Assembly (NCBI GenBank): GCA_964347565.1
Contig: CAYFZD010000001.1
Location: forward strand, 70,024-134,023
Source: an uncultured Pseudomonadales bacterium
GTDB lineage: Bacteria > Patescibacteriota > Microgenomatia > UBA1400 > UBA12108
Reading direction: 5' to 3'
Length of the DNA: 64,000 nucleotides
How positions within the stretch are numbered: the first letter of the stretch is position 1; each line of letters begins with the position of its first letter. This document shows positions 1-64,000 of this stretch, one piece after another. Both the position numbers and the translations under genes were made by a program. The notes beneath the pieces are model-generated. The model was given only the letters and a program-made list of their open reading frames with translations, was not told the DNA's origin and did not search any database.

Positions 1-223
1 TGACTCGGTTATTACTCTGGAGTTTAGCTACGTACTCGTTAATTTTCTCGGCGAGGTATCCTGTCACTACCGTGATTTCTGTAATGCGAGAAAATCGAAG
101 GGAAATATCGACTTGGTTAGCCAGGAGAGTAGTGCCTCCAACGCTGATGAGAACCTTGGGGAGGTCTAGGGTAATGGGGAACAACCGAGTCCCCATCCCA
201 GCCGCCAAAATAATATGCCTCAT
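1..223 (-). CDS. sugar-1-phosphate nucleotidyltransferase (RmlA/NTP_transferase-like), N-terminal part; CDS runs off the window start
   Basis: Reverse-strand ATG at 223-221. My translation reads MRHIILAAGMGTRLFPITLDLPKVLISVGGTTLLANQVDISL..., carrying the GxGTRL nucleotidyltransferase signature. There is no stop before position 1. It is absent from the ORF track because the window edge truncates it. Confidence 0.8.
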   Translation of the reverse strand, partial: MRHIILAAGMGTRLFPITLDLPKVLISVGGTTLLANQVDISLRFSRITEITVVTGYLAEKINEYVAKLQSNNRV

Positions 224-231
224 GTGAGTAA

Positions 232-669
232 GTGTACAATATATGCATGGAAGACGGGAAAGAAGTGATCGAGAAAAACGGCCAGATTTTTGCCCTCGTG
301 ATCCGTCGCTCGTACCGCCCAGGAGGGGTCAATTTCCTGACCCCCGACGACTACACTCTCCAGCTAGGTTTGATCGGCCACCCTACAGGCATCCATGTCC
401 GTGACCATATCCATAATCCTCATATTCACTATAAAGTCGATACTACCCAAGAATTCCTCTATGTCGAAAAAGGCAAAATCAAAGCCACCATCTACGACTA
501 CGGCTGGAATGTGATCAAAGAAGTGGTCTTAGAGTCAGGAGATATCCTCTTGCAGGTCTCGGGCGGACACGGTTTTGACGTCCTCGAGCCCAGCTACCTC
601 ATCGAGGTGAAGCAAGGCCCCTTCCCCGGCGATAAACTCATGAAATTTTATAAAGACGATCCACAATGA
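232..669 (+). CDS. cupin-fold protein, putative sugar-nucleotide ketoisomerase/epimerase (WxcM/FdtA-like placement)
   Basis: 145-aa ORF with a His-rich cupin-like motif (HVRDHIHNPHIH...E...G). It is translationally coupled (ATGA at 666-669) to a DegT aminotransferase and divergent from a nucleotidyltransferase. The start may be GTG 232 or ATG 247. Confidence 0.5.
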   Translation: MYNICMEDGKEVIEKNGQIFALVIRRSYRPGGVNFLTPDDYTLQLGLIGHPTGIHVRDHIHNPHIHYKVDTTQEFLYVEKGKIKATIYDYGWNVIKEVVLESGDILLQVSGGHGFDVLEPSYLIEVKQGPFPGDKLMKFYKDDPQ

Positions 670-1775
670 TTCCCGTCAATAGCCCTGTTATTCCTCAAGA
701 GTCAAAGAAATTAGTTATGCAAGCGCTCGAGGAGGGCTGGATCAGTTCAGCCGGTCCCTACCTAGAGCAGTTTGAGAGGGAATTTGCCCAGTTTCTGGGT
801 GTCAAACACGCTGTCGTGGTCAATACTGGCACCGCTGCCATTCACGTCGCGCTCCTAGCTCTCGGCATCGGTGAGGGTGATGAAGTGATCGTCCCCGCCT
901 TCACGATGGCCTCTTCCTGGATGGCTGTCATGCATGCAGGGGCCACCCCAATCTTCGTGGACGTCGAGAGCGATATCTATACCCTAGACCCCCAACTGAT
1001 CGAAGCCGCCATTACTCCAAGAACCAAAGCGATCATGCCCGTGCACATCTATGGTCACCCCGCGGATATGGATCCTATCCTCACGATCGCCAAAAAGCAT
1101 CATCTATTCGTAGTCGAAGATGCCGCCGAGGCTCACGGCGCCACCTACAAAGGTAAATTGGTCGGCTCTATCGGGGACATCAATGCTTTTAGTTTTTACG
1201 CCAACAAAATTGTCACTACCGGTGAGGGAGGCATGGTTACGACCAACTCCGATGAGCTCGCGGACCTCTCTAGACGATTCCGCGATCTCGCGCACTCGCC
1301 TAGTAAGCGTTTCATCCACGACCACCTCGGCTATAACTATCGCATCACCAGTCTTCAAGCTGCCCTGGGGATCGGCTCGCTCCACGCGATAGGGGAGTCT
1401 CTCGCCCAGAAACAGCATATGGCAGAACTTTATCAAAAGGGGCTCTCAGACATCTCCGGCCTCACACTCCCCACAACTAGGGAATGGGCTACCAACGTGT
1501 ACTGGATGTATGCAGTGCTCGTCGATCCCACTCAGCTTGGCATGTCCAAGGACGATCTGCGTAGTAAATTACTGGCCCAGGGAGTGGATACGCGCGATTT
1601 CTTTTATGCTCCATCCGACCAACCTATCTTACAAGCGGGTCATTTCCCTCTCACAGAAAAAATTGCTCAAAATGGATTTTATCTCCCCTCGGGCCTCGCC
1701 CTTACGAACGAGCAGATCCAAATCGTAATCGATACGCTTCGCGGGTGTATTCTATTGCCATCTGCAAAAGTTTAG
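666..1775 (+). CDS. DegT/DnrJ/EryC1/StrS-family PLP-dependent sugar aminotransferase
   Basis: 369 aa. Conserved DegT-family blocks are present, including SFYANKIVTTGEGGMVTT with the PLP lysine, and YNYRITSLQAALG. Confidence 0.9.
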   Translation: MIPVNSPVIPQESKKLVMQALEEGWISSAGPYLEQFEREFAQFLGVKHAVVVNTGTAAIHVALLALGIGEGDEVIVPAFTMASSWMAVMHAGATPIFVDVESDIYTLDPQLIEAAITPRTKAIMPVHIYGHPADMDPILTIAKKHHLFVVEDAAEAHGATYKGKLVGSIGDINAFSFYANKIVTTGEGGMVTTNSDELADLSRRFRDLAHSPSKRFIHDHLGYNYRITSLQAALGIGSLHAIGESLAQKQHMAELYQKGLSDISGLTLPTTREWATNVYWMYAVLVDPTQLGMSKDDLRSKLLAQGVDTRDFFYAPSDQPILQAGHFPLTEKIAQNGFYLPSGLALTNEQIQIVIDTLRGCILLPSAKV

Positions 1776-2433
1776 ATTTGCTCGCTCCCCCGAGCCTCGC
1801 CTGATAGGTAGTGGGGACCTCGAGCATTTTCCACCCTGCTCCAGCTGCGTAAAAAACGAGTCGCAGGTGATAGTCTCCGTAGCCGTAATAAATCCGCTTG
1901 ATTCCGAGTTTCTCAATATCAGCTTTCCTGACGGCGTAATATCCACTCGTGTTATCCCAAATAGGTAGCCCAAACAGGCGAAACATGGCGTTAAAGAGGA
2001 ATGTCGGCGCCATCCTCCATCCCTTCATCCCTCCATTCCCCTTGAACCTAGAGGCCACCACAAGTTTCACCTCACCAGTGAGGTGTTGCAGCATATTAGG
2101 CATATCACTGGGGTCGTGGTTCCCATCCGCGTCCATCCCAATAATTATGTTGCCTTTGGCATGTAAGATCCCGTCCCCGATCGAGAGTCCCAGGCCGTGA
2201 TCTTTCTTCCTCACGATAACTCTGATATTCTGGTTCCTAGTTCCTAATTCCTGTACTACCCGCGCCGTCCCGTCAGGGGAGTCATCATCTACGACCAACA
2301 CTTCGTGTTTATATCCTGCCTTAGATAGTACTTGTGAAACATGTTCCGCGTGAGGGCCTATCGCCTCGGCTTCGTTGTACGTAGGCAAAATGACCGATAC
2401 AAAATCCATAAAAATAATCCTATTCCTGCCCAT
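1702..2433 (-). CDS. family-2 glycosyltransferase, dolichol-phosphate-mannose-synthase-like
   Basis: VSVILPTYNEAEAI...LVVDDDSPDGT...GMDADGNHD are GT2 DxD-type motifs. The probable start is the internal ATG at 2409. It overlaps the upstream minus-strand gene by 52 nt or more. Confidence 0.8.
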   Translation of the reverse strand: MGRNRIIFMDFVSVILPTYNEAEAIGPHAEHVSQVLSKAGYKHEVLVVDDDSPDGTARVVQELGTRNQNIRVIVRKKDHGLGLSIGDGILHAKGNIIIGMDADGNHDPSDMPNMLQHLTGEVKLVVASRFKGNGGMKGWRMAPTFLFNAMFRLFGLPIWDNTSGYYAVRKADIEKLGIKRIYYGYGDYHLRLVFYAAGAGWKMLEVPTTYQARLGGASKSKLLQMAIEYTREAYRLRFGSARS

Positions 2434-3950
2434 GTTAGCATGATCCCTAACCTCTGCACAGGGGGGGCTTCAAACTTAATTTCTAACTGTGATTCTCCCT
2501 TTGGTACGATGCAGATAATGAGGCCCGAATCATCGATATGGGAGAGAGTCTTCGTACTCACACTGCAATTAGCAGGTATTATCCAGCCAGGAAAGAAAGC
2601 TGTATTGATCCTCACAGTTCCCCCCTCTTCGCTCACAACTCGAATCAGTTTGTAATTTGACCTATCGTTCAAAAGTTCTACAACTCCGCTCCCCTGCACA
2701 AATTCGGCCCTCTTTCCAAACGGCGCCGAGTCTCGCGTTGCCCTCGTAAGTGGGGCATACTCCCCGTAGCTATCACCCGTCTCGCTCGCAAACCAGGACA
2801 GCGGCTTATCCCAATATTTATCCGTATGCGCCATCGGCACCGCCAGCAAAATTAGAATTGACGTCACTCCTATCATCACCGATTTCTGTATTGGTTTGTT
2901 GGTAAGTTGATTCACTATCTCCGCCCCCATCCAAGCCGTGCCAAACACGATACACATCAGCAGTCTCCAAGGAAAATCGATCATATTCCCCAGGCCCCAT
3001 CGGTATATCGGGAGCGAGATCGGCAGGATAAAAAATAATGACAGCATTACACTAGCTGATAAATAGCTCAGGAGTGTATTCCCCCTCCTAATTGCCATCA
3101 CTAAGCCCCACAAAATGACCCCCCAACCAATTATGCCTATCTCAAAGGACATGCCATCCCCATTTCCCGGTAGTGATACCCCGTATCCCCAGGGGGAATG
3201 AATCAGCTGGGAAAGGCTAGGGAACATGAGGAGGGTATCAGAGAGCGTCGGTGAGTAGTAAGTATATTTTGTGAGTGCGAGTGTCGGGAGTAAATTAAAT
3301 GCGGCAATGAGTAGGGCGATCGCATAAGCTCCCCAGCGGAATTTTTGCTTCATGACCAGGGAGTAGCCTAAAAAGAATATCGAAAACGCGGCCGAAGCAA
3401 CTGGGTGGGTCAAAAATAAACCTACCCATCCCAGCACAAGTAGTGGTGTAGATGATTTGCTATATCCCCAAATCAAGAGGGGGGCAAAGACAAATGAGAG
3501 TGACTCACCAAGCGCCCCTCGCACAAAGATATCGACGAAGCGGTATGGCGCCAAGCTATAGAGGAGCGCACCCACCCACGCGCCTGCCCAACCAATTTTT
3601 GATCTTAGCGCCAGATACATCAGGGCTCCCGCTACGACAAACGAGAGACCGAGCGTGAGTTTGTAACTATCAAAATAGGAGAGGCCTAGTCTGTGCCACA
3701 GCTCTCCTAGGGCGTAGGGGAGTTGGTAGTTGAGCATGAGCACCGGGGAGCCGATCCCTCCCAGCACCTCTCTCGCCCACATAGGAGGGAACTGACCATC
3801 CTCTATCGCGCTATGATAGGCGATGGCGCGAGAGACGTGAGGATTAGAGTCATGGAACATGGGCAGACCAGGGATCAGCATATCCCTCATTAACCAAGTG
3901 AGGAGGAATACCAGGACTGAGATCAGTGACCATTCCCGCAGTCGTTGCAT
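2358..3950 (-). CDS. large polytopic membrane protein with C-terminal extracytoplasmic domain, putative GT-C-like glycan polymerase/transferase
   Basis: About 530 aa with more than 10 predicted TM helices, followed by a roughly 150-aa soluble region and a final TM. It sits in the glycan cluster. I did not recognise a family; the start was chosen at MQRLREW (3950) to avoid overlapping the divergent gene. Confidence 0.45.
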   Translation of the reverse strand: MQRLREWSLISVLVFLLTWLMRDMLIPGLPMFHDSNPHVSRAIAYHSAIEDGQFPPMWAREVLGGIGSPVLMLNYQLPYALGELWHRLGLSYFDSYKLTLGLSFVVAGALMYLALRSKIGWAGAWVGALLYSLAPYRFVDIFVRGALGESLSFVFAPLLIWGYSKSSTPLLVLGWVGLFLTHPVASAAFSIFFLGYSLVMKQKFRWGAYAIALLIAAFNLLPTLALTKYTYYSPTLSDTLLMFPSLSQLIHSPWGYGVSLPGNGDGMSFEIGIIGWGVILWGLVMAIRRGNTLLSYLSASVMLSLFFILPISLPIYRWGLGNMIDFPWRLLMCIVFGTAWMGAEIVNQLTNKPIQKSVMIGVTSILILLAVPMAHTDKYWDKPLSWFASETGDSYGEYAPLTRATRDSAPFGKRAEFVQGSGVVELLNDRSNYKLIRVVSEEGGTVRINTAFFPGWIIPANCSVSTKTLSHIDDSGLIICIVPKGESQLEIKFEAPPVQRLGIMLTWAGIGLFLWILYRSFCLRTTKPRR

Positions 3951-3972
3951 ATATCCATAGTATACTTTACCC

Positions 3973-5262
3973 ATGTGGGCGATATTGGTTCTGGCATTTC
4001 TGTTGCGACTCCCTTTCCTCAACCAATCCCTCTGGCTCGACGAGAGTCTCGAGGCCCTCGCCCTCCAAGGACATTTTGGTTCACTCCTCTCCTACTCACT
4101 CTCCGATTTCCAGCCACCGCTCTACCATTTTATTCTCCGGGCTTGGACATCACTCGCTGGATATTCCGAGCTCTCCCTCCGCCTGCCCTCGCTCCTAGCG
4201 GGGTTACTCACAGTTTATTTTGTGTTCAAACTAGGGGAACTCCTTGGCTCGCGCAAAGTAGGGTTCATCGCGGGCCTCCTCGCCGCTACCAATCCGCTCC
4301 TCATCTACTACTCACAAGAGGGGCGTACCTACATGATGACCACTCTATTCGTCACAATGAGTTTTTACTTCCTCCTCAAAAAATCCTCGCTTGCCTACCT
4401 ATTCTCTACGCTCCTGGCCATCTGGAGCTCATATCTCGCCTGTTTGATCGTGCCACTCCAGCTGATCTATCTCGTGCGCCAAAAAAGATTTCGTCTTGCC
4501 ATAGCTCTCACCCTCGTCGCTTCCTCTCTTCTTCTTTGGGCTCCCTCATTTCTGCGCTCGCTCTCGATTGGTTTAGGTGACGCCGCTAGCGTTCCTGGAT
4601 GGGGGAGGGTAGTGGGGGGCATTTCGGTCAAAGCTCTTGCTCTCACTTGGGTCAAAACTGTCATCGGACGTATCTCATTTAGTCCATCATGGCTCTATGG
4701 CTCTGTCGTACTCACGCTTATTCTTCTCCACGGGCATATCGCAAGACATGCGAAAAAAATACACCCTCTGCTCTTGATCTGGCTGGCCACACTCGCCCTC
4801 GCTGGCCTGATCTCGCTCTTCGTACCTGCCTATAGCTATACTCGCCTCCTCTTTGTGGTGCCGGCGTACCTCCTGATCCTCGCCCTCGGGCTCGCTCGTC
4901 TCCACCACAGCTTCACTGCCCTTATAATTGTCTCGCAACTCATTTTTCTCTCCATTTTTTGGTTTAGCCCGCGCTTCCACCGCGAAGATTGGCGCAGTCT
5001 GGTCAGTTATCTCAATACGCAGTCAGGAATAGTCGTCCTCCCCAGCCTCAAGCAAGACGCACCTCTTCTATATTATCAATTGACTCTTCCCCTGCTGGCT
5101 TCGACGGATCCTCTGAGCTCAAGTACTGTTTTTTATATCAAGTACGTCGAGGATGCCTTTGACCCAGAGGGGCGAGGGAGAGCGAATCTGACCAATCTCG
5201 GATATACTCTTACTACACAACGTGTTTACACGGGAATTCAGATGGATGTATATGAGAAGTAA
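3973..5262 (+). CDS. GT-C fold membrane glycosyltransferase (PMT_2 / ArnT-like, family GT39/83-like)
   Basis: Polytopic protein. The N-terminal loop carries the LWLDESL acidic motif, and the overall architecture matches ArnT/PMT_2 proteins. Confidence 0.65.
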   Translation: MWAILVLAFLLRLPFLNQSLWLDESLEALALQGHFGSLLSYSLSDFQPPLYHFILRAWTSLAGYSELSLRLPSLLAGLLTVYFVFKLGELLGSRKVGFIAGLLAATNPLLIYYSQEGRTYMMTTLFVTMSFYFLLKKSSLAYLFSTLLAIWSSYLACLIVPLQLIYLVRQKRFRLAIALTLVASSLLLWAPSFLRSLSIGLGDAASVPGWGRVVGGISVKALALTWVKTVIGRISFSPSWLYGSVVLTLILLHGHIARHAKKIHPLLLIWLATLALAGLISLFVPAYSYTRLLFVVPAYLLILALGLARLHHSFTALIIVSQLIFLSIFWFSPRFHREDWRSLVSYLNTQSGIVVLPSLKQDAPLLYYQLTLPLLASTDPLSSSTVFYIKYVEDAFDPEGRGRANLTNLGYTLTTQRVYTGIQMDVYEK

Positions 5263-5301
5263 GATATCCTGTGCCCTTCCGAAGCCTTGGCGGAGGAGGG
5301 T

Positions 5302-6372
5302 ATGAAAATAGCCATTGATGTCTCACAAATGTGTTACGAGGGGAGTGGGGTCGCTCGCTACGTACGAGGACTCACTCAGGCTTTACTCAGCGAGAACTCT
5401 CCCCACAGGTTCATTCTCTATGCCGGTGCACTCCGTCAAAAGTCATTCTTTACTGATCTTGCTCACACCCATCCTTGGAATCGAGCTATCTGGAAGATCC
5501 TCCCGATCCCACCCAAGCTCGCGAGTCTAGCTCTTCACTCGCTCCCCATTCCTTTTGAAATATTCACCGGCTCCGCCGATCTCCTGCACACCTCCGATTG
5601 GGTCGAACCCACGAGTAATTTGCCCATGGTCACGACTGTCCATGACCTTGTGTTCCACCAGTATCCAGAGACTGTTGACCCGCTCATCCTGAGGACTCAA
5701 ACCCAGCGCCTCGCCCGACTTGCCAAAAACTCCACCCATATTATCGCCGATTCATTGAGTACCAAAAATGATCTCATGGAAATATATCGATTCTCGAGTG
5801 AGCGAATCACCATCGTATATCCAGGTATAGAACCTACTTATCAGCCTCAATCGAAATCAGAAATTGATCGAGTGAAAAGAAAGTATGATTTACCTGATAA
5901 ATTCATCTTCTCTCTCGGTACTCAGGAGCCGCGCAAAAATTTAACTCGCCTTACAGAGGCGGTCGCTGGCCTCGACTTACCCTTAGTTCTTGCTGGTAAA
6001 CACGGTTGGGGGGATAAAACTAAGACTCTCGGCTTCGTCCCCGAAGCTGATCTGCCAGCTCTCTATAGCGGCGCCACTGTTTTTGCCTACCCCTCCCTCT
6101 ACGAGGGATTTGGTTTCCCTGTACTAGAAGCGATGGCTTGTGGTACCCCTGTAGTAACCTCCAATATTTCCTCACTAACAGAGGTAGCTGGCGAGGCCGC
6201 CGTCCTCGTAGATCCCTTGGATGTTGACTCTATTCGCTCTGGAATCAAACAGGCGCTCGCTTCCCACGATAAACTTATCAAATTGGGGATCATTCAAGCC
6301 AAAAAATTCTCGTGGGATAATACGGCTAAACAAGTCTTGGAGGTCTATGAAAAGATTGCAAATAGGCATTGA
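5302..6372 (+). CDS. family-4 (GT-B) glycosyltransferase
   Basis: The C-terminal EGFGFPVLEAMACGTPVV motif is typical of GT4 retaining glycosyltransferases. Start taken at MKIAID. Confidence 0.85.
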   Translation: MKIAIDVSQMCYEGSGVARYVRGLTQALLSENSPHRFILYAGALRQKSFFTDLAHTHPWNRAIWKILPIPPKLASLALHSLPIPFEIFTGSADLLHTSDWVEPTSNLPMVTTVHDLVFHQYPETVDPLILRTQTQRLARLAKNSTHIIADSLSTKNDLMEIYRFSSERITIVYPGIEPTYQPQSKSEIDRVKRKYDLPDKFIFSLGTQEPRKNLTRLTEAVAGLDLPLVLAGKHGWGDKTKTLGFVPEADLPALYSGATVFAYPSLYEGFGFPVLEAMACGTPVVTSNISSLTEVAGEAAVLVDPLDVDSIRSGIKQALASHDKLIKLGIIQAKKFSWDNTAKQVLEVYEKIANRH

Positions 6373-7453
6373 CGCCAACGAAGCCAATGTCAAAAACCGG
6401 GTCGGCACTGGCCAATACTGCTACCATCTGCTCAAACACTGGCAGAAGGAATCAGACATAGATTTTCACCTCTATCACCGCGATCCACTTCAGCGGGACA
6501 TGCCAGAAGGTAGTAAAAACTGGCACTATCACCAGGTCGGTCCCTCTCGTGCTTGGATCCGCGTTGGATTGCCCCTCCACCTCATTACCCACCCCAGGAA
6601 CGACGTCTTTTGGTCGCCCGCGCACTACGCCCCGTGGTATCCAGGTGGTCAAAGTGTGGTCACGATCCACGACCTAGCCTACGAATACTTCCCCAACCTC
6701 TTCCTGCCAAGTGATTTATACAAACTCAAAAACTGGACCAGATCGGCCGTCAAACAAGCAACTCGCGTGATCGCAGTCTCAGAAGCCACCAAGCGTGATC
6801 TCGTCAAACTCTACGAAGTCAAAGAAGAGCAAATTAGCGTCGTCCACAACGGCTACGACTCCGATATTTTTAACGTCAGCCCTAAAATTAATCCAGCCTT
6901 ACTTGTAAATTGGAATTTGAAAACTGAAAATTACATCTTGTTCCTCGGCACCATCCAGCCCCGCAAAAATGCCATCAAACTGGTCCAGGCATTTCATTTG
7001 CTAAAGGAATCAGGCTATCCCGGTAAGCTCGTGATCGCCGGCAACATCGGCTGGCTCGCCGACGACACGCTCGCCCTCATCAAAAACTCCCCCGAAGCCA
7101 AGGATATTGTCCTCACTGGCTATGTGAGCGACGAGGTTCGCAAAACCCTCTATACCTATGCCGATGTTTATGTCTTACCCTCTCTCTACGAGGGTTTTGG
7201 GGTCCCAGCCCTTGAGGCCATGGCGTGCGGGGCACCGGTCGCCGTCGCGGACAATTCCTCTCCTCCCGAGGTCGTGGGGGAGTCCGGACTCTACTTCAAC
7301 GCCAATGACCCAGCAGGCATTGCCCGCGCCATCAGTGATCTCCGCCAGGAGCGTGCTCAGTGGAGCCAAAAGTCCCTCGCCCGCGCCCAGCACTTCTCCT
7401 GGTCCAAATGCGCCAAAGAAACACTAAAAGTATTGTCCGAGGTGGCTAAATGA
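6347..7453 (+). CDS. family-4 (GT-B) glycosyltransferase
   Basis: EGFGVPALEAMACGAPVAV motif. The ATG at 6347 (MKRLQIGIDANE) overlaps the upstream GT4 stop by 26 nt in another frame. Confidence 0.85.
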   Translation: MKRLQIGIDANEANVKNRVGTGQYCYHLLKHWQKESDIDFHLYHRDPLQRDMPEGSKNWHYHQVGPSRAWIRVGLPLHLITHPRNDVFWSPAHYAPWYPGGQSVVTIHDLAYEYFPNLFLPSDLYKLKNWTRSAVKQATRVIAVSEATKRDLVKLYEVKEEQISVVHNGYDSDIFNVSPKINPALLVNWNLKTENYILFLGTIQPRKNAIKLVQAFHLLKESGYPGKLVIAGNIGWLADDTLALIKNSPEAKDIVLTGYVSDEVRKTLYTYADVYVLPSLYEGFGVPALEAMACGAPVAVADNSSPPEVVGESGLYFNANDPAGIARAISDLRQERAQWSQKSLARAQHFSWSKCAKETLKVLSEVAK

Positions 7454-7508
7454 TCATTTATGCTTTCTGAAATTTGACATCACGCTCTACTAATGTGAAC
7501 ATAGCGTT

Positions 7509-7928
7509 ATGGAAACGAATGCTGAGATGAGTTATAGCAAAAAACCCCTCTGGCAATTGATCTTGATTTACCTGATCGTAGGTGGACTAGTTTATGCTGG
7601 CATCTACAAGTATTATTACCCCGACAAAAATGCTCCAACTAAACCAACGCAGATGATCGAGGGTTCAAAAGTTACCCTCACTGAGTCTGGATATTCGCCC
7701 GCAACTCTCACGATCAAAGTCGGCGACACCGTCACCTGGACCAACACTGGTTCCAAAAACTCCAACGTGAGCTCTGATCCCCACCCACAGCACACGACCT
7801 ACTCACCACTCAATTTGGGCATGTTGAAGCCTGGTGACTCTCTTTCTCTCAAGTTTGACACTGCTGGTACATATACTTACCACAATCACCTCAACGAATC
7901 ACAGCGCGGTACGATCATAGTCAAATAG
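7509..7928 (+). CDS. membrane-anchored cupredoxin-like (amicyanin/plastocyanin-fold) protein lacking the Cys copper ligand
   Basis: N-terminal TM helix. The C-terminal domain (VGDTVTWTNTG...AGTYTYHNHLNESQRGTIIV) aligns in my reading with the amicyanin GDTVTW / GTYDYHCTPH...M blocks, but Asn replaces the Cys and Ser replaces the first His. Confidence 0.5.
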   Translation: METNAEMSYSKKPLWQLILIYLIVGGLVYAGIYKYYYPDKNAPTKPTQMIEGSKVTLTESGYSPATLTIKVGDTVTWTNTGSKNSNVSSDPHPQHTTYSPLNLGMLKPGDSLSLKFDTAGTYTYHNHLNESQRGTIIVK

Positions 7929-7952
7929 TCTCACACCTTGTACAATGTGACT

Positions 7953-8558
7953 ATGGATTTCCCACTCTCTGACAAACATGGTGGTCGTCTCACCTGGCAA
8001 CAGGGGATGGCGAAGATCTACACCAGGCTAGAGAGCTACCTCCTTGATTTTGGCCTCCTGCTCCTCCATTTGACCACCTGGATCCCCCTCCACTCGGTTA
8101 GAAATTTTTTTTGGCGTCTATCTGGTCTAAATCTGGGGAAACACTCTACCCTCCACACGGGAATCCGTGTCTTTGATCCTAGGAGGATCAGGGTAGGGGA
8201 GGGGACCATCATCGGCTTCGCCTGCTTTATTGATGGGCGTGACCAGGTCAGGATCGGGAATCACACCGATATTGCCTCAGAAGTCATGATCTTTAGCCAG
8301 GAGCACGATCTCTCCTCCCCCAATTTCCAGGCAATAGGTGCGCCGGTCCATATTGGCGACTATGTCTTTATCGGACCTCGCGCCATCATCTTGCCAGGTG
8401 TGAGCATCGGTGACGGGGCGGTTGTGGCGGCCGGGGCAGTTGTGACCAAAAATGTTGAAGCAGGTTCTATCGTGGGTGGAGTCCCCGCCAAAGTGATTGG
8501 CGAGCGCTCTCTCAAAACCCCCCATTATAAGTTGGGAAGATTTAAATTATTCCAATGA
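7953..8558 (+). CDS. hexapeptide-repeat (left-handed beta-helix) sugar O-acetyltransferase, WcaF/Mac-like
   Basis: Hexapeptide repeats ([31 protein letters not shown]) and a WcaF-like N-terminal segment. The ORF track starts it at TTG 7938; the first ATG is 7953. Confidence 0.8.
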
Positions 8559-9466
8559 AGCCACTTGTTTCAGTCATTATAGTTTCCTACAACACTCGTG
8601 ATTACACAGTTAAATCAATGCGAAGTGCGCTCAAGAGTAAAGGCTTTAAAGCTGTCGAAATAGAAGTAATCTTGATCGATAATAACTCCCCTGACGACAC
8701 TGTTAGCTATACAAGAAAGCACCTGCCCAGTGTTAAAGTGATAGCTAACTCAGACAATCGTGGCTTTGGCGGTGGCAACAACCAGGGAGCCCAGTTAGCC
8801 CAGGGGAAATATCTTCTCCTCCTCAACCCCGATGCATTTCTCTCACCCGATTCTCTACGAATAATGATGGATATCCTGGTAAAAAATGAAAATATCGTCT
8901 CCGTAGGTCCTCAACTGCGCTATGAGGGAGGCGCTATGCAGCAATCGGCAGGTTTTTTGCCCACACCCCTAAGAGTCATGGCCTGGATGTGGTGGCTAGA
9001 CAAACTCCCCCTGATCAAAAAACTCTTCCCCACTCCCTACCATGTTTTTGACCTTGACTGGCACAAGAGAGATCATGACCCAGAGTGGCTCATGGGAGCC
9101 TGTATTATGTTCAGAAAAACCGAATTTTTGACTGCAGGTGGGTTTGACGATCAGATCTTCATGTACGCCGAAGAAGTCGAACTCTATCGTAGGCTCAAGG
9201 AGAGTCTAGGTAAGAGGGTCCACTTCACCACCAAAACCAAAGTGACCCACATCGGGAGCGTCAGCACCAAAAAAGCTAATGCCTATCGCCTCAGCTACGA
9301 ATTGCAGGGGATTGAGTACATCTACGCCAAGCACTACCCGCACCTACTATGGTTTATTCGCTTTGTGATCTATACTGGAGTTCTTATGCGACTACTCCTC
9401 TTTAGCTTGATACCCTCTCGACGCGACACGCTCGTGGAATATAAAAAATTCTTCCAAACACGATGA
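8555..9466 (+). CDS. family-2 glycosyltransferase
   Basis: [14 protein letters not shown]...[10 protein letters not shown] and LNPDAF motifs. ATGA overlap with the upstream gene. Confidence 0.85.
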
Positions 9467-11121
9467 AAAAAATTATTATTTGGATTGATCAATATCTTTT
9501 ACTGTTGGTCACCGCGATACTCCTAGTGGTGATCCCGGCCTTCCCCAAGCTCCCCCTGGCGGACTTGATTGAGGGTTATATTGTCCGTCTGCGCATCGAG
9601 GATATCCTAGTACTCTTAGCCTTCCTCATCTGGGTTGTACAACTATTTCGCAAGAAGATTACCTTTCCCACCAATCTCGTTGCCAAATTTATTTTGGCAT
9701 ATCTGATTTTCGGTTTTCTCTCGACTCTCAGCGCCATTTTTCTGACCCAGACTGTCCCCATGGACCAACAGCATATCTTTAAGCTATATCTTCACTTTTT
9801 CCGTCGTGTCGAATATTTTTCCCTTTTCTTTATCGCCTATTCAGCTGTCAAAACTCGTGCCGACATCTTATTCTTACTCAAAGTCAGCGCCATTACCCTC
9901 CTCGCCATTGTCATCTATGGGTACGGTCAGAAGTATTATCTTTGGCCGGCTTTCTCCACCATGAACCGCGAGTTTAGTAAAGGTACCAGGCTTTACTTAA
10001 CCGCCAACTCTCGCGTAATGAGCACCTTCGCGGGCCACTACGACTACGCCGCCTATCTCATGATGTCCCTCTCACTCGTGGTGGCCTACCTCTGGACACA
10101 CAAACAAAAATGGGTTAATCTTTTGGTTGCCCTGTTTGGCCTCAGCATCTATTGGTCGCTCATCCTCACGGCCTCCCGTACATCTTTTATCGGATATTTG
10201 GTGGGTATTACCGCTATTGCTTTAATAATCAAGCGATTAAAAACTGGTCTGCACGTATTTTGGCGCTGGTTAGGTGTCATGTTCGTCAGTTTTGCCATCA
10301 TGCTCACAATGGGGGATCTCTCTGATCGTTTTTTCCAGGTCTTAAAAAATCCCGACCTTATCGTCCACGATGTCACTCAAATCACTCCAATCAAACGCGA
10401 ATGGATCACCAACCCTCTCTCACTCCTTGGCTCTACGCTAGGAGGTTTTGGTGAACGACTTGCCCTCATGCGCACCAAGCTCAATACTAGCGTGGCGACT
10501 CCGCCTCCCAATTCGCTCTCAACCGAGGAGATCGAGAAAGTTGCTGCTGTCTCGGATACGCCACCCTCGACCTCTCCTCCACTCCCTCCCGACGTTTCGG
10601 CAGAAGAGGATGCCTTCCGCAAAGAACAAGAGGCCAAAAATAATGCCCCCTCTCCATCACCTGGATCTGGCTACTCCCCTAACGCCCTTAAATATGGCCT
10701 CTCTGTCGCCATTCGTCTCGATGCACTGTGGCCTCGGGCTGAGGCAGCTTTTTGGCGTAACCCTTTGCTAGGCAGTGGTTACTCCACACTCACCAAGTCG
10801 TACAACGAAGAATTCACACAGGCTGAGTCTACCGACAATGATTATCTCCGCATGCTTGGAGAGACCGGACTCTTAGGTACTCTGACTTTCTTAGCAATAC
10901 CGATGCTTGTCGCCTATTACGGCTATCTCCTTTCTCGCCAGGCCAAATCAGACACATTTAGCTTCTTCGGGATCGCCATGATTGGGGTGGTCGCGAGTCT
11001 CCTCATCAACGCGACCTATATTGACGTCTTTGAGTCCAGCAAGATTGCCTATTTGTTCTGGGCTATGTGTGCACTCATTGTGCGCTCATATGAATTGAGG
11101 CCACATGAAAAAGATTCTTAG
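9463..11121 (+). CDS. Wzy_C-domain membrane protein (O-antigen ligase / O-antigen polymerase / PglL-like oligosaccharyltransferase family)
   Basis: About 12 TM helices. The C-terminal loop motif GSGYSTLTKSYNEEFTQAESTDNDYLRMLGETGLLG resembles the WaaL/Wzy_C signature. It contains a Pro/Ser-rich low-complexity insert at roughly aa 340-410. Confidence 0.65.
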   Translation: MKKIIIWIDQYLLLLVTAILLVVIPAFPKLPLADLIEGYIVRLRIEDILVLLAFLIWVVQLFRKKITFPTNLVAKFILAYLIFGFLSTLSAIFLTQTVPMDQQHIFKLYLHFFRRVEYFSLFFIAYSAVKTRADILFLLKVSAITLLAIVIYGYGQKYYLWPAFSTMNREFSKGTRLYLTANSRVMSTFAGHYDYAAYLMMSLSLVVAYLWTHKQKWVNLLVALFGLSIYWSLILTASRTSFIGYLVGITAIALIIKRLKTGLHVFWRWLGVMFVSFAIMLTMGDLSDRFFQVLKNPDLIVHDVTQITPIKREWITNPLSLLGSTLGGFGERLALMRTKLNTSVATPPPNSLSTEEIEKVAAVSDTPPSTSPPLPPDVSAEEDAFRKEQEAKNNAPSPSPGSGYSPNALKYGLSVAIRLDALWPRAEAAFWRNPLLGSGYSTLTKSYNEEFTQAESTDNDYLRMLGETGLLGTLTFLAIPMLVAYYGYLLSRQAKSDTFSFFGIAMIGVVASLLINATYIDVFESSKIAYLFWAMCALIVRSYELRPHEKDS

Positions 11122-12517
11122 TGTCTTAGTGATTCTCCTTATTTTTGTCCTTGTTCGCACGTATCGTCTAAATACGCCACTCGCCGATTGGCATAGTTGG
11201 CGCCAGGCGGACACAGCCGCCGTCGCCCGCAATTTTATTCAAGAGGATTTCAATTTGCTGTATCCCCAGTCAGACTCCTTCTGGGCTCTCTCGGAGGGTC
11301 AATTACCCAACCCACATCGCTATTTCATGAACGAATTCCCTCTCTATAACGCTAGTGTGGCTGTACTCTATAAATATTTTGGCATAAATCACGTTTACGG
11401 TCGCATTGTTAGTATCGCTGTCTCTGCCCTTGGCGCGCTATATCTATTTTTACTAGTCCAAAAGCTGCTCGGTTATCCCACGGCTATCTTTTCCTTGCTG
11501 TATTACTCTCTGCTACCTTACAACATCTACTACAACAGAGTCTTCATGCCTGATCCCAGCTTTGTGGCCTTCTCTATCATTGCGCTGTATTACACTGTGC
11601 TTTGGGCATCCACGCGCCGCCTCTCTCATGCGCTCGCGATGGTTACGACTTTTGCCCTCGCCACCCTGATCAAGCCCTACGCGCTCTTTATGGCGATCCC
11701 TATCCTCTACTGGGTTTACCGCGAGCAGGGAGTCAGCATGTTTCACGATAAAAGAAACTATCTCTACGTACTCTTAGCACTTCTCCCTCTCGCGCTCTGG
11801 CGCTATCATCTCCATCTCTACCCTGAGGGCTCATTCGCCTCCCTCTGGCTCTTAAATGGCGATCACATCCGCTTCACAGGCGCCTTCTTCCGCTGGATGA
11901 TATATGAGCGGCTCAACCGGCTCATTTTCGCGACCGGCGGTTTCGTGCTTTTTATCGTCGGGCTCTTTTTTGCTCATCTGAAGAAAAACACTTCGCTATT
12001 TTTTATCTGGGCACTCGCCATTTTTCTCTACTTTACAATTTTTGCCAAAGGCAATGTCAATCATGATTACTACCAGCTTCCCATTGTCGCCCCAGGCGTG
12101 GTTCTCGCCGTGATCGGCGCTCAGAACTTGATTGCCATCGGCAAAACCAAGCTTCAAAAGTTGCTTAATGGTTCTCTAGTTCTTACACTTTTTCTTCTCT
12201 CTCTCGCCTTTGGTTGGTTCGAAGTGCGGGGCTATTTTAATATCAACAACCCCGCGATTATGGCCGCTGGCGAGGCCGTGGACCGACTCCTTCCCAGTGA
12301 CGCTGTGGTGATCGCCCCCTACCAAGGTGACCCCGCATTTTTATACCAAACCAACCGAAATGGCTGGCCGGTCGGAGGCAATATCGAGGAGCGTATGCGT
12401 GACGGAGCCACTCACTACGTGACCACCAGTCGCGACCAGGAATATAGTGAGCTCAAAACCAAATATACCCTCATCTTCGAAAATGACTTATATTCGATTC
12501 TCAAACTCTCACCATGA
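11105..12517 (+). CDS. GT-C fold membrane glycosyltransferase (PMT_2/ArnT-like)
   Basis: The N-terminal TM is followed by LADWHSWRQADTAAVARNF, a motif typical of PMT_2/GT39-like proteins. Multiple TM helices follow. Confidence 0.6.
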   Translation: MKKILSVLVILLIFVLVRTYRLNTPLADWHSWRQADTAAVARNFIQEDFNLLYPQSDSFWALSEGQLPNPHRYFMNEFPLYNASVAVLYKYFGINHVYGRIVSIAVSALGALYLFLLVQKLLGYPTAIFSLLYYSLLPYNIYYNRVFMPDPSFVAFSIIALYYTVLWASTRRLSHALAMVTTFALATLIKPYALFMAIPILYWVYREQGVSMFHDKRNYLYVLLALLPLALWRYHLHLYPEGSFASLWLLNGDHIRFTGAFFRWMIYERLNRLIFATGGFVLFIVGLFFAHLKKNTSLFFIWALAIFLYFTIFAKGNVNHDYYQLPIVAPGVVLAVIGAQNLIAIGKTKLQKLLNGSLVLTLFLLSLAFGWFEVRGYFNINNPAIMAAGEAVDRLLPSDAVVIAPYQGDPAFLYQTNRNGWPVGGNIEERMRDGATHYVTTSRDQEYSELKTKYTLIFENDLYSILKLSP

Positions 12518-13698
12518 AAGTATTGATGCTCACGCCCTACTTACCCTTCCCTCTCGTCTCGGGTGGACAGATCCGCACCTATAATCTACTTAAGCATTTA
12601 TCCAAACATCACGATATCACCCTTTTCTCGCTCATTAAGGATGAGTCGGAGCGTTCTTATCTCTCAGAGCTCCAAACATACTGCAAAAAAATCGTTCTCT
12701 TTAAACGGACAAAAAATCCTTTTGTTCTACGCAATATCCTGCTCGCCGGCTTCTCCCCCTACCCGTTTGTGGTCACGCGCAATCTCCCCCTCGGGATGAA
12801 AAAAGCCGTCCAAGCTGAATTGGGGCAAGAAAAATATGACCTCATCCATGCCGAAACTTTTTACATGATGCCCAATATACCCCCCACTCGTGTACCAATC
12901 ATTTTAGCTGAACAAACTATAGAATATCTGGGTTACCAAGATTACATGAAAAAAGCCAATTTGTTTCTACGACCGATCTTGAAAATTGATATCGCCAAGA
13001 TCAAATACTGGGAACGATATTTTTGGAATAAAGCCGACAAACTGATTACTATGTCTGAAGAGGATAAAAATTTTATCGAAAAAGAGCTCGGGAGGCCCCA
13101 AAACATCAGCGTCGTCGCCAACGGCGTAGACCTAGAATTTTTCTCTAAAGTCAAAAAAAATCTCCCCTTGAACCCTACCGTATTATTTGTGGGGACATTT
13201 AAATGGCTCCCAAACATCGAGGCAGTCGACGAGATCGTGACAAAAATATGGCCTCTCGTACAACAAAAATTACCCCAAGCTAGGCTCAAAATTGTCGGCT
13301 TTTCCCCTACGGACAAAATCCAGGGTTACGCTCAGGATCCCACGATCGAGGTCTTGGGCGGGATCGACGATATTCGCCGAGCCTTTGCTACTTCCCATAT
13401 GCTCCTCGCTCCAATCCGCAGCGGGAAGGGGACTCGCTATAAAGTCCTCGAAGCCATGATCACTGGTACTCCTGTGGTGGCGACTACTCTGGCCGCCGAG
13501 GGTCTTGATCTAAAAAACGGTCGTAACGTACTAATCTCCGATACTTCTGGAGAGCTGGCTGAGGCGACTGTCAGACTCCTCAAAAACGTAGATTTACAAA
13601 AGAAACTAGGTACGGCAGGGCAAAAAATTGTGCGAGCCGGCTACAGTTGGGATACAATTGCAGAGGAACTGGACAAAGTCTACAAGGAATTCCTATGA
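12514..13698 (+). CDS. family-4 glycosyltransferase
   Basis: GT-B architecture with the C-terminal block RSGKGTRYKVLEAMITGTPVVAT. ATGA overlap with the upstream gene. Confidence 0.85.
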   Translation: MKVLMLTPYLPFPLVSGGQIRTYNLLKHLSKHHDITLFSLIKDESERSYLSELQTYCKKIVLFKRTKNPFVLRNILLAGFSPYPFVVTRNLPLGMKKAVQAELGQEKYDLIHAETFYMMPNIPPTRVPIILAEQTIEYLGYQDYMKKANLFLRPILKIDIAKIKYWERYFWNKADKLITMSEEDKNFIEKELGRPQNISVVANGVDLEFFSKVKKNLPLNPTVLFVGTFKWLPNIEAVDEIVTKIWPLVQQKLPQARLKIVGFSPTDKIQGYAQDPTIEVLGGIDDIRRAFATSHMLLAPIRSGKGTRYKVLEAMITGTPVVATTLAAEGLDLKNGRNVLISDTSGELAEATVRLLKNVDLQKKLGTAGQKIVRAGYSWDTIAEELDKVYKEFL

Positions 13699-14594
13699 CC
13701 AAACCGGATGTTTCCATCATCATCTTGAACTATAACGCCGAAAAATTCTTGCGTGAAACTCTCAAATCAGTCGCGATGCAAAAAGGTTTAGCAATCGAGA
13801 CCATCGTGGTGGACAACAACTCTAGTGACAACTCCAAAGCGATGGTGGGTAAAGAATTCCCAGGTGTGAAGTGGGTACAGCGCGATACTTCCCTCGGCTT
13901 CTCGGCCGGCAACAATGCGGGACTCCCCGCAGCTCACGCCGACACCATTCTGTTTCTGAATCCTGACGCGAGTTTCACCAAATCCTCCGATCTCAAAACT
14001 TGCTATGACAAACTTTGGAGCGATGACACAATTGGTACCCTGACTCCCCGCATCAATTTGGTTTTGACCGGCGGGATTGACGAGACTTGTCACCGCGGGT
14101 TCCCCACCCCGTTCTCGGCACTCACCCATTTTACTGGTCTCTCCAAGTTATTCCCTGATACTCCTATCTTTAATCACTACACCAAGCGGTATTTAGGTTA
14201 TACCAAAGAGCACGAGATCGACTCTGTGGGCGGTATGTTTATGCTCATGCGCCGCTCTGTAGGGGAGGAGGTTGGGTGGTGGGATGAGGATTACCCCCTC
14301 TACGGCGAAGACATCGACTTTTGTTACCGCTTGCACGAGGCAGGCTATCGCAACCTCTATTACCCCGCCGTGACGGTCTTGCACTACAAGGGAGTCTCTA
14401 CCGGTATGTCCAAGCAAAGCGCAACCATCTCGACCGCCAAAAAAGAGACCACGAGACGCGTCAAAGGCTGGTCCATCCAGGCCATGGAGATCTTTTATCG
14501 CAAACACTATGTCCAGAAATATCCCTTCTTCATCACCTGGCTCGTGTTCCTCGGGATTAAATTACTCAAGTTCCGCCGCGTCACCCTGGCGTAA
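13695..14594 (+). CDS. family-2 glycosyltransferase
   Basis: VSIIILNYNAEKFL...VVDNNSSD...LNPDA motifs. Start at MTKPDV (ATGA overlap with the upstream stop). Confidence 0.85.
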   Translation: MTKPDVSIIILNYNAEKFLRETLKSVAMQKGLAIETIVVDNNSSDNSKAMVGKEFPGVKWVQRDTSLGFSAGNNAGLPAAHADTILFLNPDASFTKSSDLKTCYDKLWSDDTIGTLTPRINLVLTGGIDETCHRGFPTPFSALTHFTGLSKLFPDTPIFNHYTKRYLGYTKEHEIDSVGGMFMLMRRSVGEEVGWWDEDYPLYGEDIDFCYRLHEAGYRNLYYPAVTVLHYKGVSTGMSKQSATISTAKKETTRRVKGWSIQAMEIFYRKHYVQKYPFFITWLVFLGIKLLKFRRVTLA

Positions 14595-14615
14595 ACTTTC
14601 CGCTATAATCACCTC

Positions 14616-15695
14616 ATGATCAAGATCGCCATCGACGCCAGGTTTTACGGTAGCGGCCACACGGGGCTCGGCAGATACACCACCAATGTGCTCAAGTATC
14701 TCCCCAACCACCTACAAGGTTACACCTTGCAGGTGCTGCTGAGGGACGCGGAGTACGACAACTTTCCCTCTGGTAAAAACATCGAGAAAATCCATGCGGA
14801 GATCCCCCATTATTCCCTCGCCGAACAGCTCAAATTACCTAGATTACTCAAGTCTATTGGTGCCGACCTCCTCTACACATTTCACTTCAACACACCCGTC
14901 TTGTCAGATATTCCCACGATTGTCACCGTCCATGACCTGATCAAATCTCACTTTACTGGTAGAGATACCACCACGCGATCACCCTGGCTCTACGCTCTCA
15001 AGCGAGCCGGTTACAATCGCGTACTCGCCAAAACTCTGATACATGCATCAGACATCATCGTCCCCACCAACACTGTTAAAAATGATATTTTAGGTAAATT
15101 TTTCACTCTCAAGCCAGAATCGATCCATCCTATCCCCGAAGCGCCAGATGAAATCTTCCGCCAAAATTTGAAACTTGAGAATTTGAGATTTGAGATTCCC
15201 AACAAATACATCTTATTTGTTGGTAATGTTTATCCCCACAAAAATCTCCCTGTCCTACTCGAAGCCATGAAATCACTCCCTGAGTATGACCTCGTGATCG
15301 TCGCCAAACCCTCACCCTTCCTCTCCCGTGTCCTCGCTCCCTACGAGAGAGCCCGCATCCACATCCTGTCTGACCTTAGAGACCCAGAACTTGTCGGTGT
15401 TTATCGCCGCGCCACAGCCCTCGTGACCCCCTCACTCATGGAGGGATATGGCCTCGTCGGGCTCGAGGCTCTCATGGTAGGCACTCCCGTCATTGCCAGC
15501 AATATCCCAGTCTATCGTGAGGTCTATGGTAAGAATGTTACCTATTTTGACCCTCATTCTGTTTCCGACCTTGTCCGTGCCATTCGATCTTTGGCCATTG
15601 GTCATCGACCATCGACCATGAAATTGGATCGTACTTGGGACAACGTAGCTAGAGACATTGCGGAGGTCATCCATGCGTGTTGCGCTAGTTTATGA
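14616..15695 (+). CDS. family-4 glycosyltransferase
   Basis: IKIAIDARFY...GTGLGRY N-terminal and MEGYGLVGLEALMVGTPVIAS C-terminal GT4 motifs. Confidence 0.85.
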   Translation: MIKIAIDARFYGSGHTGLGRYTTNVLKYLPNHLQGYTLQVLLRDAEYDNFPSGKNIEKIHAEIPHYSLAEQLKLPRLLKSIGADLLYTFHFNTPVLSDIPTIVTVHDLIKSHFTGRDTTTRSPWLYALKRAGYNRVLAKTLIHASDIIVPTNTVKNDILGKFFTLKPESIHPIPEAPDEIFRQNLKLENLRFEIPNKYILFVGNVYPHKNLPVLLEAMKSLPEYDLVIVAKPSPFLSRVLAPYERARIHILSDLRDPELVGVYRRATALVTPSLMEGYGLVGLEALMVGTPVIASNIPVYREVYGKNVTYFDPHSVSDLVRAIRSLAIGHRPSTMKLDRTWDNVARDIAEVIHACCASL

Positions 15696-16722
15696 CCGCC
15701 TCAATAAGGTAGGAGGGGCCGAGCGAGTCTTGCAAGCTTTTCACGAGCTTTCCCCCCAAGCTGATTGGTACACCAGTTTTTGGGACCCCTCTCACGCTCC
15801 CTTCTCCAAAGATTGGCGCGTCCGCTCATTTCCCTACCTGCGGAATCATCACGAATGGTTCCCCTGGCTTATGCCCTTTATCTTTGAGTCATATGATTTC
15901 TCTAGTTACGACCTAGTGATCTCTATCGGTAGCGCGGAAGCGAAGGGGATCATTACGCGACCTGGTACTACTCATCTCCACTATTGTCTGACTCCTACCC
16001 GCTATCTCTACTCGCATGCACAAGAGTATCTCTCAAACTGGCTTTATCGCCTTATCGCTCTCTGGCTCAGGAAATGGGATCAAGTCGCTTCCTCTCGGCC
16101 AGATCAAATGATTGCAATTAGTACTCAAGTGAAAAATCGTATAAAAAAATACTACAGTAGAGATTCAGAAGTCATTTTCCCACCCGTCGATACCCAAAGA
16201 TTCAATTTGCCGTTTAAGAAGGGGGAGTACTTTCTGATCGTCTCTCGACTTGTCCCCTATAAGAAGATTGATGTCATTATCCAAGCATTTAACCAGCTCC
16301 CTAACCAACAACTAGTCGTCATCGGTACAGGCAGTGAAGAATCTCGTCTCAAGCGACTTGCCCAAGGTGAGAATATCCAATTCCTCGGTTTTGTTCCCGA
16401 GGAGAATCTGCCCGCTTACTTTCAACATGCTCACGCTTATCTGCAAGCTAATACCGAAGACTTTGGGATTAGCATGGTCGAAGCTCAGGCAGCTGGACTT
16501 CCCGTAATTGCATATCAGCAAGGGGGAGCCAGCGACATTGTCATCCCCAATGTGACGGGCATCCTCCTCAAACACAATGATGTACAATCCATTATAACTG
16601 CGGTTGACAATTTCGATCAAAAGTCCTTTGATAGGGAGGCGTGCAGAAAGAATGCCGCTCGATTTGACCTCCAAAGCTGGCATCTACAGTTTCGCAACTA
16701 TTTAAAGCCTTATGGATACTAA
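15673..16722 (+). CDS. family-4 glycosyltransferase
   Basis: MRVALVYDRLNKVGGAERV N-terminus and a C-terminal EDFGISMVEAQAAGLPVIA block. Confidence 0.8.
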   Translation: MRVALVYDRLNKVGGAERVLQAFHELSPQADWYTSFWDPSHAPFSKDWRVRSFPYLRNHHEWFPWLMPFIFESYDFSSYDLVISIGSAEAKGIITRPGTTHLHYCLTPTRYLYSHAQEYLSNWLYRLIALWLRKWDQVASSRPDQMIAISTQVKNRIKKYYSRDSEVIFPPVDTQRFNLPFKKGEYFLIVSRLVPYKKIDVIIQAFNQLPNQQLVVIGTGSEESRLKRLAQGENIQFLGFVPEENLPAYFQHAHAYLQANTEDFGISMVEAQAAGLPVIAYQQGGASDIVIPNVTGILLKHNDVQSIITAVDNFDQKSFDREACRKNAARFDLQSWHLQFRNYLKPYGY

Positions 16723-17821
16723 ACCAAATTCACATTTGTACGTTGTCATTCTCTGTGGTGGCGGTGGCACTAGGCTCTGGCCACTTTCCCGCAACTCTAC
16801 CCCCAAACAGTTTATCGAGCTAATTGGTGAAGAAACCTTGTTCGAAAAAACTCTCACACGTGCCCAGTCACTCGTTGACCCAGACCACCTCTATATCATA
16901 ACCAACGAACAATACTTGCCCGACGTCCAAAAATACACGCACAACCTGCCAGCCGATCATCTGATTGCCGAACCCCTCAAAAAGAATACTGGCATGGCCA
17001 TGGGAGTAATCGCTGGGATTATTCACACGCGCGACCCGCAAGCGACGATTATTAATTTGGCTTCTGACCATCTTGTTGGCAACTTGGCGGAATTTCAACA
17101 AACAGTCCTTGCTGCAGCTGCCACCGCCACCGCCACCTCTGCGATTGTGGCCATCGGGATCAAGCCAACCTTTGCCCATCCTGGCCTAGGATATATTCAC
17201 CGAGGGGAAAAGATCCAACACACCTTGGATTACCCAGTTTATAAAGTCGCCGGCTTCCGCGAAAAACCCAGTATCGAAGTGGCCACTAACTATCTCGCGA
17301 CCGGAGAATATTACTGGAATGCCAACCTCTACACCTGGACCTCCCAGTCCATCCTAGAAGAATTCAAAACGCATTCTCCTGAGATTTACTCCCATGTAGT
17401 AAAGATCATGGCCGTCGTAGACAAGCCCAATTTCACCAACGTCATGCGAGAAGAATACGAGGATAGTCCCGATGAACAGATCGATATTGCGATTTCCGAA
17501 AAGACTACTCGCTTAGCCGTGATTCCTGGGGACTTTGGCTGGACCGACATTGGATCTTGGAACGTCGTGCACGACGAAGCCGAAAAGGATCAGGACGGGA
17601 ATGCGTTGGTTGAGCGAGAGGAAGGGGCGGAATGGATCCACCTTGACACTTCTAACTCACTCGTTTCGGCTGGGCGCAAACTCATAGTTACCATCGGCGT
17701 GGACAATCTCATGATCGTTGATACTCCAGATGCACTTCTGATTACTACTAAGCAAAAGGCCCAAGATACCAAAAAAATTGTCGAACTACTTCGCCAAGAA
17801 AATCGCGATACATTGATATGA
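16712..17821 (+). CDS. manC: mannose-1-phosphate guanylyltransferase (GDP-mannose pyrophosphorylase)
   Basis: LYVVILCGGGGTRLWPLSRNSTPKQF N-terminal signature, then GYIHRGEK...FREKP and WNANLYTW blocks typical of ManC. Confidence 0.85.
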   Translation: MDTKPNSHLYVVILCGGGGTRLWPLSRNSTPKQFIELIGEETLFEKTLTRAQSLVDPDHLYIITNEQYLPDVQKYTHNLPADHLIAEPLKKNTGMAMGVIAGIIHTRDPQATIINLASDHLVGNLAEFQQTVLAAAATATATSAIVAIGIKPTFAHPGLGYIHRGEKIQHTLDYPVYKVAGFREKPSIEVATNYLATGEYYWNANLYTWTSQSILEEFKTHSPEIYSHVVKIMAVVDKPNFTNVMREEYEDSPDEQIDIAISEKTTRLAVIPGDFGWTDIGSWNVVHDEAEKDQDGNALVEREEGAEWIHLDTSNSLVSAGRKLIVTIGVDNLMIVDTPDALLITTKQKAQDTKKIVELLRQENRDTLI

Positions 17822-18450
17822 GCTATTCTTATGACTTTACCAAGCGTGCTCTCGATATTGTCGTCGCTTCGGTTCTTTCTTTAGTTTTTCTACCTGTCTG
17901 GTTAATTGTCCCTCTCCTCATTGTTCTGAGCTCTCCTGGCCCCATCGTCTATCGACATCGCCGCATCGGTCAAGGGGGTAAGAGTTTTGATATGTACAAA
18001 TTCCGCTCGATGGTCATGGACGCCGATCATATCCTCCATCATCAGGACAAAAAACTCCTCAAAAAATTCAAGTCATTAGACTGGAAACTAGAGGCCAAAG
18101 ACGATCCTCGCATTACTCCCCTGGGGAGGATCTTGCGCTCACTTACTATAGATGAATTCCCCCAGCTTTATAACGTCCTCAAAGGTGAAATGAGTATGGT
18201 CGGGCCTCGCGCTTATCTCAATCGTGAGTTATCCGAGCAAGTCAAAAAATATCCAGGTACCAAAAAACTAATGGATATTGTCTTGACGGCCAAACCTGGT
18301 CTAACTGGGCTATGGCAGGTTTCCGGTCGTAACGAAATCTCATTTGACAAACGGGTCGCACTTGACGCACAATATGCCAAAGTACGTTCTCTTTGGAACG
18401 ATCTCAAAATATTATGGAAAACTCCTCAAGCGATGATCTCCAAGTGGTGA
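17818..18450 (+). CDS. polyprenyl-phosphate glycosyl-1-phosphate transferase (small bacterial sugar transferase, PglC/WbaP C-terminal-domain type)
   Basis: KRALDIVVASVLSLVFLPVW...GPIVYRHRRIGQGGKSFDMYKFRSM...DEFPQLYNVLKGEMSMVGPR is a classic Bac_transf signature. Confidence 0.9.
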   Translation: MSYSYDFTKRALDIVVASVLSLVFLPVWLIVPLLIVLSSPGPIVYRHRRIGQGGKSFDMYKFRSMVMDADHILHHQDKKLLKKFKSLDWKLEAKDDPRITPLGRILRSLTIDEFPQLYNVLKGEMSMVGPRAYLNRELSEQVKKYPGTKKLMDIVLTAKPGLTGLWQVSGRNEISFDKRVALDAQYAKVRSLWNDLKILWKTPQAMISKW

Positions 18451-20378
18451 GCGAACCTGTCCTGAGTGAGGTCGAAGGAGTCGAACCAGAAATGGTAACT
18501 CTGGAAACACCCAAAAAATCTTGGTACAAGAAGCCCTGGCTTCTAGTTCTAATTTCTTTACTCGGATTTCTGATTTTTATCCTCATCTGGCTAGGGATTG
18601 CCGCCAAATCTACATATAGCAAGGTCACAGAAGCCACCTCGCACGCTAGCGCCATGATGAGCGCTTTTGAGGCACGTGATCTCGCTACGGCAAAATCTGA
18701 GCTAGAGAGTACCAAGCTCGCCCTTGAAAGCACCAAAAAATCCTGGAACACGACTGCCCCACTACGCCTCGTACCGCTTTTGGGTCTATATCTCAAAGAT
18801 GTCGAGCACGTTTTCCAAGCCGCCGACAAAGGTACTCAGATAGGGGATATGGTGATAGCGGCCATCGAACCCTACGCCGACATCATGGGGTTCACAGGCA
18901 CTTCTGGAGGAGAACTCCAGTTAGCCACAGCCGAGGACCGCATCATTTTTGTCGCAGAGACTGTGGAAAAACTCGCTCCGCAAATGGATCAAATCAGCGC
19001 CAAACTAAAAGAGATGAGTAGTGAATTCGAAGCGATCAACGAAAAACGCTACCCCAAGTCGCTCATGGGCAAATCAGTCAGAGAAAAGATCACTACTCTC
19101 AAATCAACCGTGGCTGGGGCTGCGGAGTCGCTTGGCCAATTCCAGCCGATCGTCAAACTTCTGCCCGATCTCCTAGGTAATCCTGACTCCAAAAAATACC
19201 TGATCATGTTCCAAAACGACGCCGAGCTCCGTCCCACCGGCGGATTCCTCACTGCCTATGCAACCATGAAAATCACCAAAGGCAAGATCGAGTCGGGTGT
19301 CTCTCAAGATATCTATACACTCGACGCCGGGTTCAAACGCAAAGTTCCGGCTCCTGATCCCATCAAAAAATATTTACCCCTAGTCTACAACTGGAACCTG
19401 CGCGACATGAATCTTTCCCCAGATTTTAAGAGCTCCATGGACACTTTCACTGGGTATATGAGTGAAGTTCCGGGGAGGCCCGACTTTGACGCTTTGATCG
19501 CAATCGATACCGAGGTCCCCGTGCGCATCCTCAAGGTTTTGGGTCCCATTGGGGTACCTGGATATGGGGGTAAATTCTCGGCCGAAATAGATCCTCGCTG
19601 TAACTGCCCTCAAGTTATTTATGAACTAGAAAACATTATCACTCGCCCCACCTACGAGATCCGCGAAGGGCGCAAGTCGATCCTGGGACCTCTCATGAAC
19701 TCCATGCTCGCCAATATGATGGGTAGCCCCAAGGCCAAATGGGCCGAATTTTTCAATATTTTTACAGAGAGTATTAAAGAGAAGCACCTCCTCATGTACT
19801 TCCGCGACGAAAGCAAGCAGAACGCCGTCGAGGTCTTGGGTGCGGCCGGTCGCATCAATGACTACGTGGGCGACTATCTCCACGTGAATGACACCAACTT
19901 TGCCGGTGCCAAGTCCAACATGTTTGTGACCCAAGAAGTCGAGCAAGTTGTCACAGTGAACACAGATGGCTCCCTGACCAAAAAATTGACCCTCACCTAC
20001 AAGAATCCCAGGGCGGGAGACAACTGCAATCTCGAGGCTGGTTTGCTATGTCTCAATGGCTTGTTGCGGGACTGGCAGCGGATTTATGTTCCTAAAGGTT
20101 CGGTCCTCAAGAGTGCCAAGGGGTATGAGCTCGACATGATCACGACCGAAGATCTGGGCAAAACTGTGTTTGAAGGATTCTTCACGCTTTCTCCCCAATC
20201 CGTCAAGAAACTCGAGGTAGAGTACACTGTCCCAGCTGGCACAGTGAGTGGAGACTACAAACTCCTGATCCAAAAACAGCCCGGCACCAAAGAGATCAAG
20301 ACTACAATTACCGTAGGATCAGCCAAACCCAAAGTCTACAACCTCAACTCCGACCAAGAGATTATTCTCCCTAGATAA
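18414..20378 (+). CDS. DUF4012-like membrane-anchored extracytoplasmic protein
   Basis: N-terminal TM helix then a large domain carrying the DAELRPTGGFLTAYATMKITKGK block I associate with DUF4012. It is coupled to the initiating transferase. The start could be ATG 18414 or 18492; the track begins at TTG 18393. Confidence 0.55.
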   Translation: MENSSSDDLQVVSEPVLSEVEGVEPEMVTLETPKKSWYKKPWLLVLISLLGFLIFILIWLGIAAKSTYSKVTEATSHASAMMSAFEARDLATAKSELESTKLALESTKKSWNTTAPLRLVPLLGLYLKDVEHVFQAADKGTQIGDMVIAAIEPYADIMGFTGTSGGELQLATAEDRIIFVAETVEKLAPQMDQISAKLKEMSSEFEAINEKRYPKSLMGKSVREKITTLKSTVAGAAESLGQFQPIVKLLPDLLGNPDSKKYLIMFQNDAELRPTGGFLTAYATMKITKGKIESGVSQDIYTLDAGFKRKVPAPDPIKKYLPLVYNWNLRDMNLSPDFKSSMDTFTGYMSEVPGRPDFDALIAIDTEVPVRILKVLGPIGVPGYGGKFSAEIDPRCNCPQVIYELENIITRPTYEIREGRKSILGPLMNSMLANMMGSPKAKWAEFFNIFTESIKEKHLLMYFRDESKQNAVEVLGAAGRINDYVGDYLHVNDTNFAGAKSNMFVTQEVEQVVTVNTDGSLTKKLTLTYKNPRAGDNCNLEAGLLCLNGLLRDWQRIYVPKGSVLKSAKGYELDMITTEDLGKTVFEGFFTLSPQSVKKLEVEYTVPAGTVSGDYKLLIQKQPGTKEIKTTITVGSAKPKVYNLNSDQEIILPR

Positions 20379-20423
20379 CTTTCTATCTTGCTATTTTCCA
20401 ATCTTGTGTTACTATAAGCCGAT

Positions 20424-20795
20424 ATGACAAAAGTTAAAGACCTAGTTCCCGGCAAAAGCTATGAAATTCGAGAGATTCACGCGCTTTCACCCCGGACAGA
20501 AAGTGATGTTAATCCTAAAATTCTAGTGTTCGCATGGTGCGATGGGAATACTATCGGAGCCTTCTCAGCTCCCATGTTTGACGTGGTGTGGGGTGATTTC
20601 AAAGTATCAGAAGTTGTGATACCAGAAGATCGAAAAAATGCAGCCACCCTCCGACTCCGACATGGGGATGTAGGAATCTATTATCATAGAGAAAAACTTC
20701 CAAGTGAAGCGCTAATATCCGGTAATTCAAATGCTCGAATAAAAGAAGATGCAATGTTCCTAGGGGCTGGTATTGGCGGAAATATCGTTTACTAA
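20424..20795 (+). CDS. hypothetical protein (123 aa, no recognisable family)
   Basis: Clean ORF with ATG in its own intergenic region, preceded by a TTGCTA-N16-TACTAT promoter-like element. It sits between two otherwise tightly coupled gene blocks. Confidence 0.5.
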   Translation: MTKVKDLVPGKSYEIREIHALSPRTESDVNPKILVFAWCDGNTIGAFSAPMFDVVWGDFKVSEVVIPEDRKNAATLRLRHGDVGIYYHREKLPSEALISGNSNARIKEDAMFLGAGIGGNIVY

Positions 20796-20812
20796 TAGGG
20801 TAAACTGTACAA

Positions 20813-21328
20813 GTGAAATACCAAAAACTCTCGGGTATCATCATCAATCGTCATGTAGTCAAAGACAACGATCGCTTCCTGACCATCTACACACAGGAGG
20901 AAGGTAAGATTTCGGTTTATGCTCGCGGTGTCCGGAGTGTCAAGTCCAAGCGGGGGAGCCAGCTAGATCTTTTCTCCCACATCAAGTTTGAACTTTTCGA
21001 AAAAAATGATCGTCTTACCTTGACTAGTGTCGAGCTCCTCGATGGTCACCACGTGAGCAAAAAGACTCTGGCTAATATCTCCCGCCTCTTCCAGATCGGC
21101 GAGCTCGTGGACAAGCTGACGCCAGAGCATGATCCCCACTACGAAGTTTACGACCTCCTAGTGACTGCTCTAGGTAATCTCTCTCGATTCGACACTCCCG
21201 AATACCTCCTGCGTTTCAAGAAAAAATTACTCCTGCACCTCGGCTACGGCGACTTCGAAGGTCAAGATATCGACATCTTCATCGACTCTCTCCTCACCCG
21301 TCCTCTCCGTGCTAAAATCAATTTATGA
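20813..21328 (+). CDS. recO: DNA repair protein RecO (short form)
   Basis: GTG start. The N-terminal OB-fold region (GIIINRHVVKDNDRFLTIYTQEEGKISVYARGVRS) matches RecO. It is 171 aa, shorter than canonical RecO. ATGA coupling to glyQS as in Bacillus synteny. Confidence 0.7.
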   Translation: MKYQKLSGIIINRHVVKDNDRFLTIYTQEEGKISVYARGVRSVKSKRGSQLDLFSHIKFELFEKNDRLTLTSVELLDGHHVSKKTLANISRLFQIGELVDKLTPEHDPHYEVYDLLVTALGNLSRFDTPEYLLRFKKKLLLHLGYGDFEGQDIDIFIDSLLTRPLRAKINL

Positions 21329-22698
21329 CCACGCTCGCCGATATCACCAGTCTCGCCAAACGCCGCGGTTTCCTCTTCCCCGGGAGCGAGCTCTATGGTG
21401 GCCTCGCCAACACTTGGGACTACGGTCCCCTCGGCGCCGAGCTCAAGAAAAAAATCAAAGACTTGTGGTGGAAATTTTTCATTACCGACCGCGAGGATAT
21501 GGTTGCCCTCGACAGTAGTGTCATCCTCCACTCTAAGGTGTGGGAGGCCTCTGGTCACGTCGCCAGTTTCGCCGATGCCATGGTCGACTGCAAGACTTGT
21601 CATAGCCGCACCCGAGCTGACCATCTCATCGAGGACGCACTGCAGATCAAAGTCGAGGGTCAGTCCCTCGCCGAGCTCTCCAAAATCATTAAAGATAACC
21701 AGATCAAATGTCCCTCCTGCGGCGGCACTGATCTGACCGATGCCCGCTCCTTCAACCTCCTCTTCCCCGTCCATCTGGGGATACTCGCCGAGACTGCCGA
21801 TCTCGCCTATCTGCGCGGTGAGACCGCCCAGGGGATCTTTATCAACTTCAAAAATATTACAGACTCTAGCCGTGTCAAACTGCCCTTTGGGGTCGGCCAG
21901 ATGGGTAAGAGCTTCCGCAACGAGATCACGAAGGGTCAGTCGATCTTCCGTACAGTGGAATTCGAGCAAGCCGAGATCGAATATTTCTTTAATCCCCAGA
22001 CTGAGAATTGGGAAAAACTCTTTGATCAGTGGCAGAATGCCATGAAAGGTTTTGTCATTTATACCTTGGGTATTCAAGAATCCAATCTGCGCATTCGCGA
22101 GCACGACGACCAAGAGCGCAGTTTCTACAGTAAAAAAACCGTCGACCTCGAATACAACTACCCCTTTGGTTTCAAAGAGCTCTGGGGGCTAGCCTATCGC
22201 ACCGATTACGACCTCGCTCAGCACGAGAAATTCTCAGGCAAAGATCTCCACTACACTGACCCCTTCACGGGGGAGAAGTACTTACCTCACGTCATCGAGC
22301 CAGCAGTCGGTATCGATCGCCTCGTGCTCATGGTCCTTTGTGATAGCTACTGGGAGGATATAGAGAATAAACGAGTTGTCCTCAAGCTAGCCCCTGTGCT
22401 CGCTCCCTACACCGCCGCCGTGTTCCCCCTCCTGCGCAACAAGGAAGAATTGGTAAGCAAGGCCAAGGATGTCTTTGACTCACTAAAAAAGTCATTTAGG
22501 ATTGCCTGGGATGACCGGGGTAACATCGGTAAAAGATATCTCTCCCAGGACGAGATGGGGACGCCATATTGCATCACCATCGATCACCAAACCCTCGAAG
22601 ACGCGACTGTGACCGTGCGTGACCGTGACACCACCAAACAAGAGCGAATCGCTATCTCTGGACTAGAAAAATATATTTCTGCTAAACTAAAGTCATGA
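21325..22698 (+). CDS. glyQS: glycine--tRNA ligase, dimeric alpha2 type
   Basis: MTTLADITSLAKRRGFLFPGSELYGGLANTWDYGPLG is the hallmark N-terminus of class II alpha2 GlyRS. Class II motifs lie further down. Confidence 0.95.
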   Translation: MTTLADITSLAKRRGFLFPGSELYGGLANTWDYGPLGAELKKKIKDLWWKFFITDREDMVALDSSVILHSKVWEASGHVASFADAMVDCKTCHSRTRADHLIEDALQIKVEGQSLAELSKIIKDNQIKCPSCGGTDLTDARSFNLLFPVHLGILAETADLAYLRGETAQGIFINFKNITDSSRVKLPFGVGQMGKSFRNEITKGQSIFRTVEFEQAEIEYFFNPQTENWEKLFDQWQNAMKGFVIYTLGIQESNLRIREHDDQERSFYSKKTVDLEYNYPFGFKELWGLAYRTDYDLAQHEKFSGKDLHYTDPFTGEKYLPHVIEPAVGIDRLVLMVLCDSYWEDIENKRVVLKLAPVLAPYTAAVFPLLRNKEELVSKAKDVFDSLKKSFRIAWDDRGNIGKRYLSQDEMGTPYCITIDHQTLEDATVTVRDRDTTKQERIAISGLEKYISAKLKS

Positions 22699-23489
22699 AA
22701 AAGTCTGCCCTTTTTTCCCTCCTTGCACTCGGACTGCTCATCGTCTTAGGAGTTTTCCTCTTCACCAAGAAGGCCTCCCCCCCCCAAACCGTGGAAGATG
22801 CCCGTCCTGACCTCCCCATCAACACCCTACCTCTGTCTGAGCGCCCCTTTGTGACTCTCTCTCCTGACTCCACAGGTCGCAGTTTGAGTATTGCGGTCTC
22901 CGGAGCACCTCAAGAGGGGAGCATGGAATACGAGCTGATCTATAACGCAAGCGGCAAGCAAGAAGGAGCGCTCGGCAGCATCTTCCTGGGTAGTGAGAAA
23001 CAACCCATTGTTAAATCGATTCTGTTGGGGAGCAAATCTGGTGGCGGCAAAGTCACCTATCACGAAGGTGTGACTGGGGGATCAATGACGCTCACCTATG
23101 CCACCACTCGCCTCAAAGAGAGTTGGAACTATCTCCACTTCGACCCCGCTGATCCCACCATTTCTTCGACCGATGCGCGCTTTAGCGTGACACTAACCAA
23201 GACTGCCCTGAAAAAAGATGCCGTCGTCATCACCATGAAAACTTTTGGCTATCCCAAAACTGGCTTGCCCGCCGAAGCCTTGGCGAAGGCGGGTCCCTAC
23301 GGCTATTTTACCCAGACACCGATTAAAGGCACTGCTCAGATCTCCCTGAAGCTCCCTGCGGGCCAGCACGTGAATCCCACTATCTACGGCTGGGACGGCA
23401 AGACTTGGTCCAAGCTCGCCACCAAACTCTCTGGCGACACTGTTTCTGCTTCTTCATCCTCCAGTGTCTTTCTCGTCACTGCGGAGTAA
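22695..23489 (+). CDS. secreted/membrane-anchored hypothetical protein
   Basis: N-terminal signal/anchor (MKKSALFSLLALGLLIVLGVFLF), Gly/Ser/Thr-rich beta-like body and a poly-Ser C-terminus. No family recognised. Confidence 0.55.
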   Translation: MKKSALFSLLALGLLIVLGVFLFTKKASPPQTVEDARPDLPINTLPLSERPFVTLSPDSTGRSLSIAVSGAPQEGSMEYELIYNASGKQEGALGSIFLGSEKQPIVKSILLGSKSGGGKVTYHEGVTGGSMTLTYATTRLKESWNYLHFDPADPTISSTDARFSVTLTKTALKKDAVVITMKTFGYPKTGLPAEALAKAGPYGYFTQTPIKGTAQISLKLPAGQHVNPTIYGWDGKTWSKLATKLSGDTVSASSSSSVFLVTAE

Positions 23490-23492
23490 ACT

Positions 23493-24110
23493 ATGAAATT
23501 CCTTATCATGCATGGCTCCTACGGATCTCCAGAGGAAAATTGGTTTCGCTGGTTAGAAAAAGAACTCAAGGGTCTGGGTCATCAAGTTATTCTCGATCAA
23601 TATCCCGTTGACGATTGGGAGACTGTAAACAAACTCGGCGCTGAAGGCATGGGGACATATGAGCCCGTCCAATCCCTATCTGTTTGGGATGACTTTTTTG
23701 TCAAAGCTACCTTACCCAAGATTGAGGGTGTGCCAGTAGTTTTCGTCGGCCACTCGATCGCACCTATTTTTATGCTCCACCTCCTACAAAAATATTCCTT
23801 CAAGCTCGCTGGCGCCATTTTGGTCGCCCCTTTCTTTAATATTCCTGACACTCCACCAGTGTGGCAGTTCTACCCACCCAACAAGACCTTCTATGGATAC
23901 GACTTCGATTTTGCCAAAATCAAATCCCAGCTAGGCAAATCCTACGTGGTCTACGGCGACGATGACCCCTATGTGCCTGCGACCGAGCCACCTCTATTTG
24001 CAAAGAAATTAGGAAGTGAAGTTCTCATTGTCCCAGGCGGCGGTCACTGCGGCGGTAAATTCAAAGAATTCCCCCGCATTCTCGACCTTTGTCAGAAACT
24101 TATTTCCTAG
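23493..24110 (+). CDS. alpha/beta-hydrolase-fold serine hydrolase, YdeN/RBBP9-like
   Basis: MKFLIMHGSYGSPEENWFRWL N-terminus and a nucleophile elbow VFVGHSIAP. The about 200-aa size matches the Ser_hydrolase (YdeN) family. Confidence 0.65.
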   Translation: MKFLIMHGSYGSPEENWFRWLEKELKGLGHQVILDQYPVDDWETVNKLGAEGMGTYEPVQSLSVWDDFFVKATLPKIEGVPVVFVGHSIAPIFMLHLLQKYSFKLAGAILVAPFFNIPDTPPVWQFYPPNKTFYGYDFDFAKIKSQLGKSYVVYGDDDPYVPATEPPLFAKKLGSEVLIVPGGGHCGGKFKEFPRILDLCQKLIS

Positions 24111-24178
24111 TCCCATAACTCTAATTTCGGGTCATGTTCGGTAAATAGCACAAACAGTATTTTCCTCGTACAAACTAG

Positions 24179-24207
24179 TTGACAACTGTATCAACTTAGT
24201 CTTAAAT
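24179..24207 (+). promoter_or_regulatory. sigma70-like promoter for the mraZ-led dcw operon (TTGACA-17 bp-TTAAAT)
   Basis: TTGACA at 24179-24184 and TTAAAT at 24202-24207, 35 nt upstream of the mraZ ATG, in the only sizeable intergenic gap (131 bp) of this region. Confidence 0.4.
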
Positions 24208-24214
24208 GAAATGA

Positions 24215-24229
24215 GTGGAAAAATGTGGG
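24215..24229 (+). promoter_or_regulatory. candidate MraZ boxes (GTGGA/GTGGG direct repeat, 10-bp register)
   Basis: GTGGA 24215-24219 and GTGGG 24225-24229 are spaced exactly 10 bp apart between the -10 element and mraZ. MraZ is known to bind GTGGG-type direct repeats in its own promoter. Confidence 0.35.
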
Positions 24230-24241
24230 AGATAGACTTAT

Positions 24242-24673
24242 ATGTTTGTAGGTACATATTATCATTTACTCGATGAGAAGAACCGTGTCTCGGTTCCCAA
24301 ATCATTTCGCACCGAGCTCACCCCTGGATCGATCATCACCAAAGGGCTCGACGGCTGTCTCTTTATCTTTACCGGTGAGTCCTGGAGCAAGCTGGTAGAA
24401 AAACTGCAGTCACTCCCACTCACGAGCAAGCCTGCCCGTGATTTCCTCCGTCTCCTCACTTACCACGCGTCTCCCCTGGACACAGACAAGCTCGGTCGCA
24501 CTCATCTCCCTCAAAACCTGATCGACTTGGCTGAGATCAAAAAAGACGTCGTCTTCGCCGGCGCTCTCAGCAGGGTTGAAATCTGGGATAAATCCACCTA
24601 CCACAACTACGTTGATGGTCTCGTCGCACAAGAGAGTGAGCTAGAGTCATCACTGTCGGAGCTAGGAATCTAA
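24242..24673 (+). CDS. mraZ: transcriptional regulator MraZ
   Basis: MFVGTYYHLLDEKNRVSVPKSFR, and duplicated DUF199 halves each with the (D/E)xxR motif. Confidence 0.9.
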   Translation: MFVGTYYHLLDEKNRVSVPKSFRTELTPGSIITKGLDGCLFIFTGESWSKLVEKLQSLPLTSKPARDFLRLLTYHASPLDTDKLGRTHLPQNLIDLAEIKKDVVFAGALSRVEIWDKSTYHNYVDGLVAQESELESSLSELGI

Positions 24674-24674
24674 T

Positions 24675-25559
24675 ATGCCATACCCACTCCACACCCCCGT
24701 CATGCTAGAGGAAGTCATGCACTACCTCGCCCCAGCGCCGGGCAAAAGATACATCGACGCCACCCTCGGCTACGCGGGCCACACGCTCGCTCTCCTCAAA
24801 TCAGGCGCCGAAGTCTCTGGCATTGACCGTGATCTCGACTTGCTCACCCTCGCCGTCGAGCGCGTCACCAAGGAGGGTTATCTGCCTCAATTTACCCCGA
24901 TTCATTCCGCCTTTTCTGAGGCCCTAGACAAAGATAAACATATTTTAGAGGGGAAATTCGACGGGATCTTATTTGACCTCGGTGTCTCTAGCTATCAGCT
25001 CGACACTCCCGAGCGAGGATTCTCTTTCCGCTTCGACGCACCCCTCGATATGCGCATGGACAAGCGTCTTGGGGTCACGGCCGGTGACCTCGTCAATGGC
25101 CTGGGCAAAAATGAACTCGTAGAGCTCTTTACCGTACTGGGTGAAGAGGGGAATGCTAAACGGATCGTCAACGAAATTTGTGACCGCCGTCTCAAACACA
25201 AGATCGAGTCGACTGAAGAACTCGCTAAACTAATCGAGAGTGTAGTCGGTCGCTCCCGCGGTATCCACCCCGCCACCAAAGTTTTCCAGGCACTTCGCAT
25301 GGCCGTCAATAGTGAGCGGGAAGAGCTCAAAGCCGCACTGCCCTCGGCTTTGAGCTATCTCAAAGAGGGAGGAGTCCTGGTCGCCATCTCTTTCCACTCT
25401 CTGGAGGATAAGATTGTCAAAAGTTGGATCAACAACTCTGAGTCCGCCGGCCAAGTCGAGTCTCTCACCAAGGGCGTAGTCGAGTCCTCTCCGGAGGAAA
25501 TAGCCAAGAACCCGCGCTCTCGCTCCGCCAAGTTGCGGGCGCTCAGGAGGCTCTCATGA
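24675..25559 (+). CDS. rsmH: 16S rRNA (cytosine1402-N4)-methyltransferase RsmH (MraW)
   Basis: HTPVMLEEV...YIDATLGYAGHT...LFDLGVSSYQLD...ISFHSLEDKIVK are canonical RsmH blocks. Confidence 0.95.
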   Translation: MPYPLHTPVMLEEVMHYLAPAPGKRYIDATLGYAGHTLALLKSGAEVSGIDRDLDLLTLAVERVTKEGYLPQFTPIHSAFSEALDKDKHILEGKFDGILFDLGVSSYQLDTPERGFSFRFDAPLDMRMDKRLGVTAGDLVNGLGKNELVELFTVLGEEGNAKRIVNEICDRRLKHKIESTEELAKLIESVVGRSRGIHPATKVFQALRMAVNSEREELKAALPSALSYLKEGGVLVAISFHSLEDKIVKSWINNSESAGQVESLTKGVVESSPEEIAKNPRSRSAKLRALRRLS

Positions 25560-25825
25560 AGCTGATTAAAATTCTCTCCGCTATCATAGTTCTCTTGGTT
25601 ATCACGAATGTCACGCTGACCAATCGCTCGGTAGAGGACGGATTGACGCTTACCCACCTCTCAAAAGATATCTCGCAACTACAAAACCAAAACACTATCC
25701 TGCGCGCTAAGATTGCCTCAGCTGGCGCTTTGACAGGGATCAAAGAAAAACTGCTCTTAGCAGGTTATACCGAATCCCCTCGAGTTGTCGCTCTACCAGA
25801 CAATTCTGCGGTTGCTTCTCGCTAG
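25556..25825 (+). CDS. ftsL: FtsL-like cell-division protein
   Basis: 89 aa with a single N-terminal TM followed by a coiled-coil-like segment. Position between rsmH and ftsI is conserved. Confidence 0.6.
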   Translation: MKLIKILSAIIVLLVITNVTLTNRSVEDGLTLTHLSKDISQLQNQNTILRAKIASAGALTGIKEKLLLAGYTESPRVVALPDNSAVASR

Positions 25826-25842
25826 TCTATATAATCATCATC

Positions 25843-27588
25843 ATGCGTAGACGGATCCAAACAGTCTTTATCAGCTTCCTCTTTGTTTTAGGCGTGATTA
25901 TTCTGCGTCTGAGCTACTGGCAAGTCATCAAAACCGATGAACTCGCCGCCCAGGCACAGGGGCAGTATGCCTCCAAGGATGTTTTCGAAGGGGCCAGGGG
26001 TTCCATCATCACCGCCGATGGTCATCCTCTGGTACTCAACCAAGCCATCTATACTCTAGGCGCTTACCTCCCCAGCGTAGTCGATTCACCTCTCTCCATC
26101 GTCGAGCGTGTGATGCCTCTCATCCAACTCACTGTCGATGACCCAAACATTGCCACCGATAGTGCCAGGCTAGAAATTGCCCAAAAAGAGCTCATCACCA
26201 ATACTAGAGACACCATGCTCGAGCGGCTGGGTAAGACTGGGTATGTAACACTCTTGCGTGCCCTCTCGGTCAACGAAAAAGAAGCGCTGGTACAACTAGA
26301 TATTACCGGGCTGACCTTCGATCAGTCCTTTACGCGGGCTTATCCCGAGGCCTCCATGTCGGCTCATCTGACGGGCTTCGTGGGCAGAGATGATGTAGGG
26401 AGTCCCACAGGGTATTTTGGTCTTGAAGGATACTATAACCGCGAATTATCCGGGCGCAGCCGTATTGAGAAACAAGAGAAAGATGGCAGTGGTAATCCAC
26501 TGCTAGTGGGAGATTTCCAACTCTTGCCAGGTCGAGATGGTCGTACCCTCAAACTTCACCTCGACCGGGGGACCCAGTACGTCGTCGAAGCCGAGCTCAA
26601 AAAAGGACTCGAGCAATTCGGAGCTTCATCTGGGGAAGTCATTGTAATGGACCCCAAAACTGGGGGGATCTTGGCCATGGCGAGCTTGCCATCCTATGAT
26701 CCCGTCAAATTTCAGTTATATGACACCAGCTTGTACAAAAACCCCTCAGTCGCCAACTCATACGAACCAGGGAGCACTTTTAAAGTCTTAGTTATGGCTG
26801 CCGCCTTTAACGAAGGAGTCATTACAGAAAAAGATATTTGTGACATTTGTCGTGAGCCATATACCCTCGGTAAATACACCATCAAAACCTGGAACAACGA
26901 ATACAACTCAGATGCCACGCCAATTGATATCATCGTCCACTCAGACAACGTCGGCATGGTCTGGACACAACAGAAGCTCGGGGGAGAAAAAATGCTCGAA
27001 TATATCAAGAAATTTGGTTTTGGCCAAAAGACCGGGGTTGATATCCAGGAGGAATCATCACCCGCTTTGCGTGCCAAGTGGGGAGATATCGACTATGCCA
27101 CTTCCTCTTTTGGTCAGGGGATTGCAGTGACTAGCATTCAGATGCTCACCGCCGTAGGAGCCATCGCCAATCAGGGGAAACTCATGGAGCCGCATCTAGT
27201 GAGTAGTGTCATCGGTGAGACAGAAGTACCCATCTTGCCCAAAAGTCGAGGTGAGGTAATCACCAAGGAGACAGCGGATCGTATCACGGCTCTCATGGTC
27301 CAGGCGGTTGAACAAGGTGAGGCCAAGTGGGCCGCCCCCAAAGGGTACACGCTCGCCGGCAAAACTGGCACGGCTCAGATCGCGGTGGAGGGACATTATG
27401 ATCGAGAAAAAACAACTGCCTCTTTTGTGGGTTTTGCGCCAGCGCGAGATCCCAAGTTTGTGATGTTGGTCAAGTTGAGCGAGCCCAAGACGAGTCAATG
27501 GGCCGCCGAGACCGCCGCCCCACTCTGGTTTAAAATCGCCCAAAAACTGCTCGTCCGCTACAACGTGCCTCCAGACAAGGATTATTAA
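25843..27588 (+). CDS. ftsI: penicillin-binding protein (class B transpeptidase, FtsI/PBP3-like)
   Basis: N-terminal TM and PBP dimerisation region. The transpeptidase motifs are STFK (GSTFKVL), SDN (HSDNVG) and KTG (AGKTGTAQ). Confidence 0.9.
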   Translation: MRRRIQTVFISFLFVLGVIILRLSYWQVIKTDELAAQAQGQYASKDVFEGARGSIITADGHPLVLNQAIYTLGAYLPSVVDSPLSIVERVMPLIQLTVDDPNIATDSARLEIAQKELITNTRDTMLERLGKTGYVTLLRALSVNEKEALVQLDITGLTFDQSFTRAYPEASMSAHLTGFVGRDDVGSPTGYFGLEGYYNRELSGRSRIEKQEKDGSGNPLLVGDFQLLPGRDGRTLKLHLDRGTQYVVEAELKKGLEQFGASSGEVIVMDPKTGGILAMASLPSYDPVKFQLYDTSLYKNPSVANSYEPGSTFKVLVMAAAFNEGVITEKDICDICREPYTLGKYTIKTWNNEYNSDATPIDIIVHSDNVGMVWTQQKLGGEKMLEYIKKFGFGQKTGVDIQEESSPALRAKWGDIDYATSSFGQGIAVTSIQMLTAVGAIANQGKLMEPHLVSSVIGETEVPILPKSRGEVITKETADRITALMVQAVEQGEAKWAAPKGYTLAGKTGTAQIAVEGHYDREKTTASFVGFAPARDPKFVMLVKLSEPKTSQWAAETAAPLWFKIAQKLLVRYNVPPDKDY

Positions 27589-27617
27589 TCGCTAATCTGC
27601 TAAAATGTGGGCTGACC

Positions 27618-28904
27618 ATGCACAAAATATTGTATTATCTACGCAAATATCTACGCCCCCTCGCTCCTCAGATCTTGGTTAACTACCTCTACCATCTCCC
27701 CAAGGCATATCTTGCGGCACGTATTTATGGCAACCCAGGTGAAGATTTGGAAATTATCGGAGTGACGGGGACCGACGGAAAGACCACTACCTCATCTCTG
27801 ATCTATCACATCTTAAAAACAGCCGGCAAAAAAGTCGCCCTGATCTCGACAGTCGACGCCAAAATCGGGCGCAAAACTCTCAAAACTGGCTTTCATGTCA
27901 CCTCCCCCAATCCTTTTGCGCTTCAGGCCCTCTTGCGCCGTATGCGTTCCCAAAAGATCCGCTACGTCGTCCTCGAGGTGACTAGCCACGGTCTCGATCA
28001 ATTCCGCGTATATCCAATACGTCCCAAAATTGCTGTCTTGACCAATATCACCCACGAACACCTAGATTATCACAAGACTCTCGAGGCCTACCGTGAAGCC
28101 AAGCTTAAACTTTTTCGTCATGCACAACATGCGGTCGTCAATAAGGATTTGCCCGATTTTGCCCTGATCAATACGCGCCTTCGCAAGGTCATGTTCTCGA
28201 CATATTCTCTGCAAGTAGACTCCCAAATGAAACCAGATCATATCGAGTACTTACCAGGTAGTACGCTTTTTACGCTCGGCCAGACAAACTATTCGCTTCC
28301 CCTCACGGGTGAATACAATCTCTACAACGCGCTCGCGGCGATCTCCACGGCGCTCATCCTCGAGATTAGCCCGACCGACATCAAGCGCGCCCTCGCTAGC
28401 TTCAAGGGAGTCAAGGGGAGGCTCGAAGCAGTCGAGAACGTGAGGGGCATCCACGCCTTTGTCGACTTCGCTCACACTCCAGGTGCACTCCGCGCTGTCT
28501 TGACCAACCTCAGAGCCAAGAAAAAATCCTCCGAAAAATTAATTGTGGTTTTTGGCGCGGCCGGAGAGCGCGACGACTCCAAGCGCCCACTCATGGGGGC
28601 CGTGGCCGCTGAGCTCGCAGATAAAATCGTCTTAACGAGCGAGGATCCTCGTCACGAAGATCCCAAAGACATTATCAAAGAGATCCTCTCTGGAGTCCCC
28701 AAAAAGAAAAGACCAGACGTAGTGATTGAAATTGATCGCGCCCAGGCTATTGATCGAGCGATCAACCACCTAGCCAAGAGGGGTGATTGGGTGGTAAGTT
28801 GTGGTAAGGGCCACGAAGAATCGATGAATCTCGATGGCTTTACCGAGACCCCCTGGTCTGAGGTCGAGGCATTACAAAGAGCCTTATCTAAAAAAATAAT
28901 ATGA
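27618..28904 (+). CDS. murE: UDP-N-acetylmuramoyl-L-alanyl-D-glutamate--diamino-acid ligase MurE (short N-terminal domain)
   Basis: Mur ligase P-loop IIGVTGTDGKTTT. The HVTSPNPFALQALLRRM block resembles the MurE TTPEAxxLxxxL region, and there is a C-terminal Mur ligase domain. Only about 50 aa precede the P-loop. Confidence 0.8.
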   Translation: MHKILYYLRKYLRPLAPQILVNYLYHLPKAYLAARIYGNPGEDLEIIGVTGTDGKTTTSSLIYHILKTAGKKVALISTVDAKIGRKTLKTGFHVTSPNPFALQALLRRMRSQKIRYVVLEVTSHGLDQFRVYPIRPKIAVLTNITHEHLDYHKTLEAYREAKLKLFRHAQHAVVNKDLPDFALINTRLRKVMFSTYSLQVDSQMKPDHIEYLPGSTLFTLGQTNYSLPLTGEYNLYNALAAISTALILEISPTDIKRALASFKGVKGRLEAVENVRGIHAFVDFAHTPGALRAVLTNLRAKKKSSEKLIVVFGAAGERDDSKRPLMGAVAAELADKIVLTSEDPRHEDPKDIIKEILSGVPKKKRPDVVIEIDRAQAIDRAINHLAKRGDWVVSCGKGHEESMNLDGFTETPWSEVEALQRALSKKII

Positions 28905-29668
28905 TACAAGATTTTTCACACACCGCCGCTATTATTCTTGCTGCTGGTCGCGGTACTCGCATGAATGCTAAAACAAAAAACAAAGTGGCTTTCAAGCTAA
29001 ACGGTCAGCCGATGATTGCCCACACTGTTGATCACCTTTATCAAGTTGGGATAAATAATATTATTGCGGTCGTCGGATATCAAGCCGACTCGGTTCGTCA
29101 AGCTCTGGGAAACAAGGTCAAATATGCTCATCAAACTGACCAAATGGGAACAGGCCATGCCGTCAAAGCCTCCCTCCCGTACCTCGATTCTACTGTCCAG
29201 ACTTTACTCACGGTCTACGGCGATGACTCTGCCTTCTATCCTCCTTCGTTATTCACCGAAATGGTTGCCAAGAAAGAGAGCTTAGGTTGCGATATTTTGT
29301 TTCTGACTATCCACAAAGACGATCCAACTGGTTTGGGACGAATAGTTAGAGATGCTCAGGGCAAGATTTTGCGCATTGTCGAAGAGAAGAATGCCACGGA
29401 AGATGAACGTAAAATCCGAGAGATCAATACAGGATTCTACTGCTTTGACCGAGATTTTCTCGTCCAATATATCGAACAAATCCAGAAAAATCCTGTCTCA
29501 GGTGAGTATTACTTAACAGACATGGTTGAGATAGCTATAAAAAACGGCAAAAAGGTTGAAGCGCTCTTTATCAAAGATGACTCTATCTGGCACGGAGTCA
29601 ACTACCGTGCCGATCTCGTTAAGGCAAAGAAAAAATCAATATCAAAGGATTATGCGCAACAAATATAA
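28901..29668 (+). CDS. UDP-GlcNAc pyrophosphorylase-like nucleotidyltransferase (GlmU N-terminal domain only)
   Basis: AIILAAGRGTRMN...KVAFKLNGQPMIAHTVDHL matches the GlmU uridyltransferase domain. No left-handed-helix acetyltransferase domain follows (255 aa). Confidence 0.7.
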   Translation: MIQDFSHTAAIILAAGRGTRMNAKTKNKVAFKLNGQPMIAHTVDHLYQVGINNIIAVVGYQADSVRQALGNKVKYAHQTDQMGTGHAVKASLPYLDSTVQTLLTVYGDDSAFYPPSLFTEMVAKKESLGCDILFLTIHKDDPTGLGRIVRDAQGKILRIVEEKNATEDERKIREINTGFYCFDRDFLVQYIEQIQKNPVSGEYYLTDMVEIAIKNGKKVEALFIKDDSIWHGVNYRADLVKAKKKSISKDYAQQI

Positions 29669-30650
29669 AATAGTCGCCATCGGTGGAGGTACGGGGACTT
29701 TTACCTTACTTACAGGTCTCAAAGAATATAGCGATCTTGATATCACAGCGATTGTCACCATGGCAGATGATGGTGGTAGCAACAAAGTCTTACGAGACGA
29801 ATTCGGACTCCTGCCTACCAGTGGGATTCGCCAAGCAATCGTTGCGCTCTCCAAAGACACGACACTCCTACGCAAATTATTTGAATATCGATTCTATCAA
29901 GGCACGGGGATTACGGGTATGACATTTGGCAACCTCTTTATCGCCGCCGTTTCCGATATCTTGGGGTCACAAAAACAAGCCATCGAAGAAACTTGTGCTC
30001 TCCTTGGTGTCCAAGGTCATATCTTGCCGGTCAGCTACGAAAACACATCCCTAGTCGCCACGTATCAGGATGGCACAGAGGTGCTGGGCGAGCACTATAT
30101 CGACCTCAGTAACCCCAAAGTTGCCAAGCAAAGGATCATCAATCTTCGTTCTATCCCCAAAATAAAAATTGACGACGCCGCCAAATCTGCCATTTTGCAC
30201 GCCGACATGATCGTGATTGGGCCAGGAGATTTATATACCAATACCATTGCCAATTTAGTGGTGAGCGGAGTCAAAGAGGCAATAGAAGGGAGTATGGCCA
30301 AAGCGGTATTTGTAATGAACTTGATGAGTCGCTCAGGCGAGACCTACGCCTACAAAGCTAGTGATTTTTTGGATGATTTGTCTAAATACATAAATCCTGA
30401 TCGACTTGACTACATAGTCGAGAATATCGAAACTTCTCATAGTCCAGCCGTTCTCAAAAAATATGCGGCCGAAGGATCTGTCCCCGTAGAAGATGATTTA
30501 GATGAAGTGTGGCACCGTGCCAAAGTAATTAGAGCGAGAATGCGCTCCAGCCACAAAGTAGTAAAAAACAAAAGTGATACACTGCCCCGTAGCATGGTGC
30601 GTCACAACCCAGATTTACTGGCCAAAGAAATAATAAAGTTGTTAAAGTAA
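29652..30650 (+). CDS. YvcK/GlmR-family (CofD-like, UPF0052) gluconeogenesis factor / UDP-sugar-binding regulator
   Basis: YKIVAIGGGTGTFTLLTGLKEY...DITAIVTMADDGGS is the signature N-terminus of YvcK/CofD-like proteins. Start at MRNKYK overlaps the upstream stop. Confidence 0.85.
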   Translation: MRNKYKIVAIGGGTGTFTLLTGLKEYSDLDITAIVTMADDGGSNKVLRDEFGLLPTSGIRQAIVALSKDTTLLRKLFEYRFYQGTGITGMTFGNLFIAAVSDILGSQKQAIEETCALLGVQGHILPVSYENTSLVATYQDGTEVLGEHYIDLSNPKVAKQRIINLRSIPKIKIDDAAKSAILHADMIVIGPGDLYTNTIANLVVSGVKEAIEGSMAKAVFVMNLMSRSGETYAYKASDFLDDLSKYINPDRLDYIVENIETSHSPAVLKKYAAEGSVPVEDDLDEVWHRAKVIRARMRSSHKVVKNKSDTLPRSMVRHNPDLLAKEIIKLLK

Positions 30651-30654
30651 TTTT

Positions 30655-31917
30655 ATGAAAGCATATTTTATCGGTCTTAAAGGGGTGGGCATGACGTCCC
30701 TGGCTCTCGCCATGCAAGATGATGGTTGGTCGGTATCTGGCTCAGATACAAACGAATCATTCATTACCGATGATATCCTGCGTGCGCGTAACCTAGGGGT
30801 CCGTCCCCTAGGGTCTGAAGTTCCAGAGGGGACGGACCTAATTGTGTATTCTGCTGCCTACTCACCTCCCCAAACCAAGATCAGGACTCTCTCCCTAGCG
30901 CAGGCACTAGCCGAATTTGTCCAAGACAAAAAGGTCATCGCGGTCGCTGGCGTGGGTGGCAAGACTACGACTACTGCTATGCTCGCCGCTCTCTTCCACT
31001 TTGCTGGGCGTGATGTTGGTTATTACGTCGGTACGAGCTCCATCGCAGGGCTAGAAGCCCCAGGGGCCAGTGGGAGCGATCCCTACTTCGTGGTCGAGGC
31101 TGACGAGTATGCCATCAGTAAAACTGATCCTCGCCCCAAATTCGCCCTACTCTCACCAGAGATTGTTATCACCACCAATATTATTCACGACCACCCCGAT
31201 ATCTATCCCGACGAAGCTGCCACTCGCCAAGTCTTTGCCGACCTCGTCGCCTCCATTCCCCCGGGTGGCACCTGGATCTGCAATCCCGCTGACCCGCTCA
31301 CCGCAGAAATACTAAGAGGATCAGTTCCCCAGTGTCGTGTGATCACCTACAATAGTGATTTACCTGATTTGGATTTACAGGTTTTTGGTGCACAAAATCA
31401 ACTCGATGCCCACGCCGCTGTCCTGGCCGGCGTGGCTGCTGGTTTGACCCGTGAGCAAGCGATCAGAGCGATCCATAACTATCGCGGGGCAGGGCGGCGC
31501 CAGGAGAGTCATGGTGAGGTAGCAGGACGCCTCCTCTATGATGACTATGGTCACCATCCGCGCGAGATCGAGCTTACCCTCAAGTCTTTTAAAGAGCATT
31601 TCCCCACTCGTCGACTTCTCCTCGTCTTCGAGTCCCACACTTATAGTCGGACTGAGTCACTCCTTTCTGAATTTGCAGCCGCTCTCTCCCTCTCTGACCT
31701 GACTTTTATCATGCCAATCTTCGAGTCGGCGCGTGAAAAAGGGACTCCCCATACGGTAACCACCGAATCATTCGCATCACTCATCGAAGGTGCTATTCCA
31801 CTTACCTGGGACACAGCCGCCTCTACAGTTTGGGACTCATCCCAGCCTGGCGACCTGATCCTCACGATGGGAGCTGGCTTCGTCTACAAACTCCACACGG
31901 AGTTTAAGCTAAAATAA
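30655..31917 (+). CDS. murC: UDP-N-acetylmuramate--L-alanine ligase MurC (or Mpl-like)
   Basis: YFIGLKGVGMTSLALAM N-terminal Rossmann motif of MurC/Mpl, followed by the Mur ligase P-loop AVAGVGGKTTTTAML. Confidence 0.8.
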   Translation: MKAYFIGLKGVGMTSLALAMQDDGWSVSGSDTNESFITDDILRARNLGVRPLGSEVPEGTDLIVYSAAYSPPQTKIRTLSLAQALAEFVQDKKVIAVAGVGGKTTTTAMLAALFHFAGRDVGYYVGTSSIAGLEAPGASGSDPYFVVEADEYAISKTDPRPKFALLSPEIVITTNIIHDHPDIYPDEAATRQVFADLVASIPPGGTWICNPADPLTAEILRGSVPQCRVITYNSDLPDLDLQVFGAQNQLDAHAAVLAGVAAGLTREQAIRAIHNYRGAGRRQESHGEVAGRLLYDDYGHHPREIELTLKSFKEHFPTRRLLLVFESHTYSRTESLLSEFAAALSLSDLTFIMPIFESAREKGTPHTVTTESFASLIEGAIPLTWDTAASTVWDSSQPGDLILTMGAGFVYKLHTEFKLK

Positions 31918-31921
31918 CACC

Positions 31922-32893
31922 ATGAACTATACCTTCATCACTCAATCGCTAGGAGTTGACAGACTCAAGCAGAATGAACCACTCGCCAAACATACCTATT
32001 TCAAGCTCGGTGGTCCCGCTGACCTACTCTACGAAGCCAAAACCAGTGAAGAGCTACTGGGGGCCGTCCAGTCTGCCATCCTCTACAAAATTCCCTATCT
32101 GGTAATAGGCGGAGGTAGCAACATTCTCGTCTCTGACTTAGGGTTTCGCGGATTAGTCATCAAAAACAAAACTAGTCAGATCCAACTCAAGGGTTTCGCC
32201 GGGGGTGTGGAGAGAGGGAAATTGGATCTCAAAGAAGCGATTGTTCAGGCAGATTCCGGCGTTCCCGCCAACCTGCTGATCCGCTACACCCTCGACCAAG
32301 GATTGGCCGGATTAGAGGATATGTTGGGTCTACCAGGAACGGTGGGAGGTGCCATTTATAACAACTCCCATCATCTCGACAAACTCTTTGGAGAACACAT
32401 TCTCGAGGTTGAGGCAATTGATCGTGAAGGAAAGATCAAGAAATATACTCAAAAAGATCTCCAATTTTCATACGATTATAGTATTTTTCACAAGACCAAA
32501 GAAATTATACTTTCGGCCTCATTTCAGCTTAAGAGAGGGGATAAAGACCAATTGTGGGGGATCGCCAATGCCGCCGTGCAACGTCGTGCGACCACCCAAC
32601 CACTGGGAGTCCCTAGCTCAGGGTGCATGTTCAAAAATATTCCGCTCTCCGATACTATGCGCCTAGGACTCTCCACTTCCTCGGCTGGGTACTTGATCGA
32701 CAAGGCCGGACTCAAGGGGGAGAGAGTGGGGGGAGCCAGCGTTTCTGATGTCCACGCCAACTTTATCGTGAATGACGGCACCGCCACGAGCCAGGATGTA
32801 CTCGATTTGATCAAGGTTGTCCAAGCAAAGATCAAAGCCAAATTCGGCGTTGACTTGGAATTAGAGGTAATTATCATTAGTCAAAACACCTAA
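31922..32893 (+). CDS. murB: UDP-N-acetylenolpyruvoylglucosamine reductase MurB
   Basis: FAD-binding domain (KHTYFKLGGPADLLYE...YLVIGGGSNILVSD) and C-terminal MurB domain (GCMFKN...AGYLID). Confidence 0.9.
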   Translation: MNYTFITQSLGVDRLKQNEPLAKHTYFKLGGPADLLYEAKTSEELLGAVQSAILYKIPYLVIGGGSNILVSDLGFRGLVIKNKTSQIQLKGFAGGVERGKLDLKEAIVQADSGVPANLLIRYTLDQGLAGLEDMLGLPGTVGGAIYNNSHHLDKLFGEHILEVEAIDREGKIKKYTQKDLQFSYDYSIFHKTKEIILSASFQLKRGDKDQLWGIANAAVQRRATTQPLGVPSSGCMFKNIPLSDTMRLGLSTSSAGYLIDKAGLKGERVGGASVSDVHANFIVNDGTATSQDVLDLIKVVQAKIKAKFGVDLELEVIIISQNT

Positions 32894-32913
32894 TCTCAGC
32901 TACAATCTTCCAC

Positions 32914-34227
32914 ATGACAAGTTTTAAGATCATTGGCGGTACACCTCTTAAAGGTACGGTCAAACTAGGGGGAGCCAAAAACGCCAGCTTCAAGCTCATG
33001 ATCGCCGCGGCCATGGGGCAGGGAGAATCCAGATTACTCAATATGAGTCGTATCGGCGACGTCGACGTCACGTTCAAAACGCTCAATGCCATCGGAATCC
33101 AGTGTACTTGGCTTGGAGATAACGAACTCTCAATTCGAGGGGGGACACTCACGACCGACACGATTCCCCATTTCTCAGGGGAGAAAACTCGTGCGGCCAC
33201 GCTCTTTGCTGGTCTTTTGTTAAATTCATTGCATCACGCTGTCATTCCTATGCCTGGAGGCTGTGCGTTGGGCGACCGCCCCATTGATCGCCACCTAGAG
33301 GGTCTGCGAGCTATGGGAGCACAGATCGATTGTCAGGAAGATGGCATTACCATGTCCGCCCCCACTGCTCTCCACGGTGTCACCTATCGCTTCGAGAAAA
33401 AATCCCATACAGGCACCGAAGCCTTGATCATCGCAGCAGTCCTCGCAGAGGGACAAACGATCATCGACAATGCCGCCCTCGAACCAGAGATCGACGATCT
33501 GATCACATTCTTTACTCAAATGGGGGCTCAAATCAAGCGTGAAAATGATTCGATCGTGATCGATGGTGTCAAAGAGCTACGAGGCGCCCATCATACTGTC
33601 ATATCAGATCGCAACGAAGCCGTCTCCTTTGCAACCATGGCCATCGCCACCAAAGGAGATATTTTTGTGGAGGGAGCGCGGGCTGATCATTTGACCGCTT
33701 TCCTCTCCAAACTCAGTGAGGTCGGGGGTAAATATGAAGTTACTGGAGAGGGGATACGTTTTTATTACACAGACCCTCTGCGACCTACTGACCTCACTAC
33801 TGCTCCCGAGCCAGGATTTATGACCGACTGGCAGCCACTCTGGACGACCATGATGACCCAAGCAGAAGGAATCTCCACGGTCATCGAGGCAGTCACCCAG
33901 CACCGCCTCGCTTTTACCTCCCAACTAGTCCAGATGGGAGCTCAAATTGAATATTTTGATCCCGCTCCCCCTGATCCTGCCAGCTTTTACCAGTTCAACT
34001 ATCCAGAAACTACGAGTTACCCCCACGGCGCGAGGATCACGGGTCCCACGCTCCTTACTGGTCGTCAGCTGACTGTCCCAGACCTTCGTGGCGGCGCGAC
34101 CCTTGTCATGGCCGCCCTGATGGCACAGGGTGAATCAATCATCGATAACATCGAGCTCATCGATCGGGGCTATGAGCGCTTTGACGAGCGTTTAGAGGCT
34201 TTATCAGCAAATATTTCGAGGATTTAG
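32914..34227 (+). CDS. murA: UDP-N-acetylglucosamine 1-carboxyvinyltransferase MurA
   Basis: FKIIGGTPLKGTVKLGGAKNASFKLMIAAAM is the canonical MurA N-terminus. An active-site loop Cys lies in PGGCALGDRPID. Confidence 0.95.
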   Translation: MTSFKIIGGTPLKGTVKLGGAKNASFKLMIAAAMGQGESRLLNMSRIGDVDVTFKTLNAIGIQCTWLGDNELSIRGGTLTTDTIPHFSGEKTRAATLFAGLLLNSLHHAVIPMPGGCALGDRPIDRHLEGLRAMGAQIDCQEDGITMSAPTALHGVTYRFEKKSHTGTEALIIAAVLAEGQTIIDNAALEPEIDDLITFFTQMGAQIKRENDSIVIDGVKELRGAHHTVISDRNEAVSFATMAIATKGDIFVEGARADHLTAFLSKLSEVGGKYEVTGEGIRFYYTDPLRPTDLTTAPEPGFMTDWQPLWTTMMTQAEGISTVIEAVTQHRLAFTSQLVQMGAQIEYFDPAPPDPASFYQFNYPETTSYPHGARITGPTLLTGRQLTVPDLRGGATLVMAALMAQGESIIDNIELIDRGYERFDERLEALSANISRI

Positions 34228-34239
34228 TATACTAGTGGC

Positions 34240-34587
34240 ATGCTCACGCACACCATTTCTTTCAAAAATGCTTTCCGCGGTATCTGGACCGCTCTCACCA
34301 CACAAGTCAATCTCCGTGTCCATTTCCTCATTGGCTCACTCACACTCATTTTTGCGGTTTACCTAGCGATACCCATTTCTCAAATTCTCATTTTGGTCTT
34401 GACGATCGCGCTGGTCATGTTGGCGGAAATGGTGAACACTGCTATCGAATTTTTTTGTGACGCGATTACCTTAGACCAGAATGACTTTATCAAACATGCC
34501 AAAGATGTCTCTGCGGGGGCCGTTCTCCTCACTGCCATCTTTGCCCTCATCATCGGCTTGACGGTTTTCCTTCCCCATATTATATGA
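34240..34587 (+). CDS. dgkA: DgkA-family lipid kinase (undecaprenol / diacylglycerol kinase)
   Basis: 115 aa with 3 TM helices and the AEMVNTAIE...DQND...AKDVSAGAVLL motifs of the DgkA family. Confidence 0.85.
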   Translation: MLTHTISFKNAFRGIWTALTTQVNLRVHFLIGSLTLIFAVYLAIPISQILILVLTIALVMLAEMVNTAIEFFCDAITLDQNDFIKHAKDVSAGAVLLTAIFALIIGLTVFLPHII

Positions 34588-35612
34588 ACAACTTACTTGG
34601 CTTTCTCCTCTTTTCTTTTACCATCAACGCCGCCCTTATCGTCCCTTTCATCAATTTACTCTATAGCCTCAAGTTCCAGCGACCCGGGCGTGGGACAGCT
34701 GATTTTATGGGTACCGTGAATTCCATTTTCAATCGACTTCATAAGAAGAAAGTCGGCACCCCTGTGGGTGGGGGACTACTCATTATTGTCACTACCACTC
34801 TGTTGTTTACCCTTGTGATAGGGATGTTGCGCTTAGTCGGCGCCGATCTACAGAGTGTTTATGATTATCGGGGCGAGATCAATGTCATTTTTGCCACTTT
34901 TATCCTCTACGGCTTGCTCGGGCTCTACGACGACATCATCAAATTCTTTGGTAAAACCACCTATCTGGTAGGGATCTCTTGGCGCTTTAAATTTATCGCT
35001 CAACTCGTGATCGGTCTGGGGATTGGCTGGTATCTCTATCAAGTACTAGGTATCAGCATTATCAATGTTCCCTACTTTGGGGTCGTCGACCTAGGCTGGT
35101 TTTTTGTCCCGCTCTCGGCCTTTATCATCACCGCCTTTAGCAACGCCGTCAACGTCACCGACGGACTCGATGGCCTCGCCGGGGGACTCCTGATGATCAC
35201 ACTCTTCTCCCTCATTATCCTCGCCACCGCTATCCTAGATACGCCAATTACTCTTTTTATTGCTCTCTGGCTGGGCGCTATTTTGGCCTTTCTCTACTTT
35301 AATACTTATCCCGCTCGTCTCACCATGGGGGACGTCGGCGCACTCTCTTTTGGAGCCACGCTCGCGGTCATCGGTCTCATGCTGGGTAAAATCATCGCCG
35401 TTACTATCATCGGCGGACTCTTTGTCCTTGAGATTGCTTCAAGTTCTATCCAAATGTTTGGCAAACGCTATCTCGGCCGTCGCCTCTTACCCCTCTCTCC
35501 TTTCCACCTTTGGCTCCAGTCAATTGGCTGGGAAGAAACTAAGATCGTGAGCCGCGCCTGGCTCGCTGGCATTATTTTGGCCCTGTTTGGTCTCTGGCTG
35601 GCGTTTTTATGA
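34584..35612 (+). CDS. mraY: phospho-N-acetylmuramoyl-pentapeptide transferase MraY
   Basis: NAVNVTDGLDGLAGG and the other MraY blocks, about 10 TM helices. Confidence 0.95.
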   Translation: MNNLLGFLLFSFTINAALIVPFINLLYSLKFQRPGRGTADFMGTVNSIFNRLHKKKVGTPVGGGLLIIVTTTLLFTLVIGMLRLVGADLQSVYDYRGEINVIFATFILYGLLGLYDDIIKFFGKTTYLVGISWRFKFIAQLVIGLGIGWYLYQVLGISIINVPYFGVVDLGWFFVPLSAFIITAFSNAVNVTDGLDGLAGGLLMITLFSLIILATAILDTPITLFIALWLGAILAFLYFNTYPARLTMGDVGALSFGATLAVIGLMLGKIIAVTIIGGLFVLEIASSSIQMFGKRYLGRRLLPLSPFHLWLQSIGWEETKIVSRAWLAGIILALFGLWLAFL

Positions 35613-36256
35613 GCTCTGGACCTATCATCGTTTTTGATTCGGGAATTGGCGGGTTGTCGATTTATCGTCCCCTGAAAAGGGCTTTACCCCACGAAAACAT
35701 TATTTACTTCAGTGACCCGAATCATTTTCCCTATGGAGATAAGAGCTCTACCTGGTTATCTGAAAGATTCACTGAGCTTTGTCAAGAATTCAGTCTACTC
35801 TCTCCCAAGCTTGTTGTCCTAGCCTGTAATTCTGCCACCACTAACATCATCAGTGAGGTACGCTCTCACCTCAGTTGTCCAGTCGTAGGGGTAGAGCCAG
35901 TCATTAAACCACTCTCTCAATTTACCAACTCTCTCGCACTGATGACCAAGGCGACAGCCAACTCAAAGAGCACTTTGGAGCTACTCAAAAAATATGGTCC
36001 CCATGTCAAGATTTTTGTTCCTACAGGACTAGCGGTTGCGATCGAGTACAACGATTATCATCAAGTAAAAAAAAGTATCTCACAGATTAAAAAGACTGTT
36101 CTTAAATATCAGTGTGAGGCCGTGGGATTGTCATGTACTCACTACCCCTTAATACTTCCACTACTTCAAGAAGCCATGCCAAACATCAAATTTATTGACC
36201 CCTCTGAGGCAGTCGTCCAAGAGATCCAGAGGGTGCTAAAATTGAACCAAACATGA
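35609..36256 (+). CDS. murI: glutamate racemase MurI (short)
   Basis: IIVFDSGIGGLSIY...YFSDPNHFPYGDKS...LVLACNSATT, including the first catalytic Cys motif of glutamate racemases. 215 aa. Confidence 0.8.
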   Translation: MSSGPIIVFDSGIGGLSIYRPLKRALPHENIIYFSDPNHFPYGDKSSTWLSERFTELCQEFSLLSPKLVVLACNSATTNIISEVRSHLSCPVVGVEPVIKPLSQFTNSLALMTKATANSKSTLELLKKYGPHVKIFVPTGLAVAIEYNDYHQVKKSISQIKKTVLKYQCEAVGLSCTHYPLILPLLQEAMPNIKFIDPSEAVVQEIQRVLKLNQT

Positions 36257-37473
36257 ATGCATTTGAGGCAGAAATAAAAGGTAAGCAAGTCCTAGTTTTT
36301 GGTCTAGGTAATCAGGGTGGTGGAACAGGTGATTTGGCCTGGCTACAGAAGCACGGAGCCGTCGTTCGTGCCTCTGATAAAGATCTGACTCTGGTCGCAG
36401 AGGGACAAACTCCAGAGCAAATCGATTGGGCAGACATTATTATCAAAAATCCTGGTGTCCCAGATGATCATAAACTTCTCACTTACGCGAAATCATCGGG
36501 GAAGCTCATCTATACTAGCGCGGCAATCTTTGTGAAATATGCACCTATTAAGACCCTCGGCATTAGTGGGACACGTGGAAAATCTACGACCGCTGCCCTT
36601 ATCCACGCCATTTTGGAAAAAGTATACCCAGGCCAGGTATTATTTGGGGGCAATGTCGCTGGCACATCTTGCCTGTCTCTCTTTGACGAACTAGAAGGCA
36701 AAAAATATGCAGTCCTCGAACTCTCCTCTTTCCAGCTCCACAATTTTCATGAACTAAAGATCAGCCCTAATTTCGCTTTATTAACCAATATTTATCCAGA
36801 TCACCTCAATCGCTACCCCGACATGGAGAGTTACTTATATGACAAGCAAGCCATCTATCTCTACCAGAATCCAGGTGACTATCACGTCGAATATCCAGAT
36901 CCCCAGACAGTACGTGATTGGGAGACACCTCTGCCAGGAATTCATAACCTTCAAAACATTGCTGGAGCTTGGGGTATTGTTTCACGGTTGGGAGTCTCTG
37001 AGAATGTTGCTCGTCAAGTCGTATCCGAATTTACTGGTTTACCTTTTCGCCAAGAAAGGATTGCCACCATAAAAGGCATTACTTATATCAACGACACCAC
37101 TTCCACTACTCCCACTGCCGCCATGATGGCTCTCCAAGCAGCCACCATGCCCACAATCTGGATTACTGGAGGTGATACCAAAAATCTGCCATACAATGAA
37201 CTGTTGGATGTAGTCAAGACCAACCATCTACTCAAAAATATTGTCATACTTGGTTCCAAAAATATTCCTGATTACACTGCAGGTTTACTAAAAATAGCCC
37301 AAGATAAAATTATTGGTACAGTCCAGTCGATGCAAGCAGCAGTCGCGATGGCAAACAAAGTTGCCAAGCCAGGGGATGCCGTCCTCTTGTCCCCCGGCTT
37401 CGCCTCTTTTGACCTCTTTCAAAACGAATTCGATCGTGGTCGACAATTTAATGCGATTGTCACCTCACTATGA
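36253..37473 (+). CDS. murD: UDP-N-acetylmuramoylalanine--D-glutamate ligase MurD
   Basis: N-terminal Rossmann VLVFGLGNQGGG, Mur ligase P-loop LGISGTRGKSTTAALI, and C-terminal domain. Confidence 0.85.
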   Translation: MNAFEAEIKGKQVLVFGLGNQGGGTGDLAWLQKHGAVVRASDKDLTLVAEGQTPEQIDWADIIIKNPGVPDDHKLLTYAKSSGKLIYTSAAIFVKYAPIKTLGISGTRGKSTTAALIHAILEKVYPGQVLFGGNVAGTSCLSLFDELEGKKYAVLELSSFQLHNFHELKISPNFALLTNIYPDHLNRYPDMESYLYDKQAIYLYQNPGDYHVEYPDPQTVRDWETPLPGIHNLQNIAGAWGIVSRLGVSENVARQVVSEFTGLPFRQERIATIKGITYINDTTSTTPTAAMMALQAATMPTIWITGGDTKNLPYNELLDVVKTNHLLKNIVILGSKNIPDYTAGLLKIAQDKIIGTVQSMQAAVAMANKVAKPGDAVLLSPGFASFDLFQNEFDRGRQFNAIVTSL

Positions 37474-38549
37474 AAAAAATCAGTTTCTCCCTCTCTACTC
37501 GCATCATTCTAACGACGCTGCTCCTCTTAGGTTTTGGCCTCACCATGATCTATAGTGCCTCGGTCGCCGAGGGCGCTCGCGACTTTGGCAACAAATGGCA
37601 CTTTGTTCTCCTCCAACTGAAATGGGCAGGAGCCGGACTCTTGGGTATGTTTATCCTCAGCTTTATTCCTCCTCGGATTTGGGAGAAACTCGCACCCTAT
37701 ATTCTGCTTTTTGGTTTGACGCTCCTTCTTCTCGTGGCCATCCCCGGTATTGGTACAAAAGTCCAGGGTGCTAGACGCTGGCTCGTTCTCCCAGGCTTCA
37801 CCCTCCAGCCCTCAGAGCTTATCAAGATGATCGAAGTTATTTATCTTTCTTCCTGGCTTCATGCTCGTCGTGTCACGCCCACCCAATTTGGTGTATTCAT
37901 CGCCGTCTTGGGTGGACTCATTATGCTAGAGCCCGATATGGGGACTGCCCTGGTTGTGACTTTACTGGGTCTTACGATGTATTTCCTCTCTGGTTATCCG
38001 CTCAAACATTTGGCAATGCTTGGTGGAGCAGGCTTGGTTTTGGCCACCATCTTCATTGTCAGCGAGCCTTATCGTTTGGCGAGGGTAAAAACCTTTGTCG
38101 ACCCACTCCACGATACTCAGGGTAGCTCCTATCATATCCGCCAGGTCCTCCTCTCGTTGGGCTCGGGCGGAGTCTCTGGACTTGGGATCGGGCGCTCTCG
38201 GCAGAAATACGCCTACCTCCCCGAGGCGACGACTGACTCCATTTTCGCGGTAGTAGGGGAGGAGCTGGGCTTCATCGGCGGCGTTGCCCTGATTTTAGCT
38301 TTTCTCTATTACCTCTCTTTGATTTTCAAGCTGGCCGCGGCCGAAACCGACAAATTTGCCTCCTCACTTGTAGCGGGAGTCGGAGCATGGATCGGTTTGC
38401 AAGTATGTCTCAATTTGGCCGCGATGGTTGCCTTAACTCCCTTGACCGGCGTGCCACTCCCGCTTGTCTCCTACGGCGGGTCCGCCCTCGTCACCATGCT
38501 CGCAGGCGTCGGCTTCATCCTCTCTGTTGCTCGCTACGGTAAACACTGA
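37470..38549 (+). CDS. ftsW: SEDS-family peptidoglycan glycosyltransferase FtsW
   Basis: 10-TM SEDS architecture with the conserved C-terminal block LTPLTGVPLPLVSYGGSAL. dcw position between murD and murG. Confidence 0.85.
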   Translation: MKKISFSLSTRIILTTLLLLGFGLTMIYSASVAEGARDFGNKWHFVLLQLKWAGAGLLGMFILSFIPPRIWEKLAPYILLFGLTLLLLVAIPGIGTKVQGARRWLVLPGFTLQPSELIKMIEVIYLSSWLHARRVTPTQFGVFIAVLGGLIMLEPDMGTALVVTLLGLTMYFLSGYPLKHLAMLGGAGLVLATIFIVSEPYRLARVKTFVDPLHDTQGSSYHIRQVLLSLGSGGVSGLGIGRSRQKYAYLPEATTDSIFAVVGEELGFIGGVALILAFLYYLSLIFKLAAAETDKFASSLVAGVGAWIGLQVCLNLAAMVALTPLTGVPLPLVSYGGSALVTMLAGVGFILSVARYGKH

Positions 38550-38571
38550 TCCACTTGCTATACTTAAGTTC

Positions 38572-39633
38572 ATGAAAACAATCGTCATCACTGGTGGTCA
38601 TCACAACTCGGCGCTCGTTGTCGCTCAGGAATTGGTCAAGCGGGGACACAAAGTAGTCTGGATCGGACATCGCCACAGCAGTAGGGGCGATATTCAAGAC
38701 AGCGCCGAATATCTCGAGGTTACCTCTGCCCAGATTCCCTTTCATGATCTCCTCGCTGGCAAGCTGGTATTTGATCTGCATGAGCTCCTGCGACTCCCAT
38801 CCGGGTATTATTCAGCCCGTAAAATTTTGCAGAAAATCCGCCCTCACGCCATTCTTAGTTTTGGTGGGTATTTGGGAGGAACTGTGGCAATTGCGGGCAA
38901 AGTGCTTGGGATACCCATCTATCTCCACGAGCAAACCATCACTGCTGGACGCGCCAATAAATTGATCGGCCGACTCGCCAAGCGGATTTATCTGACTTGG
39001 CCAGAATCGGCCCAACATTTTAATTCTTCCAAAATCCTCGTCGTGGGTCTCCCCCTCAGAACCAGTATCTTGAGTGCCAAACCCAAATCACTCTTCACGC
39101 GCAAAAAGCCCACTCTCCTGGTGATGGGTGGCAAACAGGGGGCTCATATTCTCAATCAATTTGTTTTCTCCCATCTTACTGACTTACTCACTCACGTAAA
39201 CGTTGTTCACCAAACTGGCACCAACTCTACGACTCGTGATTACGAGCGCGCCCTCGCCCTCCAGGATTCACTCGCCAGTCTCGCTGATTGCTATCTCCCC
39301 CTAGGATACATTACTGAGAGTGAAATCGGCACCTACCTGCGTAGTGCCGACTATTATTTTGGCCGCTCTGGCGCACATATTACTTATGAGCTCGCGGTCC
39401 TTGGTTTACCCGCATTACTGGTCCCCTTGATGTCTACGCACGACCAGGAGCAACTCAAGAATGCCCATGTGCTTTCAAAAGCTAATTTAGGAATAGTTCT
39501 TGCCCAAAGCGAACTGACTTTACCCCATTTCCTCACCAAGCTTACCCAACTCAAATCACTCTCAGGTCAAACTCTCGCCCTTCCCAAAAATAGCGCCCCA
39601 CAGTTGGTCGACGACTTATGTCAAAATATTTAG
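38572..39633 (+). CDS. murG: undecaprenyldiphospho-muramoylpentapeptide beta-N-acetylglucosaminyltransferase MurG
   Basis: MKTIVITGGHHNSALVVAQEL, a GT28 N-terminal G-loop, and C-terminal GT-B domain. The start was chosen at the internal ATG downstream of the ftsW stop. Confidence 0.85.
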   Translation: MKTIVITGGHHNSALVVAQELVKRGHKVVWIGHRHSSRGDIQDSAEYLEVTSAQIPFHDLLAGKLVFDLHELLRLPSGYYSARKILQKIRPHAILSFGGYLGGTVAIAGKVLGIPIYLHEQTITAGRANKLIGRLAKRIYLTWPESAQHFNSSKILVVGLPLRTSILSAKPKSLFTRKKPTLLVMGGKQGAHILNQFVFSHLTDLLTHVNVVHQTGTNSTTRDYERALALQDSLASLADCYLPLGYITESEIGTYLRSADYYFGRSGAHITYELAVLGLPALLVPLMSTHDQEQLKNAHVLSKANLGIVLAQSELTLPHFLTKLTQLKSLSGQTLALPKNSAPQLVDDLCQNI

Positions 39634-40334
39634 TCTTTACCCGCGAAATCATCGCACCTTCTCTCGTGGTGCTTGGTGTTTTAGCTCTCGCCTACATCAC
39701 GATATACTCTTCCTTTTTCAAAATTACCTCGATTGACTGCACCCAAGATTTCCGTCCGTGCGAGAATCCTGCCCTCCTCAGTGAACTCGACAAACTTGTT
39801 GGTCAAAATCTCTTTACCCTCCCTGTGTCCAAACTCAAAACCAGACTACTCTCGGGAGATTTTATGTTACGTGAGTTAGAAATACACAGACGATTACCCA
39901 GCCACCTTCAATTTACCCTCCAGTCAGTCTATCCCGTGGTGTCACTCCAAATCTCTGGGGATCCTAGCTGGGTAATCTTTGATTCCCAATTCCGTGTCAT
40001 TGGACGTCACTTGAGCGACCCCAATGTCCCGACGGTGATCGTGTCAGGTCCACTGACTTTAACTGTTGGTAAGGTCATCCCCGATCAAGACATCATTCGC
40101 TCACTTGCGCTCGCCCTCCGCCTCAGGGACTCGTTGATCTCATTCAAAACACTTACGCTCGTGGATCCTGACACCCTCGAGCTCAAGCTAGATAAAGGCA
40201 TAGTCGCGATCTTTACTCCCAAAATCGAGGAGTCTTCCCAGCTCCACTCATTGCAAGCCGTCCTCTCTGACGCTACAATTATGCAAGGAGTGCACGTTAT
40301 TGATGTGCGTTTCGCTCAGCCCGTGTTACGCTAA
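39618..40334 (+). CDS. ftsQ: FtsQ/DivIB-like cell-division protein
   Basis: Single N-terminal TM (PSLVVLGVLALAYITIY) followed by a POTRA-like and beta domain. Positioned between murG and ftsA. Confidence 0.55.
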   Translation: MSKYLVFTREIIAPSLVVLGVLALAYITIYSSFFKITSIDCTQDFRPCENPALLSELDKLVGQNLFTLPVSKLKTRLLSGDFMLRELEIHRRLPSHLQFTLQSVYPVVSLQISGDPSWVIFDSQFRVIGRHLSDPNVPTVIVSGPLTLTVGKVIPDQDIIRSLALALRLRDSLISFKTLTLVDPDTLELKLDKGIVAIFTPKIEESSQLHSLQAVLSDATIMQGVHVIDVRFAQPVLR

Positions 40335-40424
40335 TAAAGATGATAAGATCAATCATATGACCAACAATATAAATTCTAATAAAAATCGAAATGGTTGCAG
40401 TGTAACGAAGTGGAACGAAACACC

Positions 40425-41717
40425 ATGAAAAAGATATCTCAATATGCGGTTGTAGATCTAGGCTCTTCCAAAATCACCTGTATCATTGCCACGCGGGGAG
40501 ACGAGGATAGTACCTTGCGGGTCGTAGGAGTCGCGAGTGTTACTAGTCGAGGTATCCGCAAAAGTCAAATTGTGGATATTGAGGAGTCGATCGAAGCCGT
40601 TACTGAAGCTGTCGAATCGGCCGAGCGCATGGCTGGGCTCTCGATCAAAGATGCGACCGTTTCCGTCTCTGGCATTCACGTCGAATCACTCAACTCCAAA
40701 GGTTTGGTCGCTGTGCAAGATCAGGGAGGCGAGATCACCTCTACCGACGTGCTGCGCGTGATCGACGCCGCCAAGGCCGTCCCTCTCCCTCCCCAAAGGG
40801 AGATCCTGCATGTGATTCCTCGTTTTTTCCTCGTCGACAACCAAGATGGCATCAAAGATCCCGTCGGAATGTCTGGTGTGCGACTAGAGGCCGAGGCCCA
40901 TTTGATCACCGGCTCCTCCGTGAACCTCAAAAACATCGCGAGGGTTATGAGTGAAATAGGCGTGGACACGCGCAGTATCACTTTCGCCGGTTATGCCTCC
41001 TCGCTCTCTACGCTTACCGATACCGAAAAAGAGCTCGGTACCGTGATTATCGATATAGGGGGAGGTACCACCAGCCTCTGTGTCTACCAAGAGGGGGCTC
41101 TCTCTCATTCGGCCGTGTTACCAGTCGGCGCCAAAAATATCACCAATGATATCGCTATCGGACTACGCGTCAGCCTAGATAGCGCCGAGATCATCAAACG
41201 CAATTTAGCGGAGGGTGAGCAAATTGCCAAAGTGTTAGACCCTAAGAGTGTCAGTAGCAAAAAGCAAGCCGACGAAATAGATCTCCACAAACTGGGTTTA
41301 AAAGATGCCCCACGCAAAATTTCCCGTAAGGCAGTTGTCGAGGGAATTGTCCGTCCTCGTCTCAATGAGATCTTCGAGCTCATCAAAGCCGAGCTCATCA
41401 AGGCGGGCATGGGGGGCAAGACTCCCGCCGGACTCGTCCTCACAGGGGGAGGGGCTATGACGTATGGTCTTAGCGATACCGCCCGTAAAATCCTTAATAT
41501 GCAATCACGCATTGCCACCCCGGTGGGTCTCACTGGGCTAGTTGATGAGATCAATACACCCGAATACGCGACCGCCGCCGGATTACTCATCCTCTCTCAG
41601 CGGGATGAAGGACGCCCAGCAAGTTCTGGACTCAAACTCCCCAAATTGAAGTTTAAATTGCCGACTTCGCATTCTGTGAAAAAAGTGATAGACTTCATTA
41701 AGAGTTTCCTGCCCTGA
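40425..41717 (+). CDS. ftsA: cell-division protein FtsA
   Basis: [16 protein letters not shown] actin-fold phosphate-1 motif, [10 protein letters not shown] phosphate-2 motif, and a C-terminal amphipathic tail. Confidence 0.9.
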
Positions 41718-41727
41718 TAGGAAATCT

Positions 41728-42855
41728 ATGGGTCTAGTAAAACCAGATTTAAACGCGGTCGCCAAAATCAAAGTGATTGGAATTGGAGGTGGAGGCAACA
41801 ACGCCGTGGCCTCGATGGTCACCACTGGTAAGATCAAAGGTGTCGAATTCGTCTCTATCAATACCGACTCGCAAGCACTCCTCAATAACCCAGCCAGTGT
41901 CAAAATCCAGATAGGAGAGAACCTCACCAAGGGTCTAGGTAGCGGCGCTGATCCCGAGATCGGAGCCCAAGCCGCCCAAGAATCTCGTGAAAAAATCAAA
42001 GAGCTTCTCATGGATACCGACATGGTCTTTATCACCGCTGGTATGGGCGGTGGAACTGGCACAGGAGGCGCTCCCCTCATTGCCGAGATTGCGAAGGAAG
42101 CGGGTGCCCTGACTGTCGCTGTCGTCACCAAGCCCTTTGCCTTCGAAGGCATCCGTCGCATGAGTGTGGCCGAGGACGGGATCGAGGAGCTCAAAGGCAA
42201 GGTAGATACTCTCATCGTGATCCCCAATCAAAAACTGATGGACGTGGTAGACAAAAAAATGACGCTCCAGGAGGCCTTCCGGGTCGCTGACTCGGTGCTT
42301 GGCCAAGGAGTGCAAGGGATCTCTGATCTCATCACCGTGGCTGGGCTCATCAACGTCGACTTCGCCGACGTTCGCGCCATCATGACCGACGCCGGTACTG
42401 CGCTCATGGGCGTGGGTATGGGAACGGGAGAGAATCGCGCCCAAATGGCGGCTCGTACTGCTATTTCTTCTCCATTACTTGAGGTTAAGATCGACGGGGC
42501 CCGTGGGATTCTCTTCAATATTACTGGTGGCCCGAGTCTCACCATGACCGAGGTCTCCGAGGCCGCGGAGATGATCTCCACGCACGCCGACCCCGACGCC
42601 AATATCATCTTTGGCGCTACGATCGACGAGGCGATGGGTGACCAGATCAAGATCTCGGTGATCGCGACCGGGTTCGATAATACAAGGGGAGGATTTGGCA
42701 ATCTCCAGGGCATTGGTCAGTCTGCGACGATCAAGTATGACCCCTCAGATGATGACACCCCCAGCGACGACGACGATTCCACCGCGCCTCCCAAACCACC
42801 CGCCTCCGACTCTAGCGATCCCTTCGATATCCCGGCGTTCTTAAGACAAAATTAG
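41728..42855 (+). CDS. ftsZ: cell-division GTPase FtsZ
   Basis: [10 protein letters not shown] tubulin signature, the NTDAQAL-like region, an acidic linker and the conserved C-terminal FtsA-binding peptide DIPAFLR. Confidence 0.97.
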
Positions 42856-42856
42856 A

Positions 42857-43318
42857 TTACTCGATCTTTCTCACCACATACTCAATTTGCCGATCAGGCA
42901 TCACGACGACTGCTTTATCGCCCACCTTTTTCCCCAGTAGCGCCATGCCAATAGGAGATTCAAGTGATAACAGACCCTTTTTGGGATCCGACTCCTGGGT
43001 GCCCACGAGTGTGTAAATATATTCCTTCCCCCCTAGCTCCACGGTGACCTTGTTCCCAAACCCAACTTTCCCGTCATTTTTAGCCTCGACGATCTCGCCA
43101 TACTTGAGGTTGTACTCCAGCCTCCTTAGTTCCCGGTCGACATTCCCTAGCTCGAACCGGGCGGCCGTATAGGCTCCGTTCTCGGATAGATCTCCCATCT
43201 CACGCGCGCGCTGCAGCGACACCAGTACTATCTCGCGTTTTGCCAGGAGCTCTGTTCGTCTCACTTCGAGCTGATCATAGCCCGCCCTCGTGAAGGGGAC
43301 CTTATCCGGCTGCTTCAT
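42857..43318 (-). CDS. greA: transcription elongation factor GreA
   Basis: The N-terminal coiled coil carries the acidic tip GDLSENGAYTAAR, and the C-terminal FKBP-like domain ends PIGMALLGKKVGD. Start taken at MKQPDK. Its stop lies 1 bp from the ftsZ stop. Confidence 0.9.
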   Translation of the reverse strand: MKQPDKVPFTRAGYDQLEVRRTELLAKREIVLVSLQRAREMGDLSENGAYTAARFELGNVDRELRRLEYNLKYGEIVEAKNDGKVGFGNKVTVELGGKEYIYTLVGTQESDPKKGLLSLESPIGMALLGKKVGDKAVVVMPDRQIEYVVRKIE

Positions 43319-43369
43319 ATGTCGCACAATCGCACGTTTACTCATACATGTATCATACAGCATAGATAC

Positions 43370-43398
43370 TTGCTATTTATTATAAGACATGATAGTAT
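43370..43398 (+). promoter_or_regulatory. candidate promoter with extended -10 (TTGCTA-17 bp-TGaTAGTAT)
   Basis: TTGCTA at 43370-43375, TG at 43390-43391 and TAGTAT at 43393-43398. The predicted TSS is about 2 nt before ATG 43407, giving a near-leaderless mRNA. The same TGATAGTAT element precedes the major pilin gene. Confidence 0.35.
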
Positions 43399-43406
43399 TC
43401 GCAAAT

Positions 43407-43970
43407 ATGTTCAAAACAATCTTAGCCCTCTTTATCATTTCGCTCGCGATCCTCTCGCAACACCCAGCCATCTCCGCGGCCAAGCCCTTCCCTCGACCTT
43501 CTCGTACGCCCAAACCAAGTTGGACTCCCAAACCCAGTCCCAGGGTGTCGCCTACGCCAACCCCATCTCCCTCTCCTACTCCTACCCCAACCCCTACACC
43601 AACCCCTACGCCTTCTCCCACTCCAACACCAACTCCAACACCAACGCCCACACCTACGCCTACTCCTTCCCCTAGTCCCACCATCACTTCCGTGAATCGT
43701 CAGGAATGTAGTGTTGGCTCAAGCTGCTACGGACTGGTGACTAATGTCCAGGTTTTTGGTTCCGGATTTGCGATTGACTCGCGCGTGTCCCTCAAAAAAA
43801 CCTATCTCTCCGGGAGTCCAGAGGAATTTGGCCGCTATGTCGGTGGCAACGGCTCCAGCTACATCTTGACTGACTTTACCCTCGCACACTGTACTACCTA
43901 CAATGTCACCGTCAGCGGTAGCACAGGATCTGTCACTGCAACTGGTCTACTCACCTCGATGTGTCCGTAA
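43407..43970 (+). CDS. secreted protein with (Thr/Ser-Pro)n linker and Cys-containing C-terminal domain
   Basis: Signal peptide [24 protein letters not shown], then about 40 residues of [12 protein letters not shown] repeat, then a 100-aa domain with 4 Cys. The ORF track starts it at the upstream ATG 43389. Confidence 0.6.
43549..43680 (+). repeat. imperfect hexanucleotide (CCNACN)n microsatellite encoding the TP/SP linker
   Basis: Visible runs of cctacgcc/aacccc/tacacc/aactcc units. The complementary strand yields a spurious GVGVGV ORF (43373..43687 in the track). Confidence 0.8.
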
Positions 43971-43996
43971 TCTTCTGCTAGTGTAAAATAGTCTTC

Positions 43997-46768
43997 ATGA
44001 CCAAAACTACGCTAAAGGTAGATAAATTCGAATCTGCCTTGAATCACGCCCAGCATGAAGAAGAGGTGCTCAAGTATTGGGACGAAACTAACGCTTTTGA
44101 GCGTTCTGTCAAAGAGCGTCCAGAGGACAAACCCTACGTTTTCTACGACGGACCCCCCTTCGCCACCGGCCTCCCCCATTACGGCCATCTCTTGGCCTCT
44201 ACCGCCAAAGACGTTGTGCCTCGCTATTGGACCATGAAGGGCTACCGCGTTGAGCGCACCTGGGGCTGGGACTGCCACGGGGTACCGATCGAGAACATGA
44301 TCGAAGGCGAGCTCGGGCTCAAAGGTGGCAAAAAGGGGATCGAGGAGCTAGGTATAGACAAATTCAACGCCGCCTGTCGCTCATCTATTCTGCGCTACGA
44401 CAAAGAGTGGCAAATCACCATCAAACGCCTGGGCCGCTGGGTCGATATGGAAAACTCCTACAAAACTATGGACAAATCGTTCATGGAATCAGTCTGGTGG
44501 GCGTTTAGTGAGCTCTACAAAAAGGATTTGGTCTATCAGGGTCGGAAAGTAGTCCTCTATTGTCCCCGCTGTTCTACTCCTCTCTCCAATTTTGAGATCG
44601 CCATGGACAACTCGTATAAAGATGTCGAATCCCACTCAGTTTACGTCAAATTTAGAGTCAAAAATACTCAAAATGAATTTTTTGTAGCCTGGACGACAAC
44701 CCCCTGGACACTCCCTGGCAACGTTGGCCTGGCCGTCAATCCCACAGCCGACTATGCTCTCGTTGAGTCAGGCTCTGAGAAACTCTGGTTCGCCAAAGAC
44801 TTATCGCCCAAAGAATCAAAAGTCCTCAAGGTCGTCAAAGGTACAGAATTAGTTGGTCTCACTTACGAGCCACTCTTCAATTTTTTGCCAGTCGGTGAGA
44901 CCAAATCCTATATCGTTTGCAGTGGCGATTTTGTCACCCTCGAGGACGGGACAGGCATCGTCCACACCGCGGCTATCTACGGCGAAGACGACTATGCCTT
45001 GGCCATCAAAGAAGGTTTACCCACGATTCCCATGCTCGATGATCAAGGCAAATTCCTTGATTTTGTCGCTCCACTTGCCGGTCAGTTTTATACCAAGTCA
45101 CAGGCATGGGTCATCAGAGATTTGACCGAGAGAAACTTAATGTTTAAAAGTGAGATGACCTCTCATTCTTACCCTTTCTGCTATCGCTGTGGCACCGCTC
45201 TCTACTACAACGCTATCCCTGCTTGGTTCATCAACATCCAAAAACTGAAACCAGAGATGGTCAAACAAAACGAAAATATCTCTTGGTATCCCTCCTTCCT
45301 GAAAAAGGGACGTTTTGGCAAAGGTCTCGAGACCGCCCCGGACTGGAATATTTCTCGCTCGAGGTACTGGGGTACCCCCATGCCTATCTGGATAGGGGAG
45401 AAGGGGAGTATCCGTGTCATCGGCTCCGTTGATGAATTACGCCGTTACTCCGTTACCCCATTACCTGATTTACCTGACATCCACCGCGAATTTATTGATG
45501 ATTTAGAAATCTGGGTAGATGATGCCAAAACCGAAAAAGGACGACGCATTCCCGATGTCTTTGATTGTTGGATCGAGTCTGGGAGCATGCCCTTTGCGGC
45601 GGAGCATTATCCCTTCGATGGTAAGACCTCGTTCGAGTCGCGCTTTCCTGGCCAGTATATCGTCGAATACATTGCCCAGACTCGTGCCTGGTTCTACACT
45701 CTCCACGTCATGTCGGTGGCGCTTTTTGGCAAACCAGCCTTCGAAAACGCGGTCACGACTGGCACTATTCTCGCCGAAGATGGCACCAAGATGAGTAAGA
45801 GCAAGAAGAACTATCCCGACCCCACGCTCCTCATCAACAAGTATGGGGTCGACTCGCTCCGTCTCTATCTCATGAGCTCGGTCGTGATGAAAGCCGACAA
45901 CTTGAGTTTCTCCGAGACCTCCGTGGACGATATCCGCAAAAATGTCATGAACATTTGGTGGAATATCTTCGCATTCTATAAAACCCTTGCCCCTACCATC
46001 GACCATTTACCATCGACCATCGACCATCCGCTGGACAAATGGCTCTTGTCCAAAATCGAGGGCTTGACTCACACCGTCACCAAATACATGGACGCCTACG
46101 ATGTGGTCTCCTCGTGCCGCCCGCTCATGGCCTTCGCCAAAGAGTTCTCCACCTGGTATCTCCGCCTCTCACGCGAACGTCTACGTGAGAACCCAGAGAG
46201 CCAAGCTATCATGGGCTACGCGCTCAAGCGCTACTGTCTCCTCATGGCGCCCTTTGCGCCCTTTATGGCTGAGCGCATTTATCAGAATCTACCTCACGAA
46301 TTCGATAGTGTCCATCTTGAGCTCTGGCCGACAGTTGATGTTTCTAGAATAGACCTTGAGCTCGAAAAATCCATGGAGATTGTGATGCAAATAGTCGAGA
46401 AGGGGCACGCGGCGCGCAAAGAGGCGGGGATCCGCCTGCGCCAACCTCTTTCCTCCATCACCATTTCCGAAGCGGATCTGTCCGCCGACCTGCGTCAGCT
46501 GATGGCGGAAGAACTCAATGTTAAGTCCATTTTGACTGGCCACTTCTCCCTCGATACCCAACTCACTCCCGCGCTTGAGGATGAGGGAACTGCTCGCGAT
46601 CTCATGCGAGACATTCAAGGTGCGCGCAAAAAATTGGGTCTCTCTCCCTCTGATGTTGTGACCATAGAGTTACCAGCGTGGCCAAAAGACTGGACGGAAG
46701 AGATCAAGAGAAAAGTCAACGCCAAAGAACTCAACGTTGGATCAACACTGACTGTAACTAAAATATGA
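43997..46768 (+). CDS. ileS: isoleucine--tRNA ligase, type 2 (eukaryote/archaeal-like, no C-terminal zinc finger)
   Basis: HIGH-type motif PHYGHLL, KMSKS motif KMSKSKKN and CP1 editing domain. 923 aa ending without a Cys cluster. Confidence 0.95.
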   Translation: MTKTTLKVDKFESALNHAQHEEEVLKYWDETNAFERSVKERPEDKPYVFYDGPPFATGLPHYGHLLASTAKDVVPRYWTMKGYRVERTWGWDCHGVPIENMIEGELGLKGGKKGIEELGIDKFNAACRSSILRYDKEWQITIKRLGRWVDMENSYKTMDKSFMESVWWAFSELYKKDLVYQGRKVVLYCPRCSTPLSNFEIAMDNSYKDVESHSVYVKFRVKNTQNEFFVAWTTTPWTLPGNVGLAVNPTADYALVESGSEKLWFAKDLSPKESKVLKVVKGTELVGLTYEPLFNFLPVGETKSYIVCSGDFVTLEDGTGIVHTAAIYGEDDYALAIKEGLPTIPMLDDQGKFLDFVAPLAGQFYTKSQAWVIRDLTERNLMFKSEMTSHSYPFCYRCGTALYYNAIPAWFINIQKLKPEMVKQNENISWYPSFLKKGRFGKGLETAPDWNISRSRYWGTPMPIWIGEKGSIRVIGSVDELRRYSVTPLPDLPDIHREFIDDLEIWVDDAKTEKGRRIPDVFDCWIESGSMPFAAEHYPFDGKTSFESRFPGQYIVEYIAQTRAWFYTLHVMSVALFGKPAFENAVTTGTILAEDGTKMSKSKKNYPDPTLLINKYGVDSLRLYLMSSVVMKADNLSFSETSVDDIRKNVMNIWWNIFAFYKTLAPTIDHLPSTIDHPLDKWLLSKIEGLTHTVTKYMDAYDVVSSCRPLMAFAKEFSTWYLRLSRERLRENPESQAIMGYALKRYCLLMAPFAPFMAERIYQNLPHEFDSVHLELWPTVDVSRIDLELEKSMEIVMQIVEKGHAARKEAGIRLRQPLSSITISEADLSADLRQLMAEELNVKSILTGHFSLDTQLTPALEDEGTARDLMRDIQGARKKLGLSPSDVVTIELPAWPKDWTEEIKRKVNAKELNVGSTLTVTKI

Positions 46769-47835
46769 AATGGCTTCCCGACCACTGGCTCACTACACTC
46801 TATCTGATCGCCTCAATTACTAGCCTTGTGATTCTGACAAGTATTTCGCCCGAGCGAGTAGGTCAGCAAGCTCTCACCTTTGGACTAGGGTTGGGTATTT
46901 TTATCTATCTCGCCAACCAAGACGCCGCAGTCTACAAAACTTTTGCACCCCTTGGCTACATTTTTTCTCTACTGCTCCTCCTGGCCACCCTTATTTTTGG
47001 CTCTCCAGTGAGGGGGGCTATCCGGTGGATTACTTTGGGCTCGTCCCAGTTGCAAGCTGGGGAGTTTGTGAAGCCGCTCCTTGTGCTCGCTTTTGCACAC
47101 TTCCTGACAGTCTTTCCTCCCAAGTCACTCAAACATATCTTCACCCACCTACTCCTCATTTCTCTCCCTGTCTGGCTCATTTTTCGTCAACCCGATCTGG
47201 GTACTGCGCTTGTCGTGAGTTCGATTTGGGGAGCCCAACTATTTGTCGCAGGTATCTCGTACTGGTTCTTGGGTGGTGTCGCTGCATTAGGCTTGGCCGC
47301 TGCACAGTTTCTACCTCGCCTCCTCCACGAGTATCAGCTCAAACGACTAGAGACTTTTATAGATCCGTTTCGTGACCCCTTGGGTGCTGGGTATAACGTC
47401 ATCCAATCTATCATTGCCGTTGGCTCTGGTGGTCTACTGGGTAAAGGGCTGGGTCACGGTACCCAATCACATCTTCGCTTTCTTCCCGAGCGCCATACTG
47501 ACTTTGTTTTCGCGTCTATTGCTGAAGAACTTGGTATCATCGGCAGCATCCTGATCATTCTCTGTCTGGGAGGATTATTGTTCCGACTCATCTCGCTCGC
47601 CACCCATTCTCGCGATGAGACTTCACGCTTGATCTACACAGGAAGCTTCGGTTATCTGGCCTTCCAGATCTTTATCAATATCGGGATGAATATAGGGATT
47701 GCTCCGGTGACCGGGGTCACTTTGCCCCTTATCTCCTATGGCGGAAGCTCAATTTTGGCCACCGCGGTCACGCTCGGTATCGCCTCGTCGCTAGCTCGCA
47801 CCGATTCACAAGATGCCTTGCTCGAAATACGCTAA
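46765..47835 (+). CDS. rodA: SEDS-family protein RodA-like
   Basis: 10-TM FtsW/RodA architecture with the conserved APVTGVTLPLISYGGSSILA block. It is a second SEDS gene outside the dcw cluster. ATGA overlap with ileS. Confidence 0.8.
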   Translation: MKWLPDHWLTTLYLIASITSLVILTSISPERVGQQALTFGLGLGIFIYLANQDAAVYKTFAPLGYIFSLLLLLATLIFGSPVRGAIRWITLGSSQLQAGEFVKPLLVLAFAHFLTVFPPKSLKHIFTHLLLISLPVWLIFRQPDLGTALVVSSIWGAQLFVAGISYWFLGGVAALGLAAAQFLPRLLHEYQLKRLETFIDPFRDPLGAGYNVIQSIIAVGSGGLLGKGLGHGTQSHLRFLPERHTDFVFASIAEELGIIGSILIILCLGGLLFRLISLATHSRDETSRLIYTGSFGYLAFQIFINIGMNIGIAPVTGVTLPLISYGGSSILATAVTLGIASSLARTDSQDALLEIR

Positions 47836-47856
47836 ATAGGGTATAATCCTAGAGTT

Positions 47857-48279
47857 ATGAAATACGCAGTGATCAAAACCGGTGGTAAACAGCACAAAGT
47901 GACCCTCGGACAGGTTCTCAACGTCGAGCTTCTGGGTGATGTTAAAACTTTTGAGTTTGACGAAGTACTCCTTGTAGTGGACGGGGAAAAAGTCGATCTT
48001 GGGATGCCCACTCTCTCCGGGATCAAAGTTTATGCCGATGTTGTTTCGGAGGTCAAAGGCGATAAAATCGAAGTGTTTAAATACAAATCCAAGTCTCGCT
48101 ATCGCAAGCATACCGGTCATCGCCAGAAATATACTCAGGTCAAAATCACTGGTATTGGCACCAAACCAGCCAAAACCAAGGCTGTCGAACAAGAAGTTAT
48201 CAAGAAACCCGCCGTTAAGAAAGCCGTCCTTAAAAAACCCGCCGCCAAAAAAGCTCCCGCCAAAAAAGCTACGAAATAA
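47857..48279 (+). CDS. rplU: 50S ribosomal protein L21 with Lys/Ala/Pro-rich C-terminal extension
   Basis: MKYAVIKTGGKQHKVTLGQVLNVE core, plus a roughly 37-aa tail KPAKTKAVEQEVIKKPAVKKAVLKKPAAKKAPAKKATK. Confidence 0.9.
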   Translation: MKYAVIKTGGKQHKVTLGQVLNVELLGDVKTFEFDEVLLVVDGEKVDLGMPTLSGIKVYADVVSEVKGDKIEVFKYKSKSRYRKHTGHRQKYTQVKITGIGTKPAKTKAVEQEVIKKPAVKKAVLKKPAAKKAPAKKATK

Positions 48280-48295
48280 AGCTATAATAACTCCC

Positions 48296-49390
48296 ATGTA
48301 CTACTTTTTCCTCGGTAATACGCCCGATCTCTCCTTCCTCGAGCTCAAAAGCATCTTTGCCGGCGAATTCATGCCACTCCAAACAGGGATTAATACTTAT
48401 GCCGGAGAATTCTCCCTTGCCCAGTGTGAGCGTCTTGGGGGCACCCGCAAGGTGGCTAGTAGTCTCGCTATTGTTGCTCCCGCTGATCTTGAGACCAAGT
48501 TGATCGAGCTAGTCTTGGCAGACGGAGCAAAAAACGTGGCGGTCACGCGTTATGTCCCCGAGTCACTTGTCACCCTGAGCCTCAAAAATCTCAAAACCGA
48601 GGTGATGAAGACACGCTCTATCCGCCTGGTGAGTATGGATCTCAACGAGCACGAGCTCCTGATGCTAGCTCATCAGCACGTATCTGAATTTAATTTATTA
48701 CCTAGTGGTGAAGAGATCATGATCGCCAAAACAGTTTGGATTTACGATGCTGAGGATTGGGTCGCTCGCGATCGCGCCAAGCCCTACCGCGATATCAAGC
48801 GTGGCATGTTACCCCCCAAAGTCGCGCGCATCATGGTGAATCTGGCAACTCAGGGCAAATCAGGTCTCACTCTCGCCGATCCATTTTGTGGGACCGGTAC
48901 CGTTTTATCCGAGGCCATGCTCTTGGGTTATCATGTCGTGGGTGGAGACATCAACCCCGACGCCGTTAGCGGTGCTGAGTCTAACCTAGCCTGGTTGCTT
49001 TCTGGTCGCCCAGTTACCCCCCTACCCAGTTACTCTATTACCCTCACCGATGCTTCGCATTTTTCCCATCCCGTCGACTGTATCGCGACCGAGCCCTACA
49101 TGGGTCCCTTACTCGATGAGCGTAACCCTCTTCCACTCGAGAAAATCCAAAATATAGCCCGCGGTCTCGACAAACTATATCGTGGAGCATTTAAGTCTTG
49201 GTTGGAGGTCTTGCCTGCAGGGGGGCGAGTGGTCATGTCTATCCCTAGTTTCGTGGTATATAACCGGATTGTTTCGACCATTTCGATTGACACACTGCAG
49301 GCGCTCGGCTACAATTACCTCTCGTCTGTCACATATAGCAAGCCAGGCGCAGCGGTCATCCGCAATATAACCATTTTGGAGAAAAAATAA
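48296..49390 (+). CDS. THUMP-like/UPF0020-family SAM-dependent RNA (guanine-N2) methyltransferase, putative
   Basis: A SAM-binding motif DPFCGTGTVLSEA is followed by VVGGDINPDA (motif IV-like). The N-terminal about 150 aa are THUMP-like. The track ORF (47999..) is extended upstream in the alternative frame of the rplU tail, so the start is set at MYYFFLG (48296). Confidence 0.65.
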   Translation: MYYFFLGNTPDLSFLELKSIFAGEFMPLQTGINTYAGEFSLAQCERLGGTRKVASSLAIVAPADLETKLIELVLADGAKNVAVTRYVPESLVTLSLKNLKTEVMKTRSIRLVSMDLNEHELLMLAHQHVSEFNLLPSGEEIMIAKTVWIYDAEDWVARDRAKPYRDIKRGMLPPKVARIMVNLATQGKSGLTLADPFCGTGTVLSEAMLLGYHVVGGDINPDAVSGAESNLAWLLSGRPVTPLPSYSITLTDASHFSHPVDCIATEPYMGPLLDERNPLPLEKIQNIARGLDKLYRGAFKSWLEVLPAGGRVVMSIPSFVVYNRIVSTISIDTLQALGYNYLSSVTYSKPGAAVIRNITILEKK

Positions 49391-49636
49391 ATGTCACATG
49401 TCAAAGCCGGTGGTGCTACACGCCAAGCTAGTCCTAGACCAGGTAAACGTCGAGGGTTAAAGAAATTTGGCGGAGAATCTGTCAAAGTCGGTCAAATCAT
49501 CATTCGTCAGGTCGGTACTCGGGTCCACCCAGGCAAGGGAGTTGGAGTCGGTCGTGACTATACCATCTTCGCCATGAAAGACGGTCTAGTCGAATTCTTC
49601 ACCCGCCTAGGCAAGTCTTTTGTTTCAGTCAAATAA
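49391..49636 (+). CDS. rpmA: 50S ribosomal protein L27
   Basis: MSHVKAGGATRQ...GKRRGLKKFGGE...GTRVHPG is the canonical L27 sequence without an N-terminal pro-peptide. Confidence 0.95.
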   Translation: MSHVKAGGATRQASPRPGKRRGLKKFGGESVKVGQIIIRQVGTRVHPGKGVGVGRDYTIFAMKDGLVEFFTRLGKSFVSVK

Positions 49637-49674
49637 TTTTCCTTTCTTCACCCGTGTGCTAAACTGGCATTGCT

Positions 49675-50052
49675 ATGAGTGATACCCAAAAACATATCTT
49701 GATAGTGGAAGATGATGATCTAATCGCCAAATTGTACCAAGCGAGTTTGGTAGATTCTGGTCTTCACATTCAGCTCGAAACTGATGGTGACTCAGGTTGG
49801 CAAGCACTACAAGCCCAGATTCCCGACTTGGTGATACTAGATATCATGCTCCCCAAACTCAGTGGTCTCGATCTGCTCGAGAAGATGCGTGCTGATGAAC
49901 GACTCAAAGTAGTGCCCGTGATCATGTTAAGTAGTCTCAGTAGCGAGTCCGACAAAGCACGAGCGCTGGCGGCCGGGGCCAATGCTTACTGGGTCAAAAA
50001 CGAAGTTGATATGCCACAGTTCTCGGCACAAATCAAAAGCTTCCTCCCATGA
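49675..50052 (+). CDS. single-domain response regulator (CheY-like REC only)
   Basis: ILIVEDDDLIAKLY...DLVILDIMLPKLSGLDLL...VPVIMLSS gives the acidic pocket, phospho-Asp and conserved Lys region. There is no output domain (125 aa). Confidence 0.85.
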   Translation: MSDTQKHILIVEDDDLIAKLYQASLVDSGLHIQLETDGDSGWQALQAQIPDLVILDIMLPKLSGLDLLEKMRADERLKVVPVIMLSSLSSESDKARALAAGANAYWVKNEVDMPQFSAQIKSFLP

Positions 50053-51299
50053 CTAACCTATTCAAATATTTTTCCCCTCAGTCATCACTCACTGATGGCT
50101 TAAATAAACGGCTTGCCACTATCACTTCGTCCGAAATCAATCTACCCATACTTGAGAAAAAACTCAGAGATATTCTAGTGGGAGAGTTCTCTGCATCTGG
50201 CGCGGCATTTGTCCTAGTTGCGGACTTTGTCGCCGCTCCTCCCGATTCTCTAATCACGCCCAATCCCTTAAATCTCAAATATGCTCGTCTCGAGAAACTC
50301 CAACACCGCGTCAAACAGACCATGATCTTGGACCAACTTACCGATCCGGCCGACAAACAGCTGTTTGCTGATTTGGGCATTGCTCTGATCTTACCCCTCA
50401 CTGTCCAAGAAGAGGATCTTGGTCTCCTACTTTTGGGTCCTATAAAAAATCATAAGAGTTATCGACCATCCGAGATCAAATCACTCGAGTCAGTCCTCGC
50501 CAGTATCTCAATTGCAATTAAAAATGCCCTAAGTTACCGCAAAATCCAAGAACTCAGTGCCTCCCTGGAGAGCAAAGTCATCGCTCGTACCCACGAACTA
50601 CAGGCCGCGCAAGAAGCCCAGCTCAAACTCAAAGACGAATTTGTCTTTATTGCCACCCACGATATCGCCACCCCAGTAGCCGCGATTACTGGTTTTGTTG
50701 CCCTCATCAATAGCCAAGGTGCAGAGCTCCCCTCTGAGATCAAGAATTATCTCGATTCCATTACGCAAGCCAGTAATCGTTTGAGCGCCCTGGTCAAAGA
50801 TCTTTTGGAGGTTGCGAGGTCCGACTCCAATACCATCAAGCTTGCTCTTACCCAATTTGATGCCAAGCCCATTATTGAGTCTGTGGTTGAGACCATCACT
50901 CCCCTCGTCAAGCAGAAAAATATTCAGTTGGTACTGGCACTGGGGAATGACAACCTCGTTCTGGCAGACCCAGCCAAACTCGCCGAAGTCTTTGAAAACT
51001 TACTTAGCAACGGAGTCAAGTACAACAAAGTTGGGGGTGAACTCAAACTCACCTCCAGTATTTTTGCCGACCAACTAGTCTTTACCCTGACCGATACTGG
51101 TATCGGGATTGACCCAGCAGAGTCTCCCAAGGTCTTTACCAAATTCTTCCGCTCAGACTCACCCGAGGCTAGAAAAAATCCTGGTACCGGTCTAGGCCTG
51201 TTTGTGGCCCGTATGCTCACGCAAAAAATGGGTGGAAAGATTTCCTTTACTTCAGTCCTAAACCAGGGGACAACATTCACCCTTACCTTTAACCGTTAA
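50049..51299 (+). CDS. soluble sensor histidine kinase (GAF/PAS-like N-terminus, HisKA + HATPase_c)
   Basis: H-box FIATHDIATPVAAITGF, N box LLSNGVKYN, G boxes DTGIGI and GTGLGL. No TM segment. ATGA coupling with the REC gene. Confidence 0.8.
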   Translation: MTNLFKYFSPQSSLTDGLNKRLATITSSEINLPILEKKLRDILVGEFSASGAAFVLVADFVAAPPDSLITPNPLNLKYARLEKLQHRVKQTMILDQLTDPADKQLFADLGIALILPLTVQEEDLGLLLLGPIKNHKSYRPSEIKSLESVLASISIAIKNALSYRKIQELSASLESKVIARTHELQAAQEAQLKLKDEFVFIATHDIATPVAAITGFVALINSQGAELPSEIKNYLDSITQASNRLSALVKDLLEVARSDSNTIKLALTQFDAKPIIESVVETITPLVKQKNIQLVLALGNDNLVLADPAKLAEVFENLLSNGVKYNKVGGELKLTSSIFADQLVFTLTDTGIGIDPAESPKVFTKFFRSDSPEARKNPGTGLGLFVARMLTQKMGGKISFTSVLNQGTTFTLTFNR

Positions 51300-51337
51300 T
51301 ACTTTATACTCTATTCTCAATACTCTATACTGTTCCT

Positions 51338-53023
51338 ATGATACTGCCCGACGATCAACTGCGCGCTATTCTCGAAAAAAACGGCTCGGTCAACCCAGAA
51401 ATTCTAAAAGCCATTGCTCCACTCTTGGGGAGTGAGCATGGTGGACTCTCTGCTCAGCTCATCTCTCGCCATATTTTGACCGACGAGCAACTCGGCCAAA
51501 TTTTAGCTAAAACAATCAAAGTTCCCTTTGTCACCCTCTCCAAGCTCAGTATCACTCCCGATGTGTTTGCTCTCGTCCCTCCCCGCCTGATGCTCAAAAA
51601 CAAACTTGTGGCCTTTGAAAAAACCGGCAAAACCCTCAAGGTAGCCATGTCCGATCCTCGCAACAAAAGTCTGGTCGAAATGCTCTCCAAAAAAACCGAT
51701 CTCAAAATCGAGGTTTACTATGCCACCGAGTCAGATATTACCAGTCTAGTCAGTCTCAACAAAAAACCTCTTCAGCTCACGATCGATGAATTACTCAAAA
51801 ACGAGATCGCCCTCTCCACTAGCTCCACCAGCGATAGTCTGCCTATCGCCAAGATCGTTGATATTCTCATCAACACAGCCTACGAAGATCGTGCCTCTGA
51901 TGTCCACATCGAGCCCCAAGAGACCGAGAGTCTCGTGCGCTTCCGTATCGACGGGGTGCTCCAGGATGTTTTACGTCTCCCCAAACCCATCCACGATCGC
52001 ATGATTACCCGTATTAAAGTTCTCTCCAATCTGCGTACCGACGAGCACATGAGTGCTCAGGATGGCAAGATGCGGGTTATGATCCCCCAGGAACAGCTCG
52101 ATATTCGTGTCTCGATCCTGCCCGTCTCAGGTGGAGAAAAAGTTGTCATGCGTCTTTTATCCTCAAAGTCGCGGGAGTATTCGCTCGAGAGTCTTGGTAT
52201 GGCCAAAGAAGATCTGGTCAAGCTCGAGCGCGCCTATGCCCAGACTTATGGCATGATTCTCTCTACAGGCCCCACTGGCAGTGGCAAGACTACTTCGATT
52301 TATGCCATTCTCAAAATTCTCAATACCCGGGAGAAAAATATCACCACCATCGAAGATCCCGTCGAGTATTGGATCAGTGGTGCCAACCAAGTACAAGTGA
52401 ACGTCAAAACTAATCTGACCTTTGCCGATGGTTTGCGCTCCATCCTGCGACAAGACCCCAACATTATATTTGTGGGTGAGATCCGCGACAACGAAACGGC
52501 GGGGATCGCGGTGAACGCTGCCTTGACCGGTCACTTAGTGCTCTCGACTCTCCATACCAACGACGCAGCCACCGCTATTCCCAGACTTTCCGATATGGGC
52601 GTCGAGCCCTTCCTCGTGGCCTCGACTGTCCGCGTCATCGTGGCTCAGAGACTCCTCCGCAAGATTTGCGATAGCTGTAAAACTAGTATCGATTTCACGC
52701 TCCAAGAGCTCTCTAAACACTTTGCACTAGAGACCCTCAAAAAATATTTCCCTTCAGGTACAAAAGTCACGACCTATCGCGGCGCTGGCTGTAAGCTCTG
52801 TCACAAAACAGGCTACAAAGGACGTCTAGGCGTCTTTGAGGTACTCGAGGTCAGCAAGGAGATTCGCAGCCTAATCGCGCAAAAATCCGACGCCGAGGCT
52901 ATCAACCAGCAGGCACTCAAAGAGGGGATGCGCTCGATGCTCGATGACGCCATGATCAAAGTGCAAAAGGGCCTGACTACGATCGAGGAAGTGATCCGGG
53001 TTACCAAGTCGGAGGCGCTATGA
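51338..53023 (+). CDS. pilB: type IV pilus / type II secretion assembly ATPase (PilB/GspE family)
   Basis: N-terminal GspII-like domain, Walker A GPTGSGKTT, Asp box, Walker B, His box and tetracysteine motif CDSC...CKLC. Confidence 0.92.
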   Translation: MILPDDQLRAILEKNGSVNPEILKAIAPLLGSEHGGLSAQLISRHILTDEQLGQILAKTIKVPFVTLSKLSITPDVFALVPPRLMLKNKLVAFEKTGKTLKVAMSDPRNKSLVEMLSKKTDLKIEVYYATESDITSLVSLNKKPLQLTIDELLKNEIALSTSSTSDSLPIAKIVDILINTAYEDRASDVHIEPQETESLVRFRIDGVLQDVLRLPKPIHDRMITRIKVLSNLRTDEHMSAQDGKMRVMIPQEQLDIRVSILPVSGGEKVVMRLLSSKSREYSLESLGMAKEDLVKLERAYAQTYGMILSTGPTGSGKTTSIYAILKILNTREKNITTIEDPVEYWISGANQVQVNVKTNLTFADGLRSILRQDPNIIFVGEIRDNETAGIAVNAALTGHLVLSTLHTNDAATAIPRLSDMGVEPFLVASTVRVIVAQRLLRKICDSCKTSIDFTLQELSKHFALETLKKYFPSGTKVTTYRGAGCKLCHKTGYKGRLGVFEVLEVSKEIRSLIAQKSDAEAINQQALKEGMRSMLDDAMIKVQKGLTTIEEVIRVTKSEAL

Positions 53024-54087
53024 CAGACAAAACCAAACAATTTGCGAGGGTGACCCTCAAGGGGACCGAAAAACTCGAGTTGATCGGAAGTTTTGCCACC
53101 ATGCTTGGCTCTGGTATCTCAATCCTAGATATGGTCAAGTCGCTCGCCGAGGATACCAAGGGGGGTCAGCGCCTCATCCTCGATGAAATGCGCGACGATT
53201 TGACCCAGGGTAAACGGATCTATGTGACTTTTGCCAAGTTCCCTCGCGTCTTCGACCATGTGAGTGTCAATGTCATCCGCGCCTCCGAGGAGGCCGGAAC
53301 GCTCGACGTCGCCCTACGAGATCTACGCACTACTCTCCAAAAGGACATGGAGTTCTCCGACAAGATTCGCTCGGCCCTCATGTATCCCGCCTTTATCCTC
53401 GTGGTATTTGTCGGGATCTTGGGTATGATCTTAACTTTTGTGATCCCCAAAATTAGCGTCGTCTTTACCCAGCTCAATGTTCCGCTCCCGTTCCCCACCC
53501 GCGTAATGATTTTTCTCTCTGACCTCGTCGTCAAACAAACACTCTGGTTTGGGCTGGGGCTTGCAATTGTCGCCGGACTCTTGTTTTATCTCTTTAGCTA
53601 CAAGCGCAAACAAGTACTCGAGGTCCTTTATCGGCTTCCCCTCATCTCCACCCTAGTTATGCAGATCGACGTCACCAATTTTGCCCGCAATCTCTCCGTT
53701 CTCCTCTCATCCGGTCTCCCCATCACCCAAGCACTTGACCTAGTGGCCGAGGTCGTGGTGCGCCGTCGCATGGCCCAGCTTTTACTCAACGCCAAAGCGA
53801 TGGTGCTGGCTGGTCGCCCGCTCTCCTCCGGGTTTCGCGATGACAAAGGCGCTGTCCCCAATATCGTCATCAAGCTCGTAGAGGCCGGGGAGAAAACTGG
53901 CTCGCTCGACCGCTCGCTCCAGGAGATCGCCGAGTACTTTGATTACAAAGTGACCTACACGCTCAAATCGCTGACCGCACTCCTTGAGCCCATCATGCTC
54001 GTTCTAGTGGGCGGGGTTGTCGGGGGGATGATGCTCGCAATCATTGCTCCAGTTTATGGACTCATTAGTCAAATTGGTGGGCACTAA
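53020..54087 (+). CDS. pilC: type IV pilus platform protein (PilC/GspF family)
   Basis: Two GspF repeats with 3 TM helices, 355 aa. ATGA coupling to pilB. Confidence 0.88.
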   Translation: MTDKTKQFARVTLKGTEKLELIGSFATMLGSGISILDMVKSLAEDTKGGQRLILDEMRDDLTQGKRIYVTFAKFPRVFDHVSVNVIRASEEAGTLDVALRDLRTTLQKDMEFSDKIRSALMYPAFILVVFVGILGMILTFVIPKISVVFTQLNVPLPFPTRVMIFLSDLVVKQTLWFGLGLAIVAGLLFYLFSYKRKQVLEVLYRLPLISTLVMQIDVTNFARNLSVLLSSGLPITQALDLVAEVVVRRRMAQLLLNAKAMVLAGRPLSSGFRDDKGAVPNIVIKLVEAGEKTGSLDRSLQEIAEYFDYKVTYTLKSLTALLEPIMLVLVGGVVGGMMLAIIAPVYGLISQIGGH

Positions 54088-54088
54088 G

Positions 54089-54499
54089 ATGAAGTGGGGA
54101 CTTGCCCTGAGCTTGCCGAAGGGTTTCACTCTCGTGGAGCTCATGGTCACGATTGGGATCTTTGCGGTCCTAGCCACTCTCTCCTCGATCAATTTTTTCT
54201 CGACTTATTCCCAGTCCAATTTGGGTGCCACGCAAGATGTCTTGATAGCTGATTTAAAAACTGCCCAATCTAACGCCATGTCAGGCTCCTCGGACGTCAC
54301 CTGGAGCATTACAACGATGACTCCGCTCTCGCCAGGCCTGACTTTGACTACTGAGTATCCTAGTAATCAAGTCACTTTTCTGCGTGGATCGGGTGAAATC
54401 TCTGGCTACAACAGTGATTACGACACCATTACCATCAGTTCAAGTATCGAAAGCAAAACGCTAGAACTCAATAAATATGGCACCATCACGGGAAATTAA
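54089..54499 (+). CDS. type IV pilin-like (pseudopilin) protein
   Basis: Class III signal MKWGLALSLPKG|FTLVELMVTIGIFAVLA, i.e. the prepilin peptidase site and N-methylation motif. Start taken at MKWGL. Confidence 0.8.
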   Translation: MKWGLALSLPKGFTLVELMVTIGIFAVLATLSSINFFSTYSQSNLGATQDVLIADLKTAQSNAMSGSSDVTWSITTMTPLSPGLTLTTEYPSNQVTFLRGSGEISGYNSDYDTITISSSIESKTLELNKYGTITGN

Positions 54500-56464
54500 A
54501 TGAAATTATTTAAATACGGTCAGGCACTTGTAGAGATGATGGTGGGGATGGGTATCGCCGCCGCCATCATGCCTGCGCTCGTGACCTCGTTCTTTGCTGC
54601 TCGCGGAGGGAGCGCCCAAGAGCAAGTGCGCATGCAGGCCCATGGACGCCTGCGCGAGGCCCGCGAGGTTTTGCGACTAATCAAGCAAGACGATTGGGAT
54701 GCTGTCGACACTCCTGAGACGTACCACCCAGCTTTAGTCTCAGGTTCCTGGCGCTTAGATCCGGGACTAGAGTCCAACCTCGATGGACTCTTCAGTCGCC
54801 AAATCATTCTCTCTTATGCCTATCGCACAGGGACAAACCAACTAACTACTCTCTCTGCGGGGAATACTCTAGATCCCTCTGTTATGCACGTCAATATCTC
54901 CGTCGCCTGGACCAATCCCATCGCTTCTTCCGTTGTCTCTGATTACTATCTTATGCGCCTCGAAAACCTCGCGCATATCGAAACCTCTTATGCCGACGAC
55001 TTTGACTTGGCCACGAACCCCAACGTCGTGCATCGCTCGACGGTCGCCACCAATGTCTCAGGAGGCGAAGTCCAGCTCGGGGGATCAGGTAGTGGGGTCG
55101 GCAACTGGTGTGATCCTAGTCTGACCCTCCAGACTCTCAATCTGGTTCACTCCTCCGTCCCCACCTCCATCTCTGCGATCGAAGGTCACGCCTACGCCAC
55201 GACCGGAGAAAATGCCTCTGGACATCCACTCACAAGCATTAACATCACCAATCCTCCTCCTCCCACCCTACCCACTCCCACTGAGGGGGGGAGTTACAAT
55301 CCCAACCCTCAGCCCAAAGCCTACGGCTTATTTGCCACCAGCAATTATGTATATATTGCTACCAAACCGGCCGGAAATCCCAAAAAGACAGTCGATATTT
55401 TAAATACTTCTTTAGTCTCTGTAGGGTATTTTGACGCAGGTAATAAAACAGGCGATAGCATTTATGTGTCAGGCACCGTTGGTTATGTGACCAGCGGCAC
55501 GACTCTCTACACTTTTGACTTGTCCGGGACAATAAATCCTTCTCCAGGGTTGCTCAGTACTACGATTGCAGGTAACGGTAAAAGGGTCATCGTCATGGGT
55601 AACTACATCTATGTAGTCACTGACAATACGACATCTCAGCTACAAATCTTTAACAAAAGTAACTTATCTCTCGTCAAAACGCTCAACTTAGGCAACAGTC
55701 AACCAGGTGTAGATATCTTTGTCAAATCTACAAGCGACTACGCCTATATGGTTACTAATTACGCCTCCCCCGACTTCTTTGTCATCGATCTCTCCAACAA
55801 CACTGTGGTAGGCACCTACACTACCGCCAGCAACATGAACCCCAGAGGTGTCACAGTCATACCCCAGGATAATATCGCGATCATTGTCGGAGCAGGGAGT
55901 GACTTGTACCAAGTCCTGCGAATTGGTATTCCCACTAGTCCCTCTAGATGTGGCACTCCGCTCACTTTTCCGAATGTGAGCGAGCTTTACGCGATCTCGT
56001 CTGTCACCGAGTCCGACACCGATGCCTATTCGTACGTCCTCACGAACGACGCGAGTAATGAATTCCAGATGATCCAGGGTGGCCCAGGCGGAGGGGGCGG
56101 AGGCAGTGCCCTCACTGGCGTTTTTGACTCCGAGCCCTTCACGCCCGTTAGCCTCGCCACCTTCAACCGTTTCGACGTCAATACCTCTTTACCTGCTGGC
56201 ACTTATGACAATTACCAAGTTGCTGTAGCCAACAAAACCGCAGGTGGTAGTTGCATCGGAGCTAACTACATATTTGTTGGACCGGGCATGGATCCCAGTC
56301 AATGGTTTACAACTAGCGCGCAGATACCCCTGGGCATCGGTACGGGAGCCGCTTTGGGATATGTCAATCCAGGGCAATGTTTTCGATACAAAGTCTCGCT
56401 CTCCACCGACACTCTGGGCACCTCCCCCATCTTTAATGATATTACAATCAATTACTCACTATGA
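54500..56464 (+). CDS. large pilin-like protein fused to a YVTN-type beta-propeller domain (candidate pilus tip adhesin)
   Basis: The N-terminus GQALVEMMVGMGIAAAI resembles a prepilin hydrophobic segment. The body has repeated YVVTD / YAYMVTN / YVTSG blades reminiscent of YVTN beta-propeller repeats, and a GGPGGGGGGS tract near aa 525. Confidence 0.55.
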   Translation: MKLFKYGQALVEMMVGMGIAAAIMPALVTSFFAARGGSAQEQVRMQAHGRLREAREVLRLIKQDDWDAVDTPETYHPALVSGSWRLDPGLESNLDGLFSRQIILSYAYRTGTNQLTTLSAGNTLDPSVMHVNISVAWTNPIASSVVSDYYLMRLENLAHIETSYADDFDLATNPNVVHRSTVATNVSGGEVQLGGSGSGVGNWCDPSLTLQTLNLVHSSVPTSISAIEGHAYATTGENASGHPLTSINITNPPPPTLPTPTEGGSYNPNPQPKAYGLFATSNYVYIATKPAGNPKKTVDILNTSLVSVGYFDAGNKTGDSIYVSGTVGYVTSGTTLYTFDLSGTINPSPGLLSTTIAGNGKRVIVMGNYIYVVTDNTTSQLQIFNKSNLSLVKTLNLGNSQPGVDIFVKSTSDYAYMVTNYASPDFFVIDLSNNTVVGTYTTASNMNPRGVTVIPQDNIAIIVGAGSDLYQVLRIGIPTSPSRCGTPLTFPNVSELYAISSVTESDTDAYSYVLTNDASNEFQMIQGGPGGGGGGSALTGVFDSEPFTPVSLATFNRFDVNTSLPAGTYDNYQVAVANKTAGGSCIGANYIFVGPGMDPSQWFTTSAQIPLGIGTGAALGYVNPGQCFRYKVSLSTDTLGTSPIFNDITINYSL

Positions 56465-56982
56465 GCCATCAACCATTAACCATTAACCATAAGCTCGGTT
56501 TTACAATCCTTCGACTTCGCTCAGGATTTACAATGGTCGAGATGCTCATGGTCATGGGGATCACAGGCGTGATGCTCGTAGTCCTCTCCCAGGTTTTTGG
56601 CGCTATACTCAGCATGAAACTACGCTCCCAGGCGACGAGTTTCGTGGCCCAAGATTCACGCTATGTCCTCAATCGTCTAGCTTACGACGTGATGCGCGCG
56701 AGCGATATCGTGAGCGGGAGTGGCAATACCCTCACCCTCACGATCGACGGAGTGAGTCATGCTTATTCAGTCTCTGGCACCACCCTCATGCTCTCTGTGG
56801 ATGGAGCTCCAGAAGAGAAGCTCACGGGGATCGGAACCCAGATCAGCTCGCTGACTTTCACCCGCACAGACTTGAGCGGTCACAAGGCCGTCCAGATCAG
56901 CATGAATATTGCCCCCACCATTATCCAGCCAGGAGGCGTGACCGGGGCGCGTCAGCTTACGACCACCGTGGCATTGAGGTAA
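56461..56982 (+). CDS. type IV pilin-like (pseudopilin) protein
   Basis: SG|FTMVEMLMVMGITGVMLVVL prepilin motif after a 22-aa leader. Confidence 0.7.
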   Translation: MSHQPLTINHKLGFTILRLRSGFTMVEMLMVMGITGVMLVVLSQVFGAILSMKLRSQATSFVAQDSRYVLNRLAYDVMRASDIVSGSGNTLTLTIDGVSHAYSVSGTTLMLSVDGAPEEKLTGIGTQISSLTFTRTDLSGHKAVQISMNIAPTIIQPGGVTGARQLTTTVALR

Positions 56983-56988
56983 AAATAT

Positions 56989-57357
56989 ATGAAAAAAGGC
57001 AACGTCTCTATCATGCTTGTCCTGATCATCATGGTGCTCACCGTGCTCACAACTGCCGCCGTGGCCCTCGCCATCTCTACCACTCGTGATACCACCACCA
57101 TCACACTCGGTGAGCGCGCCCTCACGATCGCCGAGTCCGGGGCCGAGAATGCGATTCTGCGACTCCTACGTGATCCCAGCTATACGGGGGAGTCAGGCTT
57201 GCTGATTGGTCCCGGGTCTGCCACAATTGCAGTCACGGGGACATCACCCAAAACCATTACCAGCACAGGGGCCGCAGGCGCATTTACCCGCATCGTCAAA
57301 GTCGATGTGACGAATGTGGGAGGCGCGCTCACCCCAACCAATTGGCGAGAAGAATAA
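56989..57357 (+). CDS. PilX-like minor pilin / pilus assembly protein
   Basis: N-terminal hydrophobic segment SIMLVLIIMVLTVLTTAAVALAI without a G-F cleavage motif. Small, Thr-rich, and located in the pilin gene array. Confidence 0.45.
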   Translation: MKKGNVSIMLVLIIMVLTVLTTAAVALAISTTRDTTTITLGERALTIAESGAENAILRLLRDPSYTGESGLLIGPGSATIAVTGTSPKTITSTGAAGAFTRIVKVDVTNVGGALTPTNWREE

Positions 57358-57358
57358 T

Positions 57359-58009
57359 ATGCTAGGACAAAAAAGTTGGCTCACGATCATGCTCAGCGGC
57401 AATTCTCTGCAATTTATTGGACAGGATATCGATGTAGTCCAGACTATCCCACTCCCCCCGACGCTAGTCAATAACATGGAGGTCGTCAACAAAGATGGTC
57501 TCTACACCTTGATCACCGACTGGGTCAAGGCTCGCACCTATACCAACACCAATATTCTGCTCCTACTCGCTCCCGATCTTTGTTTTTATCATCAATTTGT
57601 GAATATCGAGCAAGACAAGGTAGATAGTGAGACCCTCCAATTCCTCGATACCGTCCCCTTTGAAAGTGTTTTGAGTCGTACCTATGCACTCGGTGAGGGG
57701 AGGCAGATTATCGCGGCAAACAAGGATCTGGTCATGGCCCTCGTCCAGGGCTTCACGCTCCACGGCTACACCACCAAAGTCGTCGTACCCGCTATTCTCG
57801 CCCAGGCTGAGACTGGCCTCACTCCCGAGGTAGAGAATTATGCCTTCAAACACCTGACAGAGCTCACACGAGATAGCCTCATCTCTGAGGTAGCGCCCGT
57901 TGTTTCCTCGGTAGCAAAGCCCAAACCCAAATCTTCATTGCCACTACTACTGAGTGTTTTTGGAGTGCTACTTGCAATCCTCGTAATTGTGATAGTATTA
58001 AGTAAGTAA
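57359..58009 (+). CDS. hypothetical C-terminally membrane-anchored protein of the pilus locus
   Basis: 216 aa with a soluble N-terminal domain, a Lys/Pro linker and a C-terminal TM (LLLSVFGVLLAILVIVIVL). No family recognised. Confidence 0.4.
   Translation: MLGQKSWLTIMLSGNSLQFIGQDIDVVQTIPLPPTLVNNMEVVNKDGLYTLITDWVKARTYTNTNILLLLAPDLCFYHQFVNIEQDKVDSETLQFLDTVPFESVLSRTYALGEGRQIIAANKDLVMALVQGFTLHGYTTKVVVPAILAQAETGLTPEVENYAFKHLTELTRDSLISEVAPVVSSVAKPKPKSSLPLLLSVFGVLLAILVIVIVLSK
57972..58001 (+). promoter_or_regulatory. candidate promoter for the major pilin gene (TTGCAA ... TGaTAGTAT extended -10)
   Basis: TTGCAA at 57972-57977, TG at 57990-57991 and TAGTAT at 57993-57998, located inside the 3' end of the upstream gene. 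It leaves a roughly 27-nt leader carrying GGAGG. Confidence 0.35.
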
Positions 58010-58031
58010 TAAATTATTTTGGAGGAAACAT

Positions 58032-58481
58032 ATGAAACTTGCCCAAGTTATTAAGAAAGGGTTTACATTAATCGAGCTCCTGGTCGTCATCGGGATTCTG
58101 GCAATTTTGCTCGCCATCACCCTGATCGCCATCAACCCTGCGCGTCAATTCGCGCAAGCCAACGACACCAAGCGCAAGTCAGATGCTGCCGCGATCTTGA
58201 ATGCGATCGGGCAATATAGTGCTGACAATGCAGGCGCACTGCCTGGCACACTGGGCACAACCGCCCTCGAGATCAGCAATACAACTACCGCAGATATCTG
58301 TGATGAGTTGGTGCCTACCTATCTCTCAGCTCTCCCAGTTAACAATGCTACTGGTACTGGAGTATCGCTAACGACTTGTCCGGCCACCTACGCTACAGGT
58401 TATACCGTCAGCGTAACCGGTGGTAGAGTTACCGTCTCTGTTCCCGGACAGATCACTGACCCGATTACTGTCACTCGTTAA
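58032..58481 (+). CDS. pilA: major type IV pilin (PilA-like)
   Basis: MKLAQVIKKG|FTLIELLVVIGILAILLAI is a canonical type IVa prepilin leader plus N-methyl-Phe segment. A perfect GGAGG sits 6 nt upstream, and the gene is followed by a strong terminator. Confidence 0.9.
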   Translation: MKLAQVIKKGFTLIELLVVIGILAILLAITLIAINPARQFAQANDTKRKSDAAAILNAIGQYSADNAGALPGTLGTTALEISNTTTADICDELVPTYLSALPVNNATGTGVSLTTCPATYATGYTVSVTGGRVTVSVPGQITDPITVTR

Positions 58482-58501
58482 CTGGTTTACTCAGTATGTA
58501 C

Positions 58502-58530
58502 AAAAAACCCCGCCTAAGGCGGGGTTTTTT
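58502..58530. terminator. bidirectional rho-independent terminator
   Basis: AAAAAA-CCCCGCC-TAA-GGCGGGG-TTTTTT: a 7-bp GC stem flanked by an A-tract and a T-tract, so it functions on both strands. It sits between the convergent pilA and a small minus-strand ORF. Confidence 0.85.
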
Positions 58531-58548
58531 AATGATTAATGGACCAAC

Positions 58549-58710
58549 TTACATCGTGTAGCTCTTCACAAGCATATAGGAGAGTAGCACCATCCCTATC
58601 GCAAAAACGACAAGGAGTATGTTCATCTTCTCACTCATCTGTTCCACTTTTTTCTCTATCTTTACCATTGGCTTGGCGACTGTTCTTATTTTCTTTTTGG
58701 CTGCGGGCAT
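58549..58710 (-). CDS. small tail-anchored membrane protein (53 aa), not in the ORF track
   Basis: Reverse-strand ATG 58710 is preceded by GGAGG with a 5-nt spacer. My translation is MPAAKKKIRTVAKPMVKIEKKVEQMSEKMNILLVVFAIGMVLLSYMLVKSYTM, a basic N-terminus with a C-terminal TM. It ends just before the bidirectional terminator. Confidence 0.45.
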   Translation of the reverse strand: MPAAKKKIRTVAKPMVKIEKKVEQMSEKMNILLVVFAIGMVLLSYMLVKSYTM

Positions 58711-58782
58711 ATCAACCTCCCATGTAAGTATCTAACTACTTAAGTGTATGCTCTTCGACCCACTTTGTCATCTTTTCACGAT

Positions 58783-58798
58783 ACGTTTCACGTGATAA
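58783..58798. promoter_or_regulatory. parS-like half-palindrome upstream of parB
   Basis: cGTTTCACGTGAtAag matches the tGTTTCACGTGAAACa parS consensus at 12/16 positions with an intact GTTTCACGTGA arm. It lies 10 nt upstream of the parB ATG. Confidence 0.35.
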
Positions 58799-58807
58799 GT
58801 TGGATCT

Positions 58808-59629
58808 ATGACCGACCAATCAAATATTCACGAACTCGATATCGACATGGTCCAGCCCAATCCTCTCCAGCCCCGTGGCACCATCCTCCCAGGTTCTGTC
58901 GCCGACCTGGTCGAGTCCATCAAAGAGCACGGGATCCTCGAGCCCCTCGTTATTGCCCATACTCCCGCCGGATACCAGATCATCGCCGGTGAGCGCAGAT
59001 GGCGCGCCAGTAAGATCGTCGGTCTTAAAAAGGTCCCAGTCGTAATCAAAGAGACGACTCCCAAGGGCATGCTCGAGATGGCAATTGTAGAGAATGTGCA
59101 GAGACAAGACTTGAACCCGATCGAGCGGGGAAAGGCCTTTATCCGGCTCATGCACGAGTTTAATCTGAGCAACGCTGATATCGCCAAGCGAGTCGCCAAA
59201 TCTCCCGCCTATGTCAGCAACACCCTCAAACTCCTCGATCTCCCCGATGCCCTCAAAGACGGATTGATCGGTGGGCTCATCACCGAGGGTCACGCTAGAG
59301 CACTCTCCAGTATCGACGACACGCGCCTAATGATCGAGGCCTACAAAATGGTACTCAAAGAGGGAGCTAGTGTGCGCCGCGCGGAAGAGATCGCCAGGAG
59401 ACTCAAGAAAGAGTTTGACGAGAAACCCACTCAAAATGGTGGTCGCCCCGCCTTTATCTTGAACGATGAGACCACGCAGATGCAAAAGAAGCTCACAGTC
59501 GCCCTAGGCGCTCTCTCTAGCGTCAAACTGACCCGCTCCAAGCGCGAGACCAAAATCCTCATCAAGCTAAAAGGTAGTCCCGAAGATACCGCCCCCGCCC
59601 TCGCCAAAATCCTCAAACTTGCCGAGTAG
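58808..59629 (+). CDS. parB: ParB/Spo0J-family partition protein
   Basis: ParB N-terminal box GILEPLVIAHTPAGYQIIAGERRWRASKIVGL, a helix-turn-helix region and C-terminal dimerisation region. There is no adjacent parA. Confidence 0.9.
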   Translation: MTDQSNIHELDIDMVQPNPLQPRGTILPGSVADLVESIKEHGILEPLVIAHTPAGYQIIAGERRWRASKIVGLKKVPVVIKETTPKGMLEMAIVENVQRQDLNPIERGKAFIRLMHEFNLSNADIAKRVAKSPAYVSNTLKLLDLPDALKDGLIGGLITEGHARALSSIDDTRLMIEAYKMVLKEGASVRRAEEIARRLKKEFDEKPTQNGGRPAFILNDETTQMQKKLTVALGALSSVKLTRSKRETKILIKLKGSPEDTAPALAKILKLAE

Positions 59630-59703
59630 TGGACGATGCTGGATTCGAACCAGCGACCTCTGCAATGTGAATGAAGCGCTCTAACCAACTGAGCTAATCG
59701 TCC
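59630..59703 (-). tRNA. tRNA-Val (anticodon CAC), CCA not encoded
   Basis: Manual fold of the reverse complement: acceptor GGACGAT/ATCGTCC, D arm GCTC-AGTTGGTTA-GAGC, anticodon loop TTCACAT, variable AGGTC, T arm GCTGG-TTCGAAT-CCAGC. There is one U-C mismatch in the anticodon stem. Confidence 0.75.
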
Positions 59704-59740
59704 GCTTGCACTATTTTACCATGCCCTGTATTCTAGAGAC

Positions 59741-60337
59741 ATGTTCTTTTTGCGCAATCTTTGGCTCTTTTTCCTCGATTTTCTCGAAACGATTGTGATA
59801 AGTCTCGCCATCTTTGCGGTGGTCTATATTTTCCTTTTCCAGCCTCACCAAGTCGATGGTCGCTCTATGGAGCCCAACTTCCACAATGCCGAATATATCT
59901 TGACTGACAAGCTCTCTTACCGCCTCCACTCCCCCAATCGCGGAGACGTGGTGGTCTTCCACTCTCCTCAAGATGAGAGGGTGGACTTTATCAAACGCAT
60001 CATCGGTATTCCCGGTGACACTGTCAAAGTCGTGGGTGGCTACGTGTATCTCAACGGAGCCAAATTGGACGAGAGCTATATCAATGATCCCGGCCAGGTC
60101 CTCTCCGGTCGCTTCATGCGAGAGGGGATTGAAGTAGATGTACCTCCAGGAGAATATCTCGTGATGGGGGACAATCGTCTCCATTCCTCCGACTCGCGCG
60201 AGTGGGGACTAGTCTCACCCTCGGGAATTGTCGGTCGCGCCTTCTTCCGCTACTGGCCTTTTAATAAACTCGGACCAGTCTCTACCGCCGAGGCCGAGCT
60301 CACCCTAGGCAGTGTCAAAGGTGCGATGGCAAAATAA
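59741..60337 (+). CDS. lepB: signal peptidase I
   Basis: N-terminal TM, catalytic Ser box VDGRSMEPN, and Lys box GDVVVFHSP / RIIGIPGDTV with GDNRLHSSDSREWG. Confidence 0.9.
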   Translation: MFFLRNLWLFFLDFLETIVISLAIFAVVYIFLFQPHQVDGRSMEPNFHNAEYILTDKLSYRLHSPNRGDVVVFHSPQDERVDFIKRIIGIPGDTVKVVGGYVYLNGAKLDESYINDPGQVLSGRFMREGIEVDVPPGEYLVMGDNRLHSSDSREWGLVSPSGIVGRAFFRYWPFNKLGPVSTAEAELTLGSVKGAMAK

Positions 60338-61563
60338 TGCATTACTCTCTCACCAGAGCGACGATCTGGAATCTCACCGGCTACCTCTATCTCATCATCG
60401 CCAGCCTGATCGCCACCCCCATCATCCTCCACGGTCTGGGTCTTGCGCAGTTTAGCCTCTATAGTCTCATCTTTGCGGCTATCATCCTCGTCTCATCTAT
60501 AGATTTTGGTTTACCCCAGGCAGTAGTGCGAGCGCTCTCACACGAACCGGACGATTCACCCTCTCGACGCATCCTCTGGGCTACCTCTAGTCAGCTATTC
60601 ATCGCCTCTGGTGTGGTGGCTGGTCTCGTGGCGGTCGCCGTCACTTCGACTTTTCATGTTGCCCCCACTATCCTGGTCCTCGTCTTCTCCCTCTGTCTGA
60701 TGAACAATCTGATCGGCCACTATTTGACCCTCCCACACTCCGAGGGGAGATTTGACTGGTACAACACCAAAACCTTTGTAATAGGCACCGCCAACACCTT
60801 CCTCACCGCCTACCTCGCCTGGAGAGGGCAGGGGATCATGGTTATTTTGCTCTCCCAATTACTCTGTTACTTAATTACTCTTTTCATCCTGGTTTCTTTC
60901 TCTCTCCAGTACTTTCCCCGTCCCTGGGAGGGTCGAGCCTCCCTCAAAGTGGCCAAGTCACTCATTATGTTTGGTCTCAAGAATCAGGTGGGTAAAGTAG
61001 TGGGTCAGATCCAGGGTCAATACGGTAAATATTTGCTCAGTTCCCTCTCCCCACTATTGCTCTCATCATATGTCATTGCTCTTGGTCTAGTCCAAAAATT
61101 AACTGGCGGCATTTCTCAGGTCGCGACGGCTCTCTATCCAGCGACCGCCAGGAACACCCATGGTCCTGCTATCCGCATCTTTTATCATCGGCTCCAGCTC
61201 GGCTTGTTCGCGCTTGGACTTCTAGGCGTTGGGGTATTTGAGATTATTGGCTATCCCTTTCTCAGCTGGTGGTTACATTCTCCCGAGCTCACACCCATTG
61301 TTCACTCGCTCATGCGAGTGCTTGTCTGGTACTTTTCCATTCTCATCCTCACACCTCTTGCCAGCAGCATGCTCGATGGTCGCGGTCGCCCCGAGCTGAC
61401 TTCGCTTTTTGCCTTTCTCACTGCCCTGGTAGAGATCTCCCTCGCACTCTTCCTCTTCCCCCGCTATGGCCTCTTTGCGCCAGTCTACGCCGCCCTCATC
61501 GCCGTCACCCTCACCACTCCCGCACTCCTCTACGTGACTGAACGGGTAATTAGGGTAAAATGA
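60337..61563 (+). CDS. MOP-superfamily polysaccharide/oligosaccharide flippase (Wzx / polysaccharide-biosynthesis-protein-like)
   Basis: 408 aa with about 12 TM helices and a Wzx-like N-terminus. It overlaps the lepB stop by 1 nt. Confidence 0.65.
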   Translation: MHYSLTRATIWNLTGYLYLIIASLIATPIILHGLGLAQFSLYSLIFAAIILVSSIDFGLPQAVVRALSHEPDDSPSRRILWATSSQLFIASGVVAGLVAVAVTSTFHVAPTILVLVFSLCLMNNLIGHYLTLPHSEGRFDWYNTKTFVIGTANTFLTAYLAWRGQGIMVILLSQLLCYLITLFILVSFSLQYFPRPWEGRASLKVAKSLIMFGLKNQVGKVVGQIQGQYGKYLLSSLSPLLLSSYVIALGLVQKLTGGISQVATALYPATARNTHGPAIRIFYHRLQLGLFALGLLGVGVFEIIGYPFLSWWLHSPELTPIVHSLMRVLVWYFSILILTPLASSMLDGRGRPELTSLFAFLTALVEISLALFLFPRYGLFAPVYAALIAVTLTTPALLYVTERVIRVK

Positions 61564-61567
61564 TCTC

Positions 61568-62254
61568 ATGAAATATGGCTCAATTCCCGCCGGAGGCCTA
61601 GGCACTCGTCTCCAACCACTCGGATTCTCTAAGGAACTCGCGCCCGTCGCCGGTCGTGCGGTGATCGAATATCTCCTCGAGCGCCTGCTCATTGCAGGAG
61701 TCGATAAGATCTTTATCAACACGGCGGAGGACAAAACTGATCTCATCCGCTACCTCGCTGGCAAATCTCCCTTCAGCGACAAACTCATTTTCCTCGTGCG
61801 CCCTCGCACTGGTCTCCTGAACGGGATCATCCTCCCAGAGCAGTTTTTGCGCGAGGATGATGAGCTCTATTTCGGACTTCCCGACACCATTTGGTATCCC
61901 AAAGACGGCTTCGCCCAGCTAGATACAGTAAAAGACGAGCTCGTGCTAGGTCTCTTTGATACGGGTACACCGGAGAAATTTGATAGTGTAGTCATCGACG
62001 CCCAACATCGCATTCAATCGATCGAAGTAAAGGTGGTAAAACCCAAAACGAAATGGACCTGGGCGATGGGTAAGCTGAGTGTGAGAGTAGCGCGAGCTCT
62101 CAAACCCAACCCTCTCTTTGGTGCTTCGCTCCACGAGTATTGCCAGACCCATCCCGGCTATGCCCTCGAACTCTCAGGCTCTAGTTGTCTCGATATCGGT
62201 GTTCCCGACGATTACGCTCGTGCCGAAGCATTTGTCAAACAGCATGAAAAATAG
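61568..62254 (+). CDS. sugar-phosphate nucleotidyltransferase
   Basis: GSIPAGGLGTRLQPLGFSKELAPV N-terminal signature. 228 aa. Confidence 0.75.
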   Translation: MKYGSIPAGGLGTRLQPLGFSKELAPVAGRAVIEYLLERLLIAGVDKIFINTAEDKTDLIRYLAGKSPFSDKLIFLVRPRTGLLNGIILPEQFLREDDELYFGLPDTIWYPKDGFAQLDTVKDELVLGLFDTGTPEKFDSVVIDAQHRIQSIEVKVVKPKTKWTWAMGKLSVRVARALKPNPLFGASLHEYCQTHPGYALELSGSSCLDIGVPDDYARAEAFVKQHEK

Positions 62255-63137
62255 TTTAAAATCTCGCTCAGCGGGACCGCTCGTCTCCATCCTCATCCCC
62301 GCTTTCAATAGTGCCAAATACTTGGGTCTTGCCCTAGACTCCGTCCTCGCCCAAACTTACAACAACATTGAGATCATCGTCCACGACGACGCTTCTACGG
62401 ACGCAACCCCATCAATCCTTAAAAAGTACTCCGATCCTCGACTCCACATCATTCGCACTGTGGATAATCACGGCATGATCGGCGGGTGGAATTACATCGT
62501 TGCCAAAGCCAAGGGAGAATATATCAAATTTCTCGCCTCAGATGATCTGCTCGCTCCCACGGCTGTTGCAGAATTAGTCAGAGCCGCGCTTGCCCACCTA
62601 GAAGCCGCCATCATCACGTCTCAGCGCCAGTTTATCGATGAGCAGGGGAGGGTAATTAAGAAAATGGGTTTCTCCACCAAACATTCCGTCGTAGACGGCA
62701 AGACTCATGCCCACTGGATCCTCACCACGCTCAGGGAGAATAAGATCGGCGAGCCTACGGCCGTGCTCTACCCCAGAGCACTAGTGAAGGAGGCTGGGGA
62801 GTATGATCCGCGCTTCTCCCAGTTCGCTGATTTTGAGTACTGGATCCGCCTCCTCCAGTTCGGTGACCTAGTTTATGTGGACAAACCTCTCTGCTCTTTC
62901 CGCCTACATGCGAGTTCCAACACCGCCGCCGCCATTCGTGATGGTCGCTTTATCACCGAGACTTTTCAAGTGATAAAGAAATACCATTACCTCCTTACTC
63001 CAGCTGAGCGTTCTAGCGTCACACGTATGAAAATTCTCGATACACTCAAAAATATTAAAGATCTTATGTTTACAGGAAAAATTACTCAGGCTTTACGCTA
63101 TACAGGCAGGCTCGTCAGTTCTGTTGTATCAGCATAA
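62244..63137 (+). CDS. family-2 glycosyltransferase
   Basis: VSILIPAFNSAKYL...IIVHDDASTD...LASDD motifs. Start at MKNSLK overlaps the upstream stop. Confidence 0.85.
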   Translation: MKNSLKSRSAGPLVSILIPAFNSAKYLGLALDSVLAQTYNNIEIIVHDDASTDATPSILKKYSDPRLHIIRTVDNHGMIGGWNYIVAKAKGEYIKFLASDDLLAPTAVAELVRAALAHLEAAIITSQRQFIDEQGRVIKKMGFSTKHSVVDGKTHAHWILTTLRENKIGEPTAVLYPRALVKEAGEYDPRFSQFADFEYWIRLLQFGDLVYVDKPLCSFRLHASSNTAAAIRDGRFITETFQVIKKYHYLLTPAERSSVTRMKILDTLKNIKDLMFTGKITQALRYTGRLVSSVVSA

Positions 63138-64000
63138 TATAGTTCTGCAATTGGGTTTTGACCTCAGGAGCGATAAATTTAGGTGATTGCTGAGAGATAA
63201 ACTTGTTCAGATTGGGTAGGGAGCTCATGTCGGCGAGAAGATTGGTGAAGCGGGCATAAAGGGCCTGAAAAATCCCATTTGCTGGAGTTTTTGACTGTCT
63301 CAGAGTCTTGAGATACTCGAATATAGAAGTGTAGTTGAGCACAATCGGACCATTGAGGTTGGGTATGGAGGAATAATTAATAGCGAAGTTGGCGCTCGTG
63401 GCGGGAGGGATCACGAGTTCATCTAGGGACACTCCTCCGTTCTCGTCATATAAATAGGTATCGACCGCTGTGGGCGCGCCAGTTGGATTCTCTATGTGCA
63501 GCGCATAGATCCCATCAGCAGGCTTAGGGATCATCGAGGTCAACACACTCGGACTTGGCGCTCCACCCATATCATCGTCGATATGTTCCTCTACCCAATT
63601 CATCGCTACAGGGTTACCAAGGGGATCACTCATGCTGATATTCACTCCTGGAGGCGATACAAACACCATATAGGAGAGATCAGTGAATGAGGGGATGAAA
63701 CGATTGATACTGCGAATCGTGCTAGTCATGGGCAGGTCTGTTGCATCCTCATCATTTGGATCGTTGATCTTCCAGTTCGGAGTTTCTGAGCCGTGCGCCA
63801 CGATGAAGTGGCCTGGTAGACCCAGGATGGCTGGTAGGACTGGAGTGGTAGGGGAGTATTCACGGACGAACTCGAGCTTGTAAGGTGCGTGACCTGCCAG
63901 ATAACTCAGCCGCGCGTAGCGGGTGATCGCGATCCAGTTCACGAGCCCAGGACCGACATAACCATCAGGCTGGGTCTTGAGCCATGCGTTCAGTTTACTC
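63115..64000 (-). CDS. hypothetical protein, C-terminal part (reading frame stays open to the window end)
   Basis: The track ORF begins at GTG 63942, but the same frame has no stop up to position 64000, so the gene probably starts outside the window. It is convergent with the GT2 gene (23-nt overlap). No family recognised. Confidence 0.45.
   Translation of the reverse strand, partial: SKLNAWLKTQPDGYVGPGLVNWIAITRYARLSYLAGHAPYKLEFVREYSPTTPVLPAILGLPGHFIVAHGSETPNWKINDPNDEDATDLPMTSTIRSINRFIPSFTDLSYMVFVSPPGVNISMSDPLGNPVAMNWVEEHIDDDMGGAPSPSVLTSMIPKPADGIYALHIENPTGAPTAVDTYLYDENGGVSLDELVIPPATSANFAINYSSIPNLNGPIVLNYTSIFEYLKTLRQSKTPANGIFQALYARFTNLLADMSSLPNLNKFISQQSPKFIAPEVKTQLQNYIMLIQQN

Follow-up and report, generated by a model that had tools for sequence, protein, structure and literature searches.

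The window, i.e. the whole 64,000-nucleotide stretch of DNA that was analysed, opens with a cluster of ∼20 kb that is a genuine gene set for the assembly of sugar chains. Profile searches of the window proteins against Pfam and NCBIfam, which supplied the gene inventory, confirmed the three GT2 and five GT4 glycosyltransferases, the PglC-type initiating transferase, ManC, the DegT aminotransferase, the WcaF-like acetyltransferase, the Wzy_C protein and the two PMT_2 enzymes of the original prediction. The set had also been described as contiguous and co-directional; the inventory holds, but three genes (a nucleotidyltransferase fragment, GT2a and a GT-C enzyme with a 554-aa ORF) lie on the minus strand and all others on the plus strand. 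Reading frames in the operon overlap by 4–40 nt (ORF coordinates).

The conserved core, entirely on the plus strand, starts with the GT-C enzyme PMT2a (3973..5262; PF13231, E 4.6e-11), in which W21-L22-D23-E24 is conserved, followed by two cytoplasmic GT4 enzymes of conserved position, GT4a (5287..6372; PF00534, PF13439) and GT4b (6353..7453; PF00534, E 2.4e-29), the listed ORF of the latter beginning at 6221 with a likely start at ∼6353. A membrane-anchored cupredoxin-fold protein without any Cys (7509..7928, plus strand; PF13473, E 8e-9) then interrupts the operon; among the relatives only the locus L011 has it, and it is a lineage-specific insertion, probably outside the pathway. The core continues with a WcaF-like hexapeptide-repeat acetyltransferase (7938..8558; PF00132), which matches the WcaF-family model NF007797 at E 1.8e-27, below the model cutoff, and with the cytoplasmic GT-A enzyme GT2b (8555..9466; PF00535, E 2.7e-23), which overlaps each neighbouring gene by 4 nt. 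Downstream of the Wzy_C and PMT2b genes lie GT4c (12514..13698; PF13692, TIGR03087-like at E 3e-65), one of the best conserved members with a median identity of 49% across loci, GT2c (13647..14594, likely start ∼13695; PF00535, E 3e-20), GT4d (14616..15695; PF00534, E 4e-22) and GT4e (15658..16722; PF00534, E 5e-37). A ManC-type mannose-1-phosphate guanylyltransferase (16712..17821; PF00483 and PF22640) matches TIGR01479 (E 2e-90) at model positions 2–351 of 467; it lacks the isomerase domain and is predicted to supply GDP-mannose. The adjacent small monotopic phosphoglycosyl transferase (Bac_transf, 210 aa, 17818..18450; PF02397, E 6e-61; TIGR03025, E 9e-75) combines the architecture of PglC with a WbaP-like catalytic domain and a conserved D112-E113 dyad, and by its family would start synthesis on a polyprenyl-phosphate carrier.

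The last gene of the cluster, not named in the original prediction, encodes a DUF4012 protein (18393..20378, plus strand; PF13196, E 5e-19), which is among the best-conserved operon members, its best 120 matches being 57–84% identical. Its structural model (AF2, pLDDT 76) comprises a single transmembrane helix at the N-terminus, a long bundle of helices, an alpha/beta domain and a beta-sandwich, and all of these domains are predicted to be extracytoplasmic. Foldseek returned weak matches to the LCP proteins 3tep, 3tel and 3owq (TM 0.29–0.44), a likeness for which sequence comparison gave no support; the protein could act as a ligase or a co-factor. Neither a clear LCP ligase nor a chain-length regulator of the Wzz or CpsCD type was found in the cluster.

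A flippase gene is likewise absent from the cluster in this genome. In 13 relatives, Wzx genes (PF01943, PF13440) lie within the cluster or next to it, and a candidate Wzx-type flippase is encoded in the window 40 kb from the operon (60337..61563, plus strand). Its only profile match is MatE (E 1e-3), and hhalign aligned it with the Wzx genes of the related loci over 371 columns (probability 94.8%, E 5e-8). It adjoins its own nucleotidyltransferase and GT2, and may serve the operon.

Conservation in related genomes

Homologues carry the names Microgenomates, Woesebacteria, Gottesmanbacteria, Curtissbacteria and Collierbacteria. The core order, PMT2a-GT4-GT4-acetyltransferase-GT2-Wzy_C-PMT2b-GT4-GT2-GT4-GT4-ManC-initiating transferase-DUF4012-RecO, is kept in loci of Woesebacteria, Gottesmanbacteria and Curtissbacteria at 30–85% identity, and recO-glyS (RecO, then GlyRS) adjoins the end of the operon in relatives. 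Every related locus with full flanks (37 of 37) has PMT2a, the acetyltransferase, Wzy_C, GT4c, GT2c and GT4d. Median identities of the core proteins (33–58%) are at least as high as that of the neighbouring RecO (32%), ManC (30%) being the exception. The cluster had been called an island; since GC is flat, with the same base composition in the cluster as in the remaining window, and since dozens of related genomes share the gene order of the core, a mobile or genomic island is the wrong reading, and the locus is an ancient, vertically inherited core operon. Its host belongs to the Microgenomates (CPR/Patescibacteria), uncultivated bacteria of very small size, which have been described as Gram-positive-like and as lacking an outer membrane and PilQ (PMC6744442).

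The Wzy_C protein and its GT-C partner

The polytopic Wzy_C enzyme (9463..11121, plus strand) matches PF04932 at E 1.6e-10 and 41.4 bits, above the gathering score of 31.7. Its AF2 model (pTM 0.78) has WaaL (7tpg) as the top and sole significant fold match in a Foldseek search of the PDB (E 1.3e-3, TM 0.58). At the position of the catalytic His of WaaL and PglL, D458 is invariant in all orthologues checked (alignment A1 and comparison with the E. coli WaaL motif), so that the chemistry may differ from that of every characterised member. The protein also contains a conserved Pro-rich extracytoplasmic loop; no PglL_A or TPR accessory domain was found in it. Since there is a single Wzy_C-type enzyme, the roles of a polymerase and of a ligase or transferase cannot both be assigned.

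The gene overlaps by 17 nt with that of the GT-C enzyme PMT2b (11105..12517, plus strand; PF13231, E 3e-13), in which D28 and R33-Q34-x-D36-T37 are conserved. Some PMT2b orthologues additionally match PF02366, the Pfam PMT model of the protein O-mannosyltransferase family, above threshold. In ∼27 related genomes Wzy_C and PMT2b are fused into one protein of ∼1,040 aa (ORFs of 990–1067 aa), and Pfam confirmed both Wzy_C and PMT_2 in five of the fused ORFs. In an exhaustive search of the Wzy_C family, 57 of the best 150 representatives are 969–1271 aa long, and a PMT_2-like module opens the C-terminal extension of the long ones (probability 97.6%). The original prediction of a surface-glycan system combining en-bloc and stepwise routes agrees with the presence of an initiator, seven cytoplasmic glycosyltransferases and Wzy_C next to the GT-C enzymes, and the fusion in relatives strengthens the coupling of the two routes.

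The variable left-hand module

The leftmost 4 kb form an accessory module for decoration, which is confined to close relatives and comprises the nucleotidyltransferase, a cupin, a perosamine-synthase-like aminotransferase and a pair of GT2 and YfhO-like GT-C enzymes. The nucleotidyltransferase gene (1..223, minus strand; translation starting MRHIILAAGMGTRL) continues past the left edge of the window. It had been named RmlA-like; membership of the NTP-transferase superfamily (sugar or phospho-alcohol type) is retained, but only the N-terminal 74 aa are present and their best solved match is LicC (PDB phmmer, E 1.7e-8), together with generic sugar-1-phosphate nucleotidyltransferases. The small cupin-like protein (140–145 aa, 232..669, plus strand) had been considered isomerase- or epimerase-like; its sole match is sub-threshold, to the WbuC cupin family (TIGR04366, E 1.6e-6, 28 bits vs. 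a cutoff of 42), FdtA or any other Pfam match is absent even at E<=5, and the PDB holds no sequence match. Among the related loci compared it is restricted to L004 and L006, the nearest relatives.

The DegT-family aminotransferase (666..1775, plus strand; PF01041, E 3.8e-117) has the perosamine synthetases 3bn1 and 3dr4 as best PDB matches (E 2e-90, 306 bits, vs. 210 bits for QdtB) and is nearest to 4-aminotransferases such as GDP-perosamine synthase. A 3-amino-3,6-dideoxyhexose, proposed from a trio of cupin, aminotransferase and acetyltransferase, is therefore unsupported. Nor is a single unit of these three supported, as cupin and DegT belong to the variable module and the acetyltransferase to the core, and the cupin is not FdtA-like.

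GT2a (1702..2433, minus strand; PF00535, E 1e-27) is a GT-A enzyme resembling DPM1, AglJ and PpgS, with AglJ, PgfS, ArnC and PpgS as top NCBIfam matches, each under its own cutoff. It has no C-terminal membrane helices and is a candidate polyprenyl-phosphate sugar synthase paired with the downstream GT-C, next to which it lies in relatives of all lineages, whether DegT is present or absent. This third polytopic GT-C (2358..4022, minus strand) probably starts within its 554-aa ORF, giving ∼510–540 aa. Its own sequence has no Pfam match; the earlier, tentative assignment as GT-C-like is upheld by its homologues, which match YfhO, PTPS_related and PMT_2 (PF09586, PF10131, PF13231), and by weak hhalign alignments with PMT2a (E 5e-4) and PMT2b (E 2e-4). 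H57-D58, H62 and R65 are conserved in its first loop. The relatives L002 and L004 have additional small 4-TM genes of the EamA type at this place, and none is present in this window. The sugar added by the module is probably of the 4-amino-6-deoxy type, a 4-amino-6-deoxyhexose linked to GDP or NDP, rather than GlcNAc or Ara4N.

Proposed pathway and known systems

We propose with middling confidence that the locus is a core cell-surface glycan operon of Microgenomates, in which a glycan is assembled on a lipid carrier, processed jointly by Wzy_C and GT-C enzymes outside the membrane and delivered as a wall-associated product. The phosphoglycosyl transferase, assigned to its family by profile, would place a sugar-1-phosphate on undecaprenyl phosphate, its presumed substrate. 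Five GT4 and two GT2 enzymes would extend the chain in the cytoplasm, with GDP-mannose from ManC among the donors, and the WcaF-like enzyme would acetylate it. A Wzx flippase, here perhaps the candidate at 60.3 kb, would export the lipid-linked oligosaccharide, upon which the WaaL-fold Wzy_C enzyme would polymerise the glycan or transfer it en bloc, in physical partnership with the adjacently encoded PMT_2 GT-C. PMT2b and PMT2a would transfer sugars one at a time from polyprenyl-monophosphate donors, which the DPM1-like GT2 would supply, and the membrane-anchored DUF4012 protein would finish the extracytoplasmic step, possibly by attaching the product to the wall. It is our guess that the product is a lineage-wide wall-associated heteropolysaccharide similar to secondary cell-wall polymers. 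New in this analysis are the Wzy_C-PMT_2 fusion, the replacement of His by Asp, the linkage of Wzx in relatives and the conservation of DUF4012.

General protein O-glycosylation is possible, though we regard it as rather doubtful. Wzy_C would then be an O-oligosaccharyltransferase of the PglL/PilO/WsfB type, transferring an undecaprenyl-PP-oligosaccharide en bloc to Ser/Thr of pilins, S-layer or secreted proteins, with the PMT-like enzymes O-mannosylating proteins or lengthening the protein-bound glycan. The Wzy_C domain is indeed common to PilO, PglL and the S-layer transferases WsaB and WsfB of Gram-positive bacteria (PMC2943079). The single Wzy_C enzyme without a chain-length regulator and the PMT2b orthologues passing PF02366 also fit this reading, as do ManC and the DPM1-like GT2, which suit the logic of Ppm1/Pmt, the actinobacterial scheme of protein O-mannosylation. 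General glycosylation loci are likewise conserved in gene content, and the lineage-wide conservation seen here fits such a system as well as a wall polymer, which counts against the latter. However, the His essential in PglL is Asp in all orthologues checked, PglL_A and TPR domains are missing, and O-oligosaccharyltransferases cannot be told apart from ligases or polymerases by any sequence method. The predicted type IV pilus locus, which would provide substrates, is present at 51.3–58.5 kb but begins 31 kb from the cluster, beyond the cell-division/cell-wall (dcw) cluster; its pilin genes are 34 kb off and unlinked to the operon in relatives, where RecO and GlyRS are found instead.

Less probable still is a membrane-anchored lipoglycan like actinobacterial lipomannan/LAM, built by GT4 mannosyltransferases on a lipid anchor in the cytoplasm and extended outside by GT-C enzymes from polyprenyl-phosphate-mannose. 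ManC, five GT4, two to three GT-C enzymes of the PMT_2/YfhO type and the DPM1-like GT2 are consistent with it, as are sub-threshold NCBIfam matches of the GT4 enzymes to models of the MSMEG_0565, MshA and glycolipid-synthase types and additional PIG-V-type and PMT_2 GT-C enzymes in relatives, but the conserved Bac_transf, Wzy_C and linked Wzx indicate an undecaprenyl-diphosphate-linked repeat or oligosaccharide, not a phosphatidylinositol or glycolipid anchor. A horizontally acquired ordinary island of the Wzx/Wzy/WaaL type, for O-antigen, capsule or LPS, is suggested by similar gene classes and by public annotations of Wzy_C orthologues as "O-antigen polymerase" or "O-antigen ligase." It is very unlikely because the host is Gram-positive-like and belongs to a CPR group described as having neither an outer membrane nor PilQ (PMC6744442). 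As originally predicted, the locus is no standard O-antigen locus: no Wzz was found, base composition is not deviant and the gene order beside recO-glyS is shared by lineages of class level, whereas loci for O-antigens and capsules are as a rule hypervariable from strain to strain.

Among known enzymes, WaaL (PDB 7tpg; E. coli WaaL) shares with the operon protein the Pfam Wzy_C domain, the fold and the Arg of LTQTRAT (E. coli R215, aligned with R239), but identity is ∼13%, the operon protein is 130 residues longer with its Pro-rich loop insertion, the catalytic His (E. coli H337) is replaced by D458, and the host is expected to lack a lipid A-core acceptor. PglL/PilO and WsaB/WsfB, the latter two operating in Gram-positive bacteria, are likewise Wzy_C-domain enzymes handling undecaprenyl-PP-linked glycans begun by a PglC/WbaP-type enzyme (PMC2943079). 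They differ from the operon protein, which has no conserved His, no TPR/PglL_A and no adjacent substrate gene. To our knowledge, the Wzy_C-GT-C fusion has no counterpart in these systems. The left-hand module, with DegT, a GT2 resembling polyprenyl-phosphate sugar synthases and an adjacent YfhO/PTPS-related GT-C, resembles the three-component systems CsbB/GtcA/YfhO and ArnB/ArnC/ArnE-F/ArnT (PMC5836110, PMC8035078), as does the 4-TM EamA-type gene in the same place in relatives; it differs in the missing small flippase, in a GT2 without C-terminal membrane helices and in its probable sugar.

The closest parallels to the proposed wall-glycan operon are pathways for secondary cell-wall polysaccharides of Gram-positive bacteria, namely that of the Bacillus anthracis wall polysaccharide (GtsABC) and that of the rhamnan/pellicle of Lactococcus lactis (WpsA-J and CsdAB; PMC8035078, PMC9574508). 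Gram-positive wall polysaccharides of this kind are made by Wzx/Wzy and decorated by multi-component GT-A/flippase/GT-C systems, a polymerase being followed by a GT-C transferase in L. lactis (PMC8035078, PMC9574508), and the earlier view that several GT-C enzymes exceed the needs of a polysaccharide cluster does not hold against this established decoration. Shared features are the single-membrane, Gram-positive-like envelope of the host, several cytoplasmic glycosyltransferases acting on a lipid carrier with Wzx export, a polytopic polymerase-type enzyme followed by a GT-C transferase, and GT-A/GT-C pairs, with small 4-TM flippases in some relatives, for extracytoplasmic side sugars. In contrast to these systems, the operon initiates by Bac_transf instead of WpsA/B, encodes DUF4012 but no Wzz-like WpsH or recognisable LCP, and uses a polymerase-like enzyme of the Wzy_C/WaaL fold with Asp for His, joined to a PMT_2 GT-C by fusion or by translational coupling, in a gene order that is conserved across class-level lineages rather than variable between strains.

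Gene content, layout and sugar module

Profile searches on the 20 genes of the cluster (window positions 1-20378) bore out nearly all family assignments of the original prediction. They place there a DegT aminotransferase (666-1775), three GT2 glycosyltransferases (GT2a, 1702-2433, minus strand; GT2b, 8555-9466; GT2c, 13647-14594), five GT4 glycosyltransferases (GT4a-e at 5287-6372, ~6353-7453, 12514-13698, 14616-15695 and 15658-16722), two GT-C enzymes of the PMT_2 type (PMT2a, 3973-5262; PMT2b, 11105-12517), a WcaF-like hexapeptide acetyltransferase (7938-8558), a Wzy_C protein (9463-11121), a ManC-type guanylyltransferase (16712-17821), a Bac_transf initiating enzyme of 210 aa (17818-18450) and a DUF4012 protein of 661 aa (18393-20378). 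The initiating phosphoglycosyl transferase matches PF02397 with an E-value of 6e-61 and has the Asp-Glu dyad conserved. The genes do not all run in the same direction, as had been supposed, since the truncated nucleotidyltransferase (1-223), GT2a and a 554-aa membrane protein (2358-4022) are on the minus strand. The nucleotidyltransferase, first called RmlA-like, does belong to the NTP-transferase superfamily, but is merely a 74-aa fragment with LicC as its best solved match. Between 3973 and 20378 each reading frame either adjoins the next or shares 4-40 nt with it, a spacing as in a single operon; a scan for promoters and terminators was uninformative, because the counts did not exceed those in shuffled sequence.

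Inserted in the operon is a plus-strand gene (7509-7928) for a membrane-anchored, amicyanin/plastocyanin-like protein of cupredoxin fold (Cupredoxin_1, E 8e-9), which has no cysteine at all and therefore cannot form a type-1 copper site; among 80 related loci the gene is present only in one (L011). The left 4 kb of the window were also recovered in an independent public assembly (L001, the 3998-nt Logan contig ERR3094302), in which five cluster proteins are 100% identical and which reaches 20 nt further left.

The cupin, aminotransferase and acetyltransferase had been read as a trio for a 3-amino-3,6-dideoxyhexose. On profile and PDB comparisons we reject such an FdtA/FdtB/FdtC-type pathway: the cupin (232-669) has no Pfam match, FdtA included, its sole hit being to WbuC cupins below threshold, and DegT is closest to perosamine synthases, scoring 306 bits (E 2e-90) against the GDP-perosamine synthases of Caulobacter and 210 bits against the C3-aminotransferase QdtB. 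These scores, the presence of ManC, and a GDP-mannose-dehydratase/epimerase-type gene adjoining the nucleotidyltransferase in a related locus (L002) make a 4-amino-4,6-dideoxyhexose the better guess. Cupin and DegT are present only in the closest relatives, and the divergent pair of GT2a and the 554-aa protein in slightly more of them, both where DegT is there and where it is not. The left 4 kb are therefore an accessory module. The trio is not one unit, as the acetyltransferase is of WcaF type and part of the core (PMT2a through the DUF4012 gene), whereas cupin and DegT are accessory.

Conservation of the operon and its genomic setting

A scan that used aligned Wzy_C orthologues as query and took a single genome for each species yielded 137 relatives, from which 80 loci were fetched. 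The comparison of gene order, which the original prediction had envisaged, revealed a block kept collinear in related loci at 30-85% protein identity: PMT2a-GT4-GT4-acetyltransferase-GT2-Wzy_C-PMT2b-GT4-GT2-GT4-GT4-ManC-initiating transferase-DUF4012-RecO. PMT2a, the acetyltransferase, Wzy_C, GT4c, GT2c and GT4d each occur in 37/37 loci with full flanks, which share the collinear core and span several candidate classes. Median identities of the operon proteins range from 33 to 58% (ManC apart, 30%) and so are no lower than that of the neighbouring housekeeping protein RecO, at 32%. With this synteny, and with a GC content of 0.47-0.52 across the whole window, cluster included, the term "island" does not apply, and horizontal acquisition as an island is rejected. 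GC skew is negative over the entire window, although almost every gene lies on the plus strand.

In one relative the operon is carried on an 897-kb contig, and would thus account for about 2% of a genome of that size. That a 15-17 kb operon is kept in fixed order across class-level lineages with ~0.9-Mb genomes suggests that its product matters for the cell, perhaps in envelope integrity or host contact. Some lineages have added genes of their own, namely a phosphoribosyltransferase-domain protein adjoining PMT2a (L002:5320-5898), a PIG-V-type GT-C (L045:3546-4676), a 10-TM EamA transporter (L025:8231-9133) and extra GT2/PMT_2 pairs (L066:5704-7101).

The Wzy_C, GT-C and DUF4012 proteins have their homologues in Microgenomates-group genomes, including Woesebacteria, Gottesmanbacteria, Curtissbacteria, Collierbacteria and Roizmanbacteria. 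To the right of the cluster lie recO, glyS and a complete division/cell-wall (dcw) cluster (24.6-43 kb), and beyond it, at 51.3-58.5 kb, the type IV pilus locus that had been predicted for the same window. Between its Mur ligase genes the dcw cluster holds an extra NTP_transferase (28901-29668) and a CofD/YvcK-like protein (29556-30650), both on the plus strand. In the pilus locus, three proteins (54044-54499, 56461-56982 and 58032-58481) begin with a pilin-type N-terminus, and two plus-strand proteins, of 654 aa (54500-56464) and 231 aa (57314-58009), are without family match.

The Wzy_C protein, its GT-C partners and DUF4012

The Wzy_C protein scores 41.4 bits against PF04932 (gathering score 31.7) and its orthologues 32-61 bits. 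Foldseek with its AF2 model (pTM 0.78) returned WaaL (7tpg_B) at the top (E 1.3e-3, TM 0.58 normalised to the target) and as the sole match at probability 1.0, with SEDS proteins next. Sequence and profile searches of the PDB did not reach WaaL, and yielded nothing useful for this protein, the 554-aa protein, PMT2b or the cupin. The window itself encodes, on the plus strand (37470-38549 and 46765-47835), two such SEDS proteins, both of the FtsW/RodA family and related in fold, if distantly, to the Wzy_C protein.

The arginine that precedes the large loop in enzymes of the WaaL/PglL type is present as R239: LTQTR215AT of E. coli WaaL aligns in hmmsearch with LTASR239TS, and R239 is invariant in the alignment of orthologues. 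The histidine of the H-N-x-h-h...G-x-x-G motif in the last periplasmic loop, which is catalytic in WaaL and PglL, is not present, and D458 stands in its place; H337-N-E-I-I-E-A-G-S-L-K-G-L-M-G of WaaL pairs with D458-N-D-Y-L-R-M-L-G-E-T-G-L-L-G at equal spacing to G-x-x-G. The family is small: of 1.84 billion cluster representatives searched exhaustively, 811 reach E<=1e-3, and 244 of these E<=1e-30. Asp occupies the position in 120/120 close homologues and, by motif search, in 118 of the 150 best family representatives; the remaining 32 comprise one with Ala and 31 without a match to the search pattern, and no His was seen. The equivalence is one of motif alignment and spacing, not of structural superposition, and on this basis the His of WaaL and PglL appears to be replaced by Asp in this enzyme.

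In the window the genes for Wzy_C and PMT2b overlap by 17 nt, and in about 27 related loci, mainly of Gottesmanbacteria type, they are one ORF of 990-1067 aa (~1,040; L024, L046, L050, L036, L070 (around 10001-13150) and about 22 more). Five fused proteins were tested with Pfam, and all five have Wzy_C in the N-terminal and PMT_2 in the C-terminal half; two also passed the PMT model PF02366. This gene-fusion evidence argues that Wzy_C and PMT2b act together. Long proteins are also frequent in the wider family, 57 of the best 150 representatives having 969-1271 aa with the Wzy_C module first in each. Their C-terminal extension has a PMT_2-like module at its start (hhalign probability 97.6%, E 5e-12) and is otherwise divergent in profile-profile comparison; that all these extensions are PMT2b orthologues was rejected, as a direct HMM matched just 2/57. 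The end region of one long representative (P0378) contains VPGNEDQE, by eye reminiscent of a metallophosphoesterase. Literature searches, with most subscription journals outside their coverage, returned no paper that describes this operon or a Wzy_C+PMT_2 architecture. Fusion and His-to-Asp change together mark a distinct branch of the WaaL/Wzy/PglL superfamily, which may work by another mechanism than the characterised ligases.

The 554-aa protein, tentatively proposed as a third GT-C enzyme, has no family match of its own. Its homologues number 246, every one of a Microgenomates-type source, and many of them carry precomputed matches to YfhO (PF09586), PTPS_related (PF10131) or PMT_2; alignment of its profile to the two PMT_2 proteins of the window spans 147-239 columns (E 2e-4 to 5e-4). 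An acidic GT-C motif is present in the first outer loop of all three: in the 554-aa protein conservation is 90% or more for an H57-D58 pair and for other polar residues, as it is for D23-E24 in PMT2a and for D28 and D36 in PMT2b. Judged by these features, the 554-aa protein is a GT-C enzyme. GT2a, which adjoins and overlaps its gene in every lineage having it, is a candidate polyprenyl-phosphate-sugar synthase, with AglJ, ArnC and PpgS, all below cutoff, as the nearest NCBIfam models.

Using phmmer, we found no homologue of a small GtrA/ArnE-F-type flippase in the window and no Wzx flippase gene within 1-20378. Small 4-TM EamA-type genes occupy the equivalent place beside the GT-A/GT-C genes in two related loci (L002 and L004), and in 13 relatives the orthologous cluster contains, or is bordered by, Wzx-type genes (PF01943, PF13440). 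A second small glycan locus on the plus strand (60337-63137), composed of a Wzx-like MOP-family flippase (60337-61563; probability 94.8% against the Wzx genes of relatives), an NTP_transferase (61568-62254) and a GT2 (62118-63137), may provide this genome with the flippase missing from its main operon.

Pfam matches to Wzz, GNVR or LytR_cpsA_psr, as expected of a chain-length regulator or LCP ligase, were absent from the cluster. The DUF4012 protein is among the best-conserved operon members, its best 120 homologues being 57-84% identical, with Arg, Asp, Asn and Lys residues at numerous invariant positions of the alignment, and DUF4012 has been listed among CPR-enriched envelope families (PMC6744442). 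Foldseek gave marginal matches to the LCP ligases Cps2A (3tep, 3tel) and Lin1025 (3owq) (E ~1e-2, TM 0.29-0.44), which sit among matches to the M1-aminopeptidase family; as no sequence method used supports the link, LCP likeness is a lead only.

The probable product and related systems

In Gram-positive bacteria, an oligosaccharide of wall polysaccharides is built on a lipid carrier, flipped by Wzx and passed on to a polytopic polymerase-type enzyme and then to a GT-C transferase, and GT-A/flippase/GT-C systems place side sugars on wall polysaccharides outside the membrane (PMC8035078, PMC9574508). The architecture of the cluster matches these pathways, and we put the chance that its product is a wall or surface polysaccharide at about even. 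En-bloc O-glycosylation of proteins by the Wzy_C enzyme is distinctly less probable, and has a known match to the architecture in the Wzy_C enzymes that O-glycosylate S-layer proteins en bloc in Gram-positives (PMC2943079). An LPS O-antigen locus is very unlikely, and is rejected on the taxonomy of the host (Microgenomates/CPR), because CPR bacteria have been described by comparative genomics as Gram-positive-like, without outer membrane or PilQ (PMC6744442).

It is tempting to speculate, at rather long odds, that the Wzy_C-PMT_2 pair is an undescribed two-step extracytoplasmic machine. Its GT-C half would prime an acceptor, either protein Ser/Thr or a wall polymer, with one polyprenyl-phosphate-donated sugar, and its WaaL-fold half, with Asp for His, would ligate an undecaprenyl-PP-linked oligosaccharide en bloc onto this primer. 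DUF4012 would then be a new LCP-like or scaffolding partner, and the product a lineage-defining surface glycan of Microgenomates, possibly on S-layer or pili for host attachment.

Much of bacterial diversity belongs to the CPR/Patescibacteria, and for their envelope the operon represents a delimited and portable set of genes, the expression of which in a heterologous host could reveal the identity of the glycan. Compared with every characterised system, it stands apart in the deep conservation of its gene order, in having Wzy_C coupled or fused to a GT-C enzyme, in the apparent His-to-Asp change and in DUF4012 as an obligatory partner.

Follow-up and report, generated by a model that had tools for sequence, protein, structure and literature searches.

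A division and cell-wall gene block that gathers nearly all genes for lipid II precursors, yet holds neither murF nor ddl, raises the question of where, or whether, its owner encodes the addition of D-Ala-D-Ala. We analyzed such a block in a 64-kb window (the whole stretch of DNA studied here) of a 134-kb metagenome-assembled contig. The host is an uncultivated ultra-small bacterium of the Microgenomatia (CPR); relatives of its MurE carry the labels Woesebacteria, Collierbacteria or Microgenomates, and the related loci belong to Microgenomatia MAGs. Pfam and NCBIfam calls place 19 genes, densely packed on one strand, at 24242-42855 (+), in the order mraZ-rsmH-ftsL-ftsI-murE-glmU(N-domain)-yvcK-murC-murB-murA-dgkA-mraY-murI-murD-ftsW-murG-ftsQ-ftsA-ftsZ. 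The features are as follows.

24179-24229, + strand: putative Pmra promoter and MraZ operator, read directly off the sequence
24242-24673, + strand: mraZ, operon transcriptional regulator with two MraZ repeats (PF02381, 99 bits)
24675-25559, + strand: rsmH (mraW), 16S rRNA m4C1402 methyltransferase (PF01795, 289 bits)
25556-25825, + strand: ftsL-like, small bitopic protein of 89 aa (by position and architecture only)
25843-27588, + strand: ftsI, class B PBP, septal DD-transpeptidase (PF00905, 248 bits; PBP_dimer, 45 bits)
27618-28904, + strand: murE, meso-DAP-type, short form (TIGR01085, 415 bits, cutoff 257)
28901-29668, + strand: glmU, N-terminal half only, GlcNAc-1-P uridyltransferase (NF010934, 225 bits; PF00483)
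29652-30650, + strand: UDP-GlcNAc-binding regulator of the yvcK/glmR family (TIGR01826, 259 bits, cutoff 196; PF01933, 247 bits)
30655-31917, + strand: murC, divergent UDP-MurNAc:L-Ala ligase (TIGR01082, 264 bits, below the cutoff of 335)
31922-32893, + strand: murB (NF010480, 276 bits, cutoff 259)
32914-34227, + strand: murA (TIGR01072, 409.5 bits, cutoff 392.7)
34240-34587, + strand: small lipid kinase of the dgkA family (PF01219, 101 bits)
34584-35612, + strand: mraY (TIGR00445, 155.5 bits, below the cutoff of 192; PF00953, 103 bits)
35609-36256, + strand: murI, short glutamate racemase of 215 aa (TIGR00067, 145.5 bits, just below the cutoff of 146.65)
36253-37473, + strand: murD (TIGR01087, 293 bits, cutoff 212; CPR MurD HMM, 313 bits)
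37470-38549, + strand: ftsW, SEDS glycosyltransferase (PF01098, 315 bits)
38572-39633, + strand: murG (PF03033 and PF04101)
39618-40334, + strand: ftsQ/divIB-like bitopic protein (position, architecture and a sub-threshold POTRA_1 match, E = 0.017)
40395-41717, + strand: ftsA (PF14450, 114 bits; SHS2_FTSA, 107 bits)
41728-42855, + strand: ftsZ, last gene of the block (PF00091, 170 bits; FtsZ_C, 121 bits)
42857-43363, - strand: greA (PF01272/PF03449), convergent, bounding the block after ftsZ

An earlier note on this DNA, made from the sequence alone, had placed a GlmU uridyltransferase domain, yvcK/glmR, murC, murB, murA and dgkA between ftsI and mraY, and murI between mraY and murD; the family models bear out both statements, and the note rightly described the cluster as holding almost the entire cytoplasmic route to lipid II. 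Its gene positions and strand also held, but not two of its starts: the mechanically called frames of yvcK and murG begin with TTG codons at 29556 and 38464, whereas the most likely starts are 29652, as called on two independent Logan contigs (L002 and L003), and 38572, the first ATG. The block is thus a division and cell-wall operon expanded to a near-complete wall-precursor pathway, and it probably forms a single unit. Neighboring genes overlap by up to 17 nt or lie up to 60 nt apart, seven junctions are 4-nt start/stop overlaps, and terminator-like sites show no excess.

Upstream of mraZ, TTGACA (24179-24184) is followed after a 17-nt spacer by TTAAAT (24202-24207), and the repeats GTGGA (24215-24219) and GTGGG (24225-24229) lie 10 bp apart, 13 nt 5' of the mraZ ATG. 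By analogy with the MraZ boxes of other bacteria, we read them as a candidate operator behind a putative promoter. This stretch is near-invariant between the window and a related locus represented by two contigs (L084/L085), where the proteins are only ~80% identical. A consensus promoter scanner did not flag 24179-24229 because the second hexamer has no A at position 2.

Could one of the three Mur ligases add D-Ala-D-Ala, either misnamed or bifunctional? MurE, for example, is of an unusual short form without the N-terminal UDP-binding domain 1, covering only profile positions 70-471, with its residues 30-426 aligning to residues 89-482 of PDB 4bub. In addition, MurC and MraY score under the curated NCBIfam cutoffs. 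Nevertheless, MurE scores 415-526 bits with MurE models and only 93-107 with MurF models (526 and 107, respectively, with the CPR-derived HMMs), and passes the DAP-type model NF001126 with 393 bits (cutoff 373). MurC contains all three Mur ligase domains in Pfam, scores 377 bits with the CPR MurC HMM, and matches TIGR01082 far above any other family, the runner-up being Mpl at 142 bits. In the Mur ligase phylogeny proposed in the earlier note, which we built by neighbor joining, the three proteins fall in the MurC, MurD and MurE groups and none falls with MurF; the note's assignments, including a single tripeptide-stage ligase (MurE), are therefore confirmed. A strong argument comes from 18 related loci in which a short MurE without domain 1 occurs together with a separate, bona fide MurF, indicating that the short form is no substitute for MurF. 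We consider a MurF role for any of these ligases highly improbable.

The remaining precursor genes were identified as well. GlmU (255 aa) spans profile positions 2-236 of ~450 (452), with an intact LAAGRGTRM motif and no acetyltransferase domain. MurI retains the motifs FDSGIGGL, ACNSAT and SCTHYP, which include both catalytic Cys motifs. The DgkA-family kinase probably acts on undecaprenol, a substrate that we presume from Gram-positive DgkA homologues. Among the division proteins, the ftsL-like one matched no family in the Pfam scan; it lies between rsmH and ftsI, its N-terminal hydrophobic helix leads into a heptad-like stretch, and it is 55% identical to its counterpart in L084. The ftsQ-like protein has an N-terminal transmembrane helix and is flanked by murG and ftsA.

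The absence of murF and ddl stands. With E. coli MurF and DdlB as queries, tblastn against the window returned only cross-matches to MurE, MurC and MurD; over its six frames, a CPR-derived MurF HMM gave only cross-matches to the three ligases and a CPR-derived Ddl HMM gave no match. Pfam scans of nearly all open reading frames of at least 150 aa on the gene-bearing strand, and of several shorter ones, revealed no ATP-grasp protein, MurF or alanine racemase. Both genes are truly absent from the cluster and from the 64-kb window, as the earlier note had said for the cluster.

The E. coli dcw cluster (mraZ-rsmH-ftsL-ftsI-murE-murF-mraY-murD-ftsW-murG-murC-ddlB-ftsQ-ftsA-ftsZ) shares with the block its 5' end (mraZ-rsmH-ftsL-ftsI-murE), its core (mraY-(x)-murD-ftsW-murG), its 3' end (ftsQ-ftsA-ftsZ) and the tight packing on one strand. 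In the window, by comparison, murC has moved forward near murE, murF and ddl are missing, and murB, murA, the glmU N-domain, yvcK, dgkA and murI are added.

We compared ~20-kb regions around the cluster in three other genomes of the same clade, with MurE identities of 70-80%: L084/L085 (a 964,590-bp JGI contig and an ENA contig), L180 (GCA_027372535.1) and L181 (GCA_964397885.1). All have murE-glmUN-(yvcK)-murC-murB-murA-dgkA-mraY-murI-murD-ftsW in common, and none of these regions contains MurF or Ddl. MurE, MraY and FtsI of the window are 77-89% identical to those of L084 (MraY 89%), indicating that the pathway is under purifying selection. Metagenome assembly could have dropped the two genes from this contig, through a mis-join or by collapsing sequence between murA and mraY; however, the murA-dgkA-mraY junction recurs in these independent JGI, ENA and NCBI assemblies, the sequence is free of gaps, and dgkA runs 4 nt into mraY at this junction, so that an assembly or binning artefact has a practically negligible probability.

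Among Microgenomatia, an enlarged cluster of this kind is the usual layout and no peculiarity of this genome, which weakens the oddity that the earlier note had implied. Loci with the full super-cluster, such as L098, L007, L021 and L023, share the order usual for the class, mraZ-rsmH-(ftsL)-ftsI-murE-murC-murB-murA-...-mraY-murI-murD-ftsW-murG-ftsQ-ftsA-ftsZ and the MurE without domain 1. Between murA and mraY, where the window's clade has dgkA, they contain either ddl-murF or just murF, and they lack its glmUN and yvcK insertion after murE. The order ddl-murF-mraY is found in L007, L021 and L023, and L098 (Ga0315279_10000032) has the complete series mraZ...murA-ddl-murF-mraY-murI-murD...ftsZ. 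In the window, dgkA occupies, just upstream of mraY, the ancestral-like slot in which relatives carry (ddl-)murF. Among the 27 informative related loci, i.e. those spanning murE to mraY, murF lies inside the cluster in 18, usually directly upstream of mraY, and is missing from it in 9. Its position also varies (ftsI-murF-murE in L043, L050 and L072), and it stands alone in CPR-like contexts (L091/L092 and L093). The ddl gene is in the cluster in only 4 genome-derived loci and outside it in most relatives; a stand-alone copy occurs in L177, and divergent murF/ddl pairs lie on contigs without other dcw genes in L101 and L104; these contigs, too, are CPR-like. The absence that had been presented as a puzzle is thus real but less odd than it seemed.

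Bacillus subtilis offers a parallel: its dcw cluster likewise lacks both genes, which travel as a pair in a separate ddl-murF operon, and its precursors end normally in D-Ala-D-Ala. The separate operon is documented in B. subtilis, whereas in the window's clade we only infer one. With a probability of roughly 0.72, we favor a lineage-specific rearrangement in which ddl and murF moved elsewhere in the genome, as in Bacillus, leaving the rest as one operon.

Alternatively, the clade may have lost MurF and Ddl altogether and would then build lipid II with a tripeptide stem, use an unrecognized enzyme, or receive D-Ala-D-Ala, muropeptides or UDP-MurNAc-pentapeptide from a host or the environment. 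The absence from the cluster is kept in four clade genomes, and no murF, ddl or alr of the clade was found in any search made. Neither a short-type Microgenomatia MurF profile nor a long-type Beckwithbacteria MurF query had, among its best 80-150 matches, any on a contig of a length known for carriers of the clade's MurE, the 964,590-bp contig among them; 50%-identity representatives, with cluster look-ups for ten matches, yielded no clade MurF, and the 964,590-bp contig was not among the matches listed in a metagenome scan for CPR Ddl. These best 80-150 matches belonged mostly to other families and had low power for a clade orthologue of ~40-45% identity, so that the negatives are absence of evidence only. 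The missing acetyltransferase half of GlmU suggests GlcNAc salvage, and partner supply has a precedent in the nested mealybug endosymbionts Moranella and Tremblaya, whose mosaic peptidoglycan pathway relies on host-encoded murF and ddlB. This analogy would apply only if the clade truly lacks both enzymes and depends on a partner and, unlike these endosymbionts, CPR bacteria are extracellular epibionts. They are also scavenging episymbionts without amino-acid, nucleotide or lipid synthesis (PMC7143001), in keeping with a loss.

Against a loss, all other steps of the pathway are retained and conserved, and ddl and murF are often located outside dcw clusters. To our knowledge, a tripeptide stem is cross-linked by neither DD- nor LD-transpeptidases. 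In the alignment with E. coli FtsI, moreover, STFK311, SDN367 and KTGT507 match the catalytic motifs SxxK, SxN and KTG, and such sites need a D-Ala-D-Ala donor. Since FtsI retains all three DD-transpeptidase motifs, precursors ending in D-Ala-D-Ala are probably still used, and we regard a true loss as unlikely.

Under the favored relocation of ddl and murF, the block would be one transcription unit, probably read from the conserved promoter under MraZ control. The GlmU N-domain would convert GlcNAc-1-P to UDP-GlcNAc alongside a YvcK/GlmR-type regulator, MurA and MurB would lead to UDP-MurNAc, and MurC, MurI with MurD, and then the DAP-type MurE would extend the stem to the tripeptide. The DgkA-type kinase would recharge the lipid carrier, MraY and MurG would produce lipid I and lipid II, and FtsW and FtsI would carry out septal polymerization and cross-linking with FtsL, FtsQ, FtsA and FtsZ as the divisome. 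The ddl-murF or murF module, which sister lineages keep between murA and mraY, would have left the cluster in this clade, bringing dgkA against mraY, and the D-Ala-D-Ala step would be encoded outside the operon, elsewhere on the chromosome.

Nineteen consecutive genes on the plus strand occupy positions 24242-42855 of the window, and their identities by Pfam and NCBIfam bear out the gene content that an earlier note had given for this peptidoglycan cluster. Taken from the ORF list, they run in the following order:

24242-27588, plus strand: mraZ, rsmH (mraW), an FtsL-like gene and ftsI
27618-28904, plus strand: murE
28901-29668, plus strand: glmUN, a glmU with the N-terminal uridyltransferase half only
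from 29652, plus strand: yvcK/glmR
at 30655, plus strand: murC, followed by murB, murA, a DgkA-family kinase gene, mraY and murI
at 36253, plus strand: murD, followed by ftsW
from 38572 to the end of the block at 42855, plus strand: murG, an FtsQ-like gene, ftsA and ftsZ

Two start positions call for small corrections: yvcK most likely begins at 29652, the start called on independent contigs, and murG most likely at 38572.

[quoted passage not shown] At the 5' end, PF02381, PF01795 and PF00905 identify mraZ, rsmH and ftsI, and the FtsL-like protein of 89 aa is called by position and architecture only. At the 3' end, ftsA and ftsZ give strong Pfam matches, and ftsQ is marked only by a weak POTRA_1 match (E = 0.017). 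Between these ends, mraY, murD, ftsW and murG keep their conserved dcw order, with murI inserted between mraY and murD. The genes are tightly packed, with overlaps of at most 17 nt, gaps of at most 60 nt and a 4-nt start/stop overlap at seven junctions; terminator-like and promoter-like sites are no commoner within the block than in shuffled sequence. On the 3' side the block is ended by a convergent greA (Pfam). The "complete" 17-gene version of the dcw cluster has murF after murE and also includes ddl, both of which are dispensable in many phyla. Since both genes are also missing from many accepted dcw clusters (PMC8871954), their absence here is compatible with dcw membership.

The region upstream of mraZ (24111-24241) is ~85-90% identical to that of the same organism group's locus L084/L085, as against only ~80% for the proteins. 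It holds TTGACA, a 17-nt spacer and TTAAAT, followed by two GTGGG-type boxes 10 bp apart, which are consistent with a putative MraZ operator. The hydrolase gene preceding mraZ (23493-24110) is itself preceded by an ORF of 264 aa that matches no Pfam family (22695-23489) and directly follows glyS here and in L084, L085, L180 and L181 (265-269 aa), all loci of the same clade.

MurF and Ddl were looked for throughout the 64 kb. Neither was found by tblastn with E. coli MurF and DdlB as queries, nor in any of the six frames by HMMs built from Microgenomatia sequences (CPR HMMs); a Ddl HMM combining CPR and E. coli sequences gave nothing better than E = 0.9 in any frame. Pfam scans, which covered nearly all ORFs of at least 150 aa on the gene-bearing strand and several shorter ones, yielded neither MurF nor Ddl, and no alanine racemase or further ATP-grasp protein either. 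The block is flanked by a glycosyltransferase/polysaccharide cluster, recO, glyS, ileS, rodA, type IV pilus genes and parB. The absence of murF and ddl from the cluster, as claimed earlier, is confirmed by these searches, and the interpretation placed on it is partly supported.

The three Mur ligases of the block could be assigned individually. The ligase at 27618 carries the central and C-terminal Mur ligase domains (PF08245 and PF02875) and scores 415 bits with the MurE model TIGR01085 (cutoff 257) and 393 bits with NF001126 (cutoff 373). Its score with the MurF model TIGR01143, the best for that model in the window, is only 92.8 bits against a cutoff of 288.6. With scores above the curated thresholds, it is predicted to be the UDP-MurNAc-L-Ala-D-Glu:meso-DAP ligase MurE. 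The ligase at 30655 has all three Mur ligase domains and reaches 264 bits with the MurC model TIGR01082 (cutoff 335), the next-best model being Mpl with 142; judged by best-scoring family, domain content, CPR MurC HMM and tree, it is clearly a predicted MurC. The ligase at 36253 gives 293 bits with the NCBIfam MurD model. CPR HMM scores agree with these calls (MurE 526 bits, with the MurF HMM at 107 or less; MurC 377; MurD 313). In a neighbour-joining tree that also included MurC, MurD, MurE and MurF of E. coli and CPR bacteria, each window ligase fell into its own expected group and none clustered with MurF, so that the earlier assignments hold.

The window MurE lacks the N-terminal UDP-binding domain 1 (~90 aa): its profile match begins at position 70, and alignments with solved MurE structures cover these only from residue 89-132 onward. 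The ftsI-murE gap is only 29 nt, and only 28 codons separate the upstream in-frame stop from the murE ATG. This short form is common to all Microgenomatia relatives (MurE ORFs of loci L004-L047), whose ORFs span 400-445 aa versus 500-550 aa among the Chloroflexota matches.

For the MurF of seven related loci (L007, L011, L014, L017 and L021-L023), the part of E. coli MurF that can be aligned likewise begins only at about residue 90. Two MurF architectures are seen in relatives (loci L009, L042, L005, L008, L018, L028, L036, L038, L060 and L064, and a MurF alignment): a "long" type, in which a hydrophobic N-terminal extension of 120-220 aa replaces domain 1, and a "short" type with a nearly invariant C-terminal C-x4-C-H-x-Y-x2-C-x2-C motif, possibly a zinc ribbon. 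Some relatives have MurC ORFs of 650-790 aa (L037, 3410-5365; L028, 3300-5663; L022, 11187-13178), and a separate murB was not detected in L037, pointing to fusion proteins of MurC, possibly MurC-MurB.

The MurE proteins nearest to that of the window, in more than 120 clusters at 68-100% identity, are of metagenomic origin, and those with names are labelled Woesebacteria, Collierbacteria or Microgenomates. Among the matches listed from species-representative genomes are Microgenomatia MAGs and, more distantly, Chloroflexota (38-50% identity). Three further genomes of the clade share the order murE-glmUN-(yvcK)-murC-murB-murA-dgkA-mraY-murI-murD-ftsW: L084 (the 964,590-bp JGI contig Ga0376277_0000019 of IMG metagenome 3300037810, the same organism as ENA contig L085), L180 (GCA_027372535.1) and L181 (GCA_964397885.1). 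At none of these loci did the CPR HMMs find MurF or Ddl. Because the same arrangement recurs in independent assemblies, an assembly artefact is excluded.

BLAST and HMM searches served to annotate 80 loci from genomes, and 27 of these loci cover the murE-to-mraY interval fully. The enlarged layout is the norm in Microgenomatia, with murC, murB and murA behind murE, often together with a GlmU-like gene and yvcK. Of the 27 fully covered loci, 18 have murF in the cluster, as a rule immediately before mraY, but between ftsI and murE in three Levybacteria-type loci; the other 9 do not have it. Loci with a murF-less cluster include L025, L031, L037, L040, L052, L055, L073 and L077. A ddl gene was in the cluster in only four of the annotated loci, always adjoining murF. 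L098, a contig from a metagenome, has the order in full, mraZ-rsmH-ftsI-murE-murC-murB-murA-ddl-murF-mraY-murI-murD-ftsW-murG-ftsQ-ftsA-ftsZ. Compared with it, the window lacks the ddl-murF module, and dgkA adjoins mraY instead. As L008, L009 and L095 have murF-dgkA(-mraY), dgkA seems to have come in before murF departed. The dcw survey of Megrian et al. 2022 (Nat Microbiol 7:2114; cited in PMC10221324) reportedly includes CPR bacteria; outside that survey, the papers searched contained no discussion of how murF and ddl are distributed in Microgenomates.

GC skew is negative in every 2-kb bin of the window (1-64000; about -0.04 to -0.22), and it persists in stretches with minus-strand genes (1702-4022), independent of gene orientation; the C-rich strand carries nearly all window genes. 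This pattern recalls the disparity in G and C between strands that whole chromosomes of the Microgenomatia order UBA1400 are reported to show (PMC7143001). Skew is more strongly negative in the related loci L037, L027, L052 and L031, all of which lack murF in the cluster. As a clade marker, skew was rejected because it varies within the clade (only -0.017 in L180).

Stand-alone murF and ddl genes do occur in CPR-like genomes. The murF encoding protein P0395 lies in an rpsB-tsf-frr-rseP-cmk-x-murF context (L091 and L092), that of P0248 adjoins pilin and TrwB-like genes (L093), divergent murF/ddl pairs are found on 7-8.5-kb contigs without any other dcw gene (L101 and L104), and L177 is a stand-alone ddl. 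Genomic context revealed no tie between any of these and the window's clade. Candidates for the clade's MurF were chosen by expected identity (~42-47% to the MurF of L021) and amino-acid composition, and their context was then examined. Besides P0395 and P0248, these were P0250, whose nearby complex I genes mark a non-CPR genome, and P0255, whose gene is in-cluster; none could be tied to the clade. L110/L177, considered as clade ddl on GC content and for coming from the same sample series as L086, sits on contigs of 119-149 kb with no link to the clade. A clade MurF was not among the best 120-150 matches of searches with a short-type MurF profile or with Beckwithbacteria MurF, nor among the matches listed from 50%-identity representatives, where the clusters of ten matches were examined. 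The CPR Ddl alignment, searched against metagenomes, gave no match on Ga0376277_0000019 (964,590 bp) and no clade Ddl among its matches. These negative searches carry little weight, since a clade orthologue only ~40-45% identical to the queries would be outranked in match lists made up mostly of other families.

We estimate a probability of about 0.7-0.8 that the block represents a variant, specific to this lineage, of the Microgenomatia dcw super-operon whose ddl-murF module is mobile and would lie elsewhere in the genome. In Bacillus, the ddl-murF module likewise lies outside the dcw cluster. It is improbable that MurF and Ddl are missing from the whole genome of the clade, which would be a true loss with the D-Ala-D-Ala step outsourced. 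In that case a well-sampled clade whose lipid II and divisome operon is otherwise complete and conserved, with an active-looking DD-transpeptidase, would obtain the D-Ala-D-Ala end from a host, from the environment or via an unrecognised enzyme. FtsI keeps the STFK, SDN and KTGT motifs, aligned with the E. coli catalytic motifs, and the window and L084 share 77-89% identity in FtsI, MurE and MraY. A DD-transpeptidase requires a D-Ala-D-Ala donor, so the retained motifs argue that pentapeptide precursors are made and speak against a true loss.

At L180, a D-isomer-specific 2-hydroxyacid dehydrogenase and a NUDIX hydrolase lie between murC and murB, and an EamA-like fragment precedes dgkA (13330-14732 and 17043-17369 of that locus). 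The dehydrogenase family includes VanH and D-LDH, and an enzyme that makes D-lactate, encoded among peptidoglycan genes of one operon, could be a hint of D-Ala-D-Lac chemistry.

The in-cluster GlmU matches only positions 2-236 of a profile of ~450 and ends at 255 aa, and is thus a GlmU-type uridyltransferase and not a bifunctional GlmU. The sole hexapeptide-repeat acyltransferase in the window (206 aa, 7938-8558) lies within the glycosyltransferase cluster; together, these suggest GlcNAc salvage and not de novo acetylation of GlcN-1-P. That cluster belongs to a large cell-surface polysaccharide/glycosylation region (666-20378) that encodes a DegT aminotransferase, several GT2 and GT4 glycosyltransferases, two PMT_2 proteins, a Wzy-like protein, a mannose-1-P guanylyltransferase, a Bac_transf priming transferase and a 661-aa DUF4012 protein, and it is syntenic in L084 and L180 from the guanylyltransferase onward. 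A second, RodA-like SEDS protein (46765-47835; PF01098, 292 bits) follows ileS with no adjoining class B PBP, and the 64 kb encode no PBP other than FtsI.

If murF and ddl lie elsewhere, the block is one lineage's ordinary form of the gene cluster that is the most conserved in bacteria, and still a useful record of how CPR bacteria set genes for supply (GlmU N-domain, YvcK), a racemase (MurI) and the recycling of the carrier (DgkA) beside the wall-building genes. Were the loss real, it would provide a free-standing case, in a bacterium, of a peptidoglycan step being outsourced. True absence from complete clade genomes would show outsourcing of the D-Ala-D-Ala step in wall synthesis to be possible for an episymbiotic bacterium, with a bearing on the host dependence of CPR bacteria and on their susceptibility to D-cycloserine and vancomycin-type inhibitors.

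Follow-up and report, generated by a model that had tools for sequence, protein, structure and literature searches.

A compact type IV pilus operon of a Microgenomates-like CPR bacterium includes a tail-anchored protein with a predicted PilM/GspL-type fold

Introduction

Type IV pili that lack a secretin have already been described for CPR bacteria. Systems comprising PilB, PilC, PilM (with a GspL domain) and PilD, and no PilQ, are widespread in this group, whose members are described as having no outer membrane (PMC6744442), and cryo-ET shows pili on cultivated CPR cells (PMC12206443). In Nanosynbacter lyticus TM7x, the second pilus system, T4P-2 (loci two and three; Grossman et al. 2025, PMC12206443), has neither pilT nor pilD of its own, and its beta-propeller pilin PilX2 mediates host binding and has been proposed as the tip adhesin (PMC12206443).

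The locus described here lies in a 64-kb stretch of DNA, referred to as the window. With the published CPR pili (Méheust et al. 2019, PMC6744442; Microgenomates Ch65, PMC7143001), it shares the PilB/PilC core, many divergent pilins, a PilM-type protein (with a GspL domain in those systems, by predicted fold here), the absence of PilQ and a source in the same phylum-level group. With the TM7x T4P-2 system, it shares the lack of its own pilT and pilD, a minor pilin bearing a seven-bladed beta-propeller and a highly expressed major pilin, a property indicated in the window by sequence signals (a Shine-Dalgarno element and a terminator). Unlike the window locus, TM7x locus two retains separate pilM2, pilN2 and pilO2 genes, and the TM7x pilins are encoded at another locus.

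Organisation of the operon

Eight co-directional genes fill positions 51338-58481 of the window (Table 1). They encode, in order, the PilB ATPase, PilC, three canonical prepilins, a PilX-like pilin (ORF6), a tail-anchored protein of 216 residues (ORF7) and the major pilin. Neighbouring genes are separated by -4 to +6 nt, except for a gap of 22 nt ahead of the last one, and this spacing points to a single transcription unit. The window thus carries a tightly packed type IV pilus operon, and its source is an ultrasmall bacterium of the CPR/Patescibacteria that resembles Microgenomates. The original prediction of a compact locus encoding PilB, PilC, four pilin-like proteins, a tail-anchored protein and the major pilin agrees with the open reading frames, down to their exact coordinates. 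Three hallmarks of the type IV filament (T4F) superfamily are present: a T2SSE-family ATPase, a polytopic GspF/PilC platform protein and pilins with class III signal peptides (Gly-1, hydrophobic alpha1, Glu+5). A fourth, a dedicated prepilin peptidase, is missing from the window and from the 10 kb around the related cassettes.

Table 1. Features of the pilus operon, in window coordinates (arrows mark predicted leader cleavage)
Feature	Position	Strand	Evidence
Promoter-like site TTTATA-17-TATACT, upstream of pilB	51303..51331	+	consensus scan, pattern match only
PilB/GspE-type extension ATPase, 561 aa	51338..53023	+	Pfam T2SSE 5.6e-127, MshEN 1.9e-15
PilC/GspF platform protein, 355 aa	53020..54087	+	Pfam T2SSF, two stretches, 8.6e-50
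Minor pilin 1, 136 aa, leader MKWGLALSLPKG↓FTLVE (KG↓FTLVE)	54089..54499	+	N_methyl 2.2e-7, TIGR02532 1.8e-7, GspH 6.7e-7
Modular giant pilin, 654 aa, leader MKLFKYG↓QALVE	54500..56464	+	
Minor pilin 2, 173 aa, 22-residue leader ...LRSG↓FTMVE	56461..56982	+	N_methyl 6.7e-4, TIGR02532 2.7e-4
PilX-like minor pilin (ORF6), 122 aa, K-x-G↓NVSIML, no Glu5	56989..57357	+	N-terminal hydrophobic segment
ORF7, tail-anchored, predicted PilM/GspL-type fold, 216 aa	57359..58009	+	
Candidate internal pilA promoter TTGCAA, 15 nt, TGaTAGTAT (extended -10-like), in the 3' end of ORF7	57972..57998	+	sequence; weak
Shine-Dalgarno GGAGGA, 5 nt ahead of the pilA ATG	58021..58026	+	sequence
Major pilin PilA, 149 aa, leader MKLAQVIKKG↓FTLIE	58032..58481	+	N_methyl 1.2e-7, TIGR02532 2e-8, GspG 4.3e-8
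Bidirectional intrinsic terminator AAAAAA-CCCCGCC-TAA-GGCGGGG-TTTTTT	58502..58530	.	fold -22.4 kcal/mol, z -3.68

The identical eight-gene order recurs in five other genomes (L008, L009, L010, L012 and L013). L010 also has an additional 281-aa gene between ORF7 and pilA, which has no Pfam match and is missing from the window. Among GTDB representatives, the ORF7 profile picks out four relatives. The cassette relatives and closest homologues all belong to CPR MAGs (Microgenomates GW2011_GWF2_46_18, Shapirobacteria, Amesbacteria and the Patescibacteria group), and the organism thus appears to be of the secretin-less CPR type. The suggestion that these pili resemble those of cell-wall-minimal epibionts is wrong in respect of the wall, since the same window holds a full dcw/mur cluster (MraZ-RsmH-FtsI-MurE-MurC-MurB-MurA-MraY-MurI-MurD-FtsW-MurG-FtsQAZ) together with RodA.

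Reading of all ORFs in the 64-kb window, with Pfam searches of the unassigned ones, finds no prepilin peptidase (Peptidase_A24), PilN/O/P or secretin, and neither GspC nor GspM is present there. A tblastn search with PilB for a second T2SSE ATPase (PilT) recovers PilB alone. The predicted absence of pilD, pilT, pilN/O/P and pilQ from the vicinity holds across the window. Whereas PilT, PilD, PilN and PilO co-localise in the published CPR systems, all of them in one locus of Ch65, no prepilin peptidase, PilT, PilN/O/P or secretin occurs within 10 kb of the cassette in the five related genomes either. Of the components that define a diderm type IVa pilus (PilQ secretin, PilMNOP and PilT), the window contains only the PilM/GspL-fold candidate ORF7. 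A canonical PilMNO set may be encoded elsewhere in the genome and likewise serve this pilus.

ATPase and platform protein

PilB has an N-terminal MshEN/T2SSE_N domain, the Walker A sequence GPTGSGKT and a tetracysteine motif (CxxC...CxxC). The NCBIfam PilB and GspE models score it almost equally, at 523 and 520 bits, each below the equivalog cut-off. The promoter-like -10 element ends 7 nt ahead of the pilB ATG and there is no Shine-Dalgarno sequence; a leaderless pilB transcript is therefore possible. The start of pilC overlaps the end of pilB by 4 nt. PilC matches T2SSF at 168 bits (cut-off 25.2). Its alignment to the 401-position NCBIfam GspF model spans 55-399, so that approximately 50 residues at the N-terminus of the model have no counterpart; the length of the protein is kept at 350-355 aa among relatives.

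Minor pilins

A regular-expression search for the prepilin motif in six frames across the whole 64 kb finds only four sites, with starts at 54089, 54500, 56461 and 58032, all in this locus. The four canonical G↓(F/Q)xxxE motifs are conserved among orthologues, and three of the four proteins exceed the cut-offs for N_methyl and TIGR02532. In minor pilin 1, the likeness to GspH/ComGD is confined to the N-terminus. Orthologues of minor pilin 2 keep GFT[LM]VE, which is lost from the public gene call (149 aa) because that call begins at Met25. Automatic calls trim the prepilin leaders of several genes, concealing them from pilin finders.

The second prepilin is a giant, modular protein. Sequence comparison with the PDB gives no meaningful match, and fold comparison alone delineates its likely parts: an alpha1 helix (residues 6-64), a pilin sheet (73-160), a seven-bladed beta-propeller (approximately 200-530) and a C-terminal beta-sandwich (540-654). 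By analogy with known propeller-bearing tips it is probably the tip adhesin, a role that would make it a determinant of host range. Its propeller is LVIVD/WD40-like, whereas that of TM7x PilX2 is RCC1-like, and it carries a conserved G↓QxxxE site, whereas PilX2 lacks a PilD signal. The set as a whole may be compared to PilY1 and the priming complex (FimU-PilVWX; GspHIJK), with four minor pilins, one of them without Glu5, and a seven-bladed propeller that would lie at the tip. Whereas PilY1 is a separate protein, the window propeller shares its chain with a pilin module, and no sequence similarity to PilY1 is detected.

The pilin without Glu5 is ORF6, which belongs to a family of more than 572 members. 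Glycine 4 is invariant among its orthologues and Glu5 occurs in none. ORF6 itself does not match Pfam PilX_N (PF14341), and 11 of 33 family members do (best 2.4e-5). A reading of ORF6 as a PilN/PilO-like bitopic protein was dropped in favour of a PilX-like pilin on account of the conserved Gly-1 and these family matches. It is a candidate for the protein that, like GspK and PilX, would cap the priming complex.

A tail-anchored PilM/GspL-like protein

ORF7 consists of a predicted cytoplasmic half-actin domain (residues 1-172), a disordered linker, an invariant KPKSSLPLLL segment and a C-terminal transmembrane helix (194-215), its only one, with no extracytoplasmic portion. Fold comparison suggests a cytoplasmic actin-like (ASKHA) fold of the PilM/GspL type, and Foldseek places PilM above GspL. 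Sequence profiles are silent. Pfam PilM_2 (PF11104) and T2SSL (PF05134) do not match ORF7 at E<=1 or ten members of its family at E<=0.1, no NCBIfam profile ties it to PilM or GspL, and neither the protein nor its 29-sequence profile retrieves anything relevant among PDB sequences. ORF7 differs in this respect, and in having no ectodomain, from the PilM proteins reported for CPR. Judged by its modelled fold, it is a reduced version of the PilM/GspL platform protein, attached to the membrane by its tail. The original prediction that no inner-membrane alignment complex lies nearby is accordingly not borne out, as the protein it listed as a tail-anchored unknown itself appears to have this fold.

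With GspL/EpsL of the T2SS and PilM of type IVa pili (PDB 4pht, 1yf5, 5tkw, 2ych and 5eou), ORF7 would share the truncated actin-like cytoplasmic fold. As in GspL, there is no evident nucleotide-binding motif and a single transmembrane helix follows the domain. The position of the gene inside the pilus operon is a further shared feature. Identity to these structures is, however, only 14-18%, and the domain, at approximately 170 aa, is smaller than that of cytoplasmic GspL (approximately 230 aa) or PilM (approximately 350 aa). The full GspL topology (cytoplasmic domain, transmembrane helix, periplasmic domain) is not matched, and the periplasmic ferredoxin-like domain is missing because the chain terminates at the membrane helix. 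Neither GspM nor a PilN/O partner has a gene near ORF7. The KSSLPLLL stretch is not claimed as a PilN-type INLLP peptide, since the residue order is different.

The ORF7 family comprises at least 1284 representative clusters at 50% identity. Tail-anchored forms make up 117 of 196 members; 39 of the 196 have an ectodomain longer than 60 aa, which is LytR_C-like in several. The topology of this long minority with LytR_C-like ectodomains is GspL-like.

The major pilin and its expression signals

PilA has two conserved cysteines, is weakly GspG-like and is 65-68% identical to its orthologues. It is strongly translated and terminator-bounded. The perfect Shine-Dalgarno sequence and the terminator originally attributed to it are both found (Table 1), the former being the sole full example within the operon. 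The terminator is common to a convergent 53-aa ORF on the minus strand (58549-58710).

A promoter of its own, also proposed for this gene, is not demonstrated: a sigma-70 consensus scan flags nothing on the plus strand in the 22-nt gap, and the weak element inside ORF7 is likewise unflagged. The TGnTAnnnT of this candidate is retained in L008 and L009. L010 carries TTGACA-17-TACTAT in a genuine intergenic region.

Function and proposed mechanism

The locus is best read, with a probability of roughly three in four, as a self-contained operon for the assembly of type IV pili in a Microgenomates-like member of the CPR/Patescibacteria, a bacterium with a single membrane and no secretin. One alternative is a competence pseudopilus, equivalent to ComG of monoderms, with which a nucleotide-auxotrophic CPR cell would import DNA. 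DNA uptake has been proposed as a role of CPR pili (PMC6744442), there are weak N-terminal matches to ComGC, ComGD, ComGE and ComGF, and the compact, co-directional, secretin-less arrangement of ATPase, platform protein and several pilins is of the monoderm type seen in the ComG operons of Firmicutes. The likeness to Gram-positive Com systems that was originally suggested does not extend to the components, however. The ATPase is full-length, with the PilB/GspE N-terminal domain and the tetracysteine motif, and matches ComGA in its core only (249.7 bits, cut-off 300); ComGB scores 138.3 against 240. The major pilin is encoded last rather than third, at odds with the order ComGA-GB-GC-GD-GE-GF-GG, and neither the 654-aa propeller pilin nor a PilM/GspL-like protein is a ComG feature. 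The window contains neither ComEA nor ComEC, and TM7x T4P-2 mutants are reported to affect host binding, not competence (PMC12206443). A competence function is thus unlikely.

Slightly less likely still is a type II secretion-like pseudopilus, analogous to GspE-F-G-H-I-J-K-L, that would drive proteins across the cell wall and form no long adhesive fibre. Profiles of that system do match, and all fall below their equivalog cut-offs (GspE 520 against 630, GspF 219.8 against 424, GspG 33 against 88.85). The window supplies no secretin, GspC or GspM, Foldseek ranks PilM before GspL for ORF7, and the propeller-bearing pilin suits a tip adhesin. The absence of an outer membrane reported for CPR (PMC6744442) and the piliation of cultivated cells seen by cryo-ET (PMC12206443) also argue against it. 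A standard diderm type IVa pilus with pilD, pilT, pilMNOP and pilQ scattered elsewhere is very improbable, for although pil genes are dispersed in many bacteria and only 64 kb of the genome are visible, every cassette-bearing relative is a CPR MAG, CPR-wide surveys find no PilQ (PMC6744442; PMC7143001), the cassette has its own putative PilM/GspL-type protein and the window lacks outer-membrane biogenesis genes.

For the preferred reading, a secretin-less pilus, the following mechanism may be proposed. The five leaders would be cut after the conserved glycine by a prepilin peptidase whose gene lies beyond the window. PilC and ORF7 would together keep the PilB hexamer at the membrane, with ORF7 standing in for the alignment sub-complex (PilM-PilN-PilO or GspL-GspM). 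Priming would fall to the four minor pilins; located at the tip, they may, by analogy, present the propeller as an adhesin to host cells or surfaces. PilA would build the shaft, which would cross the peptidoglycan without a secretin, and any retraction would depend on a PilT encoded elsewhere.

More speculatively, and as a possibility that we would not call probable, it may be that in this CPR lineage the whole of that alignment sub-complex has shrunk to ORF7, with the KPKSSLPLLL segment and transmembrane helix docking in the membrane to PilC or the pilins. The cassette plus a shared PilD would then be the minimal bacterial type IV pilus machine, and the unannotated ORF7 family the CPR-specific platform protein.

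The analysis introduces no new principle; its practical value lies in improved annotation and in a compact target for heterologous reconstitution. Two genes that are publicly listed as hypothetical, those for the PilM/GspL-like ORF7 and the propeller-bearing pilin, are given a predicted fold and a probable role. The leading candidates for the structures with which ultrasmall CPR cells locate their hosts and stay attached to them are type IV pili, and the window supplies a clean, conserved eight-gene cassette for the CPR pilus machine.

Organization of the pilus operon

The original prediction of eight co-directional ORFs matches the pilus locus exactly in its coordinates: read as ORFs, window 51338-58481 is filled by eight genes, all on the + strand. 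Intergenic spacing is -4 to +6 nt throughout, save for 22 nt ahead of the major pilin gene, pilA, and the eight genes are, from this tight spacing, predicted to form one operon with translational coupling. As had also been proposed, pilA has a full Shine-Dalgarno sequence, the only one in the operon, 5 nt from its ATG, and it is followed by a perfect terminator hairpin. The promoter that had been assigned to it fared less well. The 22-nt gap is too short to hold one, and a consensus scan reported no + strand promoter there. A candidate lies inside ORF7, the gene preceding pilA; its TGnTAnnnT element is also present in two relatives with the same cassette (L008 and L009), and in a third, L010, an extra gene creates a true intergenic region before pilA, which carries TTGACA-17-TACTAT. 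Since coding constraint on a conserved transmembrane (TM) segment could account for the conservation, the case for this promoter is suggestive only. The extra gene (L010:10716-11561, 281 aa) follows the PilM/GspL-like gene, precedes the major pilin gene and has no Pfam match.

pilB lacks a Shine-Dalgarno sequence, and the end of a -10-like TATACT lies 7 nt upstream of its ATG; the mRNA may thus be leaderless. Across a 38-nt gap, pilB follows the genes of two signalling proteins, a response regulator made up of a receiver domain alone (125 aa) and a histidine kinase that is soluble (416 aa). pilB is preceded by a 7TM histidine kinase in L010 (1307-3433) and by Hpt plus REC in another relative, L012 (3141-3895), and by no such phosphorelay genes in L009 and L013. 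It may be that the operon is under phosphorelay control. At the other end, a convergent 53-aa ORF shares the pilA terminator, which is bidirectional; the ORF has a Lys-rich N-terminus, a C-terminal TM helix and no Pfam match, and a gene call for it exists in a metagenome contig (L001).

Features of the pilus locus and its surroundings (window positions)
Feature	Position	Strand	Details
Surface-glycan cluster	232-20378		20 kb
dcw cluster	24242-42855		complete
(T/S)P-repeat protein	43389-43970		193 aa, secreted
RodA	46765-47835		in addition to dcw cluster
Response regulator, histidine kinase	49675-51299		directly upstream of pilB
pilB upstream region and ATG	51303-51340		TTTATA-17-TATACT
PilB	51338-53023	+	561 aa; Pfam T2SSE 5.6e-127; N-terminal MshEN/T2SSE_N domain
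PilC	53020-54087	+	two T2SSF domains (Pfam)
Minor pilin 1	54089 (start)	+	KG/FTLVE
Giant (propeller) pilin	54500-56464	+	YG/QALVE
Minor pilin 2	56461-56982	+	SG/FTMVE
ORF6	56989-57357	+	PilX-like pilin
ORF7	57359-58009	+	begins one base after preceding stop
Candidate pilA promoter	57972-57998	+	TTGCAA, 15 nt, TGaTAGTAT; within ORF7 3' end; sequence pattern
pilA Shine-Dalgarno	58021-58026	+	GGAGGA
PilA	58032-58481	+	KG/FTLIE
Terminator hairpin	58502-58530		3' of pilA; A6-CCCCGCC-TAA-GGCGGGG-T6; -22.4 kcal/mol, z -3.7
Convergent ORF	58549-58710	-	53 aa
Last ORF	63115-63942	-	runs past window end

PilB and PilC

PilB contains a Walker A motif (GPTGSGKT) and a CxxC...CxxC motif, the latter typical of extension ATPases. 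Its NCBIfam scores are equally near PilB and GspE and fall under both cut-offs, and a pseudopilus resembling that of a type II secretion system (T2SS) fits the gene content more poorly than a pilus does. The ComGA and ComGB cut-offs are likewise not reached, and the gene content is also less consistent with a Com-like DNA uptake system. The locus falls outside the curated T4aP, T2SS and ComG equivalog families. In residues 1-140 of PilB (window 51338-51760), inspection by eye finds an MshEN-type domain in which the Arg, Gly and Gln of the c-di-GMP-binding motifs RLGxx(L)(L)xxG...Q are missing. A role as c-di-GMP receptor is improbable, and the domain may rather serve as a docking site for the PilM/GspL-like protein. 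Relative to the GspF model, PilC is missing about 50 residues at its N-terminus, and its length of 350-355 aa is kept across relatives.

A tail-anchored protein with a predicted PilM/GspL fold

ORF7, originally described as a tail-anchored unknown, has no sequence match in Pfam, NCBIfam or the PDB. Conservation across 29 homologues supports its start (MLGQK), and the deposited NCBI call is too short (206 aa vs 216). An AlphaFold2 model from a 29-sequence alignment is confident (pLDDT 86.7, pTM 0.75); in it, an alpha/beta domain (1-172) is joined by a disordered linker to a terminal helix (194-215). With Foldseek as an independent method, the 16 best hits (E 2e-7 to 8e-6) are all PilM, EpsL, GspL or PulL, and FtsA ranks lower. 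On this predicted fold, the locus does seem to encode a platform or alignment-type component, and the earlier claim that it had no alignment complex is incorrect as to ORF7. The actin phosphate-1 DxG motif is not conserved in the family alignment, so ORF7 probably does not bind nucleotide, and in this respect would be closer to GspL than to PilM.

A profile search recovers 1284 representative clusters at E<=1e-3, 953 of them at E<=1e-10. Of 196 family sequences examined, 117 are tail-anchored, ending at most 12 residues past the TM helix; 26 continue for 13-60 residues and 39 for more than 60. Several long forms match LytR_C, and with an ectodomain following the cytoplasmic domain and TM helix, they have the full GspL-like topology. 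The more distant cassettes of L012 and L013 encode such long forms at the ORF7 position (388 and 355 aa; hhalign probability 98.6-99%). Among close relatives, KPKSSLPLLL and the TM helix are almost invariant, which suggests a specific intramembrane contact and not a passive anchor.

The other components mentioned in the original prediction are indeed missing nearby. All ORFs of at least 110 aa in the window were read, with Pfam searches of those unassigned or with multiple TM helices, and no Peptidase_A24, PilN/O/P or secretin was found; tblastn with PilB found no second T2SSE ATPase, and hence no PilT, in a window that reaches 51 kb upstream of the locus and only 5.5 kb downstream. The same genes were not found within 10 kb of the cassette in any of five relatives (L008, L009, L010, L012 and L013). 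A diderm T4aP with scattered genes agrees less with this gene content.

Pilins

A six-frame search by regular expression finds four canonical prepilin motifs in the entire 64 kb, all within the pilus locus. One belongs to the 654-aa giant pilin, whose G7, Q8 and E12 are conserved in 34 homologues, and whose assignment is based on predicted structure. All ORF6 orthologues have K-x-G/NVSIML, which lacks Glu5. The ORF6 family has more than 572 members; of 33 scanned, 11 match Pfam PilX_N (best 2.4e-5), the window ORF6 itself not among them. With its four minor pilins, of which one lacks Glu5, the cassette corresponds to the priming set usual in such systems (GspH-I-J-K or FimU-PilV-W-X). PilA orthologues are 65-68% identical and retain two cysteines. 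Deposited gene calls begin too late for ORF6 (114 aa vs 122) and minor pilin 2 (149 aa vs 173); in the latter, the late start removes G/FTMVE, and pilin finders run on deposited proteins would miss it.

Organism and genomic context

Among the syntenic relatives is Microgenomates group bacterium GW2011_GWF2_46_18, alongside MAGs; homologues are labelled Candidatus Shapirobacteria, Patescibacteria group, Saccharimonadia and Amesbacteria. The dcw cluster encodes MraZ, RsmH, FtsI, MurE, MurC, MurB, MurA, DgkA, MraY, MurI, MurD, FtsW, MurG, FtsQ, FtsA and FtsZ. Together with RodA, it indicates that the cell makes peptidoglycan, and the earlier label of "cell-wall-minimal" is not apt.

The surface-glycan cluster encodes a DegT aminotransferase, several GT2 and GT4 glycosyltransferases, two PMT_2 (ArnT/PMT-like) proteins, a Wzy_C O-antigen-ligase-like protein, a mannose-1-P guanylyltransferase, a WbaP-like sugar transferase and a DUF4012 protein, and could glycosylate pilins or the wall. 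The 193-aa protein, with a long (T/S)P repeat tract, a Cys-containing globular end and no Pfam match, could form a stalk that spans the wall. In relatives, the region downstream of the cassette contains the gene for a large secreted protein with Peptidase_C39-like and Ig-like domains (L010:18450-20201; L008:8746-11139, minus strand). The last ORF of the window has no Pfam match and may be this gene, truncated where the window stops.

Model and comparison with known pili

Gene content alone is observed here, and we infer every step of the mechanism. PilD from elsewhere in the genome would process five leaders, and PilC and the PilM/GspL-like protein would hold PilB at the membrane, where it would drive pilin polymerisation. 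The four minor pilins would prime assembly and bear the propeller at the tip of a PilA shaft that crosses the wall without a secretin. Retraction would depend on a PilT encoded elsewhere, or be absent.

According to Méheust et al. (PMC6744442), PilB, PilT, PilC, PilN, PilO, a "GspL domain PilM" and PilD are widespread in CPR (Patescibacteria) genomes, where their genes often lie together, and PilQ is never present. In a complete Microgenomates genome, a single locus encodes PilB, PilT, PilC, PilN, PilO, PilM and PilD (PMC7143001). TM7x has a second type IV pilus locus without pilT and pilD, and a beta-propeller pilin, PilX2, which has been proposed to bind the host as the adhesin of a thin, possibly non-retracting pilus (PMC12206443). 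The window cassette differs from CPR pili as described in having no adjacent PilT, PilD, PilN or PilO, in a propeller pilin that retains a canonical prepilin motif, and in a platform protein that is a sequence-orphan, tail-anchored form of the PilM/GspL fold. The original reading as a compact type IV pilus locus is partly right; its missing alignment component and minimal cell wall do not hold, and its separate pilA promoter is at best suggested. The cassette fits the known CPR kind of type IV pilus, with a reduced platform protein.
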